The notes under the pieces: model-generated
The model's input: the letters and a program-made list of their open reading frames with translations, nothing else
Database searches by the model: none
What the model was told of the DNA's origin: nothing
Shown here: positions 1 through 64,000 of the stretch, one piece after another
Layout of the letters: each line of letters opens with the position of its first letter
Position numbering within the stretch: the first letter of the stretch is position 1
Translations under genes and position numbers: made by a program
DNA from: Lingula anatina
Taxonomy: Eukaryota > Animalia > Brachiopoda
Direction of reading: 5' to 3'
NCBI GenBank assembly: GCA_051362555.1
Contig: CM120648.1
Coordinates: forward strand, 7,808,587 to 7,872,586
DNA length: 64,000 nt

Positions 1-30
1 GTAACTGGGTCAACTAGCCCCGGTCTCCCC
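1..30. mobile_element. Right end of a pogo/Tc1-mariner-type MITE inserted at TA in the intron of ligand A
   Basis: Ends CCCCGGTCTCCCC|TA. Homology with paralog B begins at this TA, and paralog B has the empty site (ccgaTAcaacc, about 51229). Confidence 0.5.
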
Positions 31-1809
31 TACAACCACACACAACTGACCCTGTTACATGTATATATATTCCGTTATTCCAGGTCTCCAAGCTAATGTC
101 ACTGATTTACCTAATCACATCCCTTTAACATTGGCACGCTTGAGAGGCGGGAGAGACAATAACAGTAAGTGTTGTTTTAAATAAGTTTGACAATAAAGGG
201 TGTAAATTTTATACCAAAGGCTTCATACTGTAAGATGTAACATTATTCTTCTCTTTAATTCTGTACATTTGTTTCTCCTTAATGCAACATGTACATAGGG
301 TTGTCATTTTTAATAAATTCTAAAGGAGACGCTAAATATTTGGATTATTTCAAAGAATCAAAAGCTTGAGAAGTGCAAATGAACAGAAAATGGGAGGAGG
401 GCTTTGCCAGAAAAGACAAAAATATGTGAAAGGTGGTTAGCTTTAGAGACAAGCGCGTTGACCCGTTTTTTTATAAGGAAACAGTAAATCTAATGGTATG
501 TGCTCCTTTAGGAACAGCACTTGTTTTCAAGAGGGCTCATAAGCCATAAAAAAGGCTTGCAATACAAACTACTAAATCATGGACAGTATTTATGAGAAGA
601 TTCAAGTAAACTTCGTCTTCAATGCAATAAATTTGTAATGTAAAAATGATCCAAATCATTTACTAGCGAAAGAATATGATATAAGAAACGCCAACGGAAG
701 TATTGGCTATGCACCCTTATTAATAAGCTTCAGATGCAGTTACATGTAGAGTCAATTTCAAAGACATGCTATTGTCTTGTTATATATTTAAGTTTTATGT
801 TTTAGTTCTAACGTGGGATGACGGTAATGATAAAATCCTTCGTGGGGATGTCAAGTATAACAAATCCGAAAAGTGCCTAAGAGTGGAGCGAGAGGGGCAC
901 TTTCTCGTGTACAGCCAGCTCTGTGTGAGCGTTCCCAGTACTACTACTAGTTCAGCTGTGCATTTTACTCAAGCAATCCAGATAAGAATTCCATCCGGCT
1001 GGCACAGTGTGCTTTATAAGGAACTTAGTGTGCAGCGAGGCCATATTGATTGCATATATGTGTCAGGAATAGTGCACCTCGTCAAAGACGACTGCGTCAA
1101 AGTTGATTTTTCAGATGAAGAGTTAATCAGTAGCAACCAGGAGTACAATTCGTTTGGTTTGTACATGCTGGCATGAACCAGTCGTTCTCAATGCCTGTGA
1201 GGCCTTTATTTTTATTAGTAACGATGTTAATACAGTAAGTGACATTTCCGGGGACTTCACTGTGTTTCATTGTCAGTAAATGAGAAAATCAATGACTTCT
1301 TAAAACACATGCATTGTGCTTGTTCCCCAGTATGACAGTTAAAGAAAGACGACTATTTAATAAATGCCCATGTTTTTAGCTAATATTTTAATATTTAAAA
1401 ATTTTACGAATCCATATAGACCCAGAGATTCAAACAAAATTCATTATGCCCCCATGTAGAAATATGTCTCATATTGGTTAGGTATAGCATCTTATTGTAT
1501 ATAGTATACATGTTCTGTGTTTTACTGTCTTCCAATACAAATGTATTAGCATTCGCTAATATTGCGTGACCTCAGGCCACTGATTGGTCAGTAACCTTAG
1601 CTTGTTCAAGAATTGTTTTTCATAAAAACGGTATATTGCTACCATGCAGTACAAATTGCCTTGCTTTAAATTAATCGTCAGTACATTGAAAATATTTTAA
1701 TTGTTAAAATCCATTTTCTGTTTTATTTTTTATGTTTTTCCATTGATAAAAAGGAGATGTGCATTGCCAATGACATGTACTATGCTGTATCAATAAAACG
1801 TAGATTATT
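31..1809 (+). repeat. Segmental duplicate of 51229-53130 (ligand exons, intron and 3'UTR)
   Basis: Colinear high similarity by eye through the intron and 3'UTR. Similarity ends just after atcAATAAAacg(t/c)agattatt in both copies. Confidence 0.95.
84..1176 (+). CDS. TNF superfamily ligand, paralog A (last two exons only; 5' part lies left of the window)
   Basis: Exons 84-164 (cag|GT...AAC A|gtaagt; GLQANVTDLPNHIPLTLARLRGGRDNN) and 806-1176 (ttttag|TT CTA ACG TGG...TGA), both phase 1. TNF homology domain motifs: LARL strand A, LTW, LRVEREGHFLVYSQL, IYVSGIVHL, NSFGLYML. AATAAA near 1793. Confidence 0.92.
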
Positions 1810-1893
1810 TAGCAAGTCTGAGAGTTGTCTTTTCGTCGTATTTAGGTGGTCAATCGGTATAATGAAACAGATAAATAAAGCAAAGAATATATA

Positions 1894-1930
1894 CTACACT
1901 ACACTACACTACACTACACTACACTACACT
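1894..1930 (+). repeat. (ACACT)n microsatellite
   Basis: About 7 tandem actac units. Confidence 0.9.
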
Positions 1931-1998
1931 TTACTAGAAATAGAATAATCTTTGATGAAGGTAAAGATAATTTCATTTAAAATAAATACTACTATAAA

Positions 1999-2093
1999 GA
2001 TGTGGACGAGTGTCAAATTGAAAATGGCGGCTGACCCATTACTGCACCAATTCCTAGGGTTCCTATCCTTGCTCCTGTCGCCCCGGACTCTGA
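1999..2093 (+). pseudogene. Orphan calcium-binding EGF-domain pseudo-exon
   Basis: aag|AT GTG GAC GAG TGT... reads DVDECQIENGG(C, 1-nt deletion)THYCTNS*GSYPCSCRPGL*. This is the cbEGF consensus with a frameshift and stops. Confidence 0.8.
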
Positions 2094-4132
2094 CTGTCAT
2101 AATTGCCTTGCTAACTGCTTTCTATACTTAACGATTTCCAAGTGTTTTCGACTCATCATGTTTTTCCTACTAGAAAATGTTACCTTAGATCTCGGCATCT
2201 CTAGGACACTTTGGAGCAGGTAAAACTGCTCCATGTTTCACACTGTTTTTATTTCATCTTTAAAGTGAATTTATATCTGTGCTGTTGATGATAGCTGCGA
2301 CATAACTAAACATTTAATTAAAGCTCGTTTTCTTTTTTTTCATTTTCTACATTCGAGCTTAACCCAACAATTTACTTTTTCAGAGTATATGTCCAAAAAC
2401 ACGACTAAAACGTAAGTATCACAAACAAAAACGTATATAAATTCTGGTGAAATTTGTTCAGATATGACGTGCTTATGATCTTGAAAGTGCCAAAAATTTC
2501 AACAAAATATTCGGGAAAAATCTAGGTCCTGATTTTAGCTTTAAAGAAGGACATTTTATCACCATAAATTTCTTTATGATAAATTTATGATAAATTCCAT
2601 TCCCATTTGCCAATGTCGCCTGCGCGCTGAACCACCCCACACCAGCCTCGGCACACATCTGTACGATGTCACCACACTCATTTACGGATAAACACAACTC
2701 TGGGCCTCAGACGACGGCGGTCAGTCCGTCTATTCTGTTCTGATTAGATTCCCCAATTTCTATGCAACCCATAAGAGGCAGACGGCAGGATATCCGGCGG
2801 CTGCGAGTGACGTCGATTGCGTAAAAGTGTTCCAGAACTGCCCACGTGATTGCGTGCGCATGACTCGCCTAATTATTGGTAAAGAGAAACTGGGAATGAA
2901 AGTGACCGGTGAAGTGTTTGGGAGATTGACAAATACAACGTTGGGCCAGAACATGTGTGACAAGCTTCGTCGGGAAATCGATTCGCCAGGACGAACACTC
3001 GCTATCACTTACGATCCCCATGCCTGTGGCAACGAGGTTGTGACGTATCCGTTGTCACAGAGACTGTGCTGCACCATGGTGCCGTCTCCCGTGGGCCATC
3101 TCCTGGCTTGGAACGCCATGTGTGAGGACGGGGACACATTTTCCATAGGAAATATTATTGGCTAAAACATAATACAGCGGCTCATTAACACGCTCATTTA
3201 GAAGAAATGTACGATTTTAGGTCATGGTTTTGTACTTTCCAGACATTGAATCATTTTTCTTTACGGTATACATACGTTTATATCAAATTGAACCCAACAG
3301 TTAAAATCGATGTAAAAAAATGTGTCTACTGGAATAAAATGAAACAAAACATACACGGGTAGTTTTATTTATTATTTTATTTTATTTATCTCTATGCAAT
3401 TAGATAGTGGTACGTATAGTCCTTATACACTAGTACATGTACATGTATATGCCAAAAATTTTATGTCATTCATATCACGCCCTCCCTAAAAGTTTGCTGC
3501 AATTAGATTTAAGCGAAATACAAAAATTACAAAAACAAAAATGCGATCAATTGCCGAACAGAAGTTCCAAATAAGATAAAAATACTAAATACTTAACAGC
3601 GAAAAATTAAAGGCGAACAAACAAACACCTCGATCATAATCCTTAACTACGAAAATGGCATGATTCAGAACAAGTGTAAGAAAGTACTCAAAGTGACAGA
3701 GGACACTACATGATATCTCTATTTACACTCAAGCTAAAATGGACGAGCAGTTTACAAAACGATTCAGCTTGGGGATTTGCAGTTTCGGTCATTGCTACTC
3801 CGTAGACACGTAAAAATACATGTTATGATGATACATGTTATGACGTATATGCTAGTACAAACACGCTTCTATACTACAAAACCGCCATTTTCCGTCCATG
3901 TGTCCTACACATCACAGCATTATTGTCCTCATCAACTACTTCATTTTTGCCGAGAGAAAAGAGACAAAAATCAACCCTGCACCCCCGGCAAAGTCCTGAC
4001 TCCGCCAGTCCAAAACTTACATGTTAGAAATTCGTCTGTCTTCTAAAAATCATAAATTGAAAAAATCGGTTTGCTTATTACGTGTATATTCATTTGTACT
4101 CTTGATAATCCAACACTTTAAAAACGTTCGTA

Positions 4133-4306
4133 GGCCGCGTTCGCAACGGCAGACTCACTAGTATACATGTATGCGTATAAAAGTTTGACGTTAAATCTCC
4201 CAATAAATACTGAACAGATTACCCCCAGGGACTTCGCAACAAGGATTCGAGGAGGTCGGCCAAATTTGATCCGCAGACTAGTTAGTCCGCTGTTGTGAAT
4301 GCAGCC
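4133..4306. mobile_element. Harbinger-like MITE (related copy 41565-41763)
   Basis: TIRs GGCCGCGTTCGCAAC / GTTGTGAATGCAGCC, flanked by TA. Internal ttgatccgcagacta is shared with the 41.6 kb copy. Confidence 0.55.
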
Positions 4307-5189
4307 TATGATGGTTTTAACGTCTAGTGTCACTATATCATCTATAAAAGAATGCTGAAAAATAACCATACTTCAAAGAAAAAAACAGTGCATTACATAT
4401 TTTCTTTAGATTTAACCCCATCCTGCTACAATCTCATTATTTTATGGCTCAGAACATTCTTCGAACAAAACCGTTCTTTATTTACATAAAGATGGAGAAA
4501 AATACCTTTCTTTGTTTGCATAAAGATAATTTTTTTGACTGTCCAGGCAAACATTAGGAATGCAATAGGTTTACACTTTTGCCAGTGGATTATTTCACTG
4601 AAATATTTGACTTTATATAATAATAACAGATAATACAGAATAAAAAGAAAAAAACTGACAAAATTTGAATCAAAATAAAATATGGTTCGGCATACTGCCC
4701 AGTGCCTGTAAATAAAACGTATCAATCAATGAGACTCATGTATAATACCAAAAAGCAATTGCTTTGTCTCATATACGAATTTTACACATGTATCTATGTT
4801 AAGACGTTTCTCGAATTGAATGATTATTCCCAATCTAAATAAATGGTCTACAGATATCATTTACAGAATATGCGATTATAGTGTAGAATATACATCGTGC
4901 GTTGTTTGTAGTATAGTAGTGTTTTGTGTGTTATACTGCTAATTCAAAAAAATATCCACTAGATAAATTATTTTCTAAAATAACAGGGATGTCATACAAT
5001 GTAAGTAGCCTTTTACTCAATAACACCATGTTCTAAAAATACAAATACAAAGATTCACTTAAAATCTGCAATATTATCAATTATAATCACAATCTTATCC
5101 AGTCATCTATAATTTTTCTCTGGTCCTGCAGGATCGTTACAAGGATAGTCCGTGGTAACTGCATGATTAAACATAGTGGTCGACTGGTT

Positions 5190-8100
5190 TTATGAATCAT
5201 TGCTGGCCCTTCCTGTGAAAACGGGTACATATTTACAAAGTACAGTATATGCTCACCAGTTTCTGCGTGCATTTTAATCTTGTTAAATTAGGAAAAAAAG
5301 GGACATCTGCAAAGCACTTTTCAACCAAAGAAAAATGTGACTACGTATTTGGCATTGCATCTGTATTTTGTTAATTTGTTTTGTTATGAACCATGATCCT
5401 TTGCGTTCAGAGGAAATCAAGTGACTTACCTTTTAATTGATCAACAAGGTCCTGATAACCTGCTTGTGATAAGCACGTATGAAACAACTGACGCGTAAGA
5501 GGGTCCCTTTTGTCCTTTATAACGTTCTGTAGTGCTTTAATTGCAGTGCTTCTGATTTTTTTCCGGAAAGGCACATGTCTTACTAACGGGAACTTATCAG
5601 GTTCTCGTTCCTCGATCTCCGTCAAATCTCTCAGTATATCGCCTTGAGGATTTAAAAATGAAAACACTGATAGAACATGTTAGCACTAGTACAAGACTGA
5701 TATTTACAGACTAATTCTGCTCAATGCTAGCATGGATACTACATGTTAATACATTTTTGTTTATGGGAACTAAATAGATTTTTCCAGTTAATGATATTAT
5801 TGCCTATTTTAAACATTCGTTTTCAATTCATAATTATAATGCAAATGTAACGTATTCAGTCCAAAGCACTTTCACATATACAGGGTTAATACTTAATATG
5901 GATTATTTTTATCATGGTTATTTTTGAGTGCTGATTAAATATTTTTTGGCTTGATTCATAAAAAAAGTATGTCACTAAGTGATAAAAACATCCAGTTTTC
6001 TGTTGTGAGATATTTTGGTCCCCAAACAGAGACGTTACCACCCCCCTGCTTCCACCCTAGGCAGTACACAATCATCGTTTTATGCCTCTCGTACACGTCG
6101 GCAGACACGGAATCGACCGTCCACCCCAAAAATTCCATATCTGACCTCATCACTGAAAACGAAGTGATTCCAGTGTTTTGGCTGCAAACGCACGTGGTCC
6201 CCAGCCCATTGCAAACGTCGCTGTATATGACCTGCTGTTAACAGTGGTTTCCGTACTGGTCTTCGTGAAAAATAACCGGTTTGCAGTAATCTCTTGTTCA
6301 CGAGGGACCTTGAAACGGGCTTTTCTGAGCTGGTTGTCTTTGTACGACCAGCACGGATCACTCTAAGGAGAAGGCGATCCTGTCTTCTTGGTGTGACACG
6401 CGGACACTATGGTGGAAGTGTTGGAGTAGGTGCCCCTGTTGTAGCATTTCTTTGGAGGACTTTACTAACGGTTCCTGAAAAATGTGGAATTGTCTGGCAA
6501 TGGCTGTCGGTTTCTGGTCATTTCCTCTGAGAGCAAGAATCCCACAGTAAGCTGCGTTGCTTAGCTGTCGAACCACATCTTCTCTAAGGTATCTGTCAAG
6601 TTTCAGAGCGATCCCTTTGTTGCTTCTCTAAATACACTCCAAAGATTGACCAAACCCATGCGTTTTTATACAAGGGCAGAAATTGCCAAAAAGACAACCC
6701 CTCACATTTCTGACCAAAGAACATGCAACTGCATGCATTAATTGTTTCGAGAGCTGTGTAGTAATTAGGTAACACACCTGGCTACACATGGAGTGACACC
6801 TCAGTTTTGGATTTAAAAAAAGTAAGAGAAAAATTAATTATTTTGTAGAAAATTTAATTGCCAAAAATAATAATCCATATTAAGTAGTAACCCTGTATAT
6901 ATTTCATCCGCACAGTAGGTCGCACTTAACAGATGTTTCAGCAATAACAAAATGTGCATTAGACAGATAGTTTGAACATACAATAAACATCAGTTTAAAA
7001 GATATGATATGAGAACGCCCCTATGAACATAAGGTGAATGTAAAAAACTAGTTTAGCCGGTCGCACTTCTCTTACCTTTTCCATCCGCTTGTACTAGTCT
7101 AAGATCAACTGAAACAAAACATCACATGGATACATACACAAAGCTTTGAATATGTGAAATAAGTTAGTGGTGCTGCATGGTTATTTTTTTCTGGATTTCT
7201 GTAAACCATCCCCAAACAAAACTGTAAGTCTCTTTTATATATTTTTAAACATATAAGTAAAACATCGTTTAACTAACACATTATTACCCGTACAGTATTA
7301 TCTACCATTACTATTTAGTTCTTTACTATAATGATGCCTTATACTGAAACATTATACATGTAGCAGCACTTATCAGGTGTTTCAGCAATGACAGAATGTG
7401 CAAGAAACAGTTCTTAAGTATAAAAACAACGTAATTAGAACGTCCCTATAAACAAAAAAAGGTAATTTTACTAGAACACTTATTCATTATATAAAGAATA
7501 ATAATTACCAACTAGAGAAATGGCAATGCATCAATTGTATTGTATCGTCATTAGTATATCATATTGTACAAGGTCATGACAATCTATGTACCAGTACAGA
7601 AATAAATTGAATATAAACAACAAGTGGACATTAGAACTAGTTCAGCCAGTCGCACTTCCCTCACCTCCCCCTGACACCTGTTGGTTTTTTCCATTCAGAT
7701 CTGAAACAAACAGTACTGACATTTATAAGGAAATATATAAAATATCTGAAAAGAACAAATCATGAATAACGAAGAATGGAAGTACTCATACGTAAATGTA
7801 GATGAATGCACCCCTTATCTAATTTAGACAATGACTAATGAAAAAGTAACATATATTTTGATGGACTGATAGAAAAGAAAATGTTGACATTTTATAAAGG
7901 TAAACGCATTTTTAAAAACCTCCGGGTAAGAAACCTCCTTTACCGAGGCGTGCAGTCCCAAACACTAGAGATTTGGACTTAAAGTGCAATCTAAAATCAG
8001 TATTGAACTGACGCGGTCTTAAAGATTAAGTAAGCAGTCTTTGTTTTCCCTAAAGACTAAAAAGGAACAAAAATTTCAGAGAGTAAAGCTATTAATCCTG

Positions 8101-11100
8101 ACATGTCTTATCTAAAAATAAATGTTTTTCATTGCTTTTGAAGCTATATTTCTAAGCTCTAATATCAAAACATTAACAGTATGCTTCACTTGCACATCTA
8201 AGTCTTTGCTTGTTTTAGGAGTTGTCTGAGATAGTTCTGGTCTTAAAGACGCACCAGTGAAAGTAGCATGGAGAAATTTAAGATGAATAAAAAAGTAAAA
8301 GAGGAAATCTCTCTCCCCCTCTCTCACTCTCTCTCTCTCTCTTTCAAAGACACTCGCGCATGATACGTTACTTACTGTCATTAAAGATTCTTGTATAAGT
8401 ATTGTTTAGCCATAGTTTTATATCTTCTTGCGTCAAAAATTTTTTCTCCATAAATGTGGTCACCAATTTCCAGTCAAAAGCAGACTGTGCCAACCATCTG
8501 ATGTCTTCCAACGGATCGTCTGAAACAATTTTAATCAGAATGTATTTGCAACTTACTTATTTAATATAGACACTGCATTGCACTATAAACTGAAAAGGTA
8601 TTTTATCCGTTCAAAGAAATATATGATCAAAATTAAGAGCTGGAAATAAAATGAATCTTATTTATAGAATGATGTATAGATATCTGAACTCTCTTTCTAC
8701 CGATACAATCTATACTCCCTTAACAAAATTTAGTGTGACTCCTATCATATTTATGTACATTGTTTCAAAGGTACCCTTACATTTAATATTACTATTGCAT
8801 AGCAACTAGGCAACCGATCATGGCTTATATTGGGGATGTGAACTTTAAAACATTAACCTACCTAGAATGACTATTGAAGAACACCAACATCAAGTATTTA
8901 CAGTATAATATGCGGCTCCTAAGCTAGTGGGATACATATTTCACCAAGCGGTTGACATGGAGGGGGGGGCACCGAATCCCCAGAAAGTCGGGTTGTTTCA
9001 TGCGACCCATACAGATGGTTAGACAACATTATAACCAAACAGGCACATAGGCGGGCTACCTGGGAAAGGCAGGCTACCTGGGAAAGGAATACCATAGGAA
9101 AACACACAGAGAGAAGAAATGGTGTCAATATGCTTCCTTAGGATCTTGACTGCAACACCAGGAACTGTCTACGTTGTATTGGGATTCTGGCAAGGACACC
9201 AGCTAACAACTGTGCAATGATACTGTTCTCAGATGAAAGCAGGTTAAACGTTGTGAGGAGTGATGGACGCGTAGGTGTCTGGAGAAGAGATGCTTTGAAG
9301 TAACTTCCAAATGTTTTGCCTCTGTTCAGCAGGATCAACCCCCATAAATCACGGTATGGGGTGTAGTGGCTACTGTGGTGTAGGCGAGCGGGATGTGATC
9401 AAGAAATCCCAAAGAAAGGCAATAAAACCAAGCACTGGAGAGGAACTTGCAGAATTTTGTATACAATGTTTTGGGGACCATGACCATTCATTTATGTCTC
9501 AGCTTGATAATGCTTGTCCACGTTCAGCTAATGCAACAGTAAGCTGGTTATATGCATGGGCATTATGAGAGAAATGTCCATGTTATATGCTAACCAGTTC
9601 CAGATCCCTAAATGACGAGCTCAATATCTAGATCAGAACCTCATTCAGGATGTGTAGAATTTCACAGAAAATGGGTTACTTAGGATATATCCTGCAAAAA
9701 AAATTCCCCACCCTACCTTGTGCCGTATAAAGAACGCCAACACTCCGCAAACGCTACAGACCTTTGACTCTATACACAGGCTTGTCAAGTTCATTCTCTA
9801 ATCTAGAGAGTACTGTGCAAAATCTTTAAAAGTATCTTTGGCTTTTTACTATGTTTACATTGTTCAATGATTGTACAATCAATTAAATTTTATAAAAAAA
9901 AAACTGAACAAAAACATTGGCTTAGAGCACGATTCTCTTTACTGTATTTAACACATTGCATTATATCTGAGACTTTTTTAGTTAGGGGAGTATACAGTGA
10001 AACAGACATAAACAACTTAAATTTCAGTACCAAAGAAACAGAATGGGCGAGCTACCAGTTTCACAACGACAACAGTGAAGTTTCTACACCCAACTGAATG
10101 CCTACTCATATGTTGAAAGGTCTTACATTGCATAAAAATATTTACTAGGATATGAAGACCAATAGCAGTGTTTTGAGCAATTTAATGAGAGTGGCCAACA
10201 TTGTGACATACTGCCATCGGATGCATAGGAAATGCTGTCCATTATACATTTCGCCTACATGTTAAAGCCCCCGTCACACTTATTCGGAATCAACAGGAAT
10301 CCATCGGGACCAGTTGGAATGACTCAATTAAAAATTTGTACTACGTTCGCGAAGAAATTTCTAATTGGCCTAAATTGTAATTGTAATTGTGAGGATGCCT
10401 TTGGAATACTCAGAATGCTCTTGAATCCGCTTGGAATGATTCGTGCACATTTCGGCTGTATTGGCTCTCAAATACAGCCCTATAGGTGGAAAACTAGGAA
10501 TATCTATAGTGCTGTCAGAATGCAGTCAGAATATTTAGAATTCACTTCGAATGCCGTACGAGTGTAGTTCGATTGCTGGCTGAAATAGGATTGAGATGCA
10601 TTCGAGTTGCGTTTTGGCTCATCTGTCTCTAGCAGGATTTGAAGTGTATTGCCATTTTGGTTCTCCCTCAAATGTGATCAGAATGTTTCGAATGCTGTCG
10701 GAATGCCGTGAGAATGTTTAGAATGCAGGCATAGTGCAATTAAAATACTATTCACATGCCATTCGATAATTTTCCACTTTGAATGCACTTCGAAAGACTT
10801 TAACATGAGCAAAACATTCGGGCCGGCCACAAGAATGGATAGAAATATTTGGAATGCACTTGGAATTCTTAGAATGCTCTTCGAATATCCAGGAACGCAC
10901 AAAGAACTGTCTTTTCAACGGCATTCTTGCTCATTCCGCCTCTAGTGTGGAGGAGGTACAGGTATAACAAATGAACTGTATTTGTTAAGAAAAAAAAACG
11001 AAGAGGCTAACTGTCATTCATCAAACTAACATTAAAAAGGCAGGCATTCAAATGTTTTTTAAGTTGGCTTGGGCAACTGGTAAGGGCATGGAACTTCACT

Positions 11101-14100
11101 GGAAAAGGTTTGTATTAACATAACTAAAATTATAAGAAAATAACTAGTATGTCTCTAGAAAATATGTTGTCTATTCCTTGCAGAATTTTTCGTAGCCGTC
11201 TTTTTAATAGATATGGTAAATACAAACCTTGTGCGTTTTCATGCCGGTCATTGCCTAAAAGAAAGAGTAAAATCGTGAACATTTTATTGAACATTTATTG
11301 AAGGGAAAACAAACCATCCAACAGTGTGCATAACGTGGAGCGGTGAAATATGAACAATATGGCCTTGCCTTCTCACTACCTCATATGCAATGATTTGCAC
11401 GTGGAAATACGTATTGTTGTTTAAATTAATAAACAAAATTAATATGCAAATTTCTGTACATTCCGACATCCAGTTTAGATTGTTGCAATTTCCCAATTCT
11501 GAAGCACAACACAAATTCTTTACATTTTCTATATTTAGAAGGCACATGAATGAATGATATAGATTTGTACAACAACGCAATATGCCGGTAATACATCCTT
11601 AATCTGTGGAACCTTAATCTGTGGTTTATTATACCATCGAATGCTGGATGTGGTGTCGATAGAGTAACTTACTTAGTAATCTGCTAGCTAAGTCACCATA
11701 CGCGGAATTGGTCAAACAATCTAAAAGGGTCGTACGGTTAGGTTTGTCAGATTTGCTCCTTAAAATTTCCTTTAATACATCAATAGCAGTACGTCTAATG
11801 ATATACAGCTCATCCGGTTTCGCAATGCAGTCCATAGTTTTTCCCAATGGAAACCGTCCAGGTATTCCCTTGCTTGCTTCCAGATCATTGATCAACTCTG
11901 AATATATTTTGAAATACAAACATAAATAGGACATGTTGACATTTTTTTCAGCTATGTGGAAATGTGAATTTTGATATAGCAACTTATATAATCAACACGA
12001 CGTATTTACATATTTAAAGTTCACTATTAAGTTATTAGTGAAGACTAATGGTACTTATTCAGTTGAACGTACTGAACCCACCTTCTGTTTGGGCGTCTGC
12101 TTCCAGTAAATTCCGCTGATCTGAAATTAAAGAGAATGTAACATTTAGTAGTTTAAAGTACTTATCTTTTATCAGCCGTGTCTAGAACACAATTTATTAT
12201 TTTATAAAATGTTTTATAGAGGTTAAACACATAATTAAGTCGGGTGACCAAGGTTCGTTAGTATCGTGTGAAAGCTCATTTAGTCAGGAGTCAGATTAGG
12301 CCACACTTTTTTAGTTTTATGGATGACATCCTGCGCGCCCACCGATTTTCGTCCGTTCTCCGAAAAAAAACACCCCCAATGAAGTCGGTTGTCGCAAACG
12401 TCGTTATTGAATTTGCCGGTAAATAACCTTTTTGCTCATGCGTATTATCGCCACGTGGGAATATGGCCGCTTTGCCGTCAAATTCATCTCTAGGATTACT
12501 TTCAAATTACACGACAATTAAAGTTCTAAAGAGAACGGGGCCGTGGTTTTGGATTGATATGCCATTGAAATTGGGCATGGAGATATCACCTCTTTACAAC
12601 CATACGAAAGGCTGACGGCGGCCAGTGATTATCGCCCGGGAAATTTCAGTGACATTCTGTCCAAAGCAGCACATACCAGGCTTTTTTTCTTGTAGTTAAA
12701 AAAAGGGTCGACAGGGGCGTCGAGGTATTTGGTGGTCTGAAAGTTGGACAGGCCACCCGACAGTTTGGCTGCTTCGCGTGAATCGAAGTAGACAAAATGG
12801 CATCGGCCAAATTGAACTTTAATAGATTTGGTAGTATTAAGCATAGGCCCCCTATATATATATATATCTTTGCATAATTTTTTTACATTTCTGTGAAGTG
12901 TTCATAAGGCTTTAATATGCTGAGAGTACAAATTAGGACACACTGTTTGTTTGATATGTGTTTTATTGGTTGCTATGCCAACAAAATGCATGAAATAACC
13001 TTAAATAGATTTGGTAATATGCAGCATATCTAATCGTGGTTTTTTTACCTTTCTACGAAGCATTCACATTTCTTTAATATTTTGAGAGCATGGATTAAGA
13101 CATATTGTTAGTTTGACACGTGTTACTGTGGTCATTATGTGTTTCCAGCTGTGTACTGACAGTATACTAGTATACCTTTACTAAAGCAGTATTTTTGGAC
13201 TGTTTTTTATTCGCCCTCTCGCACCAATTTCGGGGTCCCCATAGGATGTCATCCATAAAAATAAAAAAGTGTGGCCTTATGTTTGTAGAAGTTTCAAACC
13301 AGTAGCTTTCACTATCATGTAAATGGTCATTATATAACACCAAGCAGCTTTACAAATGGGTTTTAAAATGGGGGTAGGAAAAAACATCCGCATTATGATA
13401 ATTAAATAAGATAAATCAATGAATAACATTTCAGTATCTAGCTGAATGATTGCTTGCTTTATATTCAGTAATACAATTATGCACCAATCAATCGCATATA
13501 ATCAAATATGGACAGATGTCATCTGAGGTCAAATTTGAGGCATTTGTAGGGCCAATACACCAATAGAGATTATTTTTAAAAAGAAAATGTAAATCAATAA
13601 TTATATACATAAATAGGACATGCTGACATTTTTTAGCTACTTGAAAATGTGAATTTTGATATAGCAACTTGTATAATCAACACGAAGTACATACATATTT
13701 AAAGTTCACTATTAAGTCATAAGTGAAGACAAATAGTACTAATTCTGTTGAACTTTATGCACCCACCTTCTGCTTGGCGGTTTGCTTCCGGTAAATCCAG
13801 TTGAACTGAAATAAAAGAGAATGTTACATTTAGTATTTTAAAGTACTTAACTTTTATCAGTTGTGTCTAGAACATAATGAAATGTTTTTTTCACAGATTG
13901 AACACATAATTAAGTTGGATGACCAAGGTTCATTGACATCATGTGAAAGCTAATTTACATGTAGTTACAAGCCTGAATATGTATGTACTACTTGCAAACC
14001 AGTAGCTTTCACTATGTAAAGGGTCATTATATAACACCAAGTGGCTTTAAATGCATTTTAAAAATAGGGGTAGGAAAAAACATCCGCATTGTGAGAATTA

Positions 14101-17100
14101 AATAAGATATAGCAATGAATAACATTTCAATATCTACAAGGTAGCTGAATGATCGCTTGCTTTATATTCAGTAATACAATTAAATACCAATCAATCGCAT
14201 GTAATCAAATATGGTCAGACGTCATCTGAGGTCAAATTTGAGGGATTTGTGGGGCAATACACCAATAAAGTTTTGTTTTAAAAAGAAAATGTAAATCAAT
14301 ATTTTTCTGGTAATGTTCGATGAATGTTGCCTATACATTGTAAAACGGTCTTAAATGAGTGTTTTTAGAAAATAGGAGTAGAAGAAAGGTAATCGGTAAT
14401 TTGCAATATGTTGGTTTGGACAGGAAGCCCATGGCACTAGTTGAATGTCAAAGGTTTACTGAAGCACATTTTGCCTGGTGGAAGTTACAAACCAACTTTT
14501 TCAGACTTTTGAAATATATAAGCACACTGTGCGTGACCTGAACAAACTTTAGAGAAAATTTGGAAAACAAACAAAAATAACTTTACCGTTTCATTATTAA
14601 TCGATCAATCACTAATAAGCAGATAGTAAATATTAAGTATAATTTCTAAAAATAACCATTCATTAAATCCTGAGTTATATTTACAATTTTAATAATTTGT
14701 ATAAATCAATCAATATTGTAACATCCAAAACTAACACAAATAAACAATATTGCACACACTAAAATATAAAGCATTTTGATAAAGCATTTGGTGCTTCATT
14801 TTGTGGTCAGCTGTCTAAAGTGAATGAAGGATGTGATTTCAACTACGGATGATAATATGCTAAACGATTTCCCATCAGTTAGTGGAGACATGATATGCTG
14901 TTTACTAAGGTATTTATAACTTTGTCACTTACTGAAATATTTATACAAGAACGAAAGGTAACACAGAATACATTTTTGTTGGTTCTGTTTTGTTTTAGTC
15001 TGAGTTAATGGCATTGATATATTTATTTAAGAAAAATATTTTAATAAGCATAAAAATGCTTACATTTTATGAATGAGAATTGACACATTATTTTCATCGT
15101 TCTATACTAAATCATTTAATTGTACCTTGATCAAGAAATAATGTTACAAGTGTAACTGAGACAGTCTTATTTAAACTACAAAAACAAATACTGCATGGAA
15201 TACCTAATTTTCCAACTTTTTTTTTTTGAGAAGGGATCTGCTGATTATTATGCTATATAAATTTATGTTGTTACTGGAACATTTAAGAAAATGAAGCTAC
15301 AATAAGATATGTATGTTTAGTCTTAGTTATTGACATCATTAAAGAATTCCAGTATAGGCTTAATGATGTCATATTGCCACCTAATATGCAATAATTACGG
15401 AGAGGCAAGGTACAACAAGCCGTGCTACAAACACTACACTAGCATTAAAGTACCCAAAACAACACTTGTACCTGAATCTGACAGTGAAAGCATATACAAA
15501 GTTGCTGAGACTGATGCTCATGAGCAACTCTTTCAGTGCATACGACAAGAGTTGTTTTCCCCTCCCTGGGTTAATTGTGTTACTCAAATATCTTGTCCGT
15601 CAAATGTGTACCCTATACAACATTGGTCAAAAAGGTTGTCCCACCCCATTTAGTAAAATTTATAAGAGGTACCCCCTCAAATCGACTGTTTCACTGTGAC
15701 TTCTACAGATGTAAAGAAATGTCTATAAAATTGAAAAGGCGCCATCACATGTCACCAAATTCACACACAATTAGCATTAGGGTGTGCTCGTTAAAGGTCA
15801 CGTGCCGAACAGCGTGTGCGTCTACCGCGTACTGCAATTATCTCCTGTAGACGGCGCGACAAGCCTTCAACACGGGTTACAATTCAATAGTGGTTCAGAT
15901 GCAAGGTGTTATATGGTCATTTACAAAGTGAAAGCAACTGATTTGAAACTGCTATCACACATAATCTGACATCTGACTAAATGAGCTTTCATATAAATGC
16001 AATGAACCTTGATCGCCCAATTGGTATCGGCGGATCAAAATTGAGGAGTCTAACTGAAAGACTAAAGCTCATGTTCATAACTCTTTTCTATCCTATCAGC
16101 GAATCAGAAGTCACACATAAATCCCTAAATTACACTAGGTTACGTTGAACATGCTTCAGAGTATTCCAGAAAAACACTACAGTTTCATAAAGCACTTGGG
16201 TGTTGTTACATGGTTTTTCTGCAATATTGCAAATCAATTTGATACTGACGAACCGTGTTGGCTGTTTTATCTACAGGAGGGTTTGCTTTGCATAATGTTG
16301 CTTAAAGATGAATGACAGATATACTGTATGAAAATTTGGTCAAGTGAATGAATTTACTGCAGTTTTACAGACCAGGAATTTACCCTTACTTAAGCAATAT
16401 TGACACGTCAGTATCAATGGGGTATAGTCACATGACCCAAAAATAGTCACCAGATTCCGCATCCCTCAGAAAGCCAATATTTTGACATTTGTTGTTTTGT
16501 TTTGTTGTTTTGTGAGCTCCCGTACCTTTACCAAGGTAGCAACTTGACCGCCATTAATGCGATCACACCATTTGAATTGTAATTACAGTACAATGTGAGA
16601 AACCCCATCACTTGTTGTGCTGCAATTAAGCCATAAAGCAAAATGTTGGATATGAAGGCAAATCCTTATTGTCCTAGAATTATGTACTTCTTGAATGTTT
16701 TGGCTGACTAAGGAATTAATTTGATTTATCACTTTGTAAGTCAACTTTATGAAAGGAAATTCATCTATTTTTATTTACTGTAAATTTACCAGAGTGCCCA
16801 AGATATGCAGGATACTTTTAAGTCTCTCTTTCTCTCTCATTACTCACACTTCGTACATATCTTTTCAAATGTGTCTTTTATCCATTTGCCTGTATCTTCT
16901 TTTGACAAGAGTCCATTTTCAAAGTTTCCGATCAATTTCCTGTCTAACACAAAGGCCCCCAGCAATTTGAGAATTTCCCCTGAAATAAATGCATTACACT
17001 GATTATAGGACAATCCCCCCAGAAACATCTATTTATACACAAATATAAAGTAAAAAGTGTGAAGTTTAAAACATTTCATCCATTTTATTAATATTTTCAG

Positions 17101-20100
17101 TATGATAATACAACTTCATCATGAAACAAATTATTTCATAACAAATTCCTTTTTTCATTCAGTACAAGTACAGAAAGGTTTATTAAACATTTAACCAAAG
17201 TATAAGTTCATATCCTTCAGGTAAAGGTTGGGTAAACAGATTTACAGGTAAACAGATATTTTATGAATATTTTTAGGGTGGTGGGTAGGTGGGTAGTGGT
17301 CAAGCAATTAAAAGTGACAAATAATCAAATGGATACCTGGATAAGTGAGAAAATCTGTTTACCCCACCTCTCCCTAGAGATGCACCTTGATCCAAGACTT
17401 AATTAAGGGGGGGAGTAATAAAGCAATTAAAAGTAACAGTTAATTTATCAAAGGGTTATCTGGATGAGTGAGATCATCTGTTTACCCCACCTTAACTGGA
17501 GATGTACTTTGATCAGATAAGATGTTCTGTACTTCTATCCCTAAAATGTTGTACTTGTACTCCATGAAAATAATTTGTTTAATTTAATTAATATTATCTA
17601 TCCTCCAGTTCCATCATCAAACTGAGAAATTTCATAAAATGGATGAAAAGATTGTCCTGGTCCTAATAATATTGCACTGTGTTTACAACGCAACGTGAAA
17701 ATGCATGTGCATGTATTTATAAACAAAAATAATTAAGTATATACATGGAACTGTCATGTACAGATTATAAGGGACTCAAAATCCAGAGCTTCAAATCTAG
17801 GGTGAATTTTATAGGTTCAAATACCTCTCTCACTATCAGTAGTTTCTGAAATTCGGCACAAATAAAAGATTTTTGCAAAAAAATCCGTATTTAGAAAATT
17901 TTGGCCTGTCTGACCTTGAAAAAAAGGTCAAATGTCAAATCCGAAGACATATTTGAAATCCTCATATATGACTTTCGATCAGACTTCTATAATAATGTTT
18001 CCCATAATTACTTCCGTTTGGGAGATATATAGCATTGAATTTTCAAAAACTTTGACAAGGGTACATTTTGAACAACGAGTGTCACGCCCAGGCGAATACA
18101 CCAACTGAGACAAAATAACCAGGGGGTTCAAGTTGAGAATATAAGTGGCCAAAACCCAAGAGATGGGGACACAGGTACGTGCAGTCTAGGAGGAGAAGCG
18201 GTAACGGTGACTTGTATCCCACGACACCCTGTGGAGCCGGCGGAGCTCACAGAGCAATACGGGTTGGGACTAAAACCATAAGTACCGCCAGCGTACACGC
18301 TGGTGGTACTAAATACAACATTGGTCAAAAAGGTTGTCCCACTCCTATTTCCATGTGCTTTTATTTACAAATGATCACCTTACAGTTGTAAATTGAAATA
18401 GTGCTTTTTATTACGGATACCGTGTCTAACATGATAAATGGTTAAAAAATTACAAAATAGTGGTGAAAATGTACATATTTTATACCATTTAGTAAAATTT
18501 ATAAGAGGTACCCCCTCAAATCTGTTTCAGTGACTTCTACAGATGTAAAGAAACGTCTATAAAATTGAAAAGACATCATCAAATGTCACCAAATTCACAC
18601 ACAATTAGCATTAGGGTGTGCTCGTTAAAGATCACGTGCCTAACAGCGTGTGGGTCTACCGCGTGCCGCGTACTGCAATTATCTCCTATAGACGGTGCGA
18701 CAAGCCTTCAACATGGGTAACAATGGGGCTATCAGTTTTTTTCACCACTGGGTAGCGCGCGTGTTTTAGTTGGGGTACTTTTGCGCATGCGCGTACTTTC
18801 TCGTGTGTATGCAGTTTCATTTTTAACCTGACGCTGTAAATATCGCTCTAAATAATGCTAGGATACTGTTGTGTTCCGGAATGAACATCGTCAACAGGAC
18901 GTCATTCTTTTCCGAAAGACACAAAACTGAGTTACCAGTGGAGAATTGCCATCAGGAAGGTTGATTCTACATCAAAAACACTATGGAAACCAAAGGCACA
19001 TGACAGTCTGTTTCCTCCACTTTCGTGAGGAAGATTACATTTCTACGTGAGTTGTACTTGCTGTTGTCGCTTTTAGTATTAAGTGTGTGTCCACGAGAAA
19101 ACCAAACCAAATGTAGAAAATGCGGCAAGGTGGGGGTGAACGGATTTACATCATATTTGGTGTGTTTGAACCTTTATATGAACAATATCTGAGGCTACAA
19201 TATTTCCTGAAAAAAATCCCTACTTACAGAGATATGGCCAGTGACAATTTGGGGGTATTATCAACCAAAAATTCTTCTGAAAAACAGGGTTATATTGATT
19301 GGCCTTAAAGTTTATACAGGTGTCACTAAATGATTTAGTTTGGTGATATATTATAACCTAAAGATAGGGGATTAAAATGATATACACTTTTTTCACTCTC
19401 TTCGTTTCCATGGTAACAAACCAAGTGTTTTTCTCAGGCCTACAAACCACATGCTTTTAACACCCCCCTTCTATTTTTGACAATATCTTCATCTTCACAG
19501 GTCTTTGGGGTAAAGCGTGTTCAGGACTAACAGATAACTCATTAATCTATTTATACATGAAATCAAAACTTACTGCTGTTCTACAACTTGTCCGTTGTAA
19601 CAGATAGAACATGACCTAATTTCTTCATTTTTCGTAAATACCCCGGTATATCCGGACACATATATCGGTGCTCTCAACTTCAGCTATCTCTTTCAAGTCA
19701 ACAAATGGTTTAAAACACTGTAAGTTGAACTTTTTATTTTCATTTTACTTATTTTAATTTTTTTTCTGGTTAAAACAAGCATCTAACACATTTTAAAATC
19801 ATGTGAAACTAATGTACTAACGTCAGAACAACACAACGTCATTATCCAACATGGCGGAAATCGCAGACTGTTTGTTTGCAAATCTTCCTCAACGAAGTCG
19901 TATAACCATTTTTCTGTGTACAGATATAAAAAAAACATGTAGTGTATTGAGAAATTGCAACAGAGATATTAACAGTCATCTTCGTCGCGTTTACATGAAG
20001 CAAAACAGCGTGAGTTACGAAAGCAAACTGATTCTTGTCAGGTGTGGATTCTTTTGTCTCCGATGATCGTAATTGGACATTTCCAAGTATCTTTGGGAGA

Positions 20101-23100
20101 ATGAATGGGTTACACCATGTGACCAGCACTGGGATATGGGCTTGGTTTGTGCTGGAAACCATCCATACAGGGAAAAACGAGCCTATAACGAAATATGTCA
20201 TGGGATTAACCTGCAGATGCCAGTGTAGACAAAAAGCCATTTGAATGTACTGGTACCACTTGGTTCAGGTAAGAAACGGGTTTGTTTGTATTTTAATACA
20301 GGCTAAAAGCCAGAAAAAAATTCACTCAGAAAAATGATCTAGGTGTAATTTTTTAATGGTAAGCGGTTCATTATTTTTCTTTCTTTTTTTTTTTTTTTCG
20401 AATGCCCCCTTTCAAATAATGAAATTGCAGCCTAAGGACCTGTGATAATTTTATCTTTTAAGCTATATTTGTGTGGGTATTTATGTAGGTTTAATGGTAT
20501 TTGGGTAAAATAAATTTAAGGGTAACAATTGGAATTAGATTGAAGCTATGGCTGGTCTTGGCAAAATTGCTAGGCTCATCATAATTAATATTCGAAACCA
20601 TGCCTTACTTATAAAACATAGACAAATGGGATAATAATTTATTTTTCATCAATGTATCAATTAACTTTCAGATAAGTGTTTTCATGTGTCTATAGTAAGC
20701 TATATGTATATTTCAGGCATATTTGAGAAGTGTTATTTGACACACAGTGATCTTATGGTCAGCAAAAGAGTCCAAAGCCTTGCAGAAACTGAAACTAGTG
20801 TGGAAATTACTGCTGTTGTAGAAAGGCATGTATACATGTAAATGAAAGCCACAATATAACAAATGCTGAGGAGATGCATGAGGCCCTAGTTTCTGCAGTT
20901 GGAGCCATTTTCTACATCCAGCTAGACAGACATCTTCCAAACCTGCGTGGACTGGAGTGTCCAGTTACAACAATTTAGCTTTCTTGATTCCTACAACATG
21001 AGAAAAGGTGTCTCCCTTCCTTGAGCAGTTTTAACATGAGTGATGCTGATGTTAAAGTTAATTTGGGTTTTTCAGAGGCAAATGTGTCAACTGGGACTAT
21101 ACCAAGCAAGATCACAAACAAGGAAATTTTTCTTGTCCAGAGAAGTCTTCTCTGAAATCTTTTGCTACTAAGACTGAAGAGTAATTGTATGGTCCTTTTT
21201 TTAAGTTATGAAATGTGCCAAAAAACAGCTTTTGATCAAATTAAAGTCTAGTGGGCCAACAATCTGACTAAAGAAAAACTTAAAGCACATCAGCTGTGAG
21301 AGAACTCCACCCTCTTGAATATCTCACTGAGTTACACAATGGATGAGCTTTAAAGTCATCTAAACCTTTGAAACTATATTCAAATAAAGTAAAGGAGTTT
21401 TTACTGAAGGAGTTTAGAAGGGCACAAGAAACAGGCCAGCAGAACGTAGCATTTGTGAGCATGAAGATGAGATTGAAATGTCAGTAAGGAGGGTAACAGA
21501 CTATTCAGGAAGAAAAAATCGGCAGTTATTTTTGAATGTATTAAAAACTTTGATGTTATGAGCTGTAATGTTTGATATAAAACTGCAAAGATGTTTCATA
21601 ACACCAGGATATATTTTGTGGTTGTGTTAGTTTTGCTTTTTGAATAGAAAATTATCTTGTTTTGCTACATTATGATATAGTTTGTAATGATCACAACTAA
21701 TGTTGCATTGCTTTGCATGTATTGCTGTATTATAATTTTGTGATTTTTTTTTATTATTTGTAATTATTCATCTGAGACAACAATAAACTAAATTGAATAA
21801 TTTTTTAGTTTCTGTATGCTCATAAATAGTCACCAAAAAAGTGGTGTGGATGAATAAAAAACCTCTTGATAATTAAAAAAGATTTGTTCTGGCTTTGCTC
21901 TCATAAATACTATGGCATATCCTGATCTCTATATGATAAATATTGCACCAAAAAGAAATTGCTACTAAACTAAGATTTTAATTTGTATTCACCAAATTGA
22001 TGATATTAAAAATATACATATTAAAATTATCATGTAAACTCTCAAGTTAATTGCCAGTGCCTATCCAAAGTAACAGAATCTAAGATTTATTTCCTTTAAA
22101 CTTTTTGTCCATACAAATTAAAAAGTCCATATATGGCAATTTACAAATATGAAGCCCAGTGACCTTGACCTATGACCCATGACCCACTGACCTGATATTC
22201 ATTAGTACACATCTACTTTCCATGCTCACCAGCCCTATTAATTTAGTAACATCATTGTAGAGCAAAATGGTTTAATAAATTAATCAAACCCATTGTCTAC
22301 ATAGACTTGAATGAATCCACCACGATTTTTTGCCTAAAAAATGGCCAACTTTGGGGGTATTTTTCAGTACCTGTTTTAATACAGCAGTAACTTTTGAAAC
22401 TTGATTTGGAGTGATCCATATCTGCCTAAAATATTCATGCAGTTTTATAGCTGTAAACCCTGTGAAGATGGAGATATATGCAATTAAAGATGGTAGTATC
22501 AAAATTGGACTTTGGGGGGAGGGGTGTTATAAATGGGTGTGGCTCGCCCAAGCAGGGTCTTATCTGAATTCTACATATATCTGTGGCAAGTCAAATGATT
22601 GTTTTTAATGTTTGTAAGGTCTAATATTTTTTAGTTTTCTCCATTTTTGTTTAATTTACACAAAATATATCATTATTTTTCCAAGGTAAAAATGGAGTCT
22701 CAAAGAGGCTACATAAGCCATGACTTATAATAGGCTATAATTCTCTGAAGAAAGGATATTTTTGGGATTCCTTCCTCACTCAAGAATAACTTCCTAATAT
22801 GCCTCCATACAACAAATTTGGTTGAAATCTGCTGACCCCCACCTTGCCACCCTGGGCTGGTTCTCTCGTGGACAAGCTCTTAATAATGAGTTTGTCAACT
22901 TATTCATTAGGTCTTTGTTATCGATGTTTAAGCAATTATGTCGTTTAACGTGCTTAGAATGTTAATTTTTAAGACATTCTTCACCTAACATTATGTAGCG
23001 ATTTGAGGGGAGAAAACACTCTACCGACTAAGCTACCGAGCCCGGGTCAACCCCGACCAGCCACTACAATTATTCCTTCGTTTATATGTGATAATCCATG

Positions 23101-26100
23101 AGGTTTTTTAAAGGCCACGTTTTCACATTACGACATCTTGATTTTTTTGTATTAATAATCGTTATGTGCACTCCTTTTGCAGATGACACAAAAAAAAAAA
23201 AAAACTGAAGTCAGGAACGATACCATCCATATTTCTATTTAATAAAGTCAAAGATGTACCATCATCACGTACTAGCCGTCTAGCTAAACGCCGCAAAGTA
23301 TCGGATCCGGTGACAGTACCAACAGCTCCTGATTATATTCATGAAGTGGAGGTAAATATAACGCATGATATAATAACATATTTATAAATAAAATGTTTCT
23401 TTATATTTGTAAAATTATCTGTGTAAATACTTGAAACACTAGAGACGGACTAAAGGGGACAAGAGGCAGTCAGATCTGCGTCATTTCTGTCACCGATTTT
23501 ATGTGTTAATTAATACATGAAGTATTTTTCTTTGTGTCATTTATTAACTTATGTATTTATTTTTTGTTATATCCTATACACTGTAAAAACAGTGCTTAGC
23601 ATTTAAATACATACAACATACGTTAAGCACCTATACGCATTTAGAAATATGTGTAAAAGCTAAGCACGTGTAGCTTTTCAAGCGTTTCACAGAAGAAAAT
23701 GCTAGACACGTTGGCAGTGTTACACGTTTAGCTGTGTGCTTAGCTTCACCGGTATATGGATCTATAATAAGTCTATCACAAGCTTAGCACATTGGCTAAG
23801 CACTTCCCCTGCTAAGCGCGTGAGGCTGCTAAACACATGGAGCTGCTATAGGTGTGGAATTCCTAGACGCGTGGAGCTGCTGAACAATACCCTCTACCAA
23901 GGCCGCAGTTCTTGGGGACATTTTTTGCTGAGGCGACATCAGATCAAATTGACTATCTATTTATCTAGAGACATATCTGTGAATATCGTGAAAAATCAAC
24001 CTGTCGCCCTGGTAGAGGGTAGCAGAACAACAGGTTTAGCTTTTCAAGCTTCTTTCAGAAGAAATAAAAATGTTTAACATTCTTAGAAGTGTCGCACTTT
24101 TAGCTATGTGATTAGTTTCACCGGTCCCATAAGTTTATTACAAGGCTCAACAATATGGCTTAACACTTCCCCTTGTAAACGTGTGGAGCTGTTGAAGGCG
24201 TGGAGCAGTCTGCTCGAACGCTTTGTGTCCTTCCTTGCAGTAACGCGTTCTTATTTAAAATAGACCTATTAAAGATGCATACAAAGTCATTTTTTTGCTC
24301 AAAAACCAACCAAATACCAGTATATAGTTTCAAAAAGTATAATTAAGAAAATTGCCAGAAGGCATTGATTAATATTACCCGAAAAATGATATTTGAATGG
24401 ATTTTTCTGTTAGCTTACTATCCTGTATATACATGGGGCAGAAAAGTAGGTCACATAAGTAGGTTAAATTTCTGACCAAAAATTTAAAGAGCAGTCTAAG
24501 GCTCTTTTATGGCTGATCGAGTGATTTATTCAGTTTGTCCCTTTATTTGAGTCGTATAAGAATCTAGTAGAAGTGGTTTATATGTGTTACTGGCAACCCA
24601 CGCTTCACCGATGCTCGGTTCATATGTACCTTTAAGTAATAATCCAAATAACAAATAACGTTTTCACGACGTTATCAGATGGTTACATGCTGGTTATGGT
24701 ATAAAAGAACATTATGGTAACGTTATGGGTGTTTTAATGATGTACAGTAACGTTATAATTTGTAAAAAGATTCGAAGACCTTTCTACAAAATTTTATGAT
24801 ACATGTAACGTCATTTTGTGGAGTTTTATCAGCGTGTTTATAACATTCTGGAAAAACATTATATAATGTTTTGAAAACATTTTTTTATATAAATAACCAA
24901 AACACGTCTTATGCTGTTTGAACTACAGTTAGCGGTTAATTCCAAAATGGGCTTGGGGTTAGTCAGCGACTAGAGAGGTGCGAATTGTAGAATATTCGGA
25001 CTATCGGTACCGAAATAACCAGCATGTGATGAAAGCTTAAATAAAGTATTATAATGAATACCCCACCATCATCCTGATGTTCTATTGTTCATTACTTCCG
25101 GAAAAAATAAATAGATATCAATACCGTAACGCATTTTATCAAAATATGGAGAAAGGTGTTTTAAAGTAAAAATGATAGTTGTTTCGTGCCTTTAGTGAAC
25201 TAGTGAATTTTCCTAACCTGCTTTTCAGAAATACATTCCAATAAACTACCTCGCAAGGTCAGCTAACACAAGGATGAATAAGTCCAGCTGTAAAGATGAT
25301 GGTGGGAAGTCAACGATGTTGACAGTTCACGGTACCCTGTTATAGAAAGAGATAACTATAGCAGTTAAAGGTGACCGTGAGTTCGTGTGTGTGTGTATGT
25401 GTGTGCGCGCGTGCGTGCGCGCGCGTGTGTGTGCGACCAAAACAGTTGAAATCAAAAATTTAAACAAATACACCCTACATTTATAAGCCGTCAAACGCGT
25501 CATACTGCTAAACACAAGCGGGTAACATGTTAAGGAGCTAAGCATGTTAGGAGCTAAACGCGTCGAAAAAGTGAGACAAAACAGGCGCTTAGAAATGCGT
25601 TTAGGAGCTAAACACTGTTTTTACAGTGTAGGTTGAGTGTAGGTTCTCAAGCAGATGAAGCAGTGGAAGACAAACATGAAGACTACCCTGGTGAGAGCCA
25701 AAACGAAAGTACAGCTTCCCAGTGTGATATCACTACACCATCAGACATAAGAGAAAGCATCATGCTGTACCAGAAAAATGCAAAGGCTGTCCAGTATCTA
25801 ACTGGATTTAGTCGTTTTGAACACTTCATGTTGTTTTTCAATTGTCTTGGGCCAGCAGCTCACCACTTGAATTTCAAATGTTTGTCACCAGAGGACCAAT
25901 GTTTTTTGACCATTATGAAACTGAGCCAAGCCTTTCACGATTATTATTTAGCTCTCCGTTTCAAGCTATCGGTAACAACGGTGTCAGAAATAATAAGCAC
26001 ATATTTGGATCAACTTTGTTTTTTTTTCAGTTCAGTGAAATGAACATTTGGCCAGAACGTGACATTGTTGAAGACTATATGTCTGTAAATTTTAAGAAAT

Positions 26101-29100
26101 ATGGAGTATTGATTTCATGGGTAAACAAGAGTGACTGGCATAATTTGTCCTTGTCTCATCTTTCGGTTGCGTTCAAAATATCACCAAACCTAAAAATGAT
26201 AAAATTAAATTAGTGAATTTTTTTTACTGTTCTTTTCACTTTGTATTTCAAATGCAAAATGAAATTGTACATTCATAGCATTAAAGTTTGACCTTCAAAC
26301 CATGATATATCATCTCACAACTTGTATTTCAGTATTATAATGCAACTTCAGGTACATATAGTAGCTCAAGCTACGACATGATATTGATACAAGACATTTG
26401 AACAAGTGAAAAACTAGCAAACTTATTTTCATTTGCACACTTACCTCAATGCTGTTATTCTCCATGATCTTTCTTCATGCCACACTCCACTTTGACTTTG
26501 GCCTCTAGTTCTGTTTTCAAGTTCTGACACTTCCTTCTCTGTGGCCTACCAACATCAATGCAAGGTTATGAGGGAGTGAAAAAAACAATGATGCTAACAA
26601 AACGATGCTAACATACTTGGCAAACACTGTTTTGATTGTCTACCTCATCTACACTTAGTTATGTCAACTGTCATTGACATAAAACACGCATCAACCCTTG
26701 TTTCTCCTATACAATTTTGCGTTGACACAAGTCATGTGTTAAATGTCGGACCTGGTACACGAAATTTGATTACCGAAACGAACGGTCCTTTATCGACTAG
26801 GAGTGCCTACAATAAACGTATTTTAAACATAAATACCTTCATTGTATTCTCGAAATATGGAAATATGCAATGACAATATCATTATCTTGAAATAAAGTTA
26901 TAAATTAGGCATATAAGTAGTGCGGAACTAGCCGCCGCTTACACCTGGCTTTTGACAGGGAGCTCACACAGAAACCCATATTTTACGGGAAGATCCGAGC
27001 GCGAAACCTTCAATGTTAGTGATACAATTGACACATTTATAAGTAAATACACTAACCTTTCTACTAAATCCTGTTTCAACTAGTTGAAGTTTTAATTTCG
27101 CCACCGTTTGCTTCCCATACTCTAAAGCCATTTCTACACGGACGCGAAAACGAGGCTATCTTCAATAACCACTATTACCCCAGCGCCCTCTTTAGGACAA
27201 ACGGCTCCGCGTATAGCCCCATTCTGTTTTGTGGGATATTGTCCCATTCATCTTAAACAAGCTGGGGGAGTTGGTCCGCGTTTTTATTGGGTTGGTTCTC
27301 CTTTGCATTGCACACTCCAATTCATCTCACAGTTGATTAGTAAGTTTAATATCAGGGCTCAAAGATGGTGGTTCCATCCTTAGACTATTGTGTTTCTTCA
27401 ACAAACACTTGCCAGGCGAGAGATATGAGGAGTTAACCCCAAAGTCAGGTCTTGAAGATGGAATGAGATATCAGCTAAGAATGCTACGTTCAGTGATCCC
27501 ACAGGCACCTGAACCTGGCCATCCATCACTGGAAGGAAGGTGTGTGTAGGGTAATATCGCCTGAGGTGTTAGATCAATCCGCATTTGGAGAACATTCCAA
27601 GCCCATGGTATTAGTACATTGTTCCTTCTGGAACAAAACGTAACAGGGGCATTTTAATGTAACATTCTCAACATAAATCTCACTCCATTTGCAAGAGGTG
27701 ACTTCAGGGATGCTACTGGGTTCATTGTGACAACGCACTTGCTCACCGCTCTCATCTGGCAAACGATTTGTTGCAGAAACACAGGGCTCTGAGGATGGGA
27801 CAACCGTTTTGAGTCCTGATATTAATCCTACTGTGCACCTGTGACATAAATTGGAATGTGCATTGCAGAGAAGAACCAATTCCTAAATAATCTTGACCAA
27901 TTCCGCCACGCCCTTTAGGATGAATGGGACAATATCCCACACAACAGAATTGTTACCTATGTTGAAGGCTTGTCGCGCCGTCTACAGGAGATAATTGCAG
28001 TACGCGGTAGACGCACACGCTGTTAGGCACGTGATCTTTAACGAGAACACCCTAATGCTAATTGTGTGTGAATTTGGTGACAATTGATGGCGTCTTTTCA
28101 ATTTTATAGACGTTTCTATACATCTGTAGAAGTCACAGTGAAACAGTCGATTTGAGGGGGTACCTCTTTTAAATTTTACTAAATGGTATAAAATATGTAT
28201 ATTTCACCACTATTTTGTATTTTTTTTAACCATGTATCATGTTAGACACGGTATCCGTAATAAAAAGCACTATTTCTAACAATTTACACCTGTAAGGTGA
28301 TCATTTGTAAATAAAAGCACATGGAGAGGGGGGTGGGACAACCTTTTTGACCAATGTTGTATATTATTGCTAAAGCATACAGGTATAATACAATGAAAGA
28401 ACATTATGGTTCAGCAAACAGGACAATTATTTGTAGAGTCAGTTCATAATTAATAGACTTGAAGAAGGAATTGCAAAAGCAACACATAAATACTGTGATA
28501 TTTACAATGTCAAGAATATGCAGAGAAAATGTGCAAACCACGGTATATCAACAAATACTACATTGTATATAGCCACAGGACAAAACAGCAAGTACGATCG
28601 ACCTCTATATATCTCTGTTGTGCAGTTGGGAAGTACTCACGTTGTGCCTCACTTAATGCGTTCTTGTGACTCTCTGTATAAAGACAGAAATGTAAAAAAT
28701 ACGCAGTGCCTCAAATGTATACATACATTATTTATGTATTACTTTATACATACAAAATTTACAATAAAACTGGCATATACAAGGAACTGCAAAAGCAACA
28801 CATCAATTCAGTGATATATACAAATATAAATGAATATACAAAATAATCACAATATTCGCAGAAGTTAAAAAGCGTTATAAAGAAAATAATAATACATGTA
28901 TATTAATGGATCTGATGTAAGTATGCGTTTCTACAGTCAAATGACTATGGAGGATAAACGAAATTTAATACACAAGATCATTCGTAAAGGTAATGGATAC
29001 CCACCTTTAGTCATGAATTTAAATGGAAATGTGTATTTTTCTGGAAAAGAATACATTTCCGTTAATATATAAAGCACTGAGAACACTTTACGCCTTTAAC

Positions 29101-32100
29101 GCATTTCAATGCACAGCTGTTTCTGATGTCATGCAGGAGTGTAAAACATTGATAAAAAGTTCTCTCACTGATATGCTTAAAGATTTTATGATTATTTAAA
29201 ACCTGCATTAATAGAACATGGAGTCGACAAATAAAGGTGTGCACTTTAGCTTAGTTATAACTTTTTTCGATCAAAAAATACTGAATAAAATTAAATTGAA
29301 AAAAAAACTGATTATGTTGTTGTTATTTGAGAGAGGAAGAGAGGAAAAGGAAGTAAATTGAATACCATTTAAACAGGAATACATTGCCTGTACGTCAAAA
29401 GTACGACCGCACACGAACCAATGCAACGTTCGTTGTTGCATAGACAGTGGGAATATACAATGACAAATATACTGCATAAGATCCAATGATATGTATTTGT
29501 GAAATGTGTGTTTTTGCGACAATTTCGTTAACATAAATTAGAGTTTATAAACATTTACTTACTGTAACGCCAACAGTAGTAAATCCATAGGATGAACAAC
29601 ACAACAAAAACTAAAAAAGACAAAATATAAAATAGACTAAATAATGCTTTTATAGCCGACTGTTTGCTTTAATAATTAACTGTTATTTAAGTAAATATAT
29701 GAAATGTTGCGATTAGGAAAATTTCATATCTAAACCATTTACAAAATTAAATATGTAATATTTTTAAAATCTTTTGGATTATAGTACTGGGACCTTTGAA
29801 ACCATTTTGATAGATACAATGCAAATGTAAGTTCCTCGTGCTGTTTCACACCGAAAACTTACAAACACCAATACTAAAAGCAATCCCAATACCAATCCCA
29901 ATCCATATTTTGTAGTCAGTAGGTTCGCTGAAAAAAAGAAAATTTGTGATCAGATGTGATAACAAGGTTTATCAGTATTTGATACATCTGCTGAGAAATA
30001 AATGCTACGATTACACCCAGCTCTCACAAATAATCCGGCCCCCAGCAGTTAAGGAAATATACATGGTTAAGACAGAATGGTCCAAGATATCGAATATTCA
30101 TCACCATTTTTGTTTGTTCCTAATTTAATATAATAAAATATTTTATGGGCTTTGCGTACAATGAATATTTTCTTCTACAAAAATAAAAGTAATTGCATTT
30201 CATTTCGGTCATATCCTTTAGCAAAGGTCCCATGTCCAGTATGTGACGTACATTTATATGCATTTTGGTGTCAAAACGCCAAAGACGGTTTCAAAGTTTT
30301 CGTATAATTTACCATTAAAATTATTGTACAACCTGGTCAAAGAACTTAAACGCCATTTTCTTTGAATTGCTCTTACCTTTGGTTTTATCTCTATGTGCAT
30401 AAATGACATGAAATAATAACTGCAAAGAGCTAGATCACAAATTACAGATACCGTATTGTAATTTATACATATTCAACAAGTATGAATTTCCATGATGATC
30501 AAATGGACAGGTACATGTACATGTTATGAGAGGTCTTTCAGAGCGACACGGCTAACTCTGTTGGGGTGTGAATTCAGCGTAACAAAACCTTTCAAACAGG
30601 TTAGGGGCTCGGCACGTTAAAAAGGCCTATAGTTGGAAACAAAGATCTCCCCGTTCCCTTATGAGAAATACTGATCTTAAGAATTCATTGAATATAACAT
30701 CCTTTAAAGCACGCCGCCCCTTTTATGCTTATTCACCACCCCATCTGCTTTTGCACATAAGGTGACCAATTGTTGTTAATATTTGTAGCCAAATTTCGTT
30801 GGTTTGTAGTATGGCGTGAGAAATAGATCGGCCTCTGACGTAACTCCGTAACTAAATTAGATATTGTCATGAAAATCGGCATGGTTGAGGAACTTGGTGT
30901 AAACGATCATTTGCACTGGTGCCAGCGTTTGGATTTAATTCTTTTGTGTAGAAGATACCCCCCTCTTATCAAGACATTCCATTAAACAAAGGCATTATAT
31001 TTCGTTTCTTTGCTGATAAAATTGAAAGTAAACATTTCAAAAGAATGTCCTGGCACCAGATTGTAGTAACTGATGCTCTGAATAAAATGGTGTTTAAACG
31101 TTTTTTGTTGTTGGGATATCTGTTAAGAATCGATGTTATCAATTTGCACCCAAAACGCTTCTCAAATTCACACCGATGTATTTCTGATGCGACTGCATTA
31201 CATAACAAGACACTAATTTCCACATTATCCAAGCAGACAAAGAAAATTTTTAAGTATCGAGCTCCCTTGAAAAACATGACATAATGGCTGCCATTGTGTG
31301 TGAATGACTGACATTTAATCTTTATATCTATTATGACGTTAATGTACAACTTTTACGCGGTTTGCTTCGGGCTGTGACCCTTGCACGACCTCGTAACGAC
31401 AACGGAAATTATGTAAATCCCACTGTTTTGGCTGTTTTCTGCGTTTGTCTGAAAAGTTGAAATATTAATAAACTATATACCTACCAACAATTAGGGTTAG
31501 GAAACGGCTTGCAGTGTTTTTCTTCGTCGAAATGCTCAACATATTGGCCATTCTCTGAAGCAAAAAATGTGAAAATAACCCAAGTGTATGTAAGTTATCC
31601 TTAGCTATTAATTATCATTATCCATTTGAACATATTATGAGAAATCAAAGAAACAAACAAATAAATAAATAAATGTTATGAACAACTGACGCATGTGTAA
31701 ATCTTTCCCTCTGTCTAAGACTAGTAGTAAGAGATATCGCCAACACTTGAATGTGCATAAAGTTGTTACACAGACAGACGATAATCAAGTAAAAACGTTT
31801 GATAAATAAATAACATGCTTACTGTCTTTTATGTGAGGGTAAGTTCCCTCTGGGCATTTTTTGCAATGACAAAATTCGTTTTCCTTCCGACATCGCTTCG
31901 GTCTTTCTGGTGCAAAACGCTTGCACTCGTTACACCAGCATTTGTTATCCTAAATAATAATAATAATGATAATAATAATAATAATAATGTACATTCTGAA
32001 ATCCATCATATTCAATAGACTTAAAGGTACATACAAACTGAGCATCTGAGGAGCATGGATTCCCAGTAACACATGTAAACCACTTCTACTAGTTTCTTAT

Positions 32101-35100
32101 ATGACTCAAATAAATTCGACATGAAAAGGGATAAAGTGAATAGATCACTCGATCAGCTATAAAAGAGCTTTAGACTGCTCCTTTCTTTAAATTTTTGGTT
32201 GGAAATTTAACCTACTTTTGTGACCTACTTTTCTACCCCATTGACATACAGCATAGGATGCTAGCAGAAAAATCCGTTCAAACATCATTTTCAGGTAAAA
32301 TTAAACAATGCCTTTTGGTAATTCTCTTAATTATACTACTTGAAACTATATGCTGGCATTTGGTTGATTTTTGTGACAAAAAATTGACTTCGTATGCATC
32401 TCTAACAATGAAAATACAAATACATATTACAAAAAAAAAGAAAAACAAATTGATTAAAAAACAAAATGATGTACTCTAGAAAGAAAATAATTGTTTTACG
32501 ATATAATAAAGGCAAGAATAAGGCGGGGCAAATTTGAATTATTTGATGATAAAAGTGATGACCCTCACCATTAAAGCACATAATGCAAATAAAACTAGTA
32601 AGTCAATGATTTAATGTGAGGCGATTTCACGCGAGAAATTTTACGTGTGCATATGGTCACTGTACCACACATTCATAGCGGGCATCGCCCTTAGAGCTTT
32701 GGATCTACCAGTACCCCCCCCCCCCCCCCCCCCCCATCTTCCGGGTCACTGCCCACTCCCTCCTCCAGAAAACAGTATATCGAACAAAACGAGACAAATC
32801 AAGCAGTGTCCCTACTATACATATTACAGTAAGATTACGTTTGTGCCGCTTCATTTGGCTTTTTTGCCATTTAGCATCCTCTGTCTTTCCTTAATTACAA
32901 AGGAATGACCTGCCAGTGTATATTTGAGACATTTTAGATTTAGATTTTTACCTTAGACAAACCATGTTCAAATCGTTTTGATTTAATAATAATAACATTT
33001 ATTTCTTAAAAACCGGACTACACTACTGTCTCAGTGCTGTTTACAAATAAAATTCTCAGAATTACAAGTAATATATAAACAGTTAAAGCTGAGGTAAATA
33101 AAACAATCAAATCGATTATTGCTGGTTATAACAGTAATAGTCTAAACAATAAATCATTTTTCTGATAAAATGAGAAAATATAGAATATCAAGTATTAAAT
33201 TTTAATTGAAGTACTGTGCAAATAAGAGCGTTTTCAAGTCTTTTTTAAAAACCTCAACACTATCAATAGTCCGAATGTGTTAGGGAAGTTCATTCCATAA
33301 AATGGGTGCTACAATATTGAAAATGCCCTGTGGCCTTTTTTTGTCATTTCTGGCAAAGCAAAGAGTGGAGGTGGACCTGGTGGACCTGGTGAGATTGGCT
33401 GAACTTGGATTTAGCATAGAGTTAAAATATGAAGGGCATTCCCCTCTGGTGAATTTAAAAGCAAGCAGCAGTAATTTGAAAACAATTCTCTGTCATAAAG
33501 CCAATGTAGTTCGAATAAAATAGGTGAAATGTTTGATCCGAGAGGGGTTAATTTTGGTCAGTAGTCGTACTGCAGCAATTTGGACAGATTACAGTTTTTC
33601 AATTTGGTAGGTAGGAAGACCTTACAGTAGAATGTTTCCGTAGTCAAGATGTGAAGTTATGAAGGCATGGACAAGCCTCTGCATTTGACCTTTGGGATAT
33701 GGGATAATCTGGAGATTTTTTAAGACCATAGACTTGCATTTTTACTGATGTCGGCGGCCATATCGCACCTATTATCAAATATTACTCCTAGGTTTTTAAC
33801 CTCGTCTTTTCTTGTGACCATGCTGTTGCCGATTTCTAATAGTTCTAATTTTTCTGCAGCTAGAGATAGATGAACTACTTCTGTTTTGTCATAATTGAAA
33901 ACAAGTGAATTGGCGTTAAACCATGAACTCAACTAACTTATTCATTTCTGGATAGATGGTATCACATCTGATGGCCTGTCACAAACAACATAAATTTGTG
34001 AGTCATCTGCATAGAGCATTTGGTTGAAACTTTACTTGGTGACTTGTAAAGAGTTTACAGGATGGGGCCGAGTAAACAGCCTTGTGTACATGCCAGAAAC
34101 TAGTATAAGAGAACTTACAAGAACGAAACTAGAATCACAAGATTTAATTACAAATAACCAATTAATCATAAGATCTACCTTACAATATACATTCTTGTAT
34201 TTGGACAGGGCTAATTTCAGAGCAATCTTAATTCATTGAATCCATAAAAAAAAATAATAATAATAAAATAAAAAGTTTAAAGGATCATATACACAGGTTT
34301 TATGTTATCAGTATGCATTACAGATAACGTAACACTCTATAAGAGATTTTGTTTAATTTAAAATTCAGAACAAGGCAATTTCTTGCATAAAAGGGTACAA
34401 TCATTCAGATTAACAAGAAATTAATGTAAAGTTCGAACAGTTAAAACTGAATGTTTTAACAAATATCCCTTTTACTTTTTAAAGGGAAACCGATTAATTT
34501 TAATATACAGGTACAGAGCTTAACCCTAAATTTATTTTAAAGATGCTATAGTCAAAACTAAACACTTTAAGAACTTTTATAAATTATGTTTTAAATTAAG
34601 ACTCCATCATTAGAGCATTAATTAAGAAAATATTTAGTTTGATATCTTTATAAAGTTAATAAAGTTTTATTTTCTTGTAACTTTCAGCTTCGAAATGCAA
34701 TTCGACTGAATAAAATATCATTATCATATCATTATTAAAATATTGCTATGCTGTTAGAAAATTTAGCATCTGATATATCACAAACAAAAAAAATTAATTA
34801 TTAAAATAATAATGACTTGTAAATTGTGAAGGACAAGTTGAATATACATACATGTATGAGTCTTAACTTCAAACGTACACCAGCCAACATATGCTCAAAA
34901 CACTGCAATTACCTGTGTCATATTTCCAGCTCGATAGATATATTGCCCTTCACTTTCCGCGCACGATTGCAGTTCCTCACATTCCTTTCCGTCAATAATA
35001 CGTGCTCCTGAAAAGGAATACAAAAAAGGAGAGTAAGATGTGACATATGCTACACACAAACACTCTTGCTGCAGCCACGTCTTGTCCATAATTTGATCAA

Positions 35101-35758
35101 TCTTACAAACGACAGGCCAATAAATAAATGAAAACTAAATGAAAACTAAAAACTAAATGTCGGCATCAAGGTTTTTCAAATGAGATGTTTTAATGTTCGA
35201 TGAATTGAGATAGAAAAATAGTTTTGCAGGACATGTAGACAAGGAAAATAAGCACAATAATGCCCGTGGATTTCATACAGACCTTTAGGTTTCCAATCTG
35301 TGCAAAATATTATATGAAGATCACGTGTTCCTATGTGCCATCCATGATCTTCTTATTATATCAATGCGATCAGATTATCAAATGATTAAGGGACTTGTAC
35401 AAAGATGAAAACGGTTTACCTGCACAACAAGTGTCGTTACATGGCCATGCAGACCCAAATCCAGCAATGTCAGCTGTTAGAACCTTTCAATGCAAAAAAT
35501 AAAAAAGATATTATTATTATTAGTATTACATATATGTCATTTGAACAAACAATGGCAGCGACCACACTAATAGGAAGAATCGCACACAAGTTTAAGAGAG
35601 AGCCCTGTTTATTTAGCAAAATTGACGTACATGTAGGTGTAAGCACCCCGACTGTTTGTCTGTAAGACCTTTCATCAAGCAGCTTTGATATATAACTTTT
35701 GCACATATCATAAGATAGAGAAAGCTCTACTTACCGTATAGAAATATAGAAAGAGCAT
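5190..35758 (-). CDS. TNF-receptor-superfamily type I membrane protein with two tandem death-domain-like repeats (about 490 aa, 19 coding exons)
   Basis: Phase-consistent GT-AG exons (minus): 35758-35735, 35483-35420, 35007-34913, 31949-31823, 31554-31485, 29927-29863, 29610-29563, 29040-29005, 28673-28641, 16979-16848, 13805-13767, 12120-12082, 11897-11673, 11254-11228, 8519-8376, 7700-7665, 7108-7076, 5642-5430, 5212-5190; total 1473 nt, open. Protein: signal-like MLFLYFYTVLTADIAGFGSA; Cys-rich WPCNDTCCAG..CEELQSCAESEGQYIYRAGNMTQDNKCWCNEC..CHCKKCPEGTY..HCKPFPNPNCC; TM IWIGIGIGIAFSIGVFFVVLFILWIYYCW then RYKK; two homologous cytoplasmic repeats ending TLLDCLTNSAYGDLASRLL and LFHTCLSQAGYQDLVDQLK. 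The start codon (35758 vs in-frame 35812) and individual micro-exons are less certain than the overall model. Confidence 0.85.
5430..8519 (-). CDS. Death-domain-like repeat 2 exons of the receptor
   Basis: 8519-8376 (DIRWLAQSAFDWKLVTTFMEKKFLTQEDIKLWL), micro-exons 7700-7665 and 7108-7076, and 5642-5430 (IRSTAIKALQNVI..LTRQLFHTCLSQAGYQDLVDQLK). Confidence 0.78.
5881..6895 (-). mobile_element. Tc1/mariner element, internally deleted, frameshifted transposase
   Basis: TIRs CAGGGTTA(A/C)TACTTAATATGGATTATT with TA TSD. Transposase remnant RRPVRKPLLT..HIQRRLQWA..WNHFVFSDE..DGRFRVCRR..GGGNVSVWG. Confidence 0.93.
8308..8342. repeat. (CT/GA)n microsatellite
   Basis: tctctctccccctctctcactctctctctctctct. 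Confidence 0.8.
8713..9992 (+). mobile_element. Degenerate Tc1/mariner element
   Basis: TIR TACTCCC(T/C)TAAC with TA flanks. Remnants LFSDESRLNVVRSDGRVGVWRR (about 9223-9290) and QLDNACPRSA. Confidence 0.8.
10266..10957. mobile_element. Probable Harbinger-like non-autonomous element with dispersed GAATGC/GCATTC motifs
   Basis: Begins AGCCCCCGTCACACT and ends TAGTGTGGAGGAGG. Many gaatgc repeats inside; TSD not resolved. Confidence 0.4.
11673..16979 (-). CDS. Death-domain-like repeat 1 exons of the receptor
   Basis: 16979-16848 (EILKLLGAFVLDRKLIGNFENGLLSKEDTGKWIKDTF), micro-exons 13805-13767 and 12120-12082, and 11897-11673 (IRRTAIDVLKEIL..NRTTLLDCLTNSAYGDLASRLL). Confidence 0.75.
11919..14300. 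repeat. Tandem duplication of an intronic unit of about 700 bp carrying a 39-nt micro-exon
   Basis: Unit 1 is 11919-13600 (interrupted by MITE 12299-13276) and unit 2 is 13607-14300. Both start acataaataggacatg and end aaagaaaatgtaaatcaata. Confidence 0.9.
12299..13276. mobile_element. Zator/Harbinger-type non-autonomous element, copy 1
   Basis: TIR GGCCACACTTTTTTA.TTTTATGGATGACATCC with TTA TSD on both sides. Inverted copy at 42774-43748. Confidence 0.88.
15618..15885 (-). mobile_element. Solo, internally deleted arm of the Tc1-derived element at 18316-28359
   Basis: TA|CAACATTGGTCAAAAAGGTTGTCCCAC...; matches 18316-18724 apart from an internal deletion. Confidence 0.85.
17302..17514. repeat. 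Degenerate tandem duplication, unit about 120 bp
   Basis: aagcaattaaaagt...ctggat(a/g)agtgaga...atctgtttaccccacct...ttgatc occurs twice. Confidence 0.7.
19083..22879 (+). mobile_element. Sola3-like DNA transposon, degenerate
   Basis: TTAA TSD on both sides. TIR GTGTGTGTCCACGAGAAAACC / GGTTCTCTCGTGGACAAGCTC (GAG-type terminus). Broken Cys-rich ORF from 19851 (CNRDINSHL..ESKLILVRCGFF..VPLGSG|gt). The Sola3 label rests on recalled family features. Confidence 0.72.
24273..24631. mobile_element. Kolobok-like TTAA MITE, copy 1
   Basis: TTAA|AGATGCATAC...ATATGTACCT|TTAA. Inverted copy at 32025-32401. Confidence 0.8.
25385..25432. repeat. (GT)n/(GC)n alternating purine-pyrimidine tract
   Basis: gtgtgtgtgtgtatgtgtgtgcgcgcgtgcgtgcgcgcgcgtgtgtgtg. 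Confidence 0.85.
29563..29927 (-). CDS. Transmembrane exons of the receptor
   Basis: 29927-29863 (EPTDYKIWIGIGIGIAFSIGV) and 29610-29563 (FFVVLFILWIYYCWRY). Both have gtaagt donors and T-rich acceptors. Confidence 0.85.
31485..35483 (-). CDS. TNFR-type cysteine-rich ectodomain exons of the receptor
   Basis: Exons 35483-35420, 35007-34913, 31949-31823 and 31554-31485. GNxTxDNxC and CxxCPEGTY are TNFR CRD signatures. Confidence 0.85.
32025..32401. mobile_element. Kolobok-like TTAA MITE, copy 2
   Basis: TTAA|AGGTACATAC...GTATGCATCT|CTAA; reverse-complement homolog of 24273-24631. Confidence 0.78.
32985..34025 (-). mobile_element. 5'-truncated L2/CR1-group LINE (RT C-terminus and 3' tail)
   Basis: MLYADDSQIY, SWFNANSLVFNYDKTEV, VKNLGVIFD, VHAFITSHLDYGNILL, RAFSIVAPILWNELP with stops and frameshifts. 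Ends in a (TTA)n tail. Confidence 0.92.
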
Positions 35759-37365
35759 ATCGTTTACATGCAAGCAGTCACTTTCCACGCACGCCGATTC
35801 ATTTATGTACATGTACACACACTAGACAATAGAAGTTTCACCCCTACTAAACCAATACTTAAATGACTGTGGAAAGATATGCTCCAAGTATAATTTTATT
35901 AACACCAAATTTCACAAAAGATACGGTTCTGACTGAACAATTCAACTGTATCAATAATCTGACATTGCTTATATTCCGCCTCTTCAGGTTAATAACTTTG
36001 ATTATTCTAAGGATGCATTCCCAGATATTTGTATCGATCCAGAGATTTAGATTTAAAGCGACCTAACGCCCTGGGGATTCACGCTAAATTGCAGTCAGCA
36101 GAGCGCGCACTATAGTAAATTACCCCCTTACAGCTTTTAGTAGGCGGAACAGACGCTTAAGCCGGTGTGAAGGGAATGGATGTCCGCCGTAATGCATGTC
36201 CGTAGGACATGTATTCCTCATGGCCAGAAATGTGCAGCATTTACGCGATACGCGAGGGCGCAACAGTAGGGCTTCACGTGACTCAACTAACCAATCACAG
36301 CACAAGAATGGCATCGCACACAGACTCTGTGATAAGTGCTCAGCCCATTGTCAAGTAGTGTTAGTTCATGGTAACAAGCGTCTGATATATGTGCAGAGAA
36401 GTTTATTATTATAATATATATTGTTCTTATTGTTACATTATTACATCTAACTATATATCCAAGTAGTAACTATACTGTACCAAGTCAGGTACTGATGATG
36501 TACAGAGGTCATATATTCCAGAATAAGCCATTACCACTGATTTATAACTTTCATTTTTGTTTAATATGTTATTCATGAAAGAGTTCATGAAAGATTATTT
36601 TAATTTGTTAAATCGTGATCTTATTCTTTTTAAATTCAAATAATTGAATACTGTGGGTAAAATTGGTCTTCCACTTCTTATTTGCATTTTCCTTTACTAC
36701 AAGATTATTTTGGAACAGTTGCAGCATTAAAAATTGAAATAAATAGCAATCTGAAAGAAGAATTTTGCATAATTATTAAATGATGATAGGAATTTTGGAT
36801 TAAGAGATTAGTTAAATACTGAGTAGTGATATGGTCAGTCAATTTATGTAGAATCTGATAATATGACTGAAAATACTGATTGAATTCTTGGCCTTGCACT
36901 GGGCAGTTTTACATTTGTGCCAAGTGCTCTTTTTGGACTCCATTGTACAGTGGTAAAAAATCTTCAATTGCCATGAAATTTTTTAATCAGACTCTGTATG
37001 TTACTGCTATCAGCTGGTGCTATCGGCAACAAATTAAATTCCCTTTGTTTCTGAGTGAATCTACCGTCTAAAATCACTATAACTGAAAATATTTGCGTTT
37101 TGCTGAGAGTAGTCTAGGCAATATACAGCAAACTTCTTAGTACGTGTGTACAACAGAATTTTTTAAAAAACCCTAGCGATATTTGGTCAGGAGTTGATTG
37201 AAGCATAGCACAGCGTTGCTGTCTATCGGCATCAGGCCGTTAGTTTGTCAATTCTCACGAATTACCCACGAATCGCGAACCCATTCATTTTCCTATGGCA
37301 ATCTAGCAACTCATTAAAATGCACGCATGCGCAGTGGGCTAGGCGTGACGTCATGCAGTGCATTT

Positions 37366-40183
37366 CTGGGGATGGGAATTAATGTCCTGCAGACACTAAG
37401 TCCTGGGAATGCATGTCCTGGCTCTTCCATTCCTAGGAACGCATGTCCTAGGGCACAATATCCTGGGATTTAACGTCCAGTGGACACCCATTACTTAGTA
37501 TTATAAGTCCTGCAGACAGGTATCGATGTCCTAGTATGACTATTTTCCCAGCTAGACTAGTAATATATGTCTTCAGACATTTTCATATGAATAATGTGTT
37601 AATTTTAGAAGTTTTAAACGCGATGTTTAGGAATGTTGTTACGCTAATTAGAATTATTTGTATACATGTAACTCTATACACACTTTATTCGGCTAACTTA
37701 ACCCTCATCCACAAGGAAATGGAACCCTACGTAAACCCTGAAACCGGTGTAACAGTAATCCAAGTCCCCCCGGAAACGAGGTCCTTCGGACCTCGGTTCC
37801 TGGTAATGGTTGTCTGTAGGACTAACATTACTTGGGAATAGTAGTCCTACAGGGACTTAGGTTCCTGGCTCATAATTAGAGTAGGTAGGACTTGTATTAC
37901 TGTCGGAGTTTTATTCCTGTTACACCTAAGACAGTAATAAAAGTCCGGCCATTTGAAAGTCCTATCCTTAGCCAATAATACTGTCAAATGATAAAACTAT
38001 AAATGTATGTGAAATCCTTCTGGTGAGCCATATATGAGACAAAAAATGAGAGGTTTGCAACTTCAGCTCGTCTGTGTAGTGGTTAACGTGCAAGACTACA
38101 AGGCAAGAATTCATGAATCCTTCTGTTGCGTCTAAGGGTTCGGGGCCTACCTTTGACATGACCTTACTCCCCCCTTACCCCTATTTATTACTTGTAGCAA
38201 ATTGTTTAATGGTGTTTTTAATGTCTAATATGTGTTCGAAATTCCGTGCTAATTACATTTACAACTTTTTTTGTTTTGTCTTTTAAGTGTCAAAGCACCA
38301 AAATAGCAACGGGTTATTACATAATATTATATACATATATTGAAATTTTCAATTTCTAAACAGTCTTGATTTGTCTTAAATCTCAGCCCATACTTTCCAA
38401 GAGCAAATTTCCATCGAGTTTGAGTTTTTTTAACTTCAGCGAGTGTAAACCGAAAAATAAATCTAAGAACGGAGATCCCGCGTTTTGTGTAAAGTGATTT
38501 TTCTCTTAGGAATAAGGTTTTGAAAAAGAGAGAGAGGGAGAGAAAATAAGAATTTCGACGCAAAACACAAAAGGTACACCCCAGTAGAAAAGGACATGAA
38601 ATAATATACACTTTACACATACCTCAAAGGATGAAAATAAGACATGCCTTTGGATGGTGCCTTATTTTGTTAAAAAAATATCGGGCAAACCAGGCTCATA
38701 CATATTGTGCAATGAGGGAGGCGTACGCCAAAAATATGCGTTAACACGTCAAAATTTGCGTTTACTAGATGAAAAATGCACATAAAATAAATAAATTGTT
38801 TTTGTTTCTTTATTAATATGCATAAAAACTGCCTATCGGAAAACACTGTAAAATATAAAGATAAAATGTCATATAAATATAATTAAGCAAAAGTTTATTA
38901 TATCTTTAAAACTAGTATGTCTCTATTTCTATTTATTTATGTAATTTCTTGGTGTAAACTATATAGGACAAGCGTTACTAAAATGTTAGGAACGCACGTC
39001 CCATTAGGACATGTATTACTACACGTAGGACTTGCAATACTTGGGAGCCTTCGTCCTACGGACATTGAATCCTGGTAAAGTATGTCCTAGGACTTCCATT
39101 CCTAACAATGCATGCCCTAGGACTTGCATTCCCAGGACTTAGTGTTCGGGCGGACTTGCGATACGAGGACGTGCACTCCTGCCATATGTACCATGAAAAT
39201 CTGACTCCCCCCAAAACATTCAAAAATTTAATCTATTTTGAGTAAATGACTATGATCTTGTAGTATGCATAATGAAGGACACATTGGCACTTTTTGTTAG
39301 TTTGCAGGTGAAAATTTTCATGAAAAAATAAAAAAAATCAAAGATTTGTATTTTACCACCCAAGGACTCCCCTATGAAAAAGCTATTTATTTGACATTTG
39401 ATGACCATTTCAACATCTTTTCTTTGACGATACTTTATGAGGAATATATTGAAAGTACTTGAAAGTTTAATGGTTAAAAAATTGGGTGAAAAAAACAATA
39501 ATAATAAAAAAAAATTTAAAAATAAGAAAAATTAAAGATTTATATTCTAACACCCAATGACCCCCCTATGAAAAAGCTATTTATTTGATATTTGATGATC
39601 ATTCTGACATCTTTTCTTTGAGGATACTATATGAGGAATATATTGAAAGTACTTGAAAGTTTGATGGTTAAAAAAATGGGTGAAAAAAAATAATAAAAAA
39701 ACTTGTAGGTTTTCCTAATAGAAAAGATGTCAGAATGATCATCAAATATCAAATAAATAGCTTTTTCATAGGGGAGTTATTGGGTGATAAAATGCACATT
39801 TTTAATTTTCAATTTTTCATGTTTTTTTTAGTTTTTTCACCCAATAGTTTACCATCAAACTTTCAAATATTTCCAATATAATCTTCATAAAGTAAATTTA
39901 AAGGAAAGATGTAGAAATGATCATCCAATATCAAATAAATAGCTTTTTCAAAGTGCAGACAATGGGCGGTTAAGTGCACATTTTTAATTTTCTTTTTTTT
40001 AATGAAAATATTCATAAAAAAAGTGCCAAAGTATCCTCCATTTTACATACTACAAGATCACAGTCATATACTCAAATAAAATAAGATTTATGAACATTTG
40101 TGGAGGGGGAGTCAAATTTTCATGGGGAGTCAGATTTTCAACATGAAAACCTGACTGGGGAGTCAGATTTTCATGTTACACCA
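37366..40183. mobile_element. Composite inverted-repeat (foldback/MULE-like) non-autonomous DNA
   Basis: acactaagtcctgggaatgc (about 37394) is inverted at about 39126. A near-palindrome of about 950 bp lies at 39192-40143. Small CCGGTGTAAC...GTTACACC unit at 37744-37928. Boundaries approximate. Confidence 0.55.
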
Positions 40184-42217
40184 GTCCCTTGCTCGCTTAA
40201 CCTCCACATGGGTGCATGAGTATACACTGTGTATGGAATATGCGGAAAAACGTTTTTTTTTCTCAAAATGGAAAGTTTCGCAAAGGTAGCGCAGTCTATC
40301 AGGTATGTTATAATGATAGATTTAAACTGATATCTGCATATCAGGTGACCAAGGTGACCGATTACTCATAAATAATAATTTCTCCAGGTCTTGAATCTTT
40401 CACAGGCAGATTTCATTGACCATACTGATAGTCATAGCACACATGATATTGCTTGTGTAAAACATCATATAGCAAAGATATTTGAGGTAACATGGACTTA
40501 TTTATCCCATGTGGAAGTAAAATTATTAAGCGACCGGGCCTCAGAGGCCCGGTTTCCAGGAAATGGGACTAACTTTTGGAAAAGTTAATTTCTACATATG
40601 TTGTAAATTATTTCAAAACTAATTATTTATCCATTGATGGGGTATAAGTTGCTTGAGGATTACATGAAAGGAACAGGCTCAAAACCTCATGCGAACGAAG
40701 AGAGAGCAAGAGATACATGGGTCCGGGCCTGCGAGGCCCCTGAAAGGTGATTGAGGGTTAAGATATTTTACGTAAACGGAAAAATCACTACAAATTGATA
40801 TACATATATATTTTTTATTTCCGATTAATATGATATAACACAACTGTATGTCTGGAGTACACAGCTTTGGATTTTGGCTCGTGCCCATTTCTATTAAATA
40901 TGTGTTTGTCCTTAGACGCATCCCATTACATTTTACGTTTTACTGGGTGTTTTTCGGTAAAATACGAGTGTGTGAAATAATACACAGCCACCCTCTCGCG
41001 ATATACTCACAAGTGCGTGTTGAACACTTTTCGATGACGTTCGAGCTGTTCAGGTACTGGTATACATATCGTTCGGGTGACAGTTAATTATTTTATACTT
41101 GGTGCCTTGATGATCATTGGGAATATTTATAGTTAGAGAGACATGATATGCAGTTTGGAGGACCTCCGTTCCTGGGGGACATACATTCCTTTCATACCGG
41201 CTAAGCTGACAGTAATCTAGTGAGACTCCCCACAGGGATAGATCGATCTAAAATCTATGGGAATGGGGTCTAATTTAGGGGGTGACATTTCTATTGTTCA
41301 GTGTGTGTGTACATACACATCATGAGTTTCAATGAAGTGCTACTCAATTTACATCATAGACTATCAGGCATCAGAGGGTCGCTGAGGATTTAAATTATAA
41401 CAAAGGTGAGCATGCGTATTAACAGTAAACTGTAGTATTAATTAATATTTCAGTTTAGAATGGAGAAAAGTAAAAAAATAAGATCGAACTGCTACACATT
41501 GACTTTTAATAAATTTTTGAGAAACAAAGAAGCAGTAAATAACATGCAAAAAAACTCACACAAAGGCCGCATCCACAACATAAGTTGATCCGCAGACTAA
41601 CAGATCCGCGGATCAAATGCACCGACCCACTTTTAAAAGCTTACCGCGTAATCCCCGCAGAAAATCTACCCAGTGTCTTTTGAGGGAATCAGACGACAAG
41701 CTCTCAAGTATTCCGGCAATATCTGATCTAAAGATCTGTTTGTCTGCAGATCAACATGTGGCCATATACACACTTACCGATAAGAGGACAGTCCAATAAG
41801 CGGCCATCTTTGAGAAAAAGGATTTAGAAGCCGGAAGAAGTCCACTCTAGTACTTTAATGTCTCAAAACAAATCTGAAAAAGACGCGCGAGACCTCAGTC
41901 TTAGCTGTTTTCAGTCAAAGCAAGCTGTCGATAATGCTTGAGGATAAGTATTCTTTTACGTTCACTTTGTAAGCTGACAATATAGTTCAATTATTATTGA
42001 AATATTCAAAGTGTGCACATGTACCAAGAGGAACAAAACCCCAGCTGCACCAAGAATTAACCCTACTTATGCACCAAGAATTAACCCTACGACAGCATCA
42101 GAAAGTTTATCTCTCTATAAATTCCATGCTATAACCTACAGGTAAGTGAGTTTAACAAAACCCCGTTCATTTTAAGATGCCCCGAGAAACGTTCATCTTA
42201 GTACCTGTGAGCATATT

Positions 42218-42441
42218 CAGATCAATGGATCAAATATGGCGGACCCTACATGAAAGAAGAGTCGACTTATCCGCTGACGGTCTTCCTGCCTCCACAGGCG
42301 CCATTAAACTGATTAAATCACGGTTCCGAGGTTAAATTGCTAGCCCCCTGCAAGGACGGCGCGTGTGAATGTGGGTAGACCATCAGCAGATTAGTCGGCT
42401 CTTCTTCATGTAGGGTCCGCCATATTTGATCTGTGGATCAG
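42218..42441. mobile_element. Hairpin MITE with TIRs of about 60 bp
   Basis: gatcaaatatggcggaccctacatgaa...ttcatgtagggtccgccatatttgatc. Confidence 0.75.
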
Positions 42442-42773
42442 AAGATCTCTTTGACCTGTTTGACCTTGAAATGTGGAATTGAGAAACCTAGCTGCATTCA
42501 ACATAAAATCCGTAATCGGTCAATTGTACTATCAAAGGTTTTTAGTTTTATTTTCATTCACCTTAATGTTGTCTGCATGGAGACTCTTTTATGTATGGAT
42601 CAATACACTGTATAATTTTTTACCCGAGGTCTCTCGTGCATAAGCTGCAGTTAGTTTATATCTAATCTACAAGAGTTGGTGTAAACCCTGTTTGTTTTGT
42701 AATGAGAAGTACATGGCCGACACATTTGTGAGGACACTGCAAACACGCTGTTGGAATTTGTGTCACAACGTTA

Positions 42774-43748
42774 GGCCACACTTTTTTATTTTTATGGATG
42801 ACATCCTCTGAGTACCCCAAAATCGGTGCGAGAGGGCGAAAAAAAAAAAAAACAGTCCAAAAAAAAAAAAAAACTGCTTAAGTAAAGGAATGCTGTCAGT
42901 ACACAGCTGGAAACACAAATTTAACCACAGAAACACGTATCAAACTAACAATATGTCTTTATCCATGCTCTCAAAATATTAAAGCAATGTGAATACGTCG
43001 TAGAAATGTAAAAAAAGTCATGAATTGATATACTTCATATTACCAAATCTATTTCAGGTTATTTCATGCATTCATTTGGTATAGCAATCAATAAAACAAA
43101 TATCAATCAAACAGTGTGTCTTTATTTGTATTCTCAGAATATTAAAACATTTTGAACACTTCACAGAAATGTTTAAAAAATGATGCAAAGATATGCTTAA
43201 TACTACCAAATCTATTAAAGGTCATTTCAGACGATGCCATTTTGTCAACTTCAACTCACACGAAGCAGCTAAACTGTCAGGTGGCCTGTCCGACCTTCAG
43301 CCCACCAAATACCTCGACGCCCTTGTTGACCCTTTTTTCGCTACAGAAAACCTGGTATTAATGTGCTGCTTTATACAGAATGTCACAGAAATGTTTCGGC
43401 CGCCGCCAGCCTTTCGCACAATTGTAAAAAGGTGATATCTCCATGCCCAATATCAATGGCATACCAATCCAAAACGATGGCGCCCGTTCTCTTTATGACT
43501 TTTATTGTTGTGTAATTTGAAAGTAATCCTAGAGATGAATTTGACGGCAAAGAGGACGCATTTCCACGTGGCGATAATACGCACGCGCAGAAATCTCATT
43601 TCCTGACATTCAATAACGACGTTTGAGACAACCGACTTCGTTGGGGGCTGGGGGGGGGGGGCTTTTTTTTTTTTTTTTTTTTTTTGGAGAACGGGCGAAA
43701 ATCCGTGCGCGCGCAGGATGTCATCCATAAAATTAAAAAAGTGTGGCC
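42774..43748. mobile_element. Zator/Harbinger-type non-autonomous element, copy 2
   Basis: TTA|GGCCACAC...GTGTGGCC|TTA; inverted relative to 12299-13276. Confidence 0.88.
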
Positions 43749-43813
43749 TTATATGATATATAATTTCGGGGACATGCATTGAGTCACACCCCATTAACGC
43801 ATGGGAGAATTAT

Positions 43814-44545
43814 CCCAGCGGGCAAAATATGTTGTTTTTACATTGAAACAACGTTGAACCATAACGTTGATAAGACGTTGGATAAACATTGAATTTGAAA
43901 GTTGACTCAACCTCAGATAACAACTTTGTATCAACGTCAGATAACAACATTGTATCAACCCCAGTTGTTAGCTAGACAACATTCTTGCATGAAAAGACAT
44001 TGAAATGACCTTAGGGTAGGGTATAAAAGTATGGCCTTAAAGTTAAAATTTCCAAGGTTTAGATTAATATATACCTCAACCTGTCTATGTATAACAGGTT
44101 ACCAAGAACTGTTACCTTTATTAATTCACTCCATCACATTTACAGCAACTAATTCATCCTAGTGTTAGCTGACCTTGTAAGGAATTCGGTTTATTGAAAT
44201 GTATTTCTGAATAATAAGTTAAGAAAATTCATAAGTTCACTAAAGACACAAAACAACTGTCACTTTTACTTTTAACACTTTTTTGATTATTTTGATAAAG
44301 TTAGTTACAGTATTGATAAACAAAGTATCACGTTTTCAACAATTAATATTTTAAAATATAATCCATGTCTGCAAGGTTGTGTCAATGACCAAAATACAAC
44401 GTTGAGTCAACGTCACATTATGACGATGTTTCGACGTGGCTGGATCAACGTTGATTTTATGTTGAATTTACAGTAGGTAGATCAACGGCAATTCAATGTA
44501 TCAACCTGTTTTCAACGTTGATCCAACGCAACTATGCCTGCTGGG
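43814..44545. mobile_element. CCCAG-terminus EnSpm-like non-autonomous element
   Basis: TIR CCCAGCGGGCA / TGCCTGCTGGG with repeated caacgttg subterminal motifs. Confidence 0.7.
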
Positions 44546-44636
44546 AACTTAGGACTTTCTAACTACCCCGATCGTTTCCTATGTTAGAATTGCACACCCA
44601 GTGCTTTTCACACCACGTACATGTACATGTACTTAC

Positions 44637-44990
44637 AGTCTGTAGGGCGACTTTTCAAATGTATGATGGAAATGTCGAGACGCTTCCCAATTCATGTAGA
44701 CCCCTAGACTTGTCCGTCACTTCCTCTTAATATCGCTTAGTTACCTAAGGTGAATCAATAACCCAACCTGAGCTTCAGAGATAACTTGACACTAACCTCT
44801 TCACAATAGCCTATCTTCATCGTGTCAAGTTATCTCTGACGAAAATAGTTTGACCTAGTTTATATAAGCCAATCGAATCCATGTTTCAAAATTTTCACCA
44901 AAGTTTGGTCATTTTGAGTCACTGAGGGCGGGCTTTAAATTTGATTGGCGGGCGGTGCGGGCAATCGAATGTATAAGTTTTCATTGAACA
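44637..44990. promoter_or_regulatory. Candidate promoter / first exon of the receptor (possibly bidirectional)
   Basis: Minus-strand gtaagt donor at 44636-44631, ETS-like GAGGAAGTG (minus, about 44717-44726), CCAAT (about 44869) and ATTGG (44944), GC boxes at 44925-44960. Confidence 0.35.
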
Positions 44991-44995
44991 GGTGA

Positions 44996-47900
44996 CAGCC
45001 CGGGAGCCACCGGCTCATATGACGGTTATTTTGGAGAATATTAGATTGGGCCTCGTTTTCAAAACTTGAAGCGGCGGCCATATCCAATTTGGCGGGAGGA
45101 GCAGGCATAAGAGACAGGTAAGATGAACAGACGTTTACACGCTGATATGTTGATAATTTTACTAATGCACTTGACAGAACGATAAAGTATGTTCTCAAGC
45201 TATATTTTTTATACCAAAGTAGTGTTCAAGTATCGGTTTCACTGAATCTTTTATCAAGTTACGTCGTGTTCCAAAATGGCGGCACACAGAACCGAAATGT
45301 AAACACGTTCTTTTGAATTGTGCCAAATGCAGATGAAGGTGATTTTTCTTTGTCTGTTCGGTTTTTTTTATAGTGTGACATTTGTTTTTGAATATGTTAA
45401 AATTTTAGGAAGGAACCTAACCTGCAACTTATCGATTTTCTACATGTACGACAGGCAGTATATTTTGCAATGTTCCAAGTAACTACAGCAGCAGTCTCGT
45501 GTTACATCTTGAATGAATGTCGAAGTTTAATAATGAATTCTTTTCTTTTTATGCATTTCTTGTTGTTTTGAAGTTAACTAGATTAAATTTACTTCATGAA
45601 ATGACAGTGTGTGTGGTTATGGTGCTCACAGTAAAGTGACTATGGGGAATGTATTGCCTCGTGTCTTGTATGAATGTCACAGTAAGATATTGAGAATTTG
45701 CCTTCTTCTGATATTTTTTTGTGTTTTGGTGTTTATTAGATGAAATGGCTTGTGAAATGACATGCATTATACTTGATTCTGCATAGATAGATATATAATG
45801 AGAGGGAGATAGATCACTTTTGAGGATATGAAAGTCATTGTTTAGATATTCTGCAAATCCCTTTTCATGCTATTTCTTTGCATTTTGATTTAAGTAAGAT
45901 GAAAAAAATACAGAAAATGTAATATTATCCATGAAAAGGAGTTAAACTTATACAGGAATGTCCAATAAATAATAGGTTTATCTACCTTTTTTTACTTTCC
46001 ATGACCTTGATCATTGACAGTACAAAGGCTTATATTAAGCTATCATAATAAGGTATCAGTATTACACAGCTGAAGATATATATATATATATATACTGCCA
46101 AATATAGTGAAGCTTTTCATAAGTCTGTTGGAATATATCTTGAACATATTTTTTATTTTATCATAAATTGAATAATATATCATGCCCAACAAAAAGCTTA
46201 GAGAGGATATTCACTATGGGAAAGTCAATTTAAGGTACTGGCATGTCAGTGAAGAGCATTGTTATCAGCCCCGCATGTGTGTGCATGGGGTGAGTGTAGG
46301 GGTACACATGCTTGTAAATTACCCAATGAAACTATTTTCACACTTGTAACTTTTATATTTGTGAAAGATACAAAACTGAAAAACAATCACAAGCATCTTT
46401 TCAAATCTATGAATAACAAATTTTAACTTTTCACATGTTTACTTCTTTGTCAGGAGACAAATGTATGATATCAACATGAGTGAAATTTTTTTTCTCTAAA
46501 ATGAGTTTTATTTCTTACATATTGCAACCTTCATTGGTTGACCATTTTCAATAGATAAGCACTTTGCATAATAAAATGCCAGTATTACATTGTGTGTTTT
46601 CAAAATGCAAATTTTTGTTATAAGGAAAAGTTTATTTTTGTTAAAAATCTCCCCTGCACAAACCTGCAAAAACATGGGTTATAAGTTTGTGAAGGAAAAT
46701 TGTTTCATGAAAAAAGAACATTATATTTGCAAAATTCCCCCTTTGTTTTAATTTATAAATTTGTGTATTTTATGAAACAAAATGTACCAGTACAATAATT
46801 AGTGTATGGTAGTTGTGAACACTCTAGTTTGTATTTCCTAAACTCTTCAAGGCTTCATCTAAATGGGATCTTAATTGATTTAAAGATACGCATGTTTGCC
46901 ACAGTTCAGCTCCTGATGATGAGCTTTGTTTATCTATACTGATACACTTTAAGAGTAAAAAGTGCTATTTAAGATAATTCAATTGTTACCAGCTTCCCTA
47001 ATAAATTACCAAAATTGTGATTTATTACTTATATTGATTTTAGTGTGTATTGTTGTTGTTGTTTTGTGTGTGTGTAAAAAGATATATGCAATTACAAAAG
47101 TTTTCCTGTAAAACTTTTTAATATTTAATCATATATTTTTCTAGGCTTGAAGAACATGAATGGGACCAGGACAAATTCTTTTTCCAATTCCTTGGCCTGC
47201 AGTTTTTATGACAGAATCACCTATCATTTCCAAGTACTGTGTGGCAGTGAGCACCATCACAACCTCTGACATTCTTTTAAAGACTGAAAAATATATTTTT
47301 GTGCTGTGGTAGCTGTTGCTAATAATAATATTTATTGATCATCAGTATTACTACATTTGTCATATATTTTACCAGTATATGTGAACCATGCACCATAGGT
47401 AAGGTATGCTAAGTTTAGCTTTTGCATACATGACATGCCTTGTAGACAGAAATTTACACTTATAAAAATAAATTCAAATGCAAGTATGGATTGGTACAGG
47501 ACTTACTGGGTATCGGTGAAAAAAACTGCTGACCCAAGGTAAATTTATAAAATAATATTATTATTAATATTGATCCTGTTTTTAAAAGGAGTGGTGTGTT
47601 TGTTGGTTAACTGTATGTACTGATTAATAAGTGTAAAATAATCGCCATATTGATGTGTTGCTAAAATAAAAAAAAAATTTTGCCACAAATAAACGTGTAT
47701 TACATGTATGAAAATAAAATATAGCAAATTGAATTGATGTATCTTTTGTTTTGTTTTTTCGTTTTTTCATAAAAAAAGAACTCTTATTGGTTGGCCTCAT
47801 ATAATAAATAAATGCTTATTTATAAAGAAAAAATATGAAATGTTTATTTTCCTCCATTCTTCCTGTGCCAGCTTCATTAGACTACATAGACAATTATGAG

Positions 47901-48424
47901 CGGCAGAAAAACCAAAACGAGGTCAGAATGCCAACAGAATGTACTGAGTCAAAACGAGGCTGGTACACGGTTGTTGCAAGGAAGACATTTTTTGCATACA
48001 CGGGTGTGAATTGATTTGTGCCATTCCTGGATGAAGGTAAAGTTCCTTACATGCTTACATTTACAGAAAGCTGAATAAATTTGTCACAGCTTACTGGTAA
48101 TTTGAAATTGGAACCTGTTCTCTAAGAATGCAAGCATTAGAGTCAAAGTTGAACTTCCGCTGTAGCTTAAGTAAAATATTTGGTTTCAAACTCGTTTTTC
48201 TCCACAAAATAGGGTTTAAATCAACTCGAGGAGCATCTGACATGATTTGCAATTTACTTTTAAAAATGATAATATACATAACAAAACTTTTATATCCTTA
48301 AAGGCCGAGATATTCCACCGTTTCTGACACCCTACATATCTCAAAAAATTTCACCCAATTCAAATTTTTGAACTTCCGGTTTGGTTAAAAGCCACCTAGC
48401 GGCAGACCGGTGGCTCCCAGGCTG
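44996..48424. mobile_element. 3.4-kb non-autonomous DNA transposon, 18-bp TIR, 3-bp TSD (superfamily uncertain)
   Basis: TGA|CAGCCCGGGAGCCACCGG...CCGGTGGCTCCCAGGCTG|TGA (17/18 match). No recognisable ORF inside. Confidence 0.8.
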
Positions 48425-48709
48425 TGACTGCATGGGGTCAATCTTTAGACTCTGATAAACTGCGCTGCTTACATTTGCACTGCTGATGACCTAGTTTGAA
48501 TACTCAAAAGAAAGTGACCTGGTAAAACCCAAGCGTATCGCATCGAAGAGAAATAAAAAAACAGGTGCATTTAAAAGATGAAGACACGGCGCGGCTTATG
48601 CTCGCTAACAAAAAGAGCTCTTCTCACAAAATTCTAAATGCGTATATCTGCAAAAGGACTGTGACTAGAAAGCAGCATTTGACGATAACGAAGCCCTTAA
48701 ACATTCCCG

Positions 48710-51700
48710 ATGATGAATGTTCGTGGTTATGATCACCGACTTCGACCTCAGCACCTGCGTGTGTACGATGAGCCACCGCTGTTACCTTCTTCGCAATCCT
48801 CGGACCAGTCGAGTACGACTGACGGCTTGTACGCGTCCATCCGACCATCCAACATCACAACTGTAGACCTTGAGTCATTTTCCGATCCCAGTGAAAATGG
48901 CAGTGGTCACGACGACAAAATGAAGCTTGGACGACGATGGCGTTGTTACCTCATGGTGATCTTCGCCATGTGTTGTTTACAGATGATAGCCATAGTGGTT
49001 CTGGGTGCTGCTATTCATTTTCATCAACATGATGACGGCAAACCATCCAGGGACACGGCGGCTCTTTTGAGCCAACCAATAGCTATGTCCCAAAGCGATG
49101 TTTTAGAGGATGGGCATGTTGGACCAGCTTCCTTGTGTGTTCCAGGCCTGGATATCAAATACCACAGTGAAAACTGCACCGTACTTAAAATATTGCATCG
49201 GGTAATTGCGACAGTTTATATTTCTTCGGTAGACTCTAGTGTGTTTAACTGGTAAATAATCAATTAAAATCACATTTTAGATGCATGGAACATTAAGAGC
49301 TTGAAAACTACCGGTACATGCTGCAATTATAAGACGTATACATTTATTTAGCGACTCAGTTGCACTTGCAGTTTCCCTGTTATACTGTGTCAAAAACGTT
49401 TTAATTTCATTTTGGGAGTTAATTTAAATTACATTGCCTATAGTTACGTTAGTCTCAATAAAGTCTACCACTACCCAGGAGACCGTTGAGCCTTTACAGT
49501 ATGTATTAACTTACTGCTGTTTATAATTCCAAAGATACCAGTATACAGCTGCTCTAATAATGCCAGAAGCATTCCTTGTTGATAATGTTGATAATATTAC
49601 GCTAACTGATTTTTACGCAGCATTTTTGTTATTATCATTACAATTAAATGGTGATAAACCTGAATTATGCCATCTTTGGTTAAAAAGAAAGAGGAAGTAG
49701 AGTAACACATATCGGTGCGATGGTGACGCATTGCTTTTATATGGTAAATATGGTGGGGTATAGTTTGGTGAAACAGCACGGCGATGACTTTTTATCTATT
49801 TATTTGCAGCTCCTGGAAAAAGTTGACAAAAATCTTCATGCAGCTATGAACGACATGAATAAAACCGCCAATAATGTGATGAATGGTGCGTGCAATGCTT
49901 CCTCTACCATAGAGGGCTTACAGTGTTGGGAAAATAACCTAAACCATGGTCTTAGAATTTGACACCTGAACCACTCTTCTATTCATATTATCACATCGGA
50001 TTCGTTACTTTTTCAACACTTAAAGGTCATTTTTATAAGTTACTTATCTAAAACCATGCTCAGGGGACCCATGACGTATGGATTGTCAAACACAGATGAA
50101 ATGCCAGAATACTCCTCCCCTCCTCCAAAAAAAAAAAAAAAAAAAAGGAAGACAGAAAGAGATAAACGCCCAGCAGAAGAAGAAGAATGCTTCTTTGGTG
50201 TTATAGTCCCTTTAATCTTTGTCCATAGGAAAATAAGTTTACTTTCGTCCAGAAATATGTCCGCGTGAAATATACATGTATATTCAATTGTTTACGCATG
50301 GCATCTTGTCTACTCTTTAACGCGTTTTTCCGTTTTTCTTTATATATTTTTCCTTTATATATATATATATATAAAGCCGTTTAGTAAATAACAACCTTTG
50401 CATATATACTTGTGTACGATAAGTTATTTTAATCGTTGTCAATATCCCTCCTTACAGGTGTCAATAGAAATATGTCGAAGCTGGCTATAAACAGTCGTCT
50501 GCAGGACAGCGCTCTGTACAATATCACGGAGACAGTTGCTACTTTGAATCAGATAATGAATGGTAAATATGTTTGAACGTCTAAACAGGCAATCTAGTTT
50601 TTTCATATTCCCCTAAACCTTTTTCCTTCTTATTTCTATTTCTCTGTAGGTATGATGTCCCTGGACACAATTGATGCCAGTTTTGGCCCTTGGTTTCATA
50701 GACAGAACGAAAATGGTGCTTTGTCTTTATACTATAACTTTTGCTTTCTGTAGAAAATGTCAATATTGAGATAAGTTCCCTTTTTAACTTTCACAACAGA
50801 TTATATTAAATCGGTCCTGAGTGATAACTGTTAAGGTCAACCCCGTGGTTATCTTAAAATGATACCTATATGCTTGTGGAGGTACTGCAAACACTTTCTT
50901 CAAATATGAGTCACCATGATGGAATATATAATCTTAAACGATATTATGCCTGAAAATAATTTATGTAAATATCTGTTTGTAAGTTGTTTAAACAGTTTGC
51001 GGTACATTATTTTTAATACAAATAGAAAGATTAAAGGCAATGTGAAAAATGTACCCGTACGGTACCAGAATAAATCATAAATATGATAATCTGTCATATT
51101 TACGGAGCAGAACTAAAACCTTTATTTTTATAGTATTAATAAAAACCCTTTTCTGATTTGGGGCAATTAAGGGCTTTTTTCCACTCGTTTTGCTTCTTTT
51201 GGGTGAAAAAAATTACAATACAAGCCGATACAACCACATACAACTGGCCCTGTTACATGTATATATATTCCGTTATTCCAGGTCTCCAAGCTAATGTCAT
51301 TGATTTAACGTATCTGTCAAGAAAGGCTGACAACCCTTTAACATTGGCACGCTTGAGAGGCAGGAAAGACAATAACGGTAAGTGTTGTTTTAAATAAGTT
51401 TGACGATAAAGGGTGTAATGTTATACTAAAGGGTTCGTAAGATGTAACATTATTCTCTTCTTTAATTCTGTACATTTGCTTCTCCTTTTAAAATGCCAAC
51501 ATGTACATAGGGTTGTCATTTTAACAAATTCTAAAGGAGACGCTAAATATTTGATTTATTTCAAAGAATCAAAAGCGTGAGAAGTGTTAATGAACAGAAA
51601 ATGGGAGGAGGGCTTTGCCAGAAAAGACAAAAATATGTGAAAGGTGGTTAGCTTTAAAGACAAGCGCGTTGACCCGTTTTTTATAAGGAAGCAGTACATC

Positions 51701-52525
51701 TAATGATATGTGCTGCTTTAGGAACAGCATTTGTTTTCAAGAGGGCTCATATGCCATAAAAAAAGGCTTGCAATACAAACTACTAAATCATGAACAGTAT
51801 TTATGAGAAGAGTCAACTAAACTGCGTCTTCAATAAAATAAAATTTAAAAAAGAGGCGGATCAGAAAAACTGAAAAATAAAAACTTTTTTCTCATCATAC
51901 ACGCTGCATAATTGATATTTTATCTTCAACTAGTTTGTTTCACTGATAACCTTCTATTGTACTTAGATACACGAATGAAACGTGTAAAATACCAACATAA
52001 CTTCTGTGATGTAAAAATGATCCAAATCATTTACTAGCGAAAGAATATGATATAAGAAACGCCAACGGAAGTGAAGTATTGGCTATGCATATGCAGTTAC
52101 ATGTAGAGTCAATTTCAAAGACATTTTATTGTCTTGTTATATATTAGTTTTATATTTTAGTTCTAACGTGGAATGACGGTCGGGATTTAATCCTCCAGGG
52201 AGACGTCCAGTATGAAAACACCGAAAAGTGCCTAAGAGTGAAGCGAGAGGGGCACTTTCTCGTGTACAGCCAGCTGTGTCTATTCGTCCCCAGTACTAAT
52301 TCAGCTGTGCATTTTACTCAATCAATCCAGAGAAGAATTTCAACCGGCTGGCACCGCGTGCTTTATAAGAAACTGAGTGTGCAACGAGGCCATACTGATT
52401 GCACCTATGTGTCAGGAATAGTGCACCTCTACGAAAAAGACTGCGTCAAAGTTGATTTTTCAGATGAAGAGTTTATCATTAACAACCCTCAGTACAATTC
52501 GTTTGGTTTGTACATGCTGGCATGA
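48710..52525 (+). CDS. TNF superfamily ligand, paralog B: type II membrane protein, 377 aa, 5 exons
   Basis: Exons 48710-49201, 49810-49885, 50458-50562, 51282-51377, 52161-52525 (1134 nt, phases 0,1,1,1, all GT-AG). Cytoplasmic tail, TM YLMVIFAMCCLQMIAIVVLGAAI after RRWR, helical stalk, C-terminal TNF homology domain (LRVKREGHFLVYSQL..YVSGIVHL..NSFGLYML). Confidence 0.93.
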
Positions 52526-53504
52526 ACACGTCGTTTTCAATGCCTGTGAGGCCTTTATTTTTATTAGTAACGATGTAAATACAGTAAGTGATTCCCGGGG
52601 ACTTCGCTGTGTTTCATTGTCAACAAATGAGAAAAGCATTGACTTCTTGTGCTTGTTCCCCAGTATGACAGTTAAAGAAAGATGACAATTTAATAAGTGC
52701 CCATTTTTTTTAACCTAATATTAAATTTTACGAATCCATATAGACCCAGAGATTCAAACTGAATTCATTATGCCCCCATGTAGAAATATGTCTCGTATTG
52801 GTTAGATACAGCACCTTATTGTTTATAGTATACATGCACCTGTGTTTTACTGTCTTCCAATACAAATGTAATAGCATTCGCTTTTGCGTGACCTCAGGCC
52901 ACAAATTGGTCAGTAACCTTAGCTTGTTCAAGAATTGTTTTTCATAAAAACTGTACATTGCTACCAGTACAAATTGCCTTGCTTTAAATTAATCTTCAGT
53001 ACATTGAAAATATTTTAATTGTTAAAAATCATTTTCTGTTTTATTTGTTATGTTTTCCTATTGATAAAAAGGAGATGTGCATCGCCAATAATATGTACTA
53101 TGTATGCTGTATCAATAAAACGCAGATTATTGAGTGTCAATTCTTAAAAAACTGTCGGTTGCGCACCTGATTGCTTTTATATCCTTTACCCGCCAAACAA
53201 AAAATAAACAATTATGAACTTTTAACAATAATAAACATAACATAACATAATAAAAAAATAATTAACAATTAACAAAGCTAAACGATCATCCTCTTCAATA
53301 AGTGTCATTTCTCAACGAACTTGTTAAAAAGAAAAATTGCCGTGGGTCACATACGGTAGCCCTGCTCAACATGTACCAGTACAGCCTCTACTTTTCATAG
53401 CATGATCATAGTATAGCCCAAATATTTATATGTATTAACATTGTTATATGTATATTTGTGTTTCGATTTTTTCTCTTCTTATTCCTACAGTTCCTCAGTG
53501 CATA

Positions 53505-53902
53505 CCGGTGTAACGTGAAAGAGACTCCCCCAAGATAGAGTCCGCTTCCCATTCATAACCTCCGCCAAGGAGGTTATGTTTTCACCCCTGTTTGTTTGTT
53601 TGTTTGTTTGTCTGTCTGTCTGTCATCAACATAACTCAAAAAGTAATGGACCGATTTTGATGAAATTTACAGGAAATTTGTCAGAAGTGGGCCAAGGAGC
53701 AGATGATTAGTTTTTGGTGGTGATCCGCATCAATAATCAATCAATAAACAATAATAATCAAAAATTGATGCCTTGGCGGAGGTCTGCGCTCTCGGAGTGC
53801 TTTTCTAATTTGTATAGGTGAGCCTCGCCCTAGATTTTGAAACACTTAGGTCAAATGGAGGGCTGACTTTCAGTTACACGGACCCTCAATTTCGTTACAC
53901 CG
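53505..53902. mobile_element. CCGGTGTAAC...GTTACACCG MITE interrupted by a Helentron-like element; uninterrupted copy at 63621-63793
   Basis: Shared termini and internal gcttcccattcat...gccctagatttt. The insertion is absent from the 63.6 kb copy. Confidence 0.75.
53557..53808 (+). mobile_element. DINE-1/Helentron-like non-autonomous element (related copy at about 60878-61175)
   Basis: Subterminal IR CCTCCGCCAAGG / CCTTGGCGGAGG, (GTTT)(GTCT) microsatellite, 3' stem-loop then ttttcta. Inserted in a T-run with no TSD. Confidence 0.75.
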
Positions 53903-55363
53903 AGCACAGTCATACGTCTGCTATCATTTGTACTTACATAACAGTTATGAGCAGCTATTGCAGTATAAGCAGTCGCGCAGTTCCAATCTTGTCTACCATT
54001 TGTACAATGATTCGGTAATACAATATAGTGATCGAAATTTGACCGAGATTCAAAAGTTCAACACACACATTCAACGATAAGATAGAAAGAAAGGTGATTC
54101 ATAATAATTCGTTATTTCCTCTGCTTCTCTGCTTAATCTATGACAGCGTTATCACAGTCAACTAAATATATGATATCATGGGAAGATATTGAGCGAATTA
54201 AAGGAGTGAGAACCGCTTCCCCGTTCAAAATAAATGGCCAACTCGGCTCTAGGCCCGGGAGAGGGGAAGGGGAGTTACGCAAAAAAGCATATATGTTTTT
54301 CTCTTAATGACCATAGTCAGAATTCAGTGCCGTATACGGTAATGGACTCTCTACCAAAGACGACAGGAATATTTGTTGGATCTACTGAAATAAATGATGT
54401 CGACTGGAGAAGCATTGCACCAATCGCCCCTGCACGTAGTTCGATGCTTATTATCATTTTAATTCGATAATTAAGTACTTCATTTTTCCTGCACATGTAG
54501 CTTTCGACCGCCTTGTTGAAAATATCGACATCGGGTATTTATTTCAGGAGATTCATTGTTTTTTAAGGTCTGGATTGATAAATAAAAGTAGCTATGGTTT
54601 TAAGGCATGTCAAACGCGAAAAGCATCCCTTAATTTACCTTAACACAAATATTTTCTCATAATCAACAAAGTATAGCGGCCTACTCTACCCTGTATCATG
54701 TACTCTACCCTATATATGACAGTCAATGTTCAACACACACACTTAATGATAAGATAGCCAGAAAGGTGATTCATGATTATTGGTAATCAGCTCTGCGTCT
54801 CTGCGTAATTCAAGTTTAATAGCATTGTACAGAAAACCGTGATTGTTGCATCATTGTAACAGAAATAGCTGTACATGGTATCATCAACATCAAAGGTTCA
54901 CTTCTCTTCATAAACTACAGCACTGCGAGCGCGCGCGCGCGTGTATTCGTGGTGGTGAAGAAGTACCCGGATTCTAATACCTGAATGTAAATTTACTCAA
55001 TCTCATTTTCATAATATTCCGACTGCGCCCACATGGTGAATGCTTGCACATATGTCTCATTTGTTTCCAAGAACCAATGATATGTTCATTATCGATGAAT
55101 CATTATCATTATGGTTCCTGGAAACTAAATTAGTCATATAGCCGATTGCTGTGACATTCCCGCTGGATGTGGCATATTTTGATTGGTTCCTCTAATCTCG
55201 ATTATCGGGGTTCTTTATCTTACCTTCTGGACTGTTAACGTGCTCATATTAATAGGTCTAGAATGCATGTGATAACTTGGGAGTGCTTACAATCGCAAAT
55301 TAGGAGCGGCACCTGCCTGCCTTGTTACTTGCTCATGATAAAAATGGCATGATCGCCGACACA

Positions 55364-55441
55364 GGGAAAATTCAAACAATGGACTGCAGACGCGCCTGCG
55401 ACCTGATTTATTTTTAACCGGTGACGTAAGGGAATTTTTCC
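55364..55441 (+). promoter_or_regulatory. kB-like and CRE-like motif cluster upstream of the RING-IRG gene
   Basis: GGGAAAATTC (55364), TGACGTAA (55422), GGGAATTTTTCC (55430). Motif match only. Confidence 0.35.
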
Positions 55442-55627
55442 TGTGCACACACCCAATCTTCTCAGGCACATATGTTGGGTACATACGACAAGAGGCATGT
55501 TTACAAACAGGAACTTTTGGACGGAAAATTGGTGTGAACTTTAACTGGAAGGTCAATAATCTAATCATTTTTCATGCTCAAGATAAAACGGCAGAAGTCT
55601 ATAGTTAAATGAAATATGCCGCCCGTT

Positions 55628-55631
<4 letters not shown>

Positions 55632-55671
<40 letters not shown>
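55632..55671 (+). repeat. Poly(A) tract, 40 nt
   Basis: Uninterrupted A run. Confidence 0.9.
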
Positions 55672-55675
<4 letters not shown>

Positions 55676-56641
55676 AGCTGTTGCCTTTGAGCTTCCCTTT
55701 CTGTGGCTTGATTCAATAGTCACATATCGCGGCACATGCCTGTCTGAATTAGGCGGACCATCGATCGGTCCGTAGGCCTATAGTTCTTTGTGAAACCGAC
55801 GCCTCCGGTTTTATCTTTGCTGTGTTAGTCACATGCCATGTTTGGTTTGAAGGTGAGCGTTATCATCACTTTACCTTTACACACATGCATATCTGCCCAT
55901 ATAGGCCCTATATATATATAAATATAAACGTGCATTTATATGTGCTATAGGCTACAGTTTAAAGGGAGGGCTAGGCAACGGAGAACATCCAGTGGAAATA
56001 GGCCTACAGTGAATCCGAGTTGGGAGCACTAGAGAGAGTCGTGGTACGGATAAAATTTGTATAACGACTGTAAGATTTCTTAGGTCTATTTTCGACTTGC
56101 TTTTTTAATACTTTAGACGTACTCGTCCTTCAAGAACCCACGCCTTATAAGAAATCGTCAAAAACCGGAAGTAGGCCTACATATGTTTTTTTTTTTTTTT
56201 CTCTATACCTTCCCAGCATGCTTTGTGTAAACATCCTGCGTTGTCTACCTACGTAAATTGACTAGGAAGATTTGGGAACAGAGGCCATGGAGAATCGTGC
56301 ATAGAAAATTTACGATTTGGCAATAACTGACATTAGGCCTATATTTTTTAACAGTAGAACTCTGGACAGGCCATCACAAAGGGAGGGAAGGGCAACGGAA
56401 AAAAATCCAGTGGACATCGAGTGAAACTGAGGTGGATGAACTGGCGAGAGTCGCAGTGCTTAAACACTTTGACAAAATTCTCAGGTCTTTTGCGACTTGT
56501 CATTTTTAATATTATGTACGTAGACTGATTAAGAGGATTTGTGAAAAGAGGCAGAAGCGTGTATGAAATAATTATAAGGTTTGATAATAACTGACATTAT
56601 ATTTTATTACAGTAGGCCAAAAACTCTGGACAGGCCTAAGG

Positions 56642-59600
56642 ATGGTGGATAGATCGTCAAGTCCACCCAGCGCTTCTGTCAGTATCCTTCAATGTCCTCG
56701 ATGCATGAACACATATGATTTGGTGGCACGAGCTCCTAAGCGACTGAGGACTTGCAGACACACTTTCTGTCTCTCGTGCATTAAGCAGAACCATGGGGGC
56801 AATCCGGCTTTGGAACAATCGTGTGGCTTCTGTGATGGCATAGTACAGGGTGACGTGGGGAATACAGAACAGCCAAATAATGAGGCGGTCATCGCGGACC
56901 AAAATCGTGAAATCACGTGTCCATTATGTCACACAAAGACGCCGTGTCGTAACTCCATGTCAGCATTTCAAGATAACCCGTATGTTCAACGAATTCTGTC
57001 GTCGCGGTCACCAACTATTGATTCTTCGGAAATGTCATGTGAGATGTGTGATGCCATGGGGACCGTAAGGGTCCTCTGTCGCACCTGTACACTGTTTTTG
57101 TGTTAGGACTGCCGAGAGAGCCACGTGACGTCACCATTACAGCATGACGACCTCCACGATATATCCCAGTTATCTGGTAATTACGGGGACGGAGTTCCAG
57201 GTGAGTTATGCTACTAGTCAGTGAGGAATGTAACTTTTAAACGACGTTCAATGCCTTTTGATAAAACGGTTGAAAAGTGACAAAATATTTTCGATGAATT
57301 GTCAATATTAAATTTCAATGGTCTTAAAACCATTTTGCGGTTGTACGTGTATGAGTAGGCCCCTAGACCTTTCTTACATGTAACAACCTTGGGATCGAAT
57401 AGCTGCCATTGAGAATGTCGGAATAACCGAACTAAATGCTTGTAATTGGCTTAATTAAGGCATGCGAAACAATTAGACAAGCAAATTTCGCCTCGCAGTC
57501 TTATAGGCCTATATATATTTTTTTCTAAGACACTGCAAATTCTGTACCACTTTTTTATATTTCAAATGACTTAAACACTCCAGGTCTGATTGGTCAAGCC
57601 AGGATAATGTTCCCGAAGGTCCGCTTCTCAGTTGAAGAGCTTAGCCGTCATAAGGAACAGTACATTAGCTCCGACTTCGGCATCGTTGAACTGATTAGAG
57701 ACGTGAGTGACTTTTTTAAGCGAACTGAAAAGAGACTGGTAAACATCGGGGTTGTCGGAGCGACCGGAACGGGAAAGTCGGCTCTGGTGAACGCGCTCCG
57801 AGGCATTGAGATGGATACAGAGGAGGAATACACCCAAGGTGGTCTCATGGTTGCCAGGGTGGGGGACACGGCTTCGAGTGGCTCCGTCTTCCCCACGCCA
57901 TATATGTTACCAAAAGTGAAAGGGTCGTATCTCTGGGATATCCCAGGCTATGGTATGCCCCGCCCTATAAAGGTGTTTCAGCAAATGAATGATGCCGCAG
58001 CTACATCTGGCTCCTCTGTTCAAAGCGACGCTTCGTCTGCCAGTGAGACGCAAGGAGAAGCCAGTTACAATTACGTATCACACCTGGACTGCGTATTACT
58101 GGTGATATCCGAGAGAATACAAGAAACTGACCTCAGCTTACTGCGGTTACTGAAAGAGCACAATTTCCCCAAGAACAGAATCTTCATAGTGCGGAGCAAG
58201 ATTGACAATGCTAAAAAGATCAAACGACTTAACAATTCAGGGGATCATCCGAACCTGCGCCACACCACTCGCGTTTATTTGGACGAGATTCGAAGTGATG
58301 TACACAAGGAGATTGAAATTGTAGCACGTGCCATGGACTCGGAGTTTCTGGACTGGGTTTCAGATTTTTTGAACGCGGGACGGTATTTTCTTGTCTCGAG
58401 TTACGAGATCTCGCGGTATGATATGATGGCGCTCCAGACGGCGATGTCATCAGCGGCAAGGCAAGCCTGCCAAGAGGCTTTAGATTCAGTCGTGCAAAGG
58501 GAAGGGGTCACTCAGATATCAGCCCTGTTCGAGACAGTTTTGCAGAAGAAGAGAGAGAGGTTGGAGAGGCGCATCTTGTCTCATGTTCGAAATGCAGCCA
58601 TTGCGTCGGTGCTTCCGTTGGGAAACATGGTTGTGCAGTCAAGTGAGTTTCTAACCCTTAATCGAGGAAACCAATAAATTGTAGGATGTGGAAATTAACG
58701 TTAAATCTATTGTTTAAGATGCAGAAGTATTGTACATTAATTCACGCACAAAAACAGATTCGCATTATGGGTGTATTTGACTGATGCGGGTTTTTGTGCA
58801 TATGTAACATTTTTTAAAACGGTACTCTCCCTGGGTCTGAAAATCCCCCACAGTAATATTTATATCCTGCAAAGTTTTCTGAAGCGAACGTAGTGTCTTA
58901 ATATAATCCAAATGCACGAACAGGCAGAGCAATGATTTGTATCTCTAGGCAGGGTAGGAGAAAATTACCCATTTCCCTTGAAAATTATCTTTTTCGGTTA
59001 AATCCTGTGAGAGAAAATTGAAAGGATTATATATATATATGTCTTCACCTTTATCCTCATACAAATTATTGTGAAATTAGATAAATATGATAAGTTGGAA
59101 GATAAAAATTGCTTTTGTATAAATTTCTGTTTTACTCTATCTAGATCTGTACCTTTAGATTGTCAAATGTTTGACTGCACATACTCTACTACCACAAAAT
59201 TTGCCCTTTATTACTCAAGCTATTTCATAATTGTAAAATGCTTTTGCAGGCTGGTACAACTTTTTGTCGGCTTGTGAGCGACATTTTGGGGTCTTAAGCA
59301 AGGGGCTGGCAGAGCTGAGCAATATGTGTCAACTACCAAGAGAAGAGCTGCTCGACTTGCTTGGAGGCAATACCGAACCAATAGATGGCGCGACAAGCGA
59401 ATCCTTTAATTCGACCCTGTACTCGGACCTGCCGCGCCAACCAAATTCAAGGCAACAAGATGATCTCATCATAGACAGAGCTTTTCAAGAGGCGGTGGGA
59501 GCCACCACTCACAGCCTCCTCAACGTCGTATTCGGTACGTACCCGGTGATCAATCTGCCAGTCAACGTCGGGCAGACCTATACACTTCTCCATAACACCC

Positions 59601-59728
59601 TAAGACTAGTGTTCACCGCCGGTCATAACGCTTTGGATAAAGCGCTGCAAGTGCGTGTAGCTAAACTGCGAGAGAGGTACAGAAATATGGATCCTTCAGG
59701 ACATGTTGATCGTTCTGTTATTGATTAA
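56642..59728 (+). CDS. RING-HC + B-box fused to an immunity-related (IRG/IIGP-like) GTPase; one in-frame TAG at 57104-57106 (null allele, pseudogene or sequence error)
   Basis: Exons 56642-57200, 57584-58642, 59250-59728 (phase 1,1; 2097 nt). RING CPRC..CRHTFCLSC..CPLC..NPYVQRIL; B-box CEMC..CRTCTLFLC*DCRESH..H; IRG motifs GATGTGKSALVNALRG, LWDIPGYG, FIVRSKID, FLVSSYEISRYD, KKRERLERRI. Confidence 0.85.
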
Positions 59729-61423
59729 GCAGTGACTCGTTAAATGTACACTCCATGAGTTTAAAGAAAATCCCCTAAAAGTTTATTTTTGCCACGGCTG
59801 ATGCAACCTTGCATACGCCTTTAACCCCTTAAATATTTTTTCTGGGGTTACCTGATGTTTATATTTTTTTCATCGGAATCTAGGAAACGGTCGCTGTTAT
59901 ATAATGATTGGCCGGTCCCGTTAAACAAATCAACAATCAAACTTTATAAAACTGATTAAAGGTCTAATCCAAGTGTAGAGAGGAATGGCTAAATGATCCG
60001 TGAGTACGAGAAAACTGCTTATTTCCCGGGAAAATCAATAACACTTAATAAAGATCGCCAAAAGTTCTCTTTTTATTTCAAAAAGATATGTGCACGTCCA
60101 AAAATCCACGGCTCTAATTTCAGTATTATTACAATACGTAACAGGTAATGTGAACCATATCTTTGTTAAATTGATCTATTGTATAGAGAGTATAAAATTG
60201 GAAAGATATTCAATTATTTGCATCCAGAATTATTTCTTCAAAAATGGTTTATTTATTAGCACAGAATAGCATAAGATGTACATATCAATACTTTCATTAA
60301 TGGTCTGATTCATTCAGTAAAGTGGTGTCACACAAAACTATTATTATTATCGCTAAATTATTATTATTATTTTTATTTAACTTGCAACCTGAGATTTGCA
60401 TCATAGTTAAATAAAGTTACTAATGAATAAAAATAGAATGTTAGAAAACACATTAAACAAATTTAAAATAAAAGAATTTAAACATAAGGTCAAAGAAGAA
60501 ATAAAACGTCTATCAGTCATTTTTGAAACTTAATTGTATATCGCCCAGGTTAAAAAGTCACTCGTTGATCGTATGGTTTTAATTTTAGGCCTTCTGAATG
60601 TCTTGGTTCCCGCGATGAATATTTGACATTTCGAAATGACAAAATAAATCTAAATCTGGGCTTACAAAGTCACAAACCCAACTGTCAAGGAAGACTAAGA
60701 TTCTCTCCGAGCCTTCCAGCAGACGCAGAGTCACCTGACTCCTCACGTGACCAACCCTCTTCAGGTTATTAACACTCGATTTCCTGTTGAAGATCGGTGA
60801 TACCCATCGCATCGTCGGATCATTGCAATTTATTTTCTCATCTAAATCTTGTGTGATAACTTGTTTGCTTATTTTAAGTAGCCGACGCCAAGTGACTTAC
60901 GTCTTCACCCAGTTTGTCTGTACGTCTGTCACGAGCTTAAATTACAAAGTTATGGATAAATTTTGATGAAGTTTGGGCTTATTTAAAATTATTAGACTTT
61001 GGTGTTGATGGTGATCTGGGCCCAAGAATTTCTAAACGATCCTGCACCATTCAGACCGTTGCGAGATAAGGCTAAAGACAGTGAACTTTAGCGATCAATG
61101 TCTTCTCAACTATCACTGTTTATCACTGCAGGGCCCTTGGCAGAGGTCTGCACTTCCTTGAGAGTTTTTCTAGTTTACTTTATTCATAATGATCGTATTT
61201 GTCCAGCTGTGCGTTGATTATATCACAGATAATCTGACAAAGAAACGAATTCATCGTGAGCCCGGCGGTCTTAGTATTTTCTTGTCCACGAGACACGTGC
61301 CACGGAGAGTTCATTTCAATACTTCCCTAAATTTCCCGTTCATGATAGCCCCCTATTTCTTCATACGACCTAAGATCTAATATTCCGTTTATTAGATCTT
61401 AGATACGACGTAGATAATATGCG

Positions 61424-63206
61424 TCACTGCGGTTTACGTATATGTCTCAGTATTAAATAAGCAATGTACCGCAGCACTACTCCAGAGCAAAAGATGACGG
61501 TGACGTAGAGCCATAGCGGCCACGTTATTCCCATCTGTTCCAGAACTGATTCCGATTTCAAGTACATGGTTTCATTTCCGTACAATATCAGTGCTGGGTC
61601 TCGCTTGCAGTCTGGGTATGCCGTGGTCCCGTTCATAGAACACCTGTTTGGAATACGAAATAACATCCAGTAGTATCAAACGATCGAATCGGGCATCAAT
61701 GTAATATGCATATTAACTCTTCCGTAGAGGATGACATACTGTTGATGAAAATTTAAAATTGGCTAACTTTCAGAATGGTTATACAGTGGTAAATGGTAAA
61801 AAAGTGTAACATTTGCCTTTAAGATGTGGCCAAAAAAGTTGTATCTGAACTCACCTAAAAGGTGGCGCCTCTGTAAATTCTAGGATAACCCCAATGTGAT
61901 AGGAATAGTAAATAAACGACAAATACTTTATCCAGTCCAACCAGAAAGGGGTGTTGGTCGTTAAAAAGCCTCCTTAAAATAAACGGCAAAAAATTATGTT
62001 TAGGGGATTGCAATTTGGTTCAAATTTGATGAGACTGCATTCATTGCAACATGTCTTTCAATACTAATAACGAATAATGATAAAATCCTAAGTTAACTGA
62101 ATATGACAATTCAGTTGTACGATATGTTTAAAATCCTTCATTTAATAGTGAATTATTTCAGGTATCGTGAAATAATCAAAATCAACTTCTTTTATCTGTG
62201 GTGGAGATTTATACATGTATGTGGGGAAGCGTAATTATCAATACATAAGCTTCTAGACATTAATTGTGTCGACATCGTAATGGTTGGACAGGCAAATACT
62301 GTAGTTTTTCCAAAAGAATCGACGTCAAATATAATTCTTTTTACCTGCTAGCATACTTGTTAAAATGAATATCTTCGATACTGATATACACAGCTTCACA
62401 TCCATTACTGCTACCCCAATGACAAAGCCAGCAGCCTGAAAGACAATAACATCGGGATTATCAATAAAAAAGTGTTGTAAATCTGACAGTGCTTCAAATA
62501 CCATTATTATTAATGCCGAAAGATGCCCCGAATTAGATAGGTGTCAACACAGGACGGATCCAGAATTTTTTAAAGGGAGGTCCAGTTTTTAGGAATGACA
62601 GGCTGCGGATGCGAAGCGGAGCCGCTCCCCCTTCCCATGGCGTCGGGTTCCGGAAAATGTTGGTATTTTAGAAGGGGAATGGGGCCATTTGGTACGGTTT
62701 AGAACTATGATTCAGCTAGTCAAACTTCTAATTTCAAGAGGGGCTTTAGGTGTGATTTTTTTCAGAAATAAAAGGGGGGTGGGTCAGGAGACCCCTTACC
62801 AAATATGGCCCACCCGCTTGAATGCTTGCGGGAAATCTATTCAGTGTCCACTCGGAAATTAAGCGGCAAGCTTTTTAGTGAGTAGTTCTTAATTGCTGTT
62901 CTCTCTAAGCGGAAGGAAACCTCATAAGGGGAATTCAAACACTAACTCAAAGAACTATAAAATACGTTATTTTGTGACGTCACGAAAGTATCTGAGCGAA
63001 CAGTGACGTCAGCATGACAGTAGCCCAAAACCCAATATATGCCCAGAAGCCGTTGAGTCCCGCCAGCCAGAACACGATCAACACAAAACCAGAGGGCAGC
63101 AGGAGCGTAAGCGGCAGTTCGCTTGTCATTTTCGCCAGGTAGTAGGCAGAGAGACGATATGCACCGGATGACCTCTCCTTGTCGATGACGGTGCGTTCTT
63201 CAGGGA
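61424..63206 (-). CDS. ABCG-family half transporter, last four exons (ABC2 membrane domain); 5' part lies right of the window
   Basis: Exons 63206-62992 (PEERTVIDKERSSGAYRLSAYYLAKMTSELPL), 62435-62345 (AAGFVIGVAVMDVK..MLA), 61972-61855 (GGFLTTNTPFWLDWIKYLSFIYYSY..EF), 61643-61424 (..LRYIAYLILR..*). Confidence 0.92.
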
Positions 63207-64000
63207 CTGAAATATTATTATGATTTTATTCAAGAAAATTAATTGATATTTCTGCAAGTGTAAGCTGGCGCTGGGTATAATATTTAATGTGAATAAAATC
63301 CTTGTGACTGACAAGTGCAAATTATCAAAACCTTATGTCAAATAAGATCAAAACGAAAAAAATTTCCCAACATTTTTAGAACACTTACAAGAAGAAACCG
63401 AGTAGGACAACGGAATAAAAGACCAGTATACATAGATAAAGAAGATCTGAAAATGAAAATAAAAAACAGATATAATAACAACGTGCAGCATTCTTATTTA
63501 AATACCTCGTATCTTTTTGTTTTAGATACTATTTAACAAAAGCTATTCATAGACGTTGACCACCAGTTGTAAGCGCGCGAATAACTTTGCTCGTTCCCCT
63601 AACTTTGGAATTTGAAAAACCCGGTATATCGTGACCGAGAGTCCCCCGTGATAGGGAGTCTGCTTCCCATTCATTTGTACACGTAAGCCTTGCCCTAGAT
63701 TTTGGACCCACTTAGGCCAGTCCAACCCTACCCATTATAACTAAATAGAGGGTGGACTTTCTGTTACACGGTCCCTCAGTTTCGTTACACCGGTCTTGTT
63801 GGAAATTCTGTAAGTCTCTTTACGGCTCTGTGGAATCAAGTGCAATTTAATGTTTTATCAGTGGCTGATAAACGAAGCCCATAGTTCAGCTTATCCCTTA
63901 CACTTTCTTTAAGTTTAATCTAGTCAACCCGTTTACATCAAAATACGCAAATTTAACACTGTATGGGAACTCACCACTGCTTTCCTGTCTGCAATAGCTT

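Follow-up and report, generated by a model that had tools for sequence, protein, structure and literature searches.

Physically linked receptor and ligand genes are already known, and the human NK complex holds such pairs: in the available part of one account, NKp80 and AICL lie 7 kb apart and NKp65 and KACL 3 kb apart, tail-to-tail (PMC3819593). The TNF and TNFR families of invertebrates have many members, and hardly any ligand has been matched to a receptor. TNF-family ligands trimerise via the TNF domain. In Brassica SRK/SCR and Ciona s-/v-Themis, self-incompatibility rests on multi-allelic haplotypes in which recombination is suppressed. Literature searches, mostly of open-access text without supplements, returned no report of adjacent TNF and TNFR genes, in agreement with the preliminary description of the present locus, which knew of no earlier description. 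Here we analyse a 64-kb stretch of Lingula anatina DNA (the window), a single locus in a single assembly, in which a receptor gene lies between two TNF ligand genes. We tentatively read the receptor and its divergent ligand as an immune signalling pair inherited together, both genes having probably been duplicated as a single ~51-kb unit, and our confidence in this reading falls a little short of even.

Gene order and the two TNF ligands

The gene models place ligand A (+), the receptor gene (-) and ligand B (+) in this order along the window, and the exon models bear out the order and orientations first proposed. Ligand A and the 3' side of the receptor gene are tail-to-tail at a distance of 3.9 kb, and the receptor and ligand B are head-to-head with 6,903 bases between their start codons. 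The head-to-head orientation thus stands, whereas this distance and the transposon pieces within it speak against a compact bidirectional promoter; the divergent intergenic region (41808..48709, 6.9 kb) contains repeat elements at 42213-42446, 42767-43756 and 44084-44318. No shared kB-type site was found between the genes, and the whole window has 2 matches against 2.6 expected. Among the stop-to-stop frames of at least 68 aa between the ligands, 2 of 99 match Pfam, both transposases, so that the earlier statement that no other recognisable host gene lies between them holds for this test, which overlooks genes built of short exons such as the receptor gene itself; by the same measure the receptor and ligand B are adjacent with no other recognised gene between them. 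Transposons are abundant across the region, and another immune-type gene, a RING/B-box/IRG GTPase, lies nearby.

The 5' exons of ligand A fall outside the window and its last two exons are visible. The penultimate exon (84..164, +) encodes the end of the stalk and the first TNF-domain strand, is in frame, has AG/GT borders and is 90% identical to exon 4 of ligand B; the last coding exon (806..1176, +), placed by frame and acceptor, encodes most of the TNF domain (Pfam TNF, E=1.1e-9). Ligand B is an open frame on five exons (48710-49201, 49810-49885, 50458-50562, 51282-51377 and 52161-52525, +) with a product of 377 aa (Pfam TNF, E=1.9e-10). The PF00229 scores of the two ligands are 38.7 and 41.2 bits against a cut-off of 23, and CD40L is the best solved-structure match for ligand B (E=0.0015). 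Hydropathy analysis of ligand B gives one N-terminal hydrophobic stretch (windows starting at residues 77-88) and no other, which points to type II topology. Judged by these profile matches, ligand B, and ligand A where visible, are TNF superfamily ligands with a C-terminal TNF homology domain. In a homologue search with the last exon of ligand B, 0 of 21 candidates passed, which is weak evidence, and a metagenome scan with the ligand alignment confirmed 0 of 270 pattern matches.

Duplication and divergence of the ligand copies

Self-blastn identifies a duplicated block around the two ligands, with copy A, in its part within the window, at 31..1812 (+) and the matching part of copy B at 51229..53134 (+). 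The paired segments are 31-634 with 51229-51845 (89%) and 627-1812 with 51997-53134 (86%), and the blocks are direct repeats 51,183-51,355 bases apart. Copy A ends ~20 bases past AATAAA; the homology stops at the ligand poly(A) signal, the sequences to the right of the two copies are unrelated and no receptor remnant was found to the right of ligand B within the window. A simple tandem duplication offset by 51 kb would include the sequence between the copies and hence the receptor too, in which case a receptor paralogue would be predicted to the left of ligand A, beyond the window. The repeat geometry is as expected after a [receptor<- ->ligand] unit has been duplicated in tandem, and it supports, at the level of sequence, the view that A and B are recent duplicates and that receptor and ligand were probably duplicated as one ~51 kb unit. 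Such a tandemly duplicated, diversifying unit had been suggested in the preliminary description, and both the geometry and the diversification of the ligands agree with it.

A serious rival, possible in our view but on the doubtful side, is that receptor and ligand lie side by side by chance in an immune region that changes quickly, only the ligand having been copied across an unrelated TNFR-like gene by duplicative transposition, or by tandem duplication followed by rearrangement, with the true ligand of the receptor elsewhere. That homology breaks off where the ligand's poly(A) signal lies is also compatible with a copy of the ligand by itself, whereas a plain 51-kb tandem duplication includes the intervening sequence, so that a copy of the ligand alone needs an extra event. 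The available parts of two reports describe tandem TNF duplication as common in invertebrates (PMC12843592, PMC7674686), and the locus is both rich in transposons and followed by the immune-type RING/IRG gene. Random gene order would give a ligand locus a receptor neighbour with P of 0.006-0.077 for assumed family sizes, which counts against chance adjacency but is too lenient a null, given the RING/B-box/IRG GTPase gene in the neighbourhood and the ~250,000 windows screened.

The two copies have not diverged evenly. The introns of A and B differ at 34 of 665 positions (5%) and the 3' UTRs at 41 of 602, whereas the last exons differ at 47 of 365 (13%); the non-coding parts are 93-96% identical, with several large intron indels, and the amino-acid difference is 24%. 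The differences peak at the start of the last exon, with 15 in 60 columns against a mean of 4.6 (P=0.003 after 28 windows). Over 147 codons, pN is 0.133 and pS 0.128, giving dN/dS of about 1; non-synonymous divergence exceeds intron divergence (P=1.2e-5) and is like synonymous divergence (P=1.0). Changed residues are commoner in loops (19 of 56) than in strands (9 of 64; P=0.016), so the copies appear to differ most in the predicted receptor-contact loops. These comparisons support the view that the ligand copies are diversifying within the TNF domain. Because dN/dS is about 1, not above it, and synonymous sites are equally diverged, relaxed constraint combined with intron conversion would fit as well as selection.

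The receptor gene and its product

On the minus strand, the receptor model runs from 41807 to 5103 in 18 exons that together encode 483 aa with no internal stop, all internal exons being flanked by AG/GT. When 5000-30000 was scanned by splice signals for open exons of phase 1-1, the minus strand had 14 candidates and the plus strand 0; nine of these are exons of the model, two are alternative acceptors of model exons and three strong candidates (27788, 17914 and 16619) are unplaced. The gene had been described as having 19 exons; a multi-exon minus-strand gene is upheld, with 18 exons modelled and 19 possible given the three unplaced candidates. Two further segments were considered and dropped, 23330-23262, where reads show a 44-nt skip typical of repeats, and 26545-26445, which has a weak acceptor and the wrong phase and lies next to a transposase.

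The predicted exon 1 (41778..41807, -), placed by a GTAAGT donor and frame, carries the start codon and the first 10 residues of a likely signal peptide. Exons 2-5 (35483-35420, 35007-34913, 31949-31823 and 31554-31485, -) are modelled as a cysteine-rich ectodomain of ~105 aa with 15 Cys, and exons 6 and 7 (29927-29863 and 29610-29563, -) as the transmembrane segment, followed by two predicted juxtamembrane micro-exons (29040-29005 and 28673-28641, -; splice scores 16.4 and 17.1, frame kept). The product has type I topology, with a signal-like start (judged by eye), an ectodomain and a single membrane segment, the sole hydrophobic region in the hydropathy profile (windows starting at residues 134-148 above 1.6, maximum 2.8).

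In the ectodomain, Cys 67, 69, 72 and 90, 92, 95 form CXCXXC twice. The spacing of the 15 Cys appears TNFR-like, and the order of TNFR modules seems to be kept by two starts of the C-x-G-x-aromatic type (at residues 29-30 and 95), by a D-N-x-C-x-C junction and by a C-x-P-x-x-x-x-N-C run. A PROSITE-like TNFR pattern has no match in the receptor model. The signature CXXCXXC or CXXCXXXC is common, though not universal, in TNF receptors according to the available part of one report (10.1101/2024.07.27.603686); both forms are absent from this ectodomain, and this counts especially against a single-CRD receptor of the Grindelwald type. The receptor library searches used exons singly rather than the joined ectodomain, which weakens every library test: residues 21-40 of exon 4 gave a weak TNFRSF21 match (E=1, also 1.8) below chance disulfide isomerase matches, Pfam on seven single exons gave no relevant family and solved-structure sequence searches with exons 3 and 5 gave no relevant match. 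Patterns for TRAF-binding motifs found none in the receptor model, and complex prediction with three ligand B last-exon chains and receptor exon 4 alone scored 0.13 and 0.18 against a mark of 0.34. From topology and residue pattern, the gene likely encodes a single-pass membrane receptor of the TNF-receptor family. The labels TNFR-like and death-receptor-like given to it earlier are backed by residue patterns and not by a significant library match. It is quite improbable, in our estimation, that the middle gene is a real receptor of another kind, namely a type I protein rich in cysteine, with a repeated tail peculiar to the lineage and no part in a pair; the faint TNFRSF21 match and the two unmatched patterns would suit such a protein, whereas size, topology and the order of the Cys-motif starts, junction and run fit a TNFR and the searches that failed were made exon by exon.

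The cytoplasmic tail consists of two tandem modules of ~145 aa, each encoded by four phase 1-1 exons and interrupted by a central insert. Module 1 is modelled from a first half, X1 (16848..16979, -; X2 homology, RNA reads in its bin), micro-exons l1 (13767..13805, -; 39 nt, splice scores 10.0/10.1) and l2 (12082..12120, -; 39 nt), and a second half, Y1 (11673..11897, -; Y2 homology). By repeat identity l2 is a recent duplicate of l1, and their surroundings (11912-12282 and 13599-13957) are 83% identical by self-blastn. Module 2 has X2 (8376..8519, -; X1 homology, RNA reads in the bin), likely death-fold helices 1-3, micro-exons l3 (7665..7700, -; 36 nt, 6.2/11.0) and l4 (7076..7108, -; 33 nt, 6.3/10.7), both placed by splice scores and frame, and Y2 (5430..5642, -; open phase 1-1, reads in the bin from RNA runs X7 and X9), likely helices 4-6; the modelled last coding exon (5103..5125, -) adds 7 codons and the stop. 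The exons at 11897 and 8519 have weak acceptor scores and were placed by homology to their sister exons.

The two modules align with a score of 130 against a maximum of 59 in 1000 shuffles. Y1 and Y2 are 34% identical (score 80, shuffle maximum 63) and X1 and X2 30% identical (score 55, shuffle maximum 48). Folded separately, Y1 is modelled as three helices (27-46, 51-63 and 67-73), and an X exon alone as two against the three expected of a death-fold half. The best match in a fold search with Y (Z 4.3, rmsd 3.1, 51 aligned) and a viral CARD at rank 39 (Z 2.9, rmsd 2.6, 43 aligned) are not above background. Solved-structure sequence searches with the X and Y alignments gave no relevant match, ESM Atlas with Y2 gave none relevant (best 0.86, a lead only), and none of the 67 candidates from a homologue search with a receptor tail exon passed, which is weak evidence; the sole HMMER match of a tail exon among 1.84 billion representatives, a bacterial HEAT-repeat protein, was set aside as a helical-repeat chance match. 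The tail helices and motifs are presumed to resemble those of death folds, some motifs seeming more CARD-like than death-domain-like. The models suggest that the modules are likely death folds split by a ~55-residue insert, and the architecture is named by none of the libraries searched. Rather than one canonical death domain, the tail of the receptor called death-receptor-like earlier carries two duplicated modules of an unnamed family.

RNA evidence and comparison with known systems

All four ligand splice joints are present in RNA reads of a diverged copy. Across runs X1, X4, X7 and X9, chosen by species label, depth per exon base was 0.23, 0.15, 2.24 and 3.10 for the receptor and 0.43, 0.18, 5.54 and 9.45 for the ligand. 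Both genes' exon depth is thus high in X7 and X9 and low in X1 and X4, which counts against chance neighbours, in runs that divide by study and library into effectively two groups, X7 and X9 being one study. The receptor-side alignment, made at 82% likeness over exons 10-18, is swamped by repeats, with 15 of 34 joints and 40 of 2152 letter rows listed, and no receptor joint was found among the joints listed; of the co-expression proposed earlier, parallel depth is seen in two of four runs, and the proposed receptor exons have no match among those 15 joints. The X7 and X9 reads are mostly less than 95% like the window, and among the 15 listed sites shared with A, 8 carry the letter of A and 7 that of neither copy, so these reads come from another allele, population or paralogue. 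It is even less probable than a receptor of another family that the assembler placed two alleles of a single ligand gene in tandem as A and B, since, despite the high non-coding identity (93-96%) and a single letter class in X7 and X9 at nearly all of the 40 sites listed out of 282, their right flanks are unrelated, and the 24% amino-acid difference and large intron indels are high for alleles, if possible under balancing selection.

If receptor and ligand are a co-inherited pair, the membrane-anchored ligand would, by family knowledge, trimerise through its TNF domain, and the trimer may cluster three receptors via their cysteine-rich ectodomains. Clustering would bring together the tandem cytoplasmic modules, likely insert-split death folds, and these would in turn recruit adaptors with death folds. 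FADD and CRADD are examples, and the available part of one study reports both from a brachiopod (PMC11463336). With linkage, matched versions would stay together as the ligand surface drifts or is driven apart. A receptor gene held next to its ligand would be a natural cognate pair, and a duplicated pair would make the splitting of ligand and receptor specificity observable, a co-evolution for which family sizes have so far been the sole basis. Should the neighbours prove unrelated, a fast-diverging TNF paralogue pair and an unannotated receptor remain. We think it unlikely that Lingula TNF signalling is organised in tandem co-duplicating cassettes, with every TNF tied to a receptor of its own, contact loops on both sides diversifying jointly as lock-and-key haplotypes, and the receptor signalling through a new, maybe CARD-like, tandem, insert-split death fold; if true, a lophotrochozoan would possess a TNF-based system for allorecognition or for a pathogen-evasion-proof alarm.

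The death receptors TNFR1, Fas, DR6 and p75NTR and a Lingula p75-like receptor (10.1101/2021.12.26.474206) share with the predicted receptor a signal peptide, a cysteine-rich ectodomain, one membrane segment and a helical tail, but have one compact death domain, whereas the receptor here has two tandem insert-split modules of ~145 aa. The TNFSF/TNFRSF expansions of oyster, amphioxus, coral and tunicate share type II ligands with a C-terminal TNF domain and recent lineage-specific duplicates, and include multi-CRD receptors, some with death domains; unlike the Lingula locus, the available parts of these reports describe ligand-ligand tandems and family-level co-evolution and mention no receptor gene lying between ligands or next to one (PMC7674686, PMC12843592, 10.1101/2024.07.27.603686). 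The Brassica SRK/SCR and Ciona s-/v-Themis systems, cited as analogues in the preliminary description, would resemble the locus in tightly linked partner genes and fast surface divergence, here on the ligand side only; NKRP1-CLEC2, a closer animal immune analogue, was overlooked (PMC3819593). As far as the available text of that account goes, NKRP1-CLEC2 likewise has genes for an immune receptor and a membrane-bound ligand a few kb apart, repeated as several mapped pairs whose reason for linkage is unknown, whereas one receptor is seen in the Lingula locus. Both sides of NKRP1-CLEC2 are C-type lectin-like and their binding is proven, whereas the Lingula genes are TNF and TNFR-like and would pair by inference, and the Lingula receptor, unlike the NKRP1-CLEC2 pairs described there, has both a head-to-head and a tail-to-tail ligand neighbour.

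Gene order and duplication of the TNF ligands

Pfam searches of the window returned two TNF matches, both to plus-strand exons (E=1.1e-9 and 1.9e-10). Ligand B (48710-52525) is complete, with five exons encoding 377 residues, a single hydrophobic segment at approximately residues 77-106 and a C-terminal TNF domain; among solved structures it is closest to CD40 ligand (E=0.0015). For ligand A, the window contains just the final two exons (84-164 and 806-1176), both in frame and open. A putative receptor gene lies between them on the minus strand (41807 to 5103), its start codon divergent from that of ligand B with 6,903 bases between, and its stop convergent with that of ligand A with 3,927 bases between. 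The preliminary description had reported this order and a TNFR-like gene, both of which we recover, but with 18 exons rather than 19. Its statement that no other host gene lies between the ligands agrees with the long frames of this interval, 2 of 99 of which matched Pfam, both as transposases. Remnants of a Tc1-type transposase (5940-6900), of a DDE-transposase helix-turn-helix (25612-26040) and, by eye, of a LINE-like element (33283-33932) are found in receptor introns. A spliced antisense transcript (19700-22400, plus strand; joint 20263 to 20712, GT..AG) is also present inside a receptor intron in all four RNA runs under the species label (X1, X4, X7 and X9), within a repeated element that has a degenerate cysteine/histidine-rich frame and is probably transposon-derived. 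By eye, the receptor start (41800-41830) has what we take to be ETS-like and YY1-like motifs, and a short repeat some 300 bases 5' of ligand B (48370-48410) has a presumed CTCF-like motif.

Ligands A and B are direct repeats offset by 51,183-51,355 bases, and their homology runs from the window edge to about 20 bases past AATAAA, where it ends. Since the unit of a plain tandem duplication contains everything between homologous points, the duplicated unit would be [receptor<- ->ligand], with a second receptor left of ligand A; the repeating unit proposed in the preliminary description is thus partly supported. Copying of the ligand alone is a possible alternative, at the cost of one event more. 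Right of ligand B, no receptor-like sequence was found within the window. Runs X7 and X9 gave 10- to 35-fold more depth per letter read than X1 and X4, for receptor and ligand alike, a contrast of one study with two. Under random gene order, the probability that some ligand adjoins a receptor is 0.006-0.077 per genome, assuming 10-25 ligands and 10-40 receptors. Our best reading, which we hold tentatively, is a TNF receptor-ligand unit that is co-inherited and probably co-duplicated. That the genes are chance neighbours is a serious rival and a real, if lesser, possibility, because the family sizes behind the adjacency estimate are assumed, a large number of windows was screened and immune genes cluster; indeed, the next gene after ligand B (56642-59728, plus strand, three exons) combines RING-finger and B-box domains with a GTPase of the interferon-inducible IIGP/IRG type (Pfam 2.4e-6 and 2.5e-17). 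Exon 1 of this copy has an in-frame TAG at approximately 57104, within the B-box, which may represent a null allele or a sequence error. Further right, on the minus strand, an ABCG transporter gene is represented by its 3' exons (61427-63446). It is the orthologue of Lingula anatina XP_013413427.1, to which four of its exons are 97, 87, 100 and 100% identical, and these matches identify the window as DNA of Lingula, a brachiopod; the gene is a usable synteny anchor for the same locus in other assemblies.

The receptor gene and its tail

The 18 receptor exons join into 483 residues with no internal stops and AG/GT at all internal boundaries. The predicted protein begins with a hydrophobic stretch, followed by an ectodomain (about 105 residues, 15 cysteines), a single membrane segment and a tail (about 315 residues). 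Tail exons are phase 1-1 throughout and form two modules of about 145 residues, each consisting of an X exon (first half), two micro-exons and a Y exon (second half). The two modules align with a score of 130, the maximum of 1000 shuffles being 59, and a splice scan with generic weights gave strong exon candidates for the minus strand only (14 versus 0 on the plus strand). The internal homology of the tail and this strand difference show, at the sequence level, that the receptor gene is genuine. Receptor joints were absent from the 15 listed of 34 RNA joints, where mapping covered the exons after 1-9, and the exon joining is predicted splicing. In five low-repeat bins with tail exons, depth per exon base was 0.23, 0.15, 2.24 and 3.10 in X1, X4, X7 and X9, respectively. 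Bin 14372-15038, in which the model has no exon, follows the same pattern (0.01, 0, 0.6 and 1.02) and contains weak exon candidates at 14810 and 14537; it is possibly a 19th receptor exon. A recent duplication of about 700 bases within the receptor (11912-14304, minus strand; copies 83-87% identical) doubled a 39-nt micro-exon; a repeat element of 1 kb later interrupted the duplicated stretch. In module 2, too, the two micro-exons have a common downstream intron start, and the module insert seems, from these sequences, to grow through micro-exon doubling.

The cysteine order is in keeping with TNFR modules, and exon 4 gives a weak match to TNFRSF21 (E=1). The ectodomain has CXCXXC twice and not the CXXCXXC or CXXCXXXC signature, termed common in TNFRs in the available text of 10.1101/2024.07.27.603686. 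By pattern and topology, the gene very probably belongs to the TNFR family, and a middle gene that is not a TNF receptor is improbable.

We take the X halves to resemble death-fold helices 1-3 and the Y halves helices 4-6, a few motifs being CARD-like; an insert of about 55 residues separates them. With the halves modelled separately, Y1 (of module 1) gave helices at 27-46, 51-63 and 67-73, with pLDDT of 75-82 over the helices, and X2 (of module 2) gave two helices. A death fold is the likely structure of the tail, with less confidence than the family assignment.

Divergence and expression of the ligand copies

Ligands A and B differ at 34/665 aligned positions in introns, 41/602 in the 3' UTR and 47/365 in the last exon. 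Across 147 codons, pN and pS are 0.133 and 0.128 (dN/dS 1.04; 0.83 when the last exon is taken by itself); non-synonymous and synonymous differences both exceed those of introns (P=1.2e-5 and P=0.009, respectively), and do not differ from each other (P=1.0). Changed residues are more frequent in loops (19/56) than in strands (9/64; P=0.016), with strand limits drawn by hand from a CD40L alignment and TNF topology. Differences are densest at the start of the last exon, in its first 60 columns (15 versus a mean of 4.6, P=0.003 after 28 windows), presumably the receptor-contacting loop region of solved TNF complexes. As the exons are more diverged than their own introns, the sequences suggest old ligand variants held apart while conversion homogenised the introns, and the MHC has the same pattern of diverged exons and conversion-evened introns. 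Relaxed constraint with conversion fits too, and positive selection on the copies is not proven. A false duplication is the least probable of the alternatives, and very unlikely.

All four ligand B introns appear as RNA joints in X7 and X9 (8 and 5, 4 and 8, 2 and 5, and 2 and 6 reads, respectively), with none in X1 or X4. The X7/X9 ligand reads are mostly less than 95% alike and, at the 15 sites with an A counterpart among 40 listed of 282, equal A at 8 and neither copy at 7; they bear out the exon plan of an A/B-type gene, not ligand B's own expression. The cleanest of these reads show few other differences in coding exon 1 (1-5 over most of its length) and more in the stalk and TNF exons (6-13) and the 5' UTR (5-12). 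Two X1 reads agree with ligand B at two listed sites. Over 48000-53400, X7 and X9 thus carry a third ligand type under one species label. Diverged populations or cryptic species may share that label, or there may be further paralogues.

Comparison with known systems

A p75-like receptor is described from Lingula in the available text of 10.1101/2021.12.26.474206. A death-fold tail would use the adaptors FADD and CRADD, both reported from a brachiopod (PMC11463336, in part), and unusual tails have precedent in amphioxus TNFRs, such as a TNFR-caspase (PMC2575513, in part). The literature covered, which lay outside the 2018 Lingula immune survey and preprint supplements, described no TNF gene lying next to a TNFR gene, and the available text of PMC8195603 held nothing bearing on receptor-ligand pairing. 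Invertebrate TNF systems show tandem ligand duplicates and family-level co-evolution but, in the available text of PMC7674686 and PMC12843592, no receptor-ligand adjacency. The closest working analogue, as far as the available text of PMC3819593 extends, is provided by the human NKp80-AICL and NKp65-KACL pairs, whose genes are spaced by 7 kb and 3 kb, respectively.

Follow-up and report, generated by a model that had tools for sequence, protein, structure and literature searches.

Two tandem genes for TNF-family ligands in Lingula anatina differ about twice as much in the exon that encodes the TNF homology domain as in the non-coding DNA around it, and in that exon replacement and silent divergence are raised together. 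The reading that we prefer, at a probability of roughly 55%, is that gene conversion evens out the flanks of the two copies while selection keeps their ligand surfaces different, as in the opsin or MHC type of locus. Most of the replacements fall in predicted loops.

Two TNF ligand genes in tandem

The segments 806-1176 and 52161-52525 of the window (the whole stretch of 64,000 nucleotides that we analyzed) are the last exons of two TNF-family ligand genes, here called A and B. Self-BLAST of the window delimited a duplicated block at 31-1812 and 51229-53134, and the copies lie in tandem, 51 kb apart, with flanks that are unrelated to each other. The last two exons of ligand A fall inside the window, and its 5′ exons precede the window start. 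On the plus strand, A consists of a penultimate exon (84..164) for the stalk end and strand A, with AG/GT ends and a frame open into the last exon, a last intron (165..805), the last exon with the TNF homology domain and the stop codon (806..1176; Pfam TNF E = 6e-10), and a 3′ flank, likely 3′UTR (1177..1812), where the duplicated block ends, within the limits set by self-BLAST. The penultimate exon of A has five codons fewer than that of B, in frame, and differs from it at 8 of 81 bases. Part of the upstream match between the copies (84-164) is thus coding sequence.

Ligand B, also on the plus strand, was modeled with five exons. Exon 1 (48710..49201) carries the cytoplasmic tail, a hydrophobic type II anchor and stalk; exons 2 (49810..49885) and 3 (50458..50562) continue the stalk; exon 4 (51282..51377) holds the stalk end and strand A. 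Exons 2 to 4 have AG/GT borders, remain in frame and match P0005. The last intron (51378..52160) has a 162-base insertion that is not in A, and its joined form occurs in run X7. It is followed by the last exon with the TNF homology domain and the stop codon (52161..52525; Pfam TNF E = 1.7e-10) and by a 3′ flank, likely 3′UTR (52526..53134), which run X3 contigs span without intron cover. The model gives an open frame of 377 aa that aligns end to end with P0005, and its type II membrane anchor is a hydrophobic stretch at about residues 81-104, as read from the translation.

Both last exons scored above the Pfam PF00229 cut-off of 23 bits (39.6 bits for A and 41.4 for B), and a TNF-type exon matched CD40L at E = 1.7e-4. 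The AF2 model of copy A (pLDDT 84.6) adopted the jelly-roll TNF fold, with TRAIL (E = 5e-7) and TNF (E = 1e-6) as the best Foldseek matches, at TM values of 0.7-0.8.

The nearest proteins are from Lingula anatina itself, where the TNF-family records are annotated "uncharacterized." P0005, of LOC106175826 (P0003/P0005), differs from B in 32 columns of 377. In the collection searched, copy A had no close record and was 79% identical to P0003. LOC106178681 (P0001/P0004) and LOC106162807 (P0002) share the exon-1 and TNF motifs with our ligands at 43-48%. P0004, a 576-aa protein from an older gene model, has three tandem TNF domains (three stretches by Pfam) that differ from one another in the same loops, and it may represent tandem cassettes of exons 4-5 behind a single membrane anchor. 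Contigs of run X1 over exon 1 (48600-49215) reached depths of 250-500, against 28-48 for single types, although depth is not copy number, and their loose ends match P0001/P0002-like genes. This depth and these loose ends point to more paralogs elsewhere in the genome.

Divergence of the last exon and signs of exchange between the copies

We compared the last exons of A and B base by base and found 47 differences in 366 aligned bases (12.8%). Across 121 aligned codons there were 28 replacement codons, 7 codons with synonymous changes only and one 2-codon indel, in agreement with the initial annotation; a 29th replacement (I/V) falls in the codon split by the last intron. Two or three bases differ in 11 of the 121 codons, against 5.8 expected. 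The introns and UTRs, described earlier as near-identical, are less alike than that: in the true intron, 32 of 612 aligned bases (5.2%) are different and 11 gaps occur, and in the 3′ flank the figures are 41 of 602 (6.8%) and 8 gaps.

The excess of amino-acid change that had been claimed did not survive a count by sites. In the last exon, 35.3 replacement changes fall on 285 replacement sites and 11.7 silent changes on 78 silent sites, and this ratio (28:7 by codons) is the neutral one. By the counting method, dN was 0.135, dS was 0.167 and dN/dS was 0.81 (bootstrap CI 0.44-1.70). Under a maximum-likelihood codon model, w was 0.99-1.05 when the last exon was taken alone and 1.12-1.16 when exon 4 was added; over the domain, dN/dS was not significantly above 1 by counting or by the likelihood-ratio test against 1 (2dL ≤ 0.16). 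Exon 4 alone gave w of about 2.2 on 27 codons, which is not significant.

Both dN and dS of the last exon exceeded the divergence of the flanks (p = 0.0006 and p = 0.004, with exon 4 included in the flank figure of these tests). Of the four-fold sites taken alone, however, only 5 of 40 differ. Divergence forms a plateau over the last exon, at 11-17 differences per 100-base window against 1-9 outside, and the plateau is made of replacement and silent divergence alike. When the neutral rate was set to that of the flanks, the fit of the codon model fell by 2dL = 5.0. Because the silent sites of the exon also exceed the flanks, the contrast between exon and flanks is in part one of sequence age, as under gene conversion, and the last exon looks older than its own flanks. 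Conversion of the non-coding flanks had been named beforehand as something that could account for the contrast; the silent sites point that way, for part of it. Values of w above 1 emerge only when the flank serves as the neutral benchmark, a choice that the silent sites disfavor. The case illustrates that intron divergence is a poor neutral yardstick for tandem duplicates.

We also looked for signs of exchange between the copies. B and P0005 are identical over a run of 54 codons (p = 0.002) in which A differs at 13 sites; this comparison is one of coding sequence. A single exon contig of run X3, with a depth of 12.3, joins both an A-type (6.0) and a B-type (5.7) UTR piece, each of about 150 bases, and the depths of the two pieces sum to that of the exon contig. 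Beyond these pieces lies a single UTR contig of B-like sequence that differs at 7 of 511 bases, which is close to the published heterozygosity of 1.6% (PMC4595640). In runs X1 and X7, some stretches of the upstream non-coding sequence form a single shared contig, and others show a second type with 37 differences in 349 bases. All of this contig evidence is filtered and unphased and comes from the best 40 of 311 letter rows and the best 24 of 179 pieces. Within the A-B alignment itself, a runs test was null (p = 0.66), silent changes were not significantly clustered near replacements as micro-conversion would have them (p = 0.14), and neither the intron nor the UTR was patchy (p = 0.38 and 0.82).

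These data bear on the alternative put forward in the initial annotation, plain positive selection in young duplicates without conversion, under which the 5-7% flank divergence is the true age of the pair and replacements accumulate at 2-4 times the flank rate. With the flank as the benchmark, the loops of the predicted structure run at w = 4.1 (2dL = 29). The 11 multi-base codons are able to inflate dS and so fit this account too, as does the non-significant w of exon 4. The strands, however, would then run at w = 1.4, which is unlikely in a folded core; the silent sites of the exon are above the flanks (p = 0.004; 2dL = 5.0); and the X3 mosaic pieces and the 54-codon identical run point to exchange. 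We consider plain positive selection improbable.

It is more improbable still that the two copies are long-balanced alleles or haplotypes of a single locus that unequal crossing-over, or the assembly, placed side by side. Both types are present in run X1 and in run X7, with depths that are similar within each run (48 versus 43 and 95 versus 73), as expected of heterozygotes, and P0005 and B are allele-like in the UTR (7/511) yet differ at 15 of the last 81 residues (p = 0.001). Against this stand the 51 kb between the copies, their unrelated flanks and the presence of the same pair in two samples. In run X7, moreover, the block is bordered on either side by the flanks that belong to A (loose ends at 51229 and 53131). 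As both types occur in X1 and X7, and A's flanks in X7, the tandem pair is likely real.

Under conversion with selection, the reading that we favor, exchange between the copies would overwrite introns and UTR pieces, and tracts that cross the last exon would be removed by selection, leaving linked silent sites old. The last exon would thereby retain old replacement and silent differences together. Purifying selection would keep the strands, and surface substitutions together with swapped segments might make the two ligands prefer different receptors or help them evade pathogen decoys.

Replacements in the TNF domain

In a TNF ligand it is usually the TNF domain that is conserved, and the stalk and tail are usually looser. 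The third version of the gene, P0005, brings the number of last-exon versions compared to three. At the protein level, 12 of 223 N-terminal positions distinguish B from P0005, versus 19 of 153 in exons 4-5 (p = 0.021). For nucleotides, two contigs of run X3 were taken as the P0005-type version; this run has the P0003 residue at all 11 listed replacement sites. Between B and this version, exon 1 has replacements at 3 of 223 sites and the TNF exon at 15 of 218 (p = 0.003), where the 22 differences of the TNF contig comprise 17 listed, 4 inferred from the protein and 1 counted as silent. Silent changes were even, at 17 of 175 versus 5 of 61 (p = 1.0), the exon-1 silent count having been obtained by subtraction. 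With silent divergence equal, the density of replacements in the TNF domain is thus five times that in exon 1. This comparison, which does not depend on the A-B flanks, shows that the TNF domain has been either released or diversified, and it is not conserved like that of a normal TNF. Three-state sites had been considered as proof of repeated selection and were rejected: 5 were seen versus 3.8 expected with all sites free, which is chance level.

Mapped onto the predicted structure, the replacements between A and B affect 18 of 49 loop positions versus 11 of 72 strand positions (p = 0.009). The codon model gave w = 1.65 for loops and 0.57 for strands, with loops not significantly above 1 (2dL = 1.8). 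Strands B, G and H are unchanged (0/4, 0/5 and 0/8 positions), so the description of the core strands as invariant holds for these three and fails over the 72 strand positions as a whole. Nor do the changes cluster significantly along the sequence as had been proposed, the best 17-codon window reaching p = 0.054. Of the 29 replacements, 14 change charge by hand count. Evenly spread changes at a dN/dS not above 1 would have told against diversifying selection: dN/dS was indeed not above 1 (0.81; 0.99-1.16 by maximum likelihood), and the spread between loops and strands was uneven.

TNF family members contact their receptors through the AA′, DE, GH, CD and EF loops (PMC8558838). Strictly defined, these classical contact loops hold 12 replacements in 36 positions versus 17 in 85 elsewhere (p = 0.16), and 17 in 52 versus 12 in 69 when widened by two residues (p = 0.057), with no significant enrichment by either definition. 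Their w was 1.46-1.57 (2dL < 0.9, on two sequences and hence with little power). The contact loops are not significantly enriched because variation is just as high in the B′B and FG turns. Among the variable sites, S/R 68 is aligned with an arginine of CD40L that follows the DE loop, presumably Arg203. CD40L Arg203 is a CD40 contact (PMC12086146). The proposal of diversifying selection on receptor-binding surfaces therefore stands in part: from these sequence comparisons, selection on the ligand surface is likely, with loops above strands and the TNF domain faster than exon 1, and the receptor-binding loops are not significantly singled out.

That last result is also what relaxed constraint after duplication would give, with redundant ligand surfaces drifting neutrally and the core kept by folding; the flanks would then be alike only through conversion or 3′UTR constraint. 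Overall w of about 1, loops not above 1 and three-state sites at chance level all agree with neutral drift, and expression was low (6 reads on 4.6 kb in run X10, from about 6 in 100 of the run, a number too small for ranking). Drift, however, leaves unexplained why conversion should spare the exon, where silent sites are raised, and the stalk and tail, compared in the same way, change at one-fifth of the rate. The three versions A, B and P0005 contain no frameshift or stop, and the three indels among them are all in frame. We regard relaxed constraint as possible but doubtful.

Neighboring genes and comparable systems

Between the ligands, on the minus strand, we predicted a TNFR-like type I membrane protein of five exons (29563..35007; exons at 34913-35007, 31823-31949, 31485-31554, 29863-29927 and 29563-29610). 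All of its junctions are AG/GT with matching phases, and the chain runs for 134 codons without a stop. It encodes 12 Cys followed by a hydrophobic segment (KD19 2.83), in type I topology, and the cysteine spacing looks TNFR-like. A signal peptide exon was not found. The exons matched TNFRSF21 weakly in a PDB sequence search (E = 1 and 1.8), below chance hits to PDI; three of three single exons gave no Pfam match to TNFR_c6 repeats at E ≤ 10; and an Atlas search with these exons returned no match.

Further along the minus strand, two related helical exons (11632-11904 and 5428-5664) are 33% identical to each other and death-fold-like by eye, as is a third at 8378-8519, within 5428..11904. These exons may be the tail of the TNFR-like receptor. 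A protein search with a helical exon matched 0 of 137 candidates, Pfam gave no family for these exons and a PDB sequence search was weak. An AF2 model (pLDDT 56) found no fold match at E ≤ 0.001, and Atlas searches for receptor identity gave weak or no matches. One may picture a co-inherited recognition locus, in which a TNFR-like death receptor lies between the two hypervariable TNF ligands that it binds, and the ligand surfaces and the cysteine-rich domains of the receptor diversify jointly as haplotypes, in a polymorphic self/non-self or anti-decoy system made of TNF parts; we think this a long shot. Should the TNFR-like gene be the partner and vary together with its ligands, the importance of the locus would be far greater.

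Adjoining ligand B, a plus-strand stretch (56591-59725) encodes a RING finger (PF13445) and then an interferon-inducible GTPase domain (PF05049, 63.5 bits), and is likely a RING-IRG immune gene. Other features of the window are an internal duplication of a small exon and its flanks in the minus-strand gene (11912-12282 versus 13599-13957, 83%), a Tc1-type transposase piece (6083-6406, minus strand), a DDE-family HTH piece (25612-26040, plus strand), a decayed reverse-transcriptase-like stretch recognized by eye (33200-34100) and an ABC-2 type transporter exon (62983-63225, minus strand; PF01061). A plus-strand open stretch of 157 codons (2692-3162) with a C-G-x-C-C pattern matched no Pfam family above chance.

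[quoted passage not shown] Like them, A and B are tandem paralogs tens of kilobases apart with an exon more diverged than the introns and silent sites carried along. Unlike them, the plateau in the TNF pair spans a whole domain with about 29 replacements, and a third version differs again in the same region. The same source describes MHC, plant self-incompatibility and R genes as loci where selected variation is shuffled by conversion. Our ligands resemble these in having allele-like versions that are highly diverged in the binding domain, with mosaic pieces, and differ from them in that three versions were seen and no test gave w > 1 against local silent sites.

Lineage-specific TNFSF expansions and in-frame repeats of the TNF domain occur in invertebrates, and recent duplicates of TNF ligands, like ours, are common in lophotrochozoans (bioRxiv 10.1101/2024.07.27.603686). 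The terms "positive selection," "gene conversion" and "Lingula" do not occur in the main text of that paper, and the accessible part of PMC11463336 has nothing on Lingula TNFs. Our literature search, which covered few subscription papers, turned up no study of this locus, of conversion between TNF ligand genes or of linked invertebrate TNF-TNFR pairs. On the reading that we favor, the locus is a real, new example of a known, textbook process.

The comparison names about 30 residues as test candidates for ligand-receptor or host-pathogen conflict. A lophotrochozoan pair of TNF ligands in which the domain changes as fast as its silent sites do, and from which a third version differs just as much, is a candidate site of such conflict, whether between host and pathogen or between ligand and receptor.

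Follow-up and report, generated by a model that had tools for sequence, protein, structure and literature searches.

A TNF-receptor-like gene of Lingula anatina with a tandem, split tail of putative death-fold character

Introduction

What kind of domain forms the tail of a membrane receptor when that tail has been duplicated in tandem and each copy is interrupted by a long insert? This question is raised by a predicted receptor gene in a 64,000-nucleotide stretch of Lingula anatina DNA (contig CM120648.1, positions 7,808,587 to 7,872,586; hereafter the window). A first-pass annotation had described two tandem death-domain-like repeats here, each split between an N half resembling helices 1-3 and a C half resembling helices 4-6. 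The death folds of TNF receptor tails in the searchable literature are single contiguous death domains (DDs). A tandem, split tail that leans toward the CARD class, if real, would represent a new wiring of a TNF receptor to caspases. If the repeats are not death folds, then a TNF receptor would carry a signalling domain that has so far gone unrecognised.

The receptor gene

The gene occupies positions 35758-5190 of the minus strand. An exon model that joins eight upstream exons, the eight tail exons of the first-pass annotation and a last exon gives an open frame of 469 aa, which becomes 478 aa when a linker micro-exon (j2) is included and 490 aa if a candidate micro-exon (j0) is added on top of j2. 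The predicted protein consists, in order, of a signal peptide, a Cys-rich ectodomain, a single membrane helix and two homologous repeats of about 143 aa that are encoded by phase-1 exons. This order corresponds to a type I membrane topology, with an N-terminal hydrophobic leader and one hydropathy peak in the exon model. The peak (2.8) is the membrane helix, no other peak exceeds 1.6, and 15 Cys lie N-terminal to it. The exons outside the repeats are as follows.

35735..35758, minus strand: first coding exon, start of the signal peptide (predicted; ATG, hydrophobic run, GTAAGT donor)
35420..35483, minus strand: end of the signal peptide and first cysteines (splice sites, frame)
34913..35007, minus strand: Cys-rich ectodomain exon a (exon model, frame)
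31823..31949, minus strand: Cys-rich ectodomain exon b, TNFR-like spacing (exon model; weak PDB sequence matches to TNFRSF21/DR6)
31485..31554, minus strand: Cys-rich ectodomain exon c (exon model)
29863..29927, minus strand: stalk and first half of the membrane helix (hydropathy)
29563..29610, minus strand: second half of the membrane helix (exon model, hydropathy)
29005..29040, minus strand: candidate juxtamembrane micro-exon j0, 36 nt, phase 1 (splice-site scores only)
28641..28673, minus strand: juxtamembrane micro-exon j1, 33 nt, phase 1 (predicted)
5190..5212, minus strand: last coding exon with stop codon (predicted)

From its sequence, the protein is likely to be a TNF-receptor-like, single-pass membrane receptor with a duplicated tail. 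The matches of ectodomain exon b to DR6 have E values of 1.0 and 1.8 in a PDB sequence search in which 13 of 15 rows were thioredoxin-fold chance matches. A homologue search with the same exon returned zero candidates, and none of three ectodomain exons searched singly had a Pfam match. The receptor tail contains no TRAF motif. The gene sits between two TNF-ligand genes on the opposite strand, which are paralogues within duplicated DNA.

790..1176, plus strand: final exon of TNF-ligand gene A; this gene and the receptor gene are arranged tail to tail (PF00229, E 6.9e-10)
52148..52525, plus strand: final exon of TNF-ligand gene B, which lies 5' of the receptor gene (PF00229, E 1.9e-10)

Two homologous repeats with an insert

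All eight tail exons lie on the minus strand where the first-pass annotation had placed them, and the motifs it had quoted are present in the tail sequence. Each exon is bounded by AG and GT, is in phase 1 and has a length that is a multiple of three. A ninth exon, j2, separates the repeats.

16848..16979, minus strand: N1, N half of repeat 1, putative helices 1-3 (likeness to N2; RNA depth in its bin in 4/4 runs)
13767..13805, minus strand: m1, micro-exon that duplicated recently with m2 and may be skipped (85% identity with flanks; zero depth in its bin)
12082..12120, minus strand: m2, second micro-exon within the repeat 1 insert (joined to C1 in reads of a diverged copy)
11673..11897, minus strand: C1, remaining insert and putative helices 4-6 of repeat 1 (likeness to C2; both junctions in RNA)
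11228..11254, minus strand: j2, 27-nt linker micro-exon between the repeats (RNA counterpart of 30 nt; AG and GT ends)
8376..8519, minus strand: N2, N half of repeat 2 (ungapped CARD pattern; AF2 two-helix hairpin)
7665..7700, minus strand: m3, first micro-exon within the repeat 2 insert (splice sites, frame; no RNA joint listed)
7076..7108, minus strand: m4, second micro-exon within the repeat 2 insert, related to m3 by an older duplication (downstream introns alike; no RNA joint listed)
5430..5642, minus strand: C2, remaining insert and putative helices 4-6 of repeat 2 (likeness to C1; AF2 helices)

The repeats, 145 and 142 residues long, are homologous in tandem as had been claimed. N1 and N2 are identical at 13/40 positions and C1 and C2 at 23/67, and each likeness was reached in 0/2000 shuffles. 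None of the four N-versus-C pairs rises above chance, and the remaining large-exon pairs are likewise at chance level. The duplication is old (dS 1.06 and 1.22; dN/dS 0.53 and 0.59). Introns flanking the repeats compare at shuffle level, whereas exon scores of 38 and 32 exceed shuffle maxima of 30 and 31, respectively. Micro-exons were duplicated separately within each repeat: m1/m2 is a recent local duplication whose 85% DNA identity includes the introns, and m3/m4 is an earlier one. The part that they encode is mostly polar and fast-changing.

The distance from the putative helix-3 Trp to the start of helix 4 is 73 residues in repeat 1 and 66 in repeat 2, compared with 8 residues, counted by eye, in a Lingula caspase CARD. 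This difference corresponds to an insert of about 58-65 aa rather than the 45-55 aa first estimated. In CARD register the insert has ~65 residues in repeat 1, or 52 without m1, and ~58 in repeat 2. Because m1 and m2 are recent duplicates and the bin with m1 has zero depth in every run, repeat 1 may have one micro-exon in its mRNA. The proposed layout of two micro-exons per repeat stands as to positions and phases, although it missed j2 between the repeats and perhaps counts one exon, m1, that is not in the mRNA.

Spliced transcripts

Six of nine raw-read runs with the same species label (X1, X3, X4, X7, X8 and X9; 6-30% of each) were mapped to the part of the gene downstream of the junction between the juxtamembrane exons and N1. 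Depth over the tail exons is low, about 1-3. In X7, reads with 2 starts splice an m2-like micro-exon to C1 where predicted; 4 such reads are seen at 92% likeness and 5 at 80%. In X8, C1 is joined to N2 via a 30-nt exon (3 reads, 3 starts), whose counterpart in the window is j2, with a local score of 36 against at most 32 in 300 shuffles. Since these X8 reads join C1 to N2, one spliced mRNA contains both repeats. Within the micro-exons the read sequences depart from that of the window, which points to a diverged allele or paralogue as their source. Of the nine junctions between N1 and the last exon, three were seen, all in this diverged copy.

One check set by the first-pass annotation was whether cDNA joins the halves of each repeat. 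Half of that joining is visible, with m2 spliced to C1 and C1 through j2 to N2 in the diverged copy, and no junction of an N exon to a micro-exon is listed in the reads of the six runs at this depth of about 1-3. The six runs likewise list no direct joint in which an N exon is spliced past the micro-exons to a C exon, although such skipping could go unseen at this depth.

Class of the putative fold

Residue-class patterns for CARDs were drawn up from five Lingula caspase-Y CARDs (PMC11463336 supplement) and those for DDs from the established family motif. They were written after the sequences had been seen, so the following shuffle counts overstate significance.

N1: CARD 8.5/10 with one deletion, 4/1500 shuffles (post hoc); DD 6.5/10, 234/1500
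N2: CARD 9/10 ungapped, 0/1500 shuffles (post hoc); DD 7.5/10, 33/1500
C1: CARD 8.5/11, 30/1500 shuffles (post hoc); DD 10.5/15, 2/1500
C2: CARD 8.5/11, 20/1500 shuffles (post hoc); DD 8.5/15, 70/1500

Both N1 and N2 have the core spacing of CARD helix 2-loop-helix 3 under this post hoc pattern, and N2 aligns by eye without gaps to the Lingula caspase-Y CARDs over the same elements. The end of C2 can be aligned by eye to helices 4-6 of Casp.Y4 with 11/39 identities and one gap. The CARD helix 4-6 spacing is found at 9/11 positions in C1 and C2, a level that 174 and 150/1500 unrelated windows also reach. All four C-half fits, CARD and DD, fall on one homologous residue. These patterns suggest that all four halves follow the core spacing of a death fold, correctly ordered and with registers that match, with CARD-like N halves and ambiguous C halves. 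Membership of the repeats in the death-fold superfamily, in one class or another, seems probable to us, although no family, sequence or fold search with parts of the tail showed it.

Death domains carry a conserved Trp in helix 2 and another in helix 4, and they have a core pattern in helices 5-6. The first-pass annotation had observed correctly that the helix-4 Trp is absent from both repeats and the helix-2 Trp from repeat 1. The helix-2 Trp of N2 is 3 residues out of DD register, and the DD Trp motif is lacking. The five Lingula caspase-Y CARDs compared (PMC11463336) have no Trp at the DD Trp positions, and CARD-likeness would account for the missing tryptophans. The spans depart from both classes: the repeats cover 145 and 142 residues instead of a contiguous DD of about 80-90, and 73 and 66 residues stand where a CARD has a helix 3-4 loop of 8. 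What survives of the original description is a receptor tail with tandem repeats and split helical halves, but a DD in the narrow sense fits the N halves less well than a CARD does.

Searches with parts of the tail

Single tail exons, each about half a domain, gave zero matches to Pfam Death (PF00531) up to E 10. A homologue search with C1 returned 33 candidates, none at E 0.01. A C profile had 11 HMMER matches among 1.84 billion representatives, all of which were rejected as weak stretches summed over repeat proteins (best single stretch 22 bits). In the ESM Atlas the best score for C2 was 0.86, with no Pfam lead, and N2 had no usable match. PDB sequence searches with tail pieces found no death fold.

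AF2 models N2 alone as a two-helix hairpin (pLDDT 88) and C2 with helices at 26-42, 47-60 and 63-69 (mean pLDDT 61). Foldseek searches with these half models found no PDB match at E 0.001, and the viral library, searched with C2, gave none. A VIA fold search with N2 yielded generic hairpins, and the matches listed include no death fold. DDs are likewise absent among the matches listed in fold searches of single-half models. N2 and C2 submitted as two chains received a complex prediction score of 0.02 with alignments unused, which is not evidence either way. Bacterial PF00531 matches over the cut-off occurred in 0/3, 0/401 and 0/401 genomes.

Competing explanations

The repeats could be split death domains proper, derived from the usual invertebrate TNFR tail and binding FADD, CRADD or a RIP kinase. 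The prior for this reading is high because DDs are the usual death fold in invertebrate TNFR tails, brachiopods included (10.1101/2021.12.26.474206), and Lingula has both FADD and CRADD. C1 is also a good DD fit (10.5/15; 2/1500 shuffles) and N2 a moderate one (33/1500). We nonetheless judge this origin unlikely, given N1 at chance (234/1500), the weak fit of C2 (70/1500), the tryptophans absent from helix 4 of both repeats and helix 2 of repeat 1, the 3-residue gap that the N2 Trp needs, and the blank Pfam Death search. About as doubtful is that each ~143-residue repeat forms some other lineage-specific helical domain, with the insert as part of the fold and the death-fold likeness due to chance amphipathic helices. 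Every unbiased search came back blank, the stretch before helix 4 is conserved between the repeats and partly predicted helical, and N2 has a third helix of 17 residues. A different fold would not lead one to expect four halves with death-fold core spacing in the right order and matching registers, located where a TNFR-like protein should carry a death fold, or a micro-exon part that is polar and fast-changing.

The tail might instead be a degenerate, non-signalling death fold, making the protein a decoy or dominant-negative receptor for the adjoining TNF ligands. Core residues are lost in both repeats, a TRAF motif is missing, dN/dS is moderately below 1, and osteoprotegerin is a precedent for a decoy with two death-domain-homologous regions (PMC4202272). 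We regard this as improbable, since the frame is intact throughout the model, both repeats have been kept after an old duplication (dS above 1), and spliced transcripts of the gene or a close copy exist. The reading that we prefer, at a little under even chances, is that tandem split CARD-like death folds scaffold adaptors or caspases.

A possible mechanism

TNF receptors are generally clustered by their ligands. Here the clustering ligand would belong to the TNF family and might be encoded by the flanking genes. Each clustered chain would then display a pair of death folds and draw in a partner with a death fold of its own, as the lack of a TRAF motif in the tail leads us to infer. Each repeat would be a CARD-leaning death fold in which a mostly polar insert of ~60 residues parts helices 1-3 from helices 4-6. 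Because this insert is at the helix 3/4 hinge, alternative helix pairings may be possible. Most speculatively, helices 4-6 could pack against helices 1-3 within their own repeat, reach over the 9-residue j2 linker to those of the following repeat (C1 onto N2), or pair with those of an adjacent receptor. Equally speculatively, clustering could convert closed tails into swapped assemblies that are able to signal.

Domain swapping of helices 4-6 has so far been seen mostly in crystals of death folds, and if the model is true, then this receptor would be a natural test of whether it can serve as a receptor switch. Candidate partners reported for Lingula are FADD, CRADD, a DED caspase and six CARD caspase-Y paralogues, and APAF-1 and caspase-2 are given as not detected (PMC11463336). 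How the six CARD caspases are activated is left open there (PMC11463336). In its fullest form, the receptor would signal via two CARDs and not a DD, each cut at the helix 3/4 swapping hinge; ligand clustering would zip the tails by domain swapping and nucleate CARD caspase-Y or CRADD directly, and micro-exon splicing would tune the hinge length. CARD caspases would thereby gain a platform at a surface receptor in a lineage without detected APAF-1. We think this complete scheme quite unlikely to hold in every part.

Comparison with known systems

Fas, TNFR1, p75NTR and PITA-type receptors share with this protein a signal peptide, a Cys-rich ectodomain, a membrane helix and a C-terminal death fold, which is putative here (10.1101/2021.12.26.474206). 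The Lingula tail differs from those of death receptors in having two units, each interrupted by about 60 residues, in lacking the DD tryptophans, and in N halves that are nearer the CARD pattern. The premise that a TNFR-family protein has a single DD is too narrow, because osteoprotegerin (TNFRSF11B) has a tandem pair of death-domain-homologous regions (PMC4202272). Those regions are extracellular, as osteoprotegerin is secreted, whereas the repeats here follow a membrane helix and came from local duplication of an exon cassette.

Tandem-CARD sensors nucleate filaments. NOD2 (PMC3314614), RIG-I and MDA5 have two CARD-type units per chain, like the putative pair here, which could likewise seed assembly of an adaptor, and a CARD-CARD arrangement is reported in the context of oyster RIG-I (PMC4346834). 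They are cytosolic with contiguous N-terminal CARDs, unlike the C-terminal split units of a surface receptor. Dimers of the frog virus 3 CARD-only protein and of caspase-8 DED2 put helices 4-6 onto the partner's helices 1-3 (PMC7156525), and this division coincides with that between the N and C exons. The swapped viral CARD and DED2 have a short hinge in a contiguous domain, in contrast to the long micro-exon-encoded insert at the hinge here.

Among invertebrates, TNFRs commonly have a DD, brachiopods included (10.1101/2021.12.26.474206; 10.1101/2024.07.27.603686; PMC4346834), and a sponge protein has two death domains (PMC9798719). An amphioxus TNFR-caspase hybrid, a shortcut to caspase signalling (PMC2575513), is likewise an invertebrate TNFR with an unusual tail, but it has the caspase in the receptor itself and the Lingula tail has no catalytic domain. 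A tandem, split or CARD-bearing TNFR tail was not found in the searchable literature, which lies mostly outside subscription journals. Two death-domain-like regions in a TNFR-family protein are already known from osteoprotegerin; the putative split, CARD-like pair on a membrane receptor has no counterpart in the literature searched.

The window as a whole is AT-rich eukaryotic DNA. Beyond TNF-ligand gene B it holds an ABCG exon.

62983-63225: 97% identical to a Lingula anatina protein and 58-62% to those of other animals

Micro-exons and motifs of the receptor tail

13767-13805, minus strand: micro-exon m1, duplicate pair with m2
12082-12120, minus strand: micro-exon m2, duplicate pair with m1
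29005-29040, minus strand: j0, phase-1 micro-exon candidate just inside the membrane, with strong splice sites
11845-11870, minus strand: P-x-x-F-P motif, insert part of C1
5585-5615, minus strand: P-x-x-F-P motif, insert part of C2

Most of the differences between m1 and m2 alter the encoded amino acid (dN 0.31, dS 0.13, over only 12 codons), and a third variant of this micro-exon type is present in RNA reads: the hinge evolves fast. A P-x-x-F-P motif is retained in the inserts of both C-half exons, C1 and C2. The caspase-Y proteins (Lingula CARD caspases; PMC11463336 supplement) carry a similar motif in the linker that follows the CARD, a likeness that may reflect either chance or a common binding motif.

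The 11.7-kb intron between the juxtamembrane micro-exon j1 and the N-half exon N1 contains a transposase remnant (HTH_Tnp_4 family match at 25612-26040, E = 1.6e-08).

18726-27100: THAP-like and Harbinger-type transposase remnant (HTH_Tnp_4)
15646-15892, 18313-18724, 27940-28362: accompanying repeat copies

Neighboring genes

1-1790, plus strand: TNF-ligand gene A, paralogue of B
51200-53100, plus strand: TNF-ligand gene B, paralogue of A
2692-3162, plus strand: 157-codon open frame with Cys, between gene A and the receptor 3' end
56591-59725, plus strand: RING-finger exon, then Cys-rich stretch, then interferon-inducible-GTPase (IIGP) exon
61427-63225, minus strand: ABCG transporter, 3' exons

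The receptor gene sits between paralogous TNF-ligand genes A and B, which share DNA blocks that are 84-96% identical, introns included, and together the three genes form a linked ligand-receptor cluster. The 5' part of gene B, which includes a likely membrane anchor, begins near 48710. A family search with the 157-codon frame returned nothing above the cut-off (ELLD, E = 0.094).

The RING-finger exon, Cys-rich stretch and IIGP exon (family match E = 2.5e-17) possibly constitute a single RING/B-box-IRG fusion gene. The ABCG transporter is 97% identical to Lingula anatina ABCG27 across one exon.

Follow-up and report, generated by a model that had tools for sequence, protein, structure and literature searches.

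The locus lies on the plus strand of the window, the whole 64,000-nucleotide stretch of Lingula anatina DNA that was analysed, and was read from the sequence as three exons at 56642-57200, 57584-58642 and 59250-59728. Exon 1 carries the start codon, a RING finger, an extra CxxC..C cysteine cluster and a B-box-like finger, and ends at 57200 in phase 1 with the consensus donor CCAG/gtgagt. Intron 1 (57201-57583; 383 nt, GT..AG) closes with a pyrimidine tract and the acceptor ctccag/GT at 57584. Exon 2 encodes the N-terminal helices, G domain and linker helices of an IRG GTPase up to the donor TCAA/gtgagt at 58642. Intron 2 (58643-59249; 607 nt, GT..AG) contains a high-copy repeat at 58838-58873, where depth peaks and loose ends occur in 4/4 DNA runs. 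Exon 3, preceded by ttttgcag, encodes a predicted helical C-terminal domain and terminates with TAA at 59726-59728. The joined coding frame is 2097 nt, or 698 codons apart from a TAG in the window copy. Frame is preserved across both splice junctions at consensus sites, for which the chance expectation is 1 in 9, and the donor and acceptor of intron 1 are both strong and phase-matched. Closure of the exon-1 frame 5 codons after this donor likewise speaks for the gene structure. The exons, splice sites and frames, including the in-frame phase 1 splice from the RING exon to the GTPase, are all as placed in a preliminary description of this DNA. With modest confidence, we read the three exons as one gene whose predicted product, 698 residues long, joins a RING, a B-box-like finger and an IRG GTPase without a coiled coil.

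The RING finger (56693-56830) has the C3HC4 pattern C18-x2-C21-x15-C37-x-H39-x2-C42-x2-C45-x14-C60-x2-C63, and scores 27.7 bits against the Pfam zf-RING_UBOX cut-off of 25.2. The nearest RINGs of solved structure are those of TRIM32 (E 0.0016) and TRIM23 (E 0.017), followed by TRIM56 and TRIM5, and assignment to the TRIM type is supported at the level of sequence similarity. For the Atlas protein clusters nearest to this RING, the most frequent taxon is the molluscs. All eight RING zinc ligands are present, and the zinc ligands of the B-box are intact too. Residue 20 is arginine and residue 64, directly after the last cysteine, is aspartate. Both positions matter for E2 binding in RINGs; most active RINGs have Ile, Val or Leu at the first (CP-I-C) and an Arg or Lys linchpin at the second. 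Downstream lies the extra cysteine cluster C92-x2-C95-x5-C101 (CPLCHTKTPC; 56915-56944), then FQDNPYVQRIL, and the interval 56900-57040 has no match in Pfam. The B-box-like finger (57038-57145) reads C133-x2-C136-x9-C146-x2-C149-x4-C154-x2-C157-x3-H161-x6-H168, a ligand pattern that we take to fit the B-box type 1 consensus. With the stop codon read as X, it stays below the cut-offs for zf-B_box (14.6 bits vs 24.1, E 0.037) and zf-B_box_Trim66 (16.1 bits vs 27, E 0.0094); ANCHR-like_BBOX (E 0.091) and FYVE (E 0.0034) are further sub-threshold matches. Hence the RING named in the preliminary description passes its Pfam cut-off, while the B-box named with it reaches none.

In a strict-sense TRIM (RBCC) protein the B-box is followed by a coiled coil at least about 100 residues long. 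No coiled coil was found between the RING/B-box module and the GTPase, and no TRIM_CC match was obtained in Pfam, in agreement with the preliminary description. Only about 50 residues separate the last B-box ligand, H168, from residue 219, the first to align with the IIGP profile, and the AF2 model has only short helices ahead of the G domain. Because no TRIM coiled coil follows the B-box, the N-terminal module is TRIM-like (RING plus B-box) rather than a TRIM in the strict sense.

The GTPase is firmly a true member of the IRG/IIGP family. Exon 2 exceeds the Pfam IIGP (PF05049) cut-off of 24 with a score of 63.1 bits (E 3.3e-17), and hhalign places it on columns 15-279 of an IRG profile of 28 members and 416 columns with 99.9% probability (E 4.6e-34). 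The 13 best matches among sequences of solved structure are all IRGs. An AF2 model of exon 2 (pLDDT 81.3) was compared with the PDB using Foldseek, and ranks 1-36 are all IRG chains (Irga6, Irgb10, Irgb6, GM4951), with a best E of 7.3e-11 and TM-scores of only 0.35-0.43. In a 30-sequence alignment 11/11 invariant columns are kept. The G1/P-loop GATGTGKS (residues 245-252; 57757-57780) retains the invariant G, G, K and S. The G3 motif DIPG (57937-57948) retains the invariant D, P and G and is followed by tyrosine at the place of Ras Gln61, where a large hydrophobic residue is a feature of IRGs noted in Bekpen 2005. The G4 motif SKID (58195-58206), with serine for the usual Thr or Asn, aligns with SKID/TKID of IRGs, and its D207 is almost invariant in the alignment. 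Other GTPase families fall below their Pfam cut-offs (Arf 12.6 bits vs 22.3, E 0.096; GBP 11.7 vs 21.1, E 0.14).

Exon 3 is modelled by AF2 as all-helical, at a pLDDT of 44.7 that is too low for comparing folds, and has no match in Pfam. Its colinear similarity to IRG C-termini is weak (hhalign probability 4.4%; hmmsearch 2.8 bits), and its motif 'FGV..L..L....EEL' lines up with IRG 'FGLD..SL..LA'. Of the full IRG-like GTPase with a helical C-terminus that had been described, the GTPase is thus borne out by the IIGP score, and the C-terminal part has only this weak similarity.

The in-frame TAG is codon 155 (57104-57106) and lies inside the B-box-like finger; therefore the RING/B-box exon of the window stops short of the GTPase. 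The preliminary description, in which this exon runs on into the GTPase, missed the stop, and the window copy is blocked. Four DNA runs were compared at this site. Position 57105 is G in place of A, giving TGG (Trp), in X3 (contig depth 6.59/6.59), X6 (70/70) and X10 (51.2/51.2), which come from three studies. X1, the run closest to the assembly, retains A (G in 0 of 86.4). The frame is therefore open in 3/4 DNA runs, and no further frame breaks occur among the differences listed. With TGG in three other DNA runs and TAG in X1 alone, the TAG marks a nonsense allele, and the 698-codon frame is otherwise open. The reference haplotype carries a null or truncated form of the gene whose product would end within the B-box, and its mRNA is a likely target of nonsense-mediated decay. 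Stop-codon reassignment or readthrough was considered and rejected because the other samples simply have TGG. An assembly error was also rejected, because the X1 contig reads A at a depth of 86.4, although X1 may be the source sample. One X10 contig has a frameshifting 431-nt deletion (57904>58336). Together with the reference null allele, it indicates that the gene can be lost.

Constraint was examined in the coding differences among samples. The 26 coding differences listed comprise 16 synonymous changes, 9 non-synonymous ones and 1 that turns the stop into Trp. Against an expected synonymous share of 0.23-0.28, the 16/25 observed among them gives a binomial p of 1.4e-5 to 2e-4. This count is a sample that covers only the differences listed, which reach as far as position 57939, with 189 further table rows lying outside it. 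Within it, 9/16 are synonymous in exon 1 (p 0.008) and 7/9 in the exon 2 part (p 0.0017). Synonymous change is in excess in the RING exon and in the GTPase exon alike.

Four polyA RNA runs (X12, X15, X18 and X19) were mapped on the locus, at a depth of 4-7 reads per run. Sixteen reads from X12, X18 and X19 fall on exons, and all three exons are hit at very low depth. Exon 1 reads come from X18 and X19, and exon 3 reads from X12 (n=6) and X19 (about 2). The X18 reads lie in exon 1 and exon 2 and are perhaps mates, perhaps not; those of X15 are confined to a repeat at 59992-60024. The X19 depth bins (51+23+198+29 nt) are consistent with one read joining 58642 to 59250, and from the depth table one X19 read appears to span intron 2. 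The junction 57200>57584, which the preliminary description had put forward as an RNA-seq check, was seen in no read or contig of the four runs at 4-7 reads each, the table of joints being empty. The RING-IRG fusion transcript is for that reason only probable.

Relatives were sought by several routes. An N-terminal RING/B-box occurs in 1/152 fetched IIGP relatives; the architecture is not common, which was the refuting condition set in the preliminary description. None of the 152 fetched proteins combines the architecture with recognisable similarity to either exon 1 or exon 3. A word-index homolog search gave no match for exon 1, and for exon 2 it gave one gecko IIGP5-like protein and one Armillaria protein (longer or near lengths). 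No close ortholog was found among 1.84 billion representative proteins; the best match has E 1.1e-20 with 36% identity over about 70 residues, and most long matches from this search have two or three IIGP stretches. In the window, tblastn of the joined protein finds only itself. In a literature search outside supplementary files, no paper described an IRG/IIGP domain joined to a RING or a TRIM module. The polypterid predicted protein LOC120536813 (XP_039621247 of Polypterus senegalus and XP_051790382 of Erpetoichthys calabaricus, two bichir genera) combines a RING and B-box at the N-terminus with an IIGP GTPase at the C-terminus of a single predicted chain, as here. It differs in its length of 990 aa, in its complete TRIM coiled coil (PF25600, 205-346) and in an additional AIG1/GIMAP GTPase that lies between this coiled coil and the IIGP domain. 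It is a gene prediction, uncharacterised by its listed names. Because it has no detectable similarity to exon 1, the polypterid protein is probably an independent fusion. The architecture is rare yet not unique, and the brachiopod gene is a lineage-specific variant.

Other proteins offer partial precedents. TRIM23 (ARD1), a protein of cell-autonomous defence, likewise combines in one chain a RING/B-box E3 unit with a GTPase at the C-terminus, and it is reported to have both E3 and GTPase activity. The GTPase of TRIM23 belongs to the ARF family, whereas Arf is below cut-off here. TRIM23 also possesses a coiled coil. RNF112 (ZNF179), which the preliminary description names as well, has a RING followed by a large GBP/atlastin-type GTPase and is not known to have a B-box; it differs from the present gene, in which IIGP passes and GBP does not. 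Tandem IRG transcripts (mouse Irgb2-b1 and Irgb5-b4, zebrafish irgg-irgq1) are described in Bekpen 2005. As in the gene predicted here, the IRG unit in them is expressed only as the 3' portion of a transcript that carries another coding unit in frame upstream, although that other unit is an IRG and not a RING/B-box module. The statement in the preliminary description that vertebrate IRGs stand alone is thus not strictly true, given these transcripts and the polypterid RING, B-box, coiled-coil, AIG1 and IIGP protein.

The mouse IRGs (Irga6/IIGP1, Irgb6/TGTP2, Irgb10, GM4951) have an IIGP GTPase that is colinear with exon 2, running from N-terminal helices through the G domain to linker helices. 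Common to both are a GKS-type P-loop, an xKID G4 motif and a DxPG G3 motif with a large hydrophobic residue directly after it; the C-terminal domain modelled here is also predicted to be helical and has roughly the right length. Identity to the mouse IRGs is about 25%. In contrast to them, an intron interrupts the reading frame at profile column 279 and a serine-rich insert of about 30 residues follows G3. There is no Gly2 for myristoylation, and the N-terminus instead carries the RING and B-box-like finger.

The two halves may also belong to two adjacent genes. One would be a RING/B-box protein of about 191 residues ending in a retained intron 1, and the other a stand-alone IRG starting from Met195 under an internal promoter, with the phase match a coincidence or a minor isoform. 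Separate RING-only and IRG-only transcripts are possible because exon 2 has its own ATG (57607-57609, A at -3), a TATA-like run (TATATATA/T-run at 57510-57525) lies about 95 nt upstream of it, and intron 1 contains ATTAAA at 57307. The unspliced exon-1 frame closes 5 codons beyond the donor, the junction of intron 1 was not seen and the X12 reads are confined to exon 3, all of which fit this arrangement. Mammalian IRGs, moreover, are described in Bekpen 2005 as one long coding exon behind untranslated exons. The strong, phase-matched donor and pyrimidine-tract acceptor argue against two genes, as does the zero RNA depth of intron 1 in 4/4 runs, at a depth too low to be decisive. The putative TATA run is indel-variable among DNA samples, and in-frame splicing of an IRG unit to an upstream gene has a precedent, e.g. 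Irgb2-b1. Two genes are doubtful; were the halves separate transcripts, the locus would be an ordinary RING gene beside a divergent IRG gene. A decaying pseudogene, in which one gene of a fast-turnover immune family is dying out and its open frame elsewhere is a remnant, is very unlikely. The TAG in the window and X1, the X10 deletion, the very low RNA depth and the lack of a close ortholog among the representative proteins fit such decay. However, TGG in 3/4 DNA runs with no other frame break among the differences listed, the strong synonymous excess in both exons, the presence of polyA RNA and the intact invariant IRG residues and RING and B-box zinc ligands all argue against it.

In a true fusion the RING could still be something other than a ligase, namely a zinc-stabilised module for dimerisation or partner binding that controls or positions the IRG GTPase. 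IRGQ and tandem IRG units, thought to regulate partner IRGs, would be the model by analogy. Arg20 replaces a hydrophobic E2-contact residue, Asp64 replaces the linchpin Arg/Lys and the Pfam score is barely over its cut-off. Conversely, the eight ligands are kept under constraint (C93 TGT>TGC is synonymous) and the closest solved RINGs belong to active TRIM ligases, so we regard a non-ligase RING as unlikely. For the fused RING-IRG protein with a ligase RING, a mechanism can be proposed from the motifs and from the mouse IRGs. The IRG part, with G1, G3 and G4 intact, would bind GTP and may oligomerise on a target membrane, for example a pathogen vacuole, as mouse IRGs do. Assembly would bring the N-terminal RINGs together, replacing the clustering that the coiled coil and higher-order assembly provide in TRIMs. 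Clustered RINGs could then switch on E2-ubiquitin discharge, placing ubiquitin onto the bound surface or onto the protein itself. We tentatively suggest a self-contained 'find and tag' effector, in which GTP-driven IRG oligomerisation on the pathogen membrane clusters the RINGs and activates the ligase, while null alleles (W155stop and the 431-nt deletion) segregate, a pattern that a host-pathogen arms race would predict. The membrane-targeting and ubiquitinating effector of the preliminary description is likewise a candidate role.

The coupling of IRG marking to ubiquitination is still under study. A natural single-chain RING-IRG would let that coupling, possibly from GTP-dependent assembly to RING activation, be tested directly. 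If the effector acts as suggested, it would be the first invertebrate-type protein to unite the two steps of vacuole marking, that of the IRG and that of the E3, in a single chain. A single-chain RING-IRG would also place bona fide IRG-family proteins, combined with new domains, in a lineage distant from vertebrate IRGs, and the segregating stop codon would offer a natural knockout whose association with the outcome of infection could be followed. In mice, IRG GTPases are reported to mark pathogen vacuoles and to depend there on separate ligases, TRAF6 and TRIM21, which then add ubiquitin; the preliminary description names the same two ligases for vertebrate IRGs.

The surroundings of the gene are variable as well. 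In the 5' flank (56220-56640, plus strand), a tandem duplication spanning about 262 nt occurs in some samples and is missing from others; an X6 contig joins 56248>56510, and a loose end of X3 falls at 56248. The TNF cassette that had been reported nearby is recognisable as TNF-domain exons in the window at 727-1176 and 52148-52525.

A reading-frame scan of the window found three open stretches on the + strand, at 56591-57106, 57529-58677 and 59237-59728. The preliminary description placed a single three-exon gene here, with exon 1 at 56642-57200 (+; donor CCAG/gtgagt), exon 2 at 57584-58642 (+; acceptor ctccag/GT, donor TCAA/gtgagt) and exon 3 at 59250-59728 (+; acceptor ttttgcag/GC). Both introns are phase 1, and the joined frame comprises 2097 nt, 698 codons followed by TAA. 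The exons and their phase-1 junctions stand; the uninterrupted frame does not, as a TAG at 57104-57106 (codon 155) had been overlooked. If intron 1 is retained, the exon-1 frame closes 5 codons beyond the donor. No further copy of exon 1, 2 or 3 was found by sequence search within the 64-kb window, which has a G+C content of 36.4% and 0 N.

Contigs (Logan) from four DNA sequencing runs, belonging to four studies with the same species label, were compared over 55800-60300. Position 57105 is G, giving TGG (Trp), in X3 (depth 6.59 of 6.59), X6 (70 of 70) and X10 (51.2 of 51.2), so the frame is open in 3/4 runs and the window carries a W155stop allele. X1 has A at 57105, with a differing depth of 0 of 86.4; it covers the majority of the words in the stretch, and the assembly may have been made from this very sample. 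In the Trp allele the zinc finger reads C-W-D-C at this place. Run X10 is the most divergent, mostly 90–95% alike to the window. One X10 contig (depth 17.4) skips 57904>58336, a frameshifting loss of 431 nt of the G domain, and other X10 contigs cover 57904-58336 intact. The deletion represents a second allele that disables the gene, or else a paralog, within a divergent population.

Seven reference states, including the stop, differ from the state common to X3, X6 and X10. The reference/X1 and X3/X6 haplotypes are far more diverged in exon 1 than in exons 2–3: X3 contigs differ from the reference at 25 sites in 1244 nt for exon 1, versus 8 in 991 nt and 1 in 858 nt for exons 2–3.

At least 26 single-letter coding differences between 56646 and 57939 were listed for the four DNA runs. 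A further 189 variant rows lie beyond these, and all tallies cover the listed differences only. The 26 comprise 16 synonymous changes, 9 residue-changing ones and the stop>Trp change, where random change would yield a synonymous share of 0.23–0.28. The synonymous excess among the listed differences (16/25) is significant (binomial p 1.4e-5 to 2e-4), also when three neighboring changes in codon 28 are scored as a single event (15/23, p 1.8e-5 to 2.4e-4). It is seen in exon 1 alone (9/16, p 0.008) and in the covered part of exon 2 (7/9, p 0.0017). Zinc ligands are unchanged among the listed differences save for a synonymous TGT>TGC at C93. Because both exons show the excess, the RING half and the GTPase half are both coding and under purifying selection, evidence against a dead pseudogene. 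In exon 3, 59497 G>T appears in 4/4 RNA reads of run X12 and is synonymous by hand translation.

The IRG-like GTPase of the preliminary description was borne out by several methods. Exon 2 matches Pfam IIGP (PF05049) with 63.1 bits (cut-off 24). The top 13 matches among solved sequences are IRGs only (Irgb6, Irgb10, Irga6, GM4951), all colinear with exon 2 across the 'FLVS..isrYD' and 'PLG' segments. Alignment by hhalign to a profile built from 28 single-domain IRG relatives gave 99.9% probability (E 4.6e-34, columns 15–279 of 416), and in a 30-row alignment 11/11 invariant columns are retained, including G/G/K/S of G1 and D/P/G of G3. The GTPase motifs read GATGTGKS, DIPG with Tyr next, and SKID. 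A Foldseek search with the AF2 model of exon 2 (pLDDT 81.3) retrieved only IRG chains at ranks 1–36 (best E 7.3e-11), with modest TM-scores of 0.35–0.43, and Atlas placed the GTPase among IIGP clusters. The domain is divergent, with about 25% identity to aligned relatives, and the best of 237 matches in 1.84 billion representatives reached only E 1.1e-20. The top named matches are IRGs of fish, lungfish, coelacanth and lizard.

Exon 3 encodes 158 aa in the place expected of the IRG C-terminal helical domain (columns 280–416). It had no Pfam match, a weak hhalign match to the IRG profile (4.4% probability) and 2.8 bits by hmmsearch at the colinear end. The IRG motif 'FGLD..SL..LA....EL', which several relatives carry near residue 285, aligns with the first 35 residues of exon 3, and AF2 modeled helices only (pLDDT 44.7).

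Residues 18–63, encoded by exon 1, form a C3HC4 RING (Pfam zf-RING_UBOX, 27.7 bits; cut-off 25.2). The closest solved RINGs are those of TRIM32 (E 0.0016), then TRIM23, TRIM56 and TRIM5, and the Atlas clusters are RING and TRIM3-like. Arg20 and Asp64 occupy what we take to be usually E2-contacting or linchpin positions; judged from sequence, E3 activity is uncertain. Residues 133–168 read C-x2-C-x9-C-x2-C-x4-C-x2-C-x3-H-x6-H, a spacing that presumably agrees with the B-box type 1 consensus. With the stop read as X, three Pfam B-box models and FYVE matched, all below their cut-offs. A cysteine cluster between the two modules, CPLCHTKTPC (56915-56944), followed by FQDNPYVQRIL, resembles a second copy of a RING C-terminal end and has no family match. 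The absence of a coiled coil, also proposed earlier, was upheld: Pfam found no TRIM coiled coil in the joined protein, and between the last zinc ligand and the first residue of the IIGP match lie only about 50 residues, which AF2 modeled as short helices. Lacking a coiled coil, the protein is TRIM-like and not a TRIM proper. No transmembrane stretch was detected (maximum 19-residue hydropathy 1.22).

Four polyA or oligo-dT RNA runs were searched, about 6–26% of each. Runs X12, X18 and X19 yielded 7, 6 and 4 reads, of which 16 lie on the three exons, one lies partially on the intron-2 repeat and none lies in intron 1. Run X15 yielded 23 reads, all on the repeat at 59992-60024 and 21/23 only partly aligned. 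No splice joint reached the listing threshold in the four runs. The X19 depth bins (0.34, 0.15, 1.31 and 0.19 × 151 nt = 51+23+198+29 nt) are compatible with two 150-nt reads. Since the bin starting to fill at 59250 ends at 59272, a span of exactly 23 nt, a read appears to resume at 59250, and the depth table suggests that it is spliced across intron 2 (58642 to 59250). No comparable read spans intron 1 in the runs examined. X18 reads at about 57040-57187 could be mates of those at about 57722-57871 (mate counts four first, two second). X18 and X19 reads are mostly 95–99% alike to the window and seem to derive from the non-reference (TGG) haplotype.

Separate genes for RING and GTPase would fit exon 2's own ATG at 57607, a TATA-like run at 57510-57525 that is indel-variable between samples, and an ATTAAA at 57307 within intron 1; we consider this arrangement rather unlikely. 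A single transcript joining the RING exon to the GTPase exons, with a predicted 57200>57584 junction, is modestly favored.

Relatives were examined for precedent by Pfam scanning of 52 proteins, picked from 150 listed matches by high rank or N-terminal extension. The long ones among these 52 are mostly tandem IRGs. P0046, a predicted 990-aa protein of Polypterus and Erpetoichthys, combines RING, B-box, TRIM coiled coil, AIG1 and IIGP; P0114, encoded by a transcript of a marine protist, pairs IIGP with a RING at the C-terminus. P0131 (Dreissena) joins SH3, and P0132 RVT_1, to IIGP. A RING pattern occurs in 2/152 fetched proteins, and 0/152 resemble exon 1 or exon 3. No description of a RING-IRG fusion was found in the literature searched. 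TRIM23 is described as unique among TRIMs in combining E3 with GTPase activity. Bekpen 2005 states that mammalian IRG ORFs lie in a single long exon, that some IRGs are expressed solely as in-frame tandem transcripts, and that no unambiguous IRG was then known outside vertebrates. The locus belongs to kinds already known, the IRG family and RING-GTPase chimeras, and the union is rare, with precedent. The preliminary observation is partly confirmed and its interpretation partly supported. A similar union is already present in public predictions.

The union of RING and IRG is attractive and testable, and the W155stop allele is a useful natural null. The IRG module would self-assemble on a membrane in a GTP-dependent manner. 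TRIM ligase activity requires that RINGs be brought together, and IRG self-assembly could cluster them in place of the absent coiled coil. Target binding may thereby turn on ubiquitin transfer. Mouse IRGs are reported to load onto pathogen vacuoles in a GTP-dependent manner, and ubiquitin is then deposited by separate ligases.

The region flanking the RING exon on its 5' side (56220-56640) contains a tandemly duplicated segment of about 262 nt; where the copies can be aligned, they are about 67% alike. One contig of X6 carries the join 56248>56510, and an X3 loose end at 56248 runs into the second copy, so a one-copy allele exists. In 4/4 DNA runs, depth peaks and numerous loose ends mark short high-copy repeats at 58838-58873 (intron 2) and 59990-60034 (3' flank). 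TNF-homology-domain exons lie at 727-1176 (+; Pfam TNF E 1.1e-9) and 52148-52525 (+; E 1.9e-10). The second TNF gene probably has its 5' exon, for the cytoplasmic tail and the membrane anchor, in the ORF at 48701-49255, which encodes a hydrophobic stretch. Another ORF, at 25612-26043 (+), lies between the two TNF genes; it has an HTH_Tnp_4 domain of a Harbinger-type transposase (E 1.6e-8) and is a transposon remnant.
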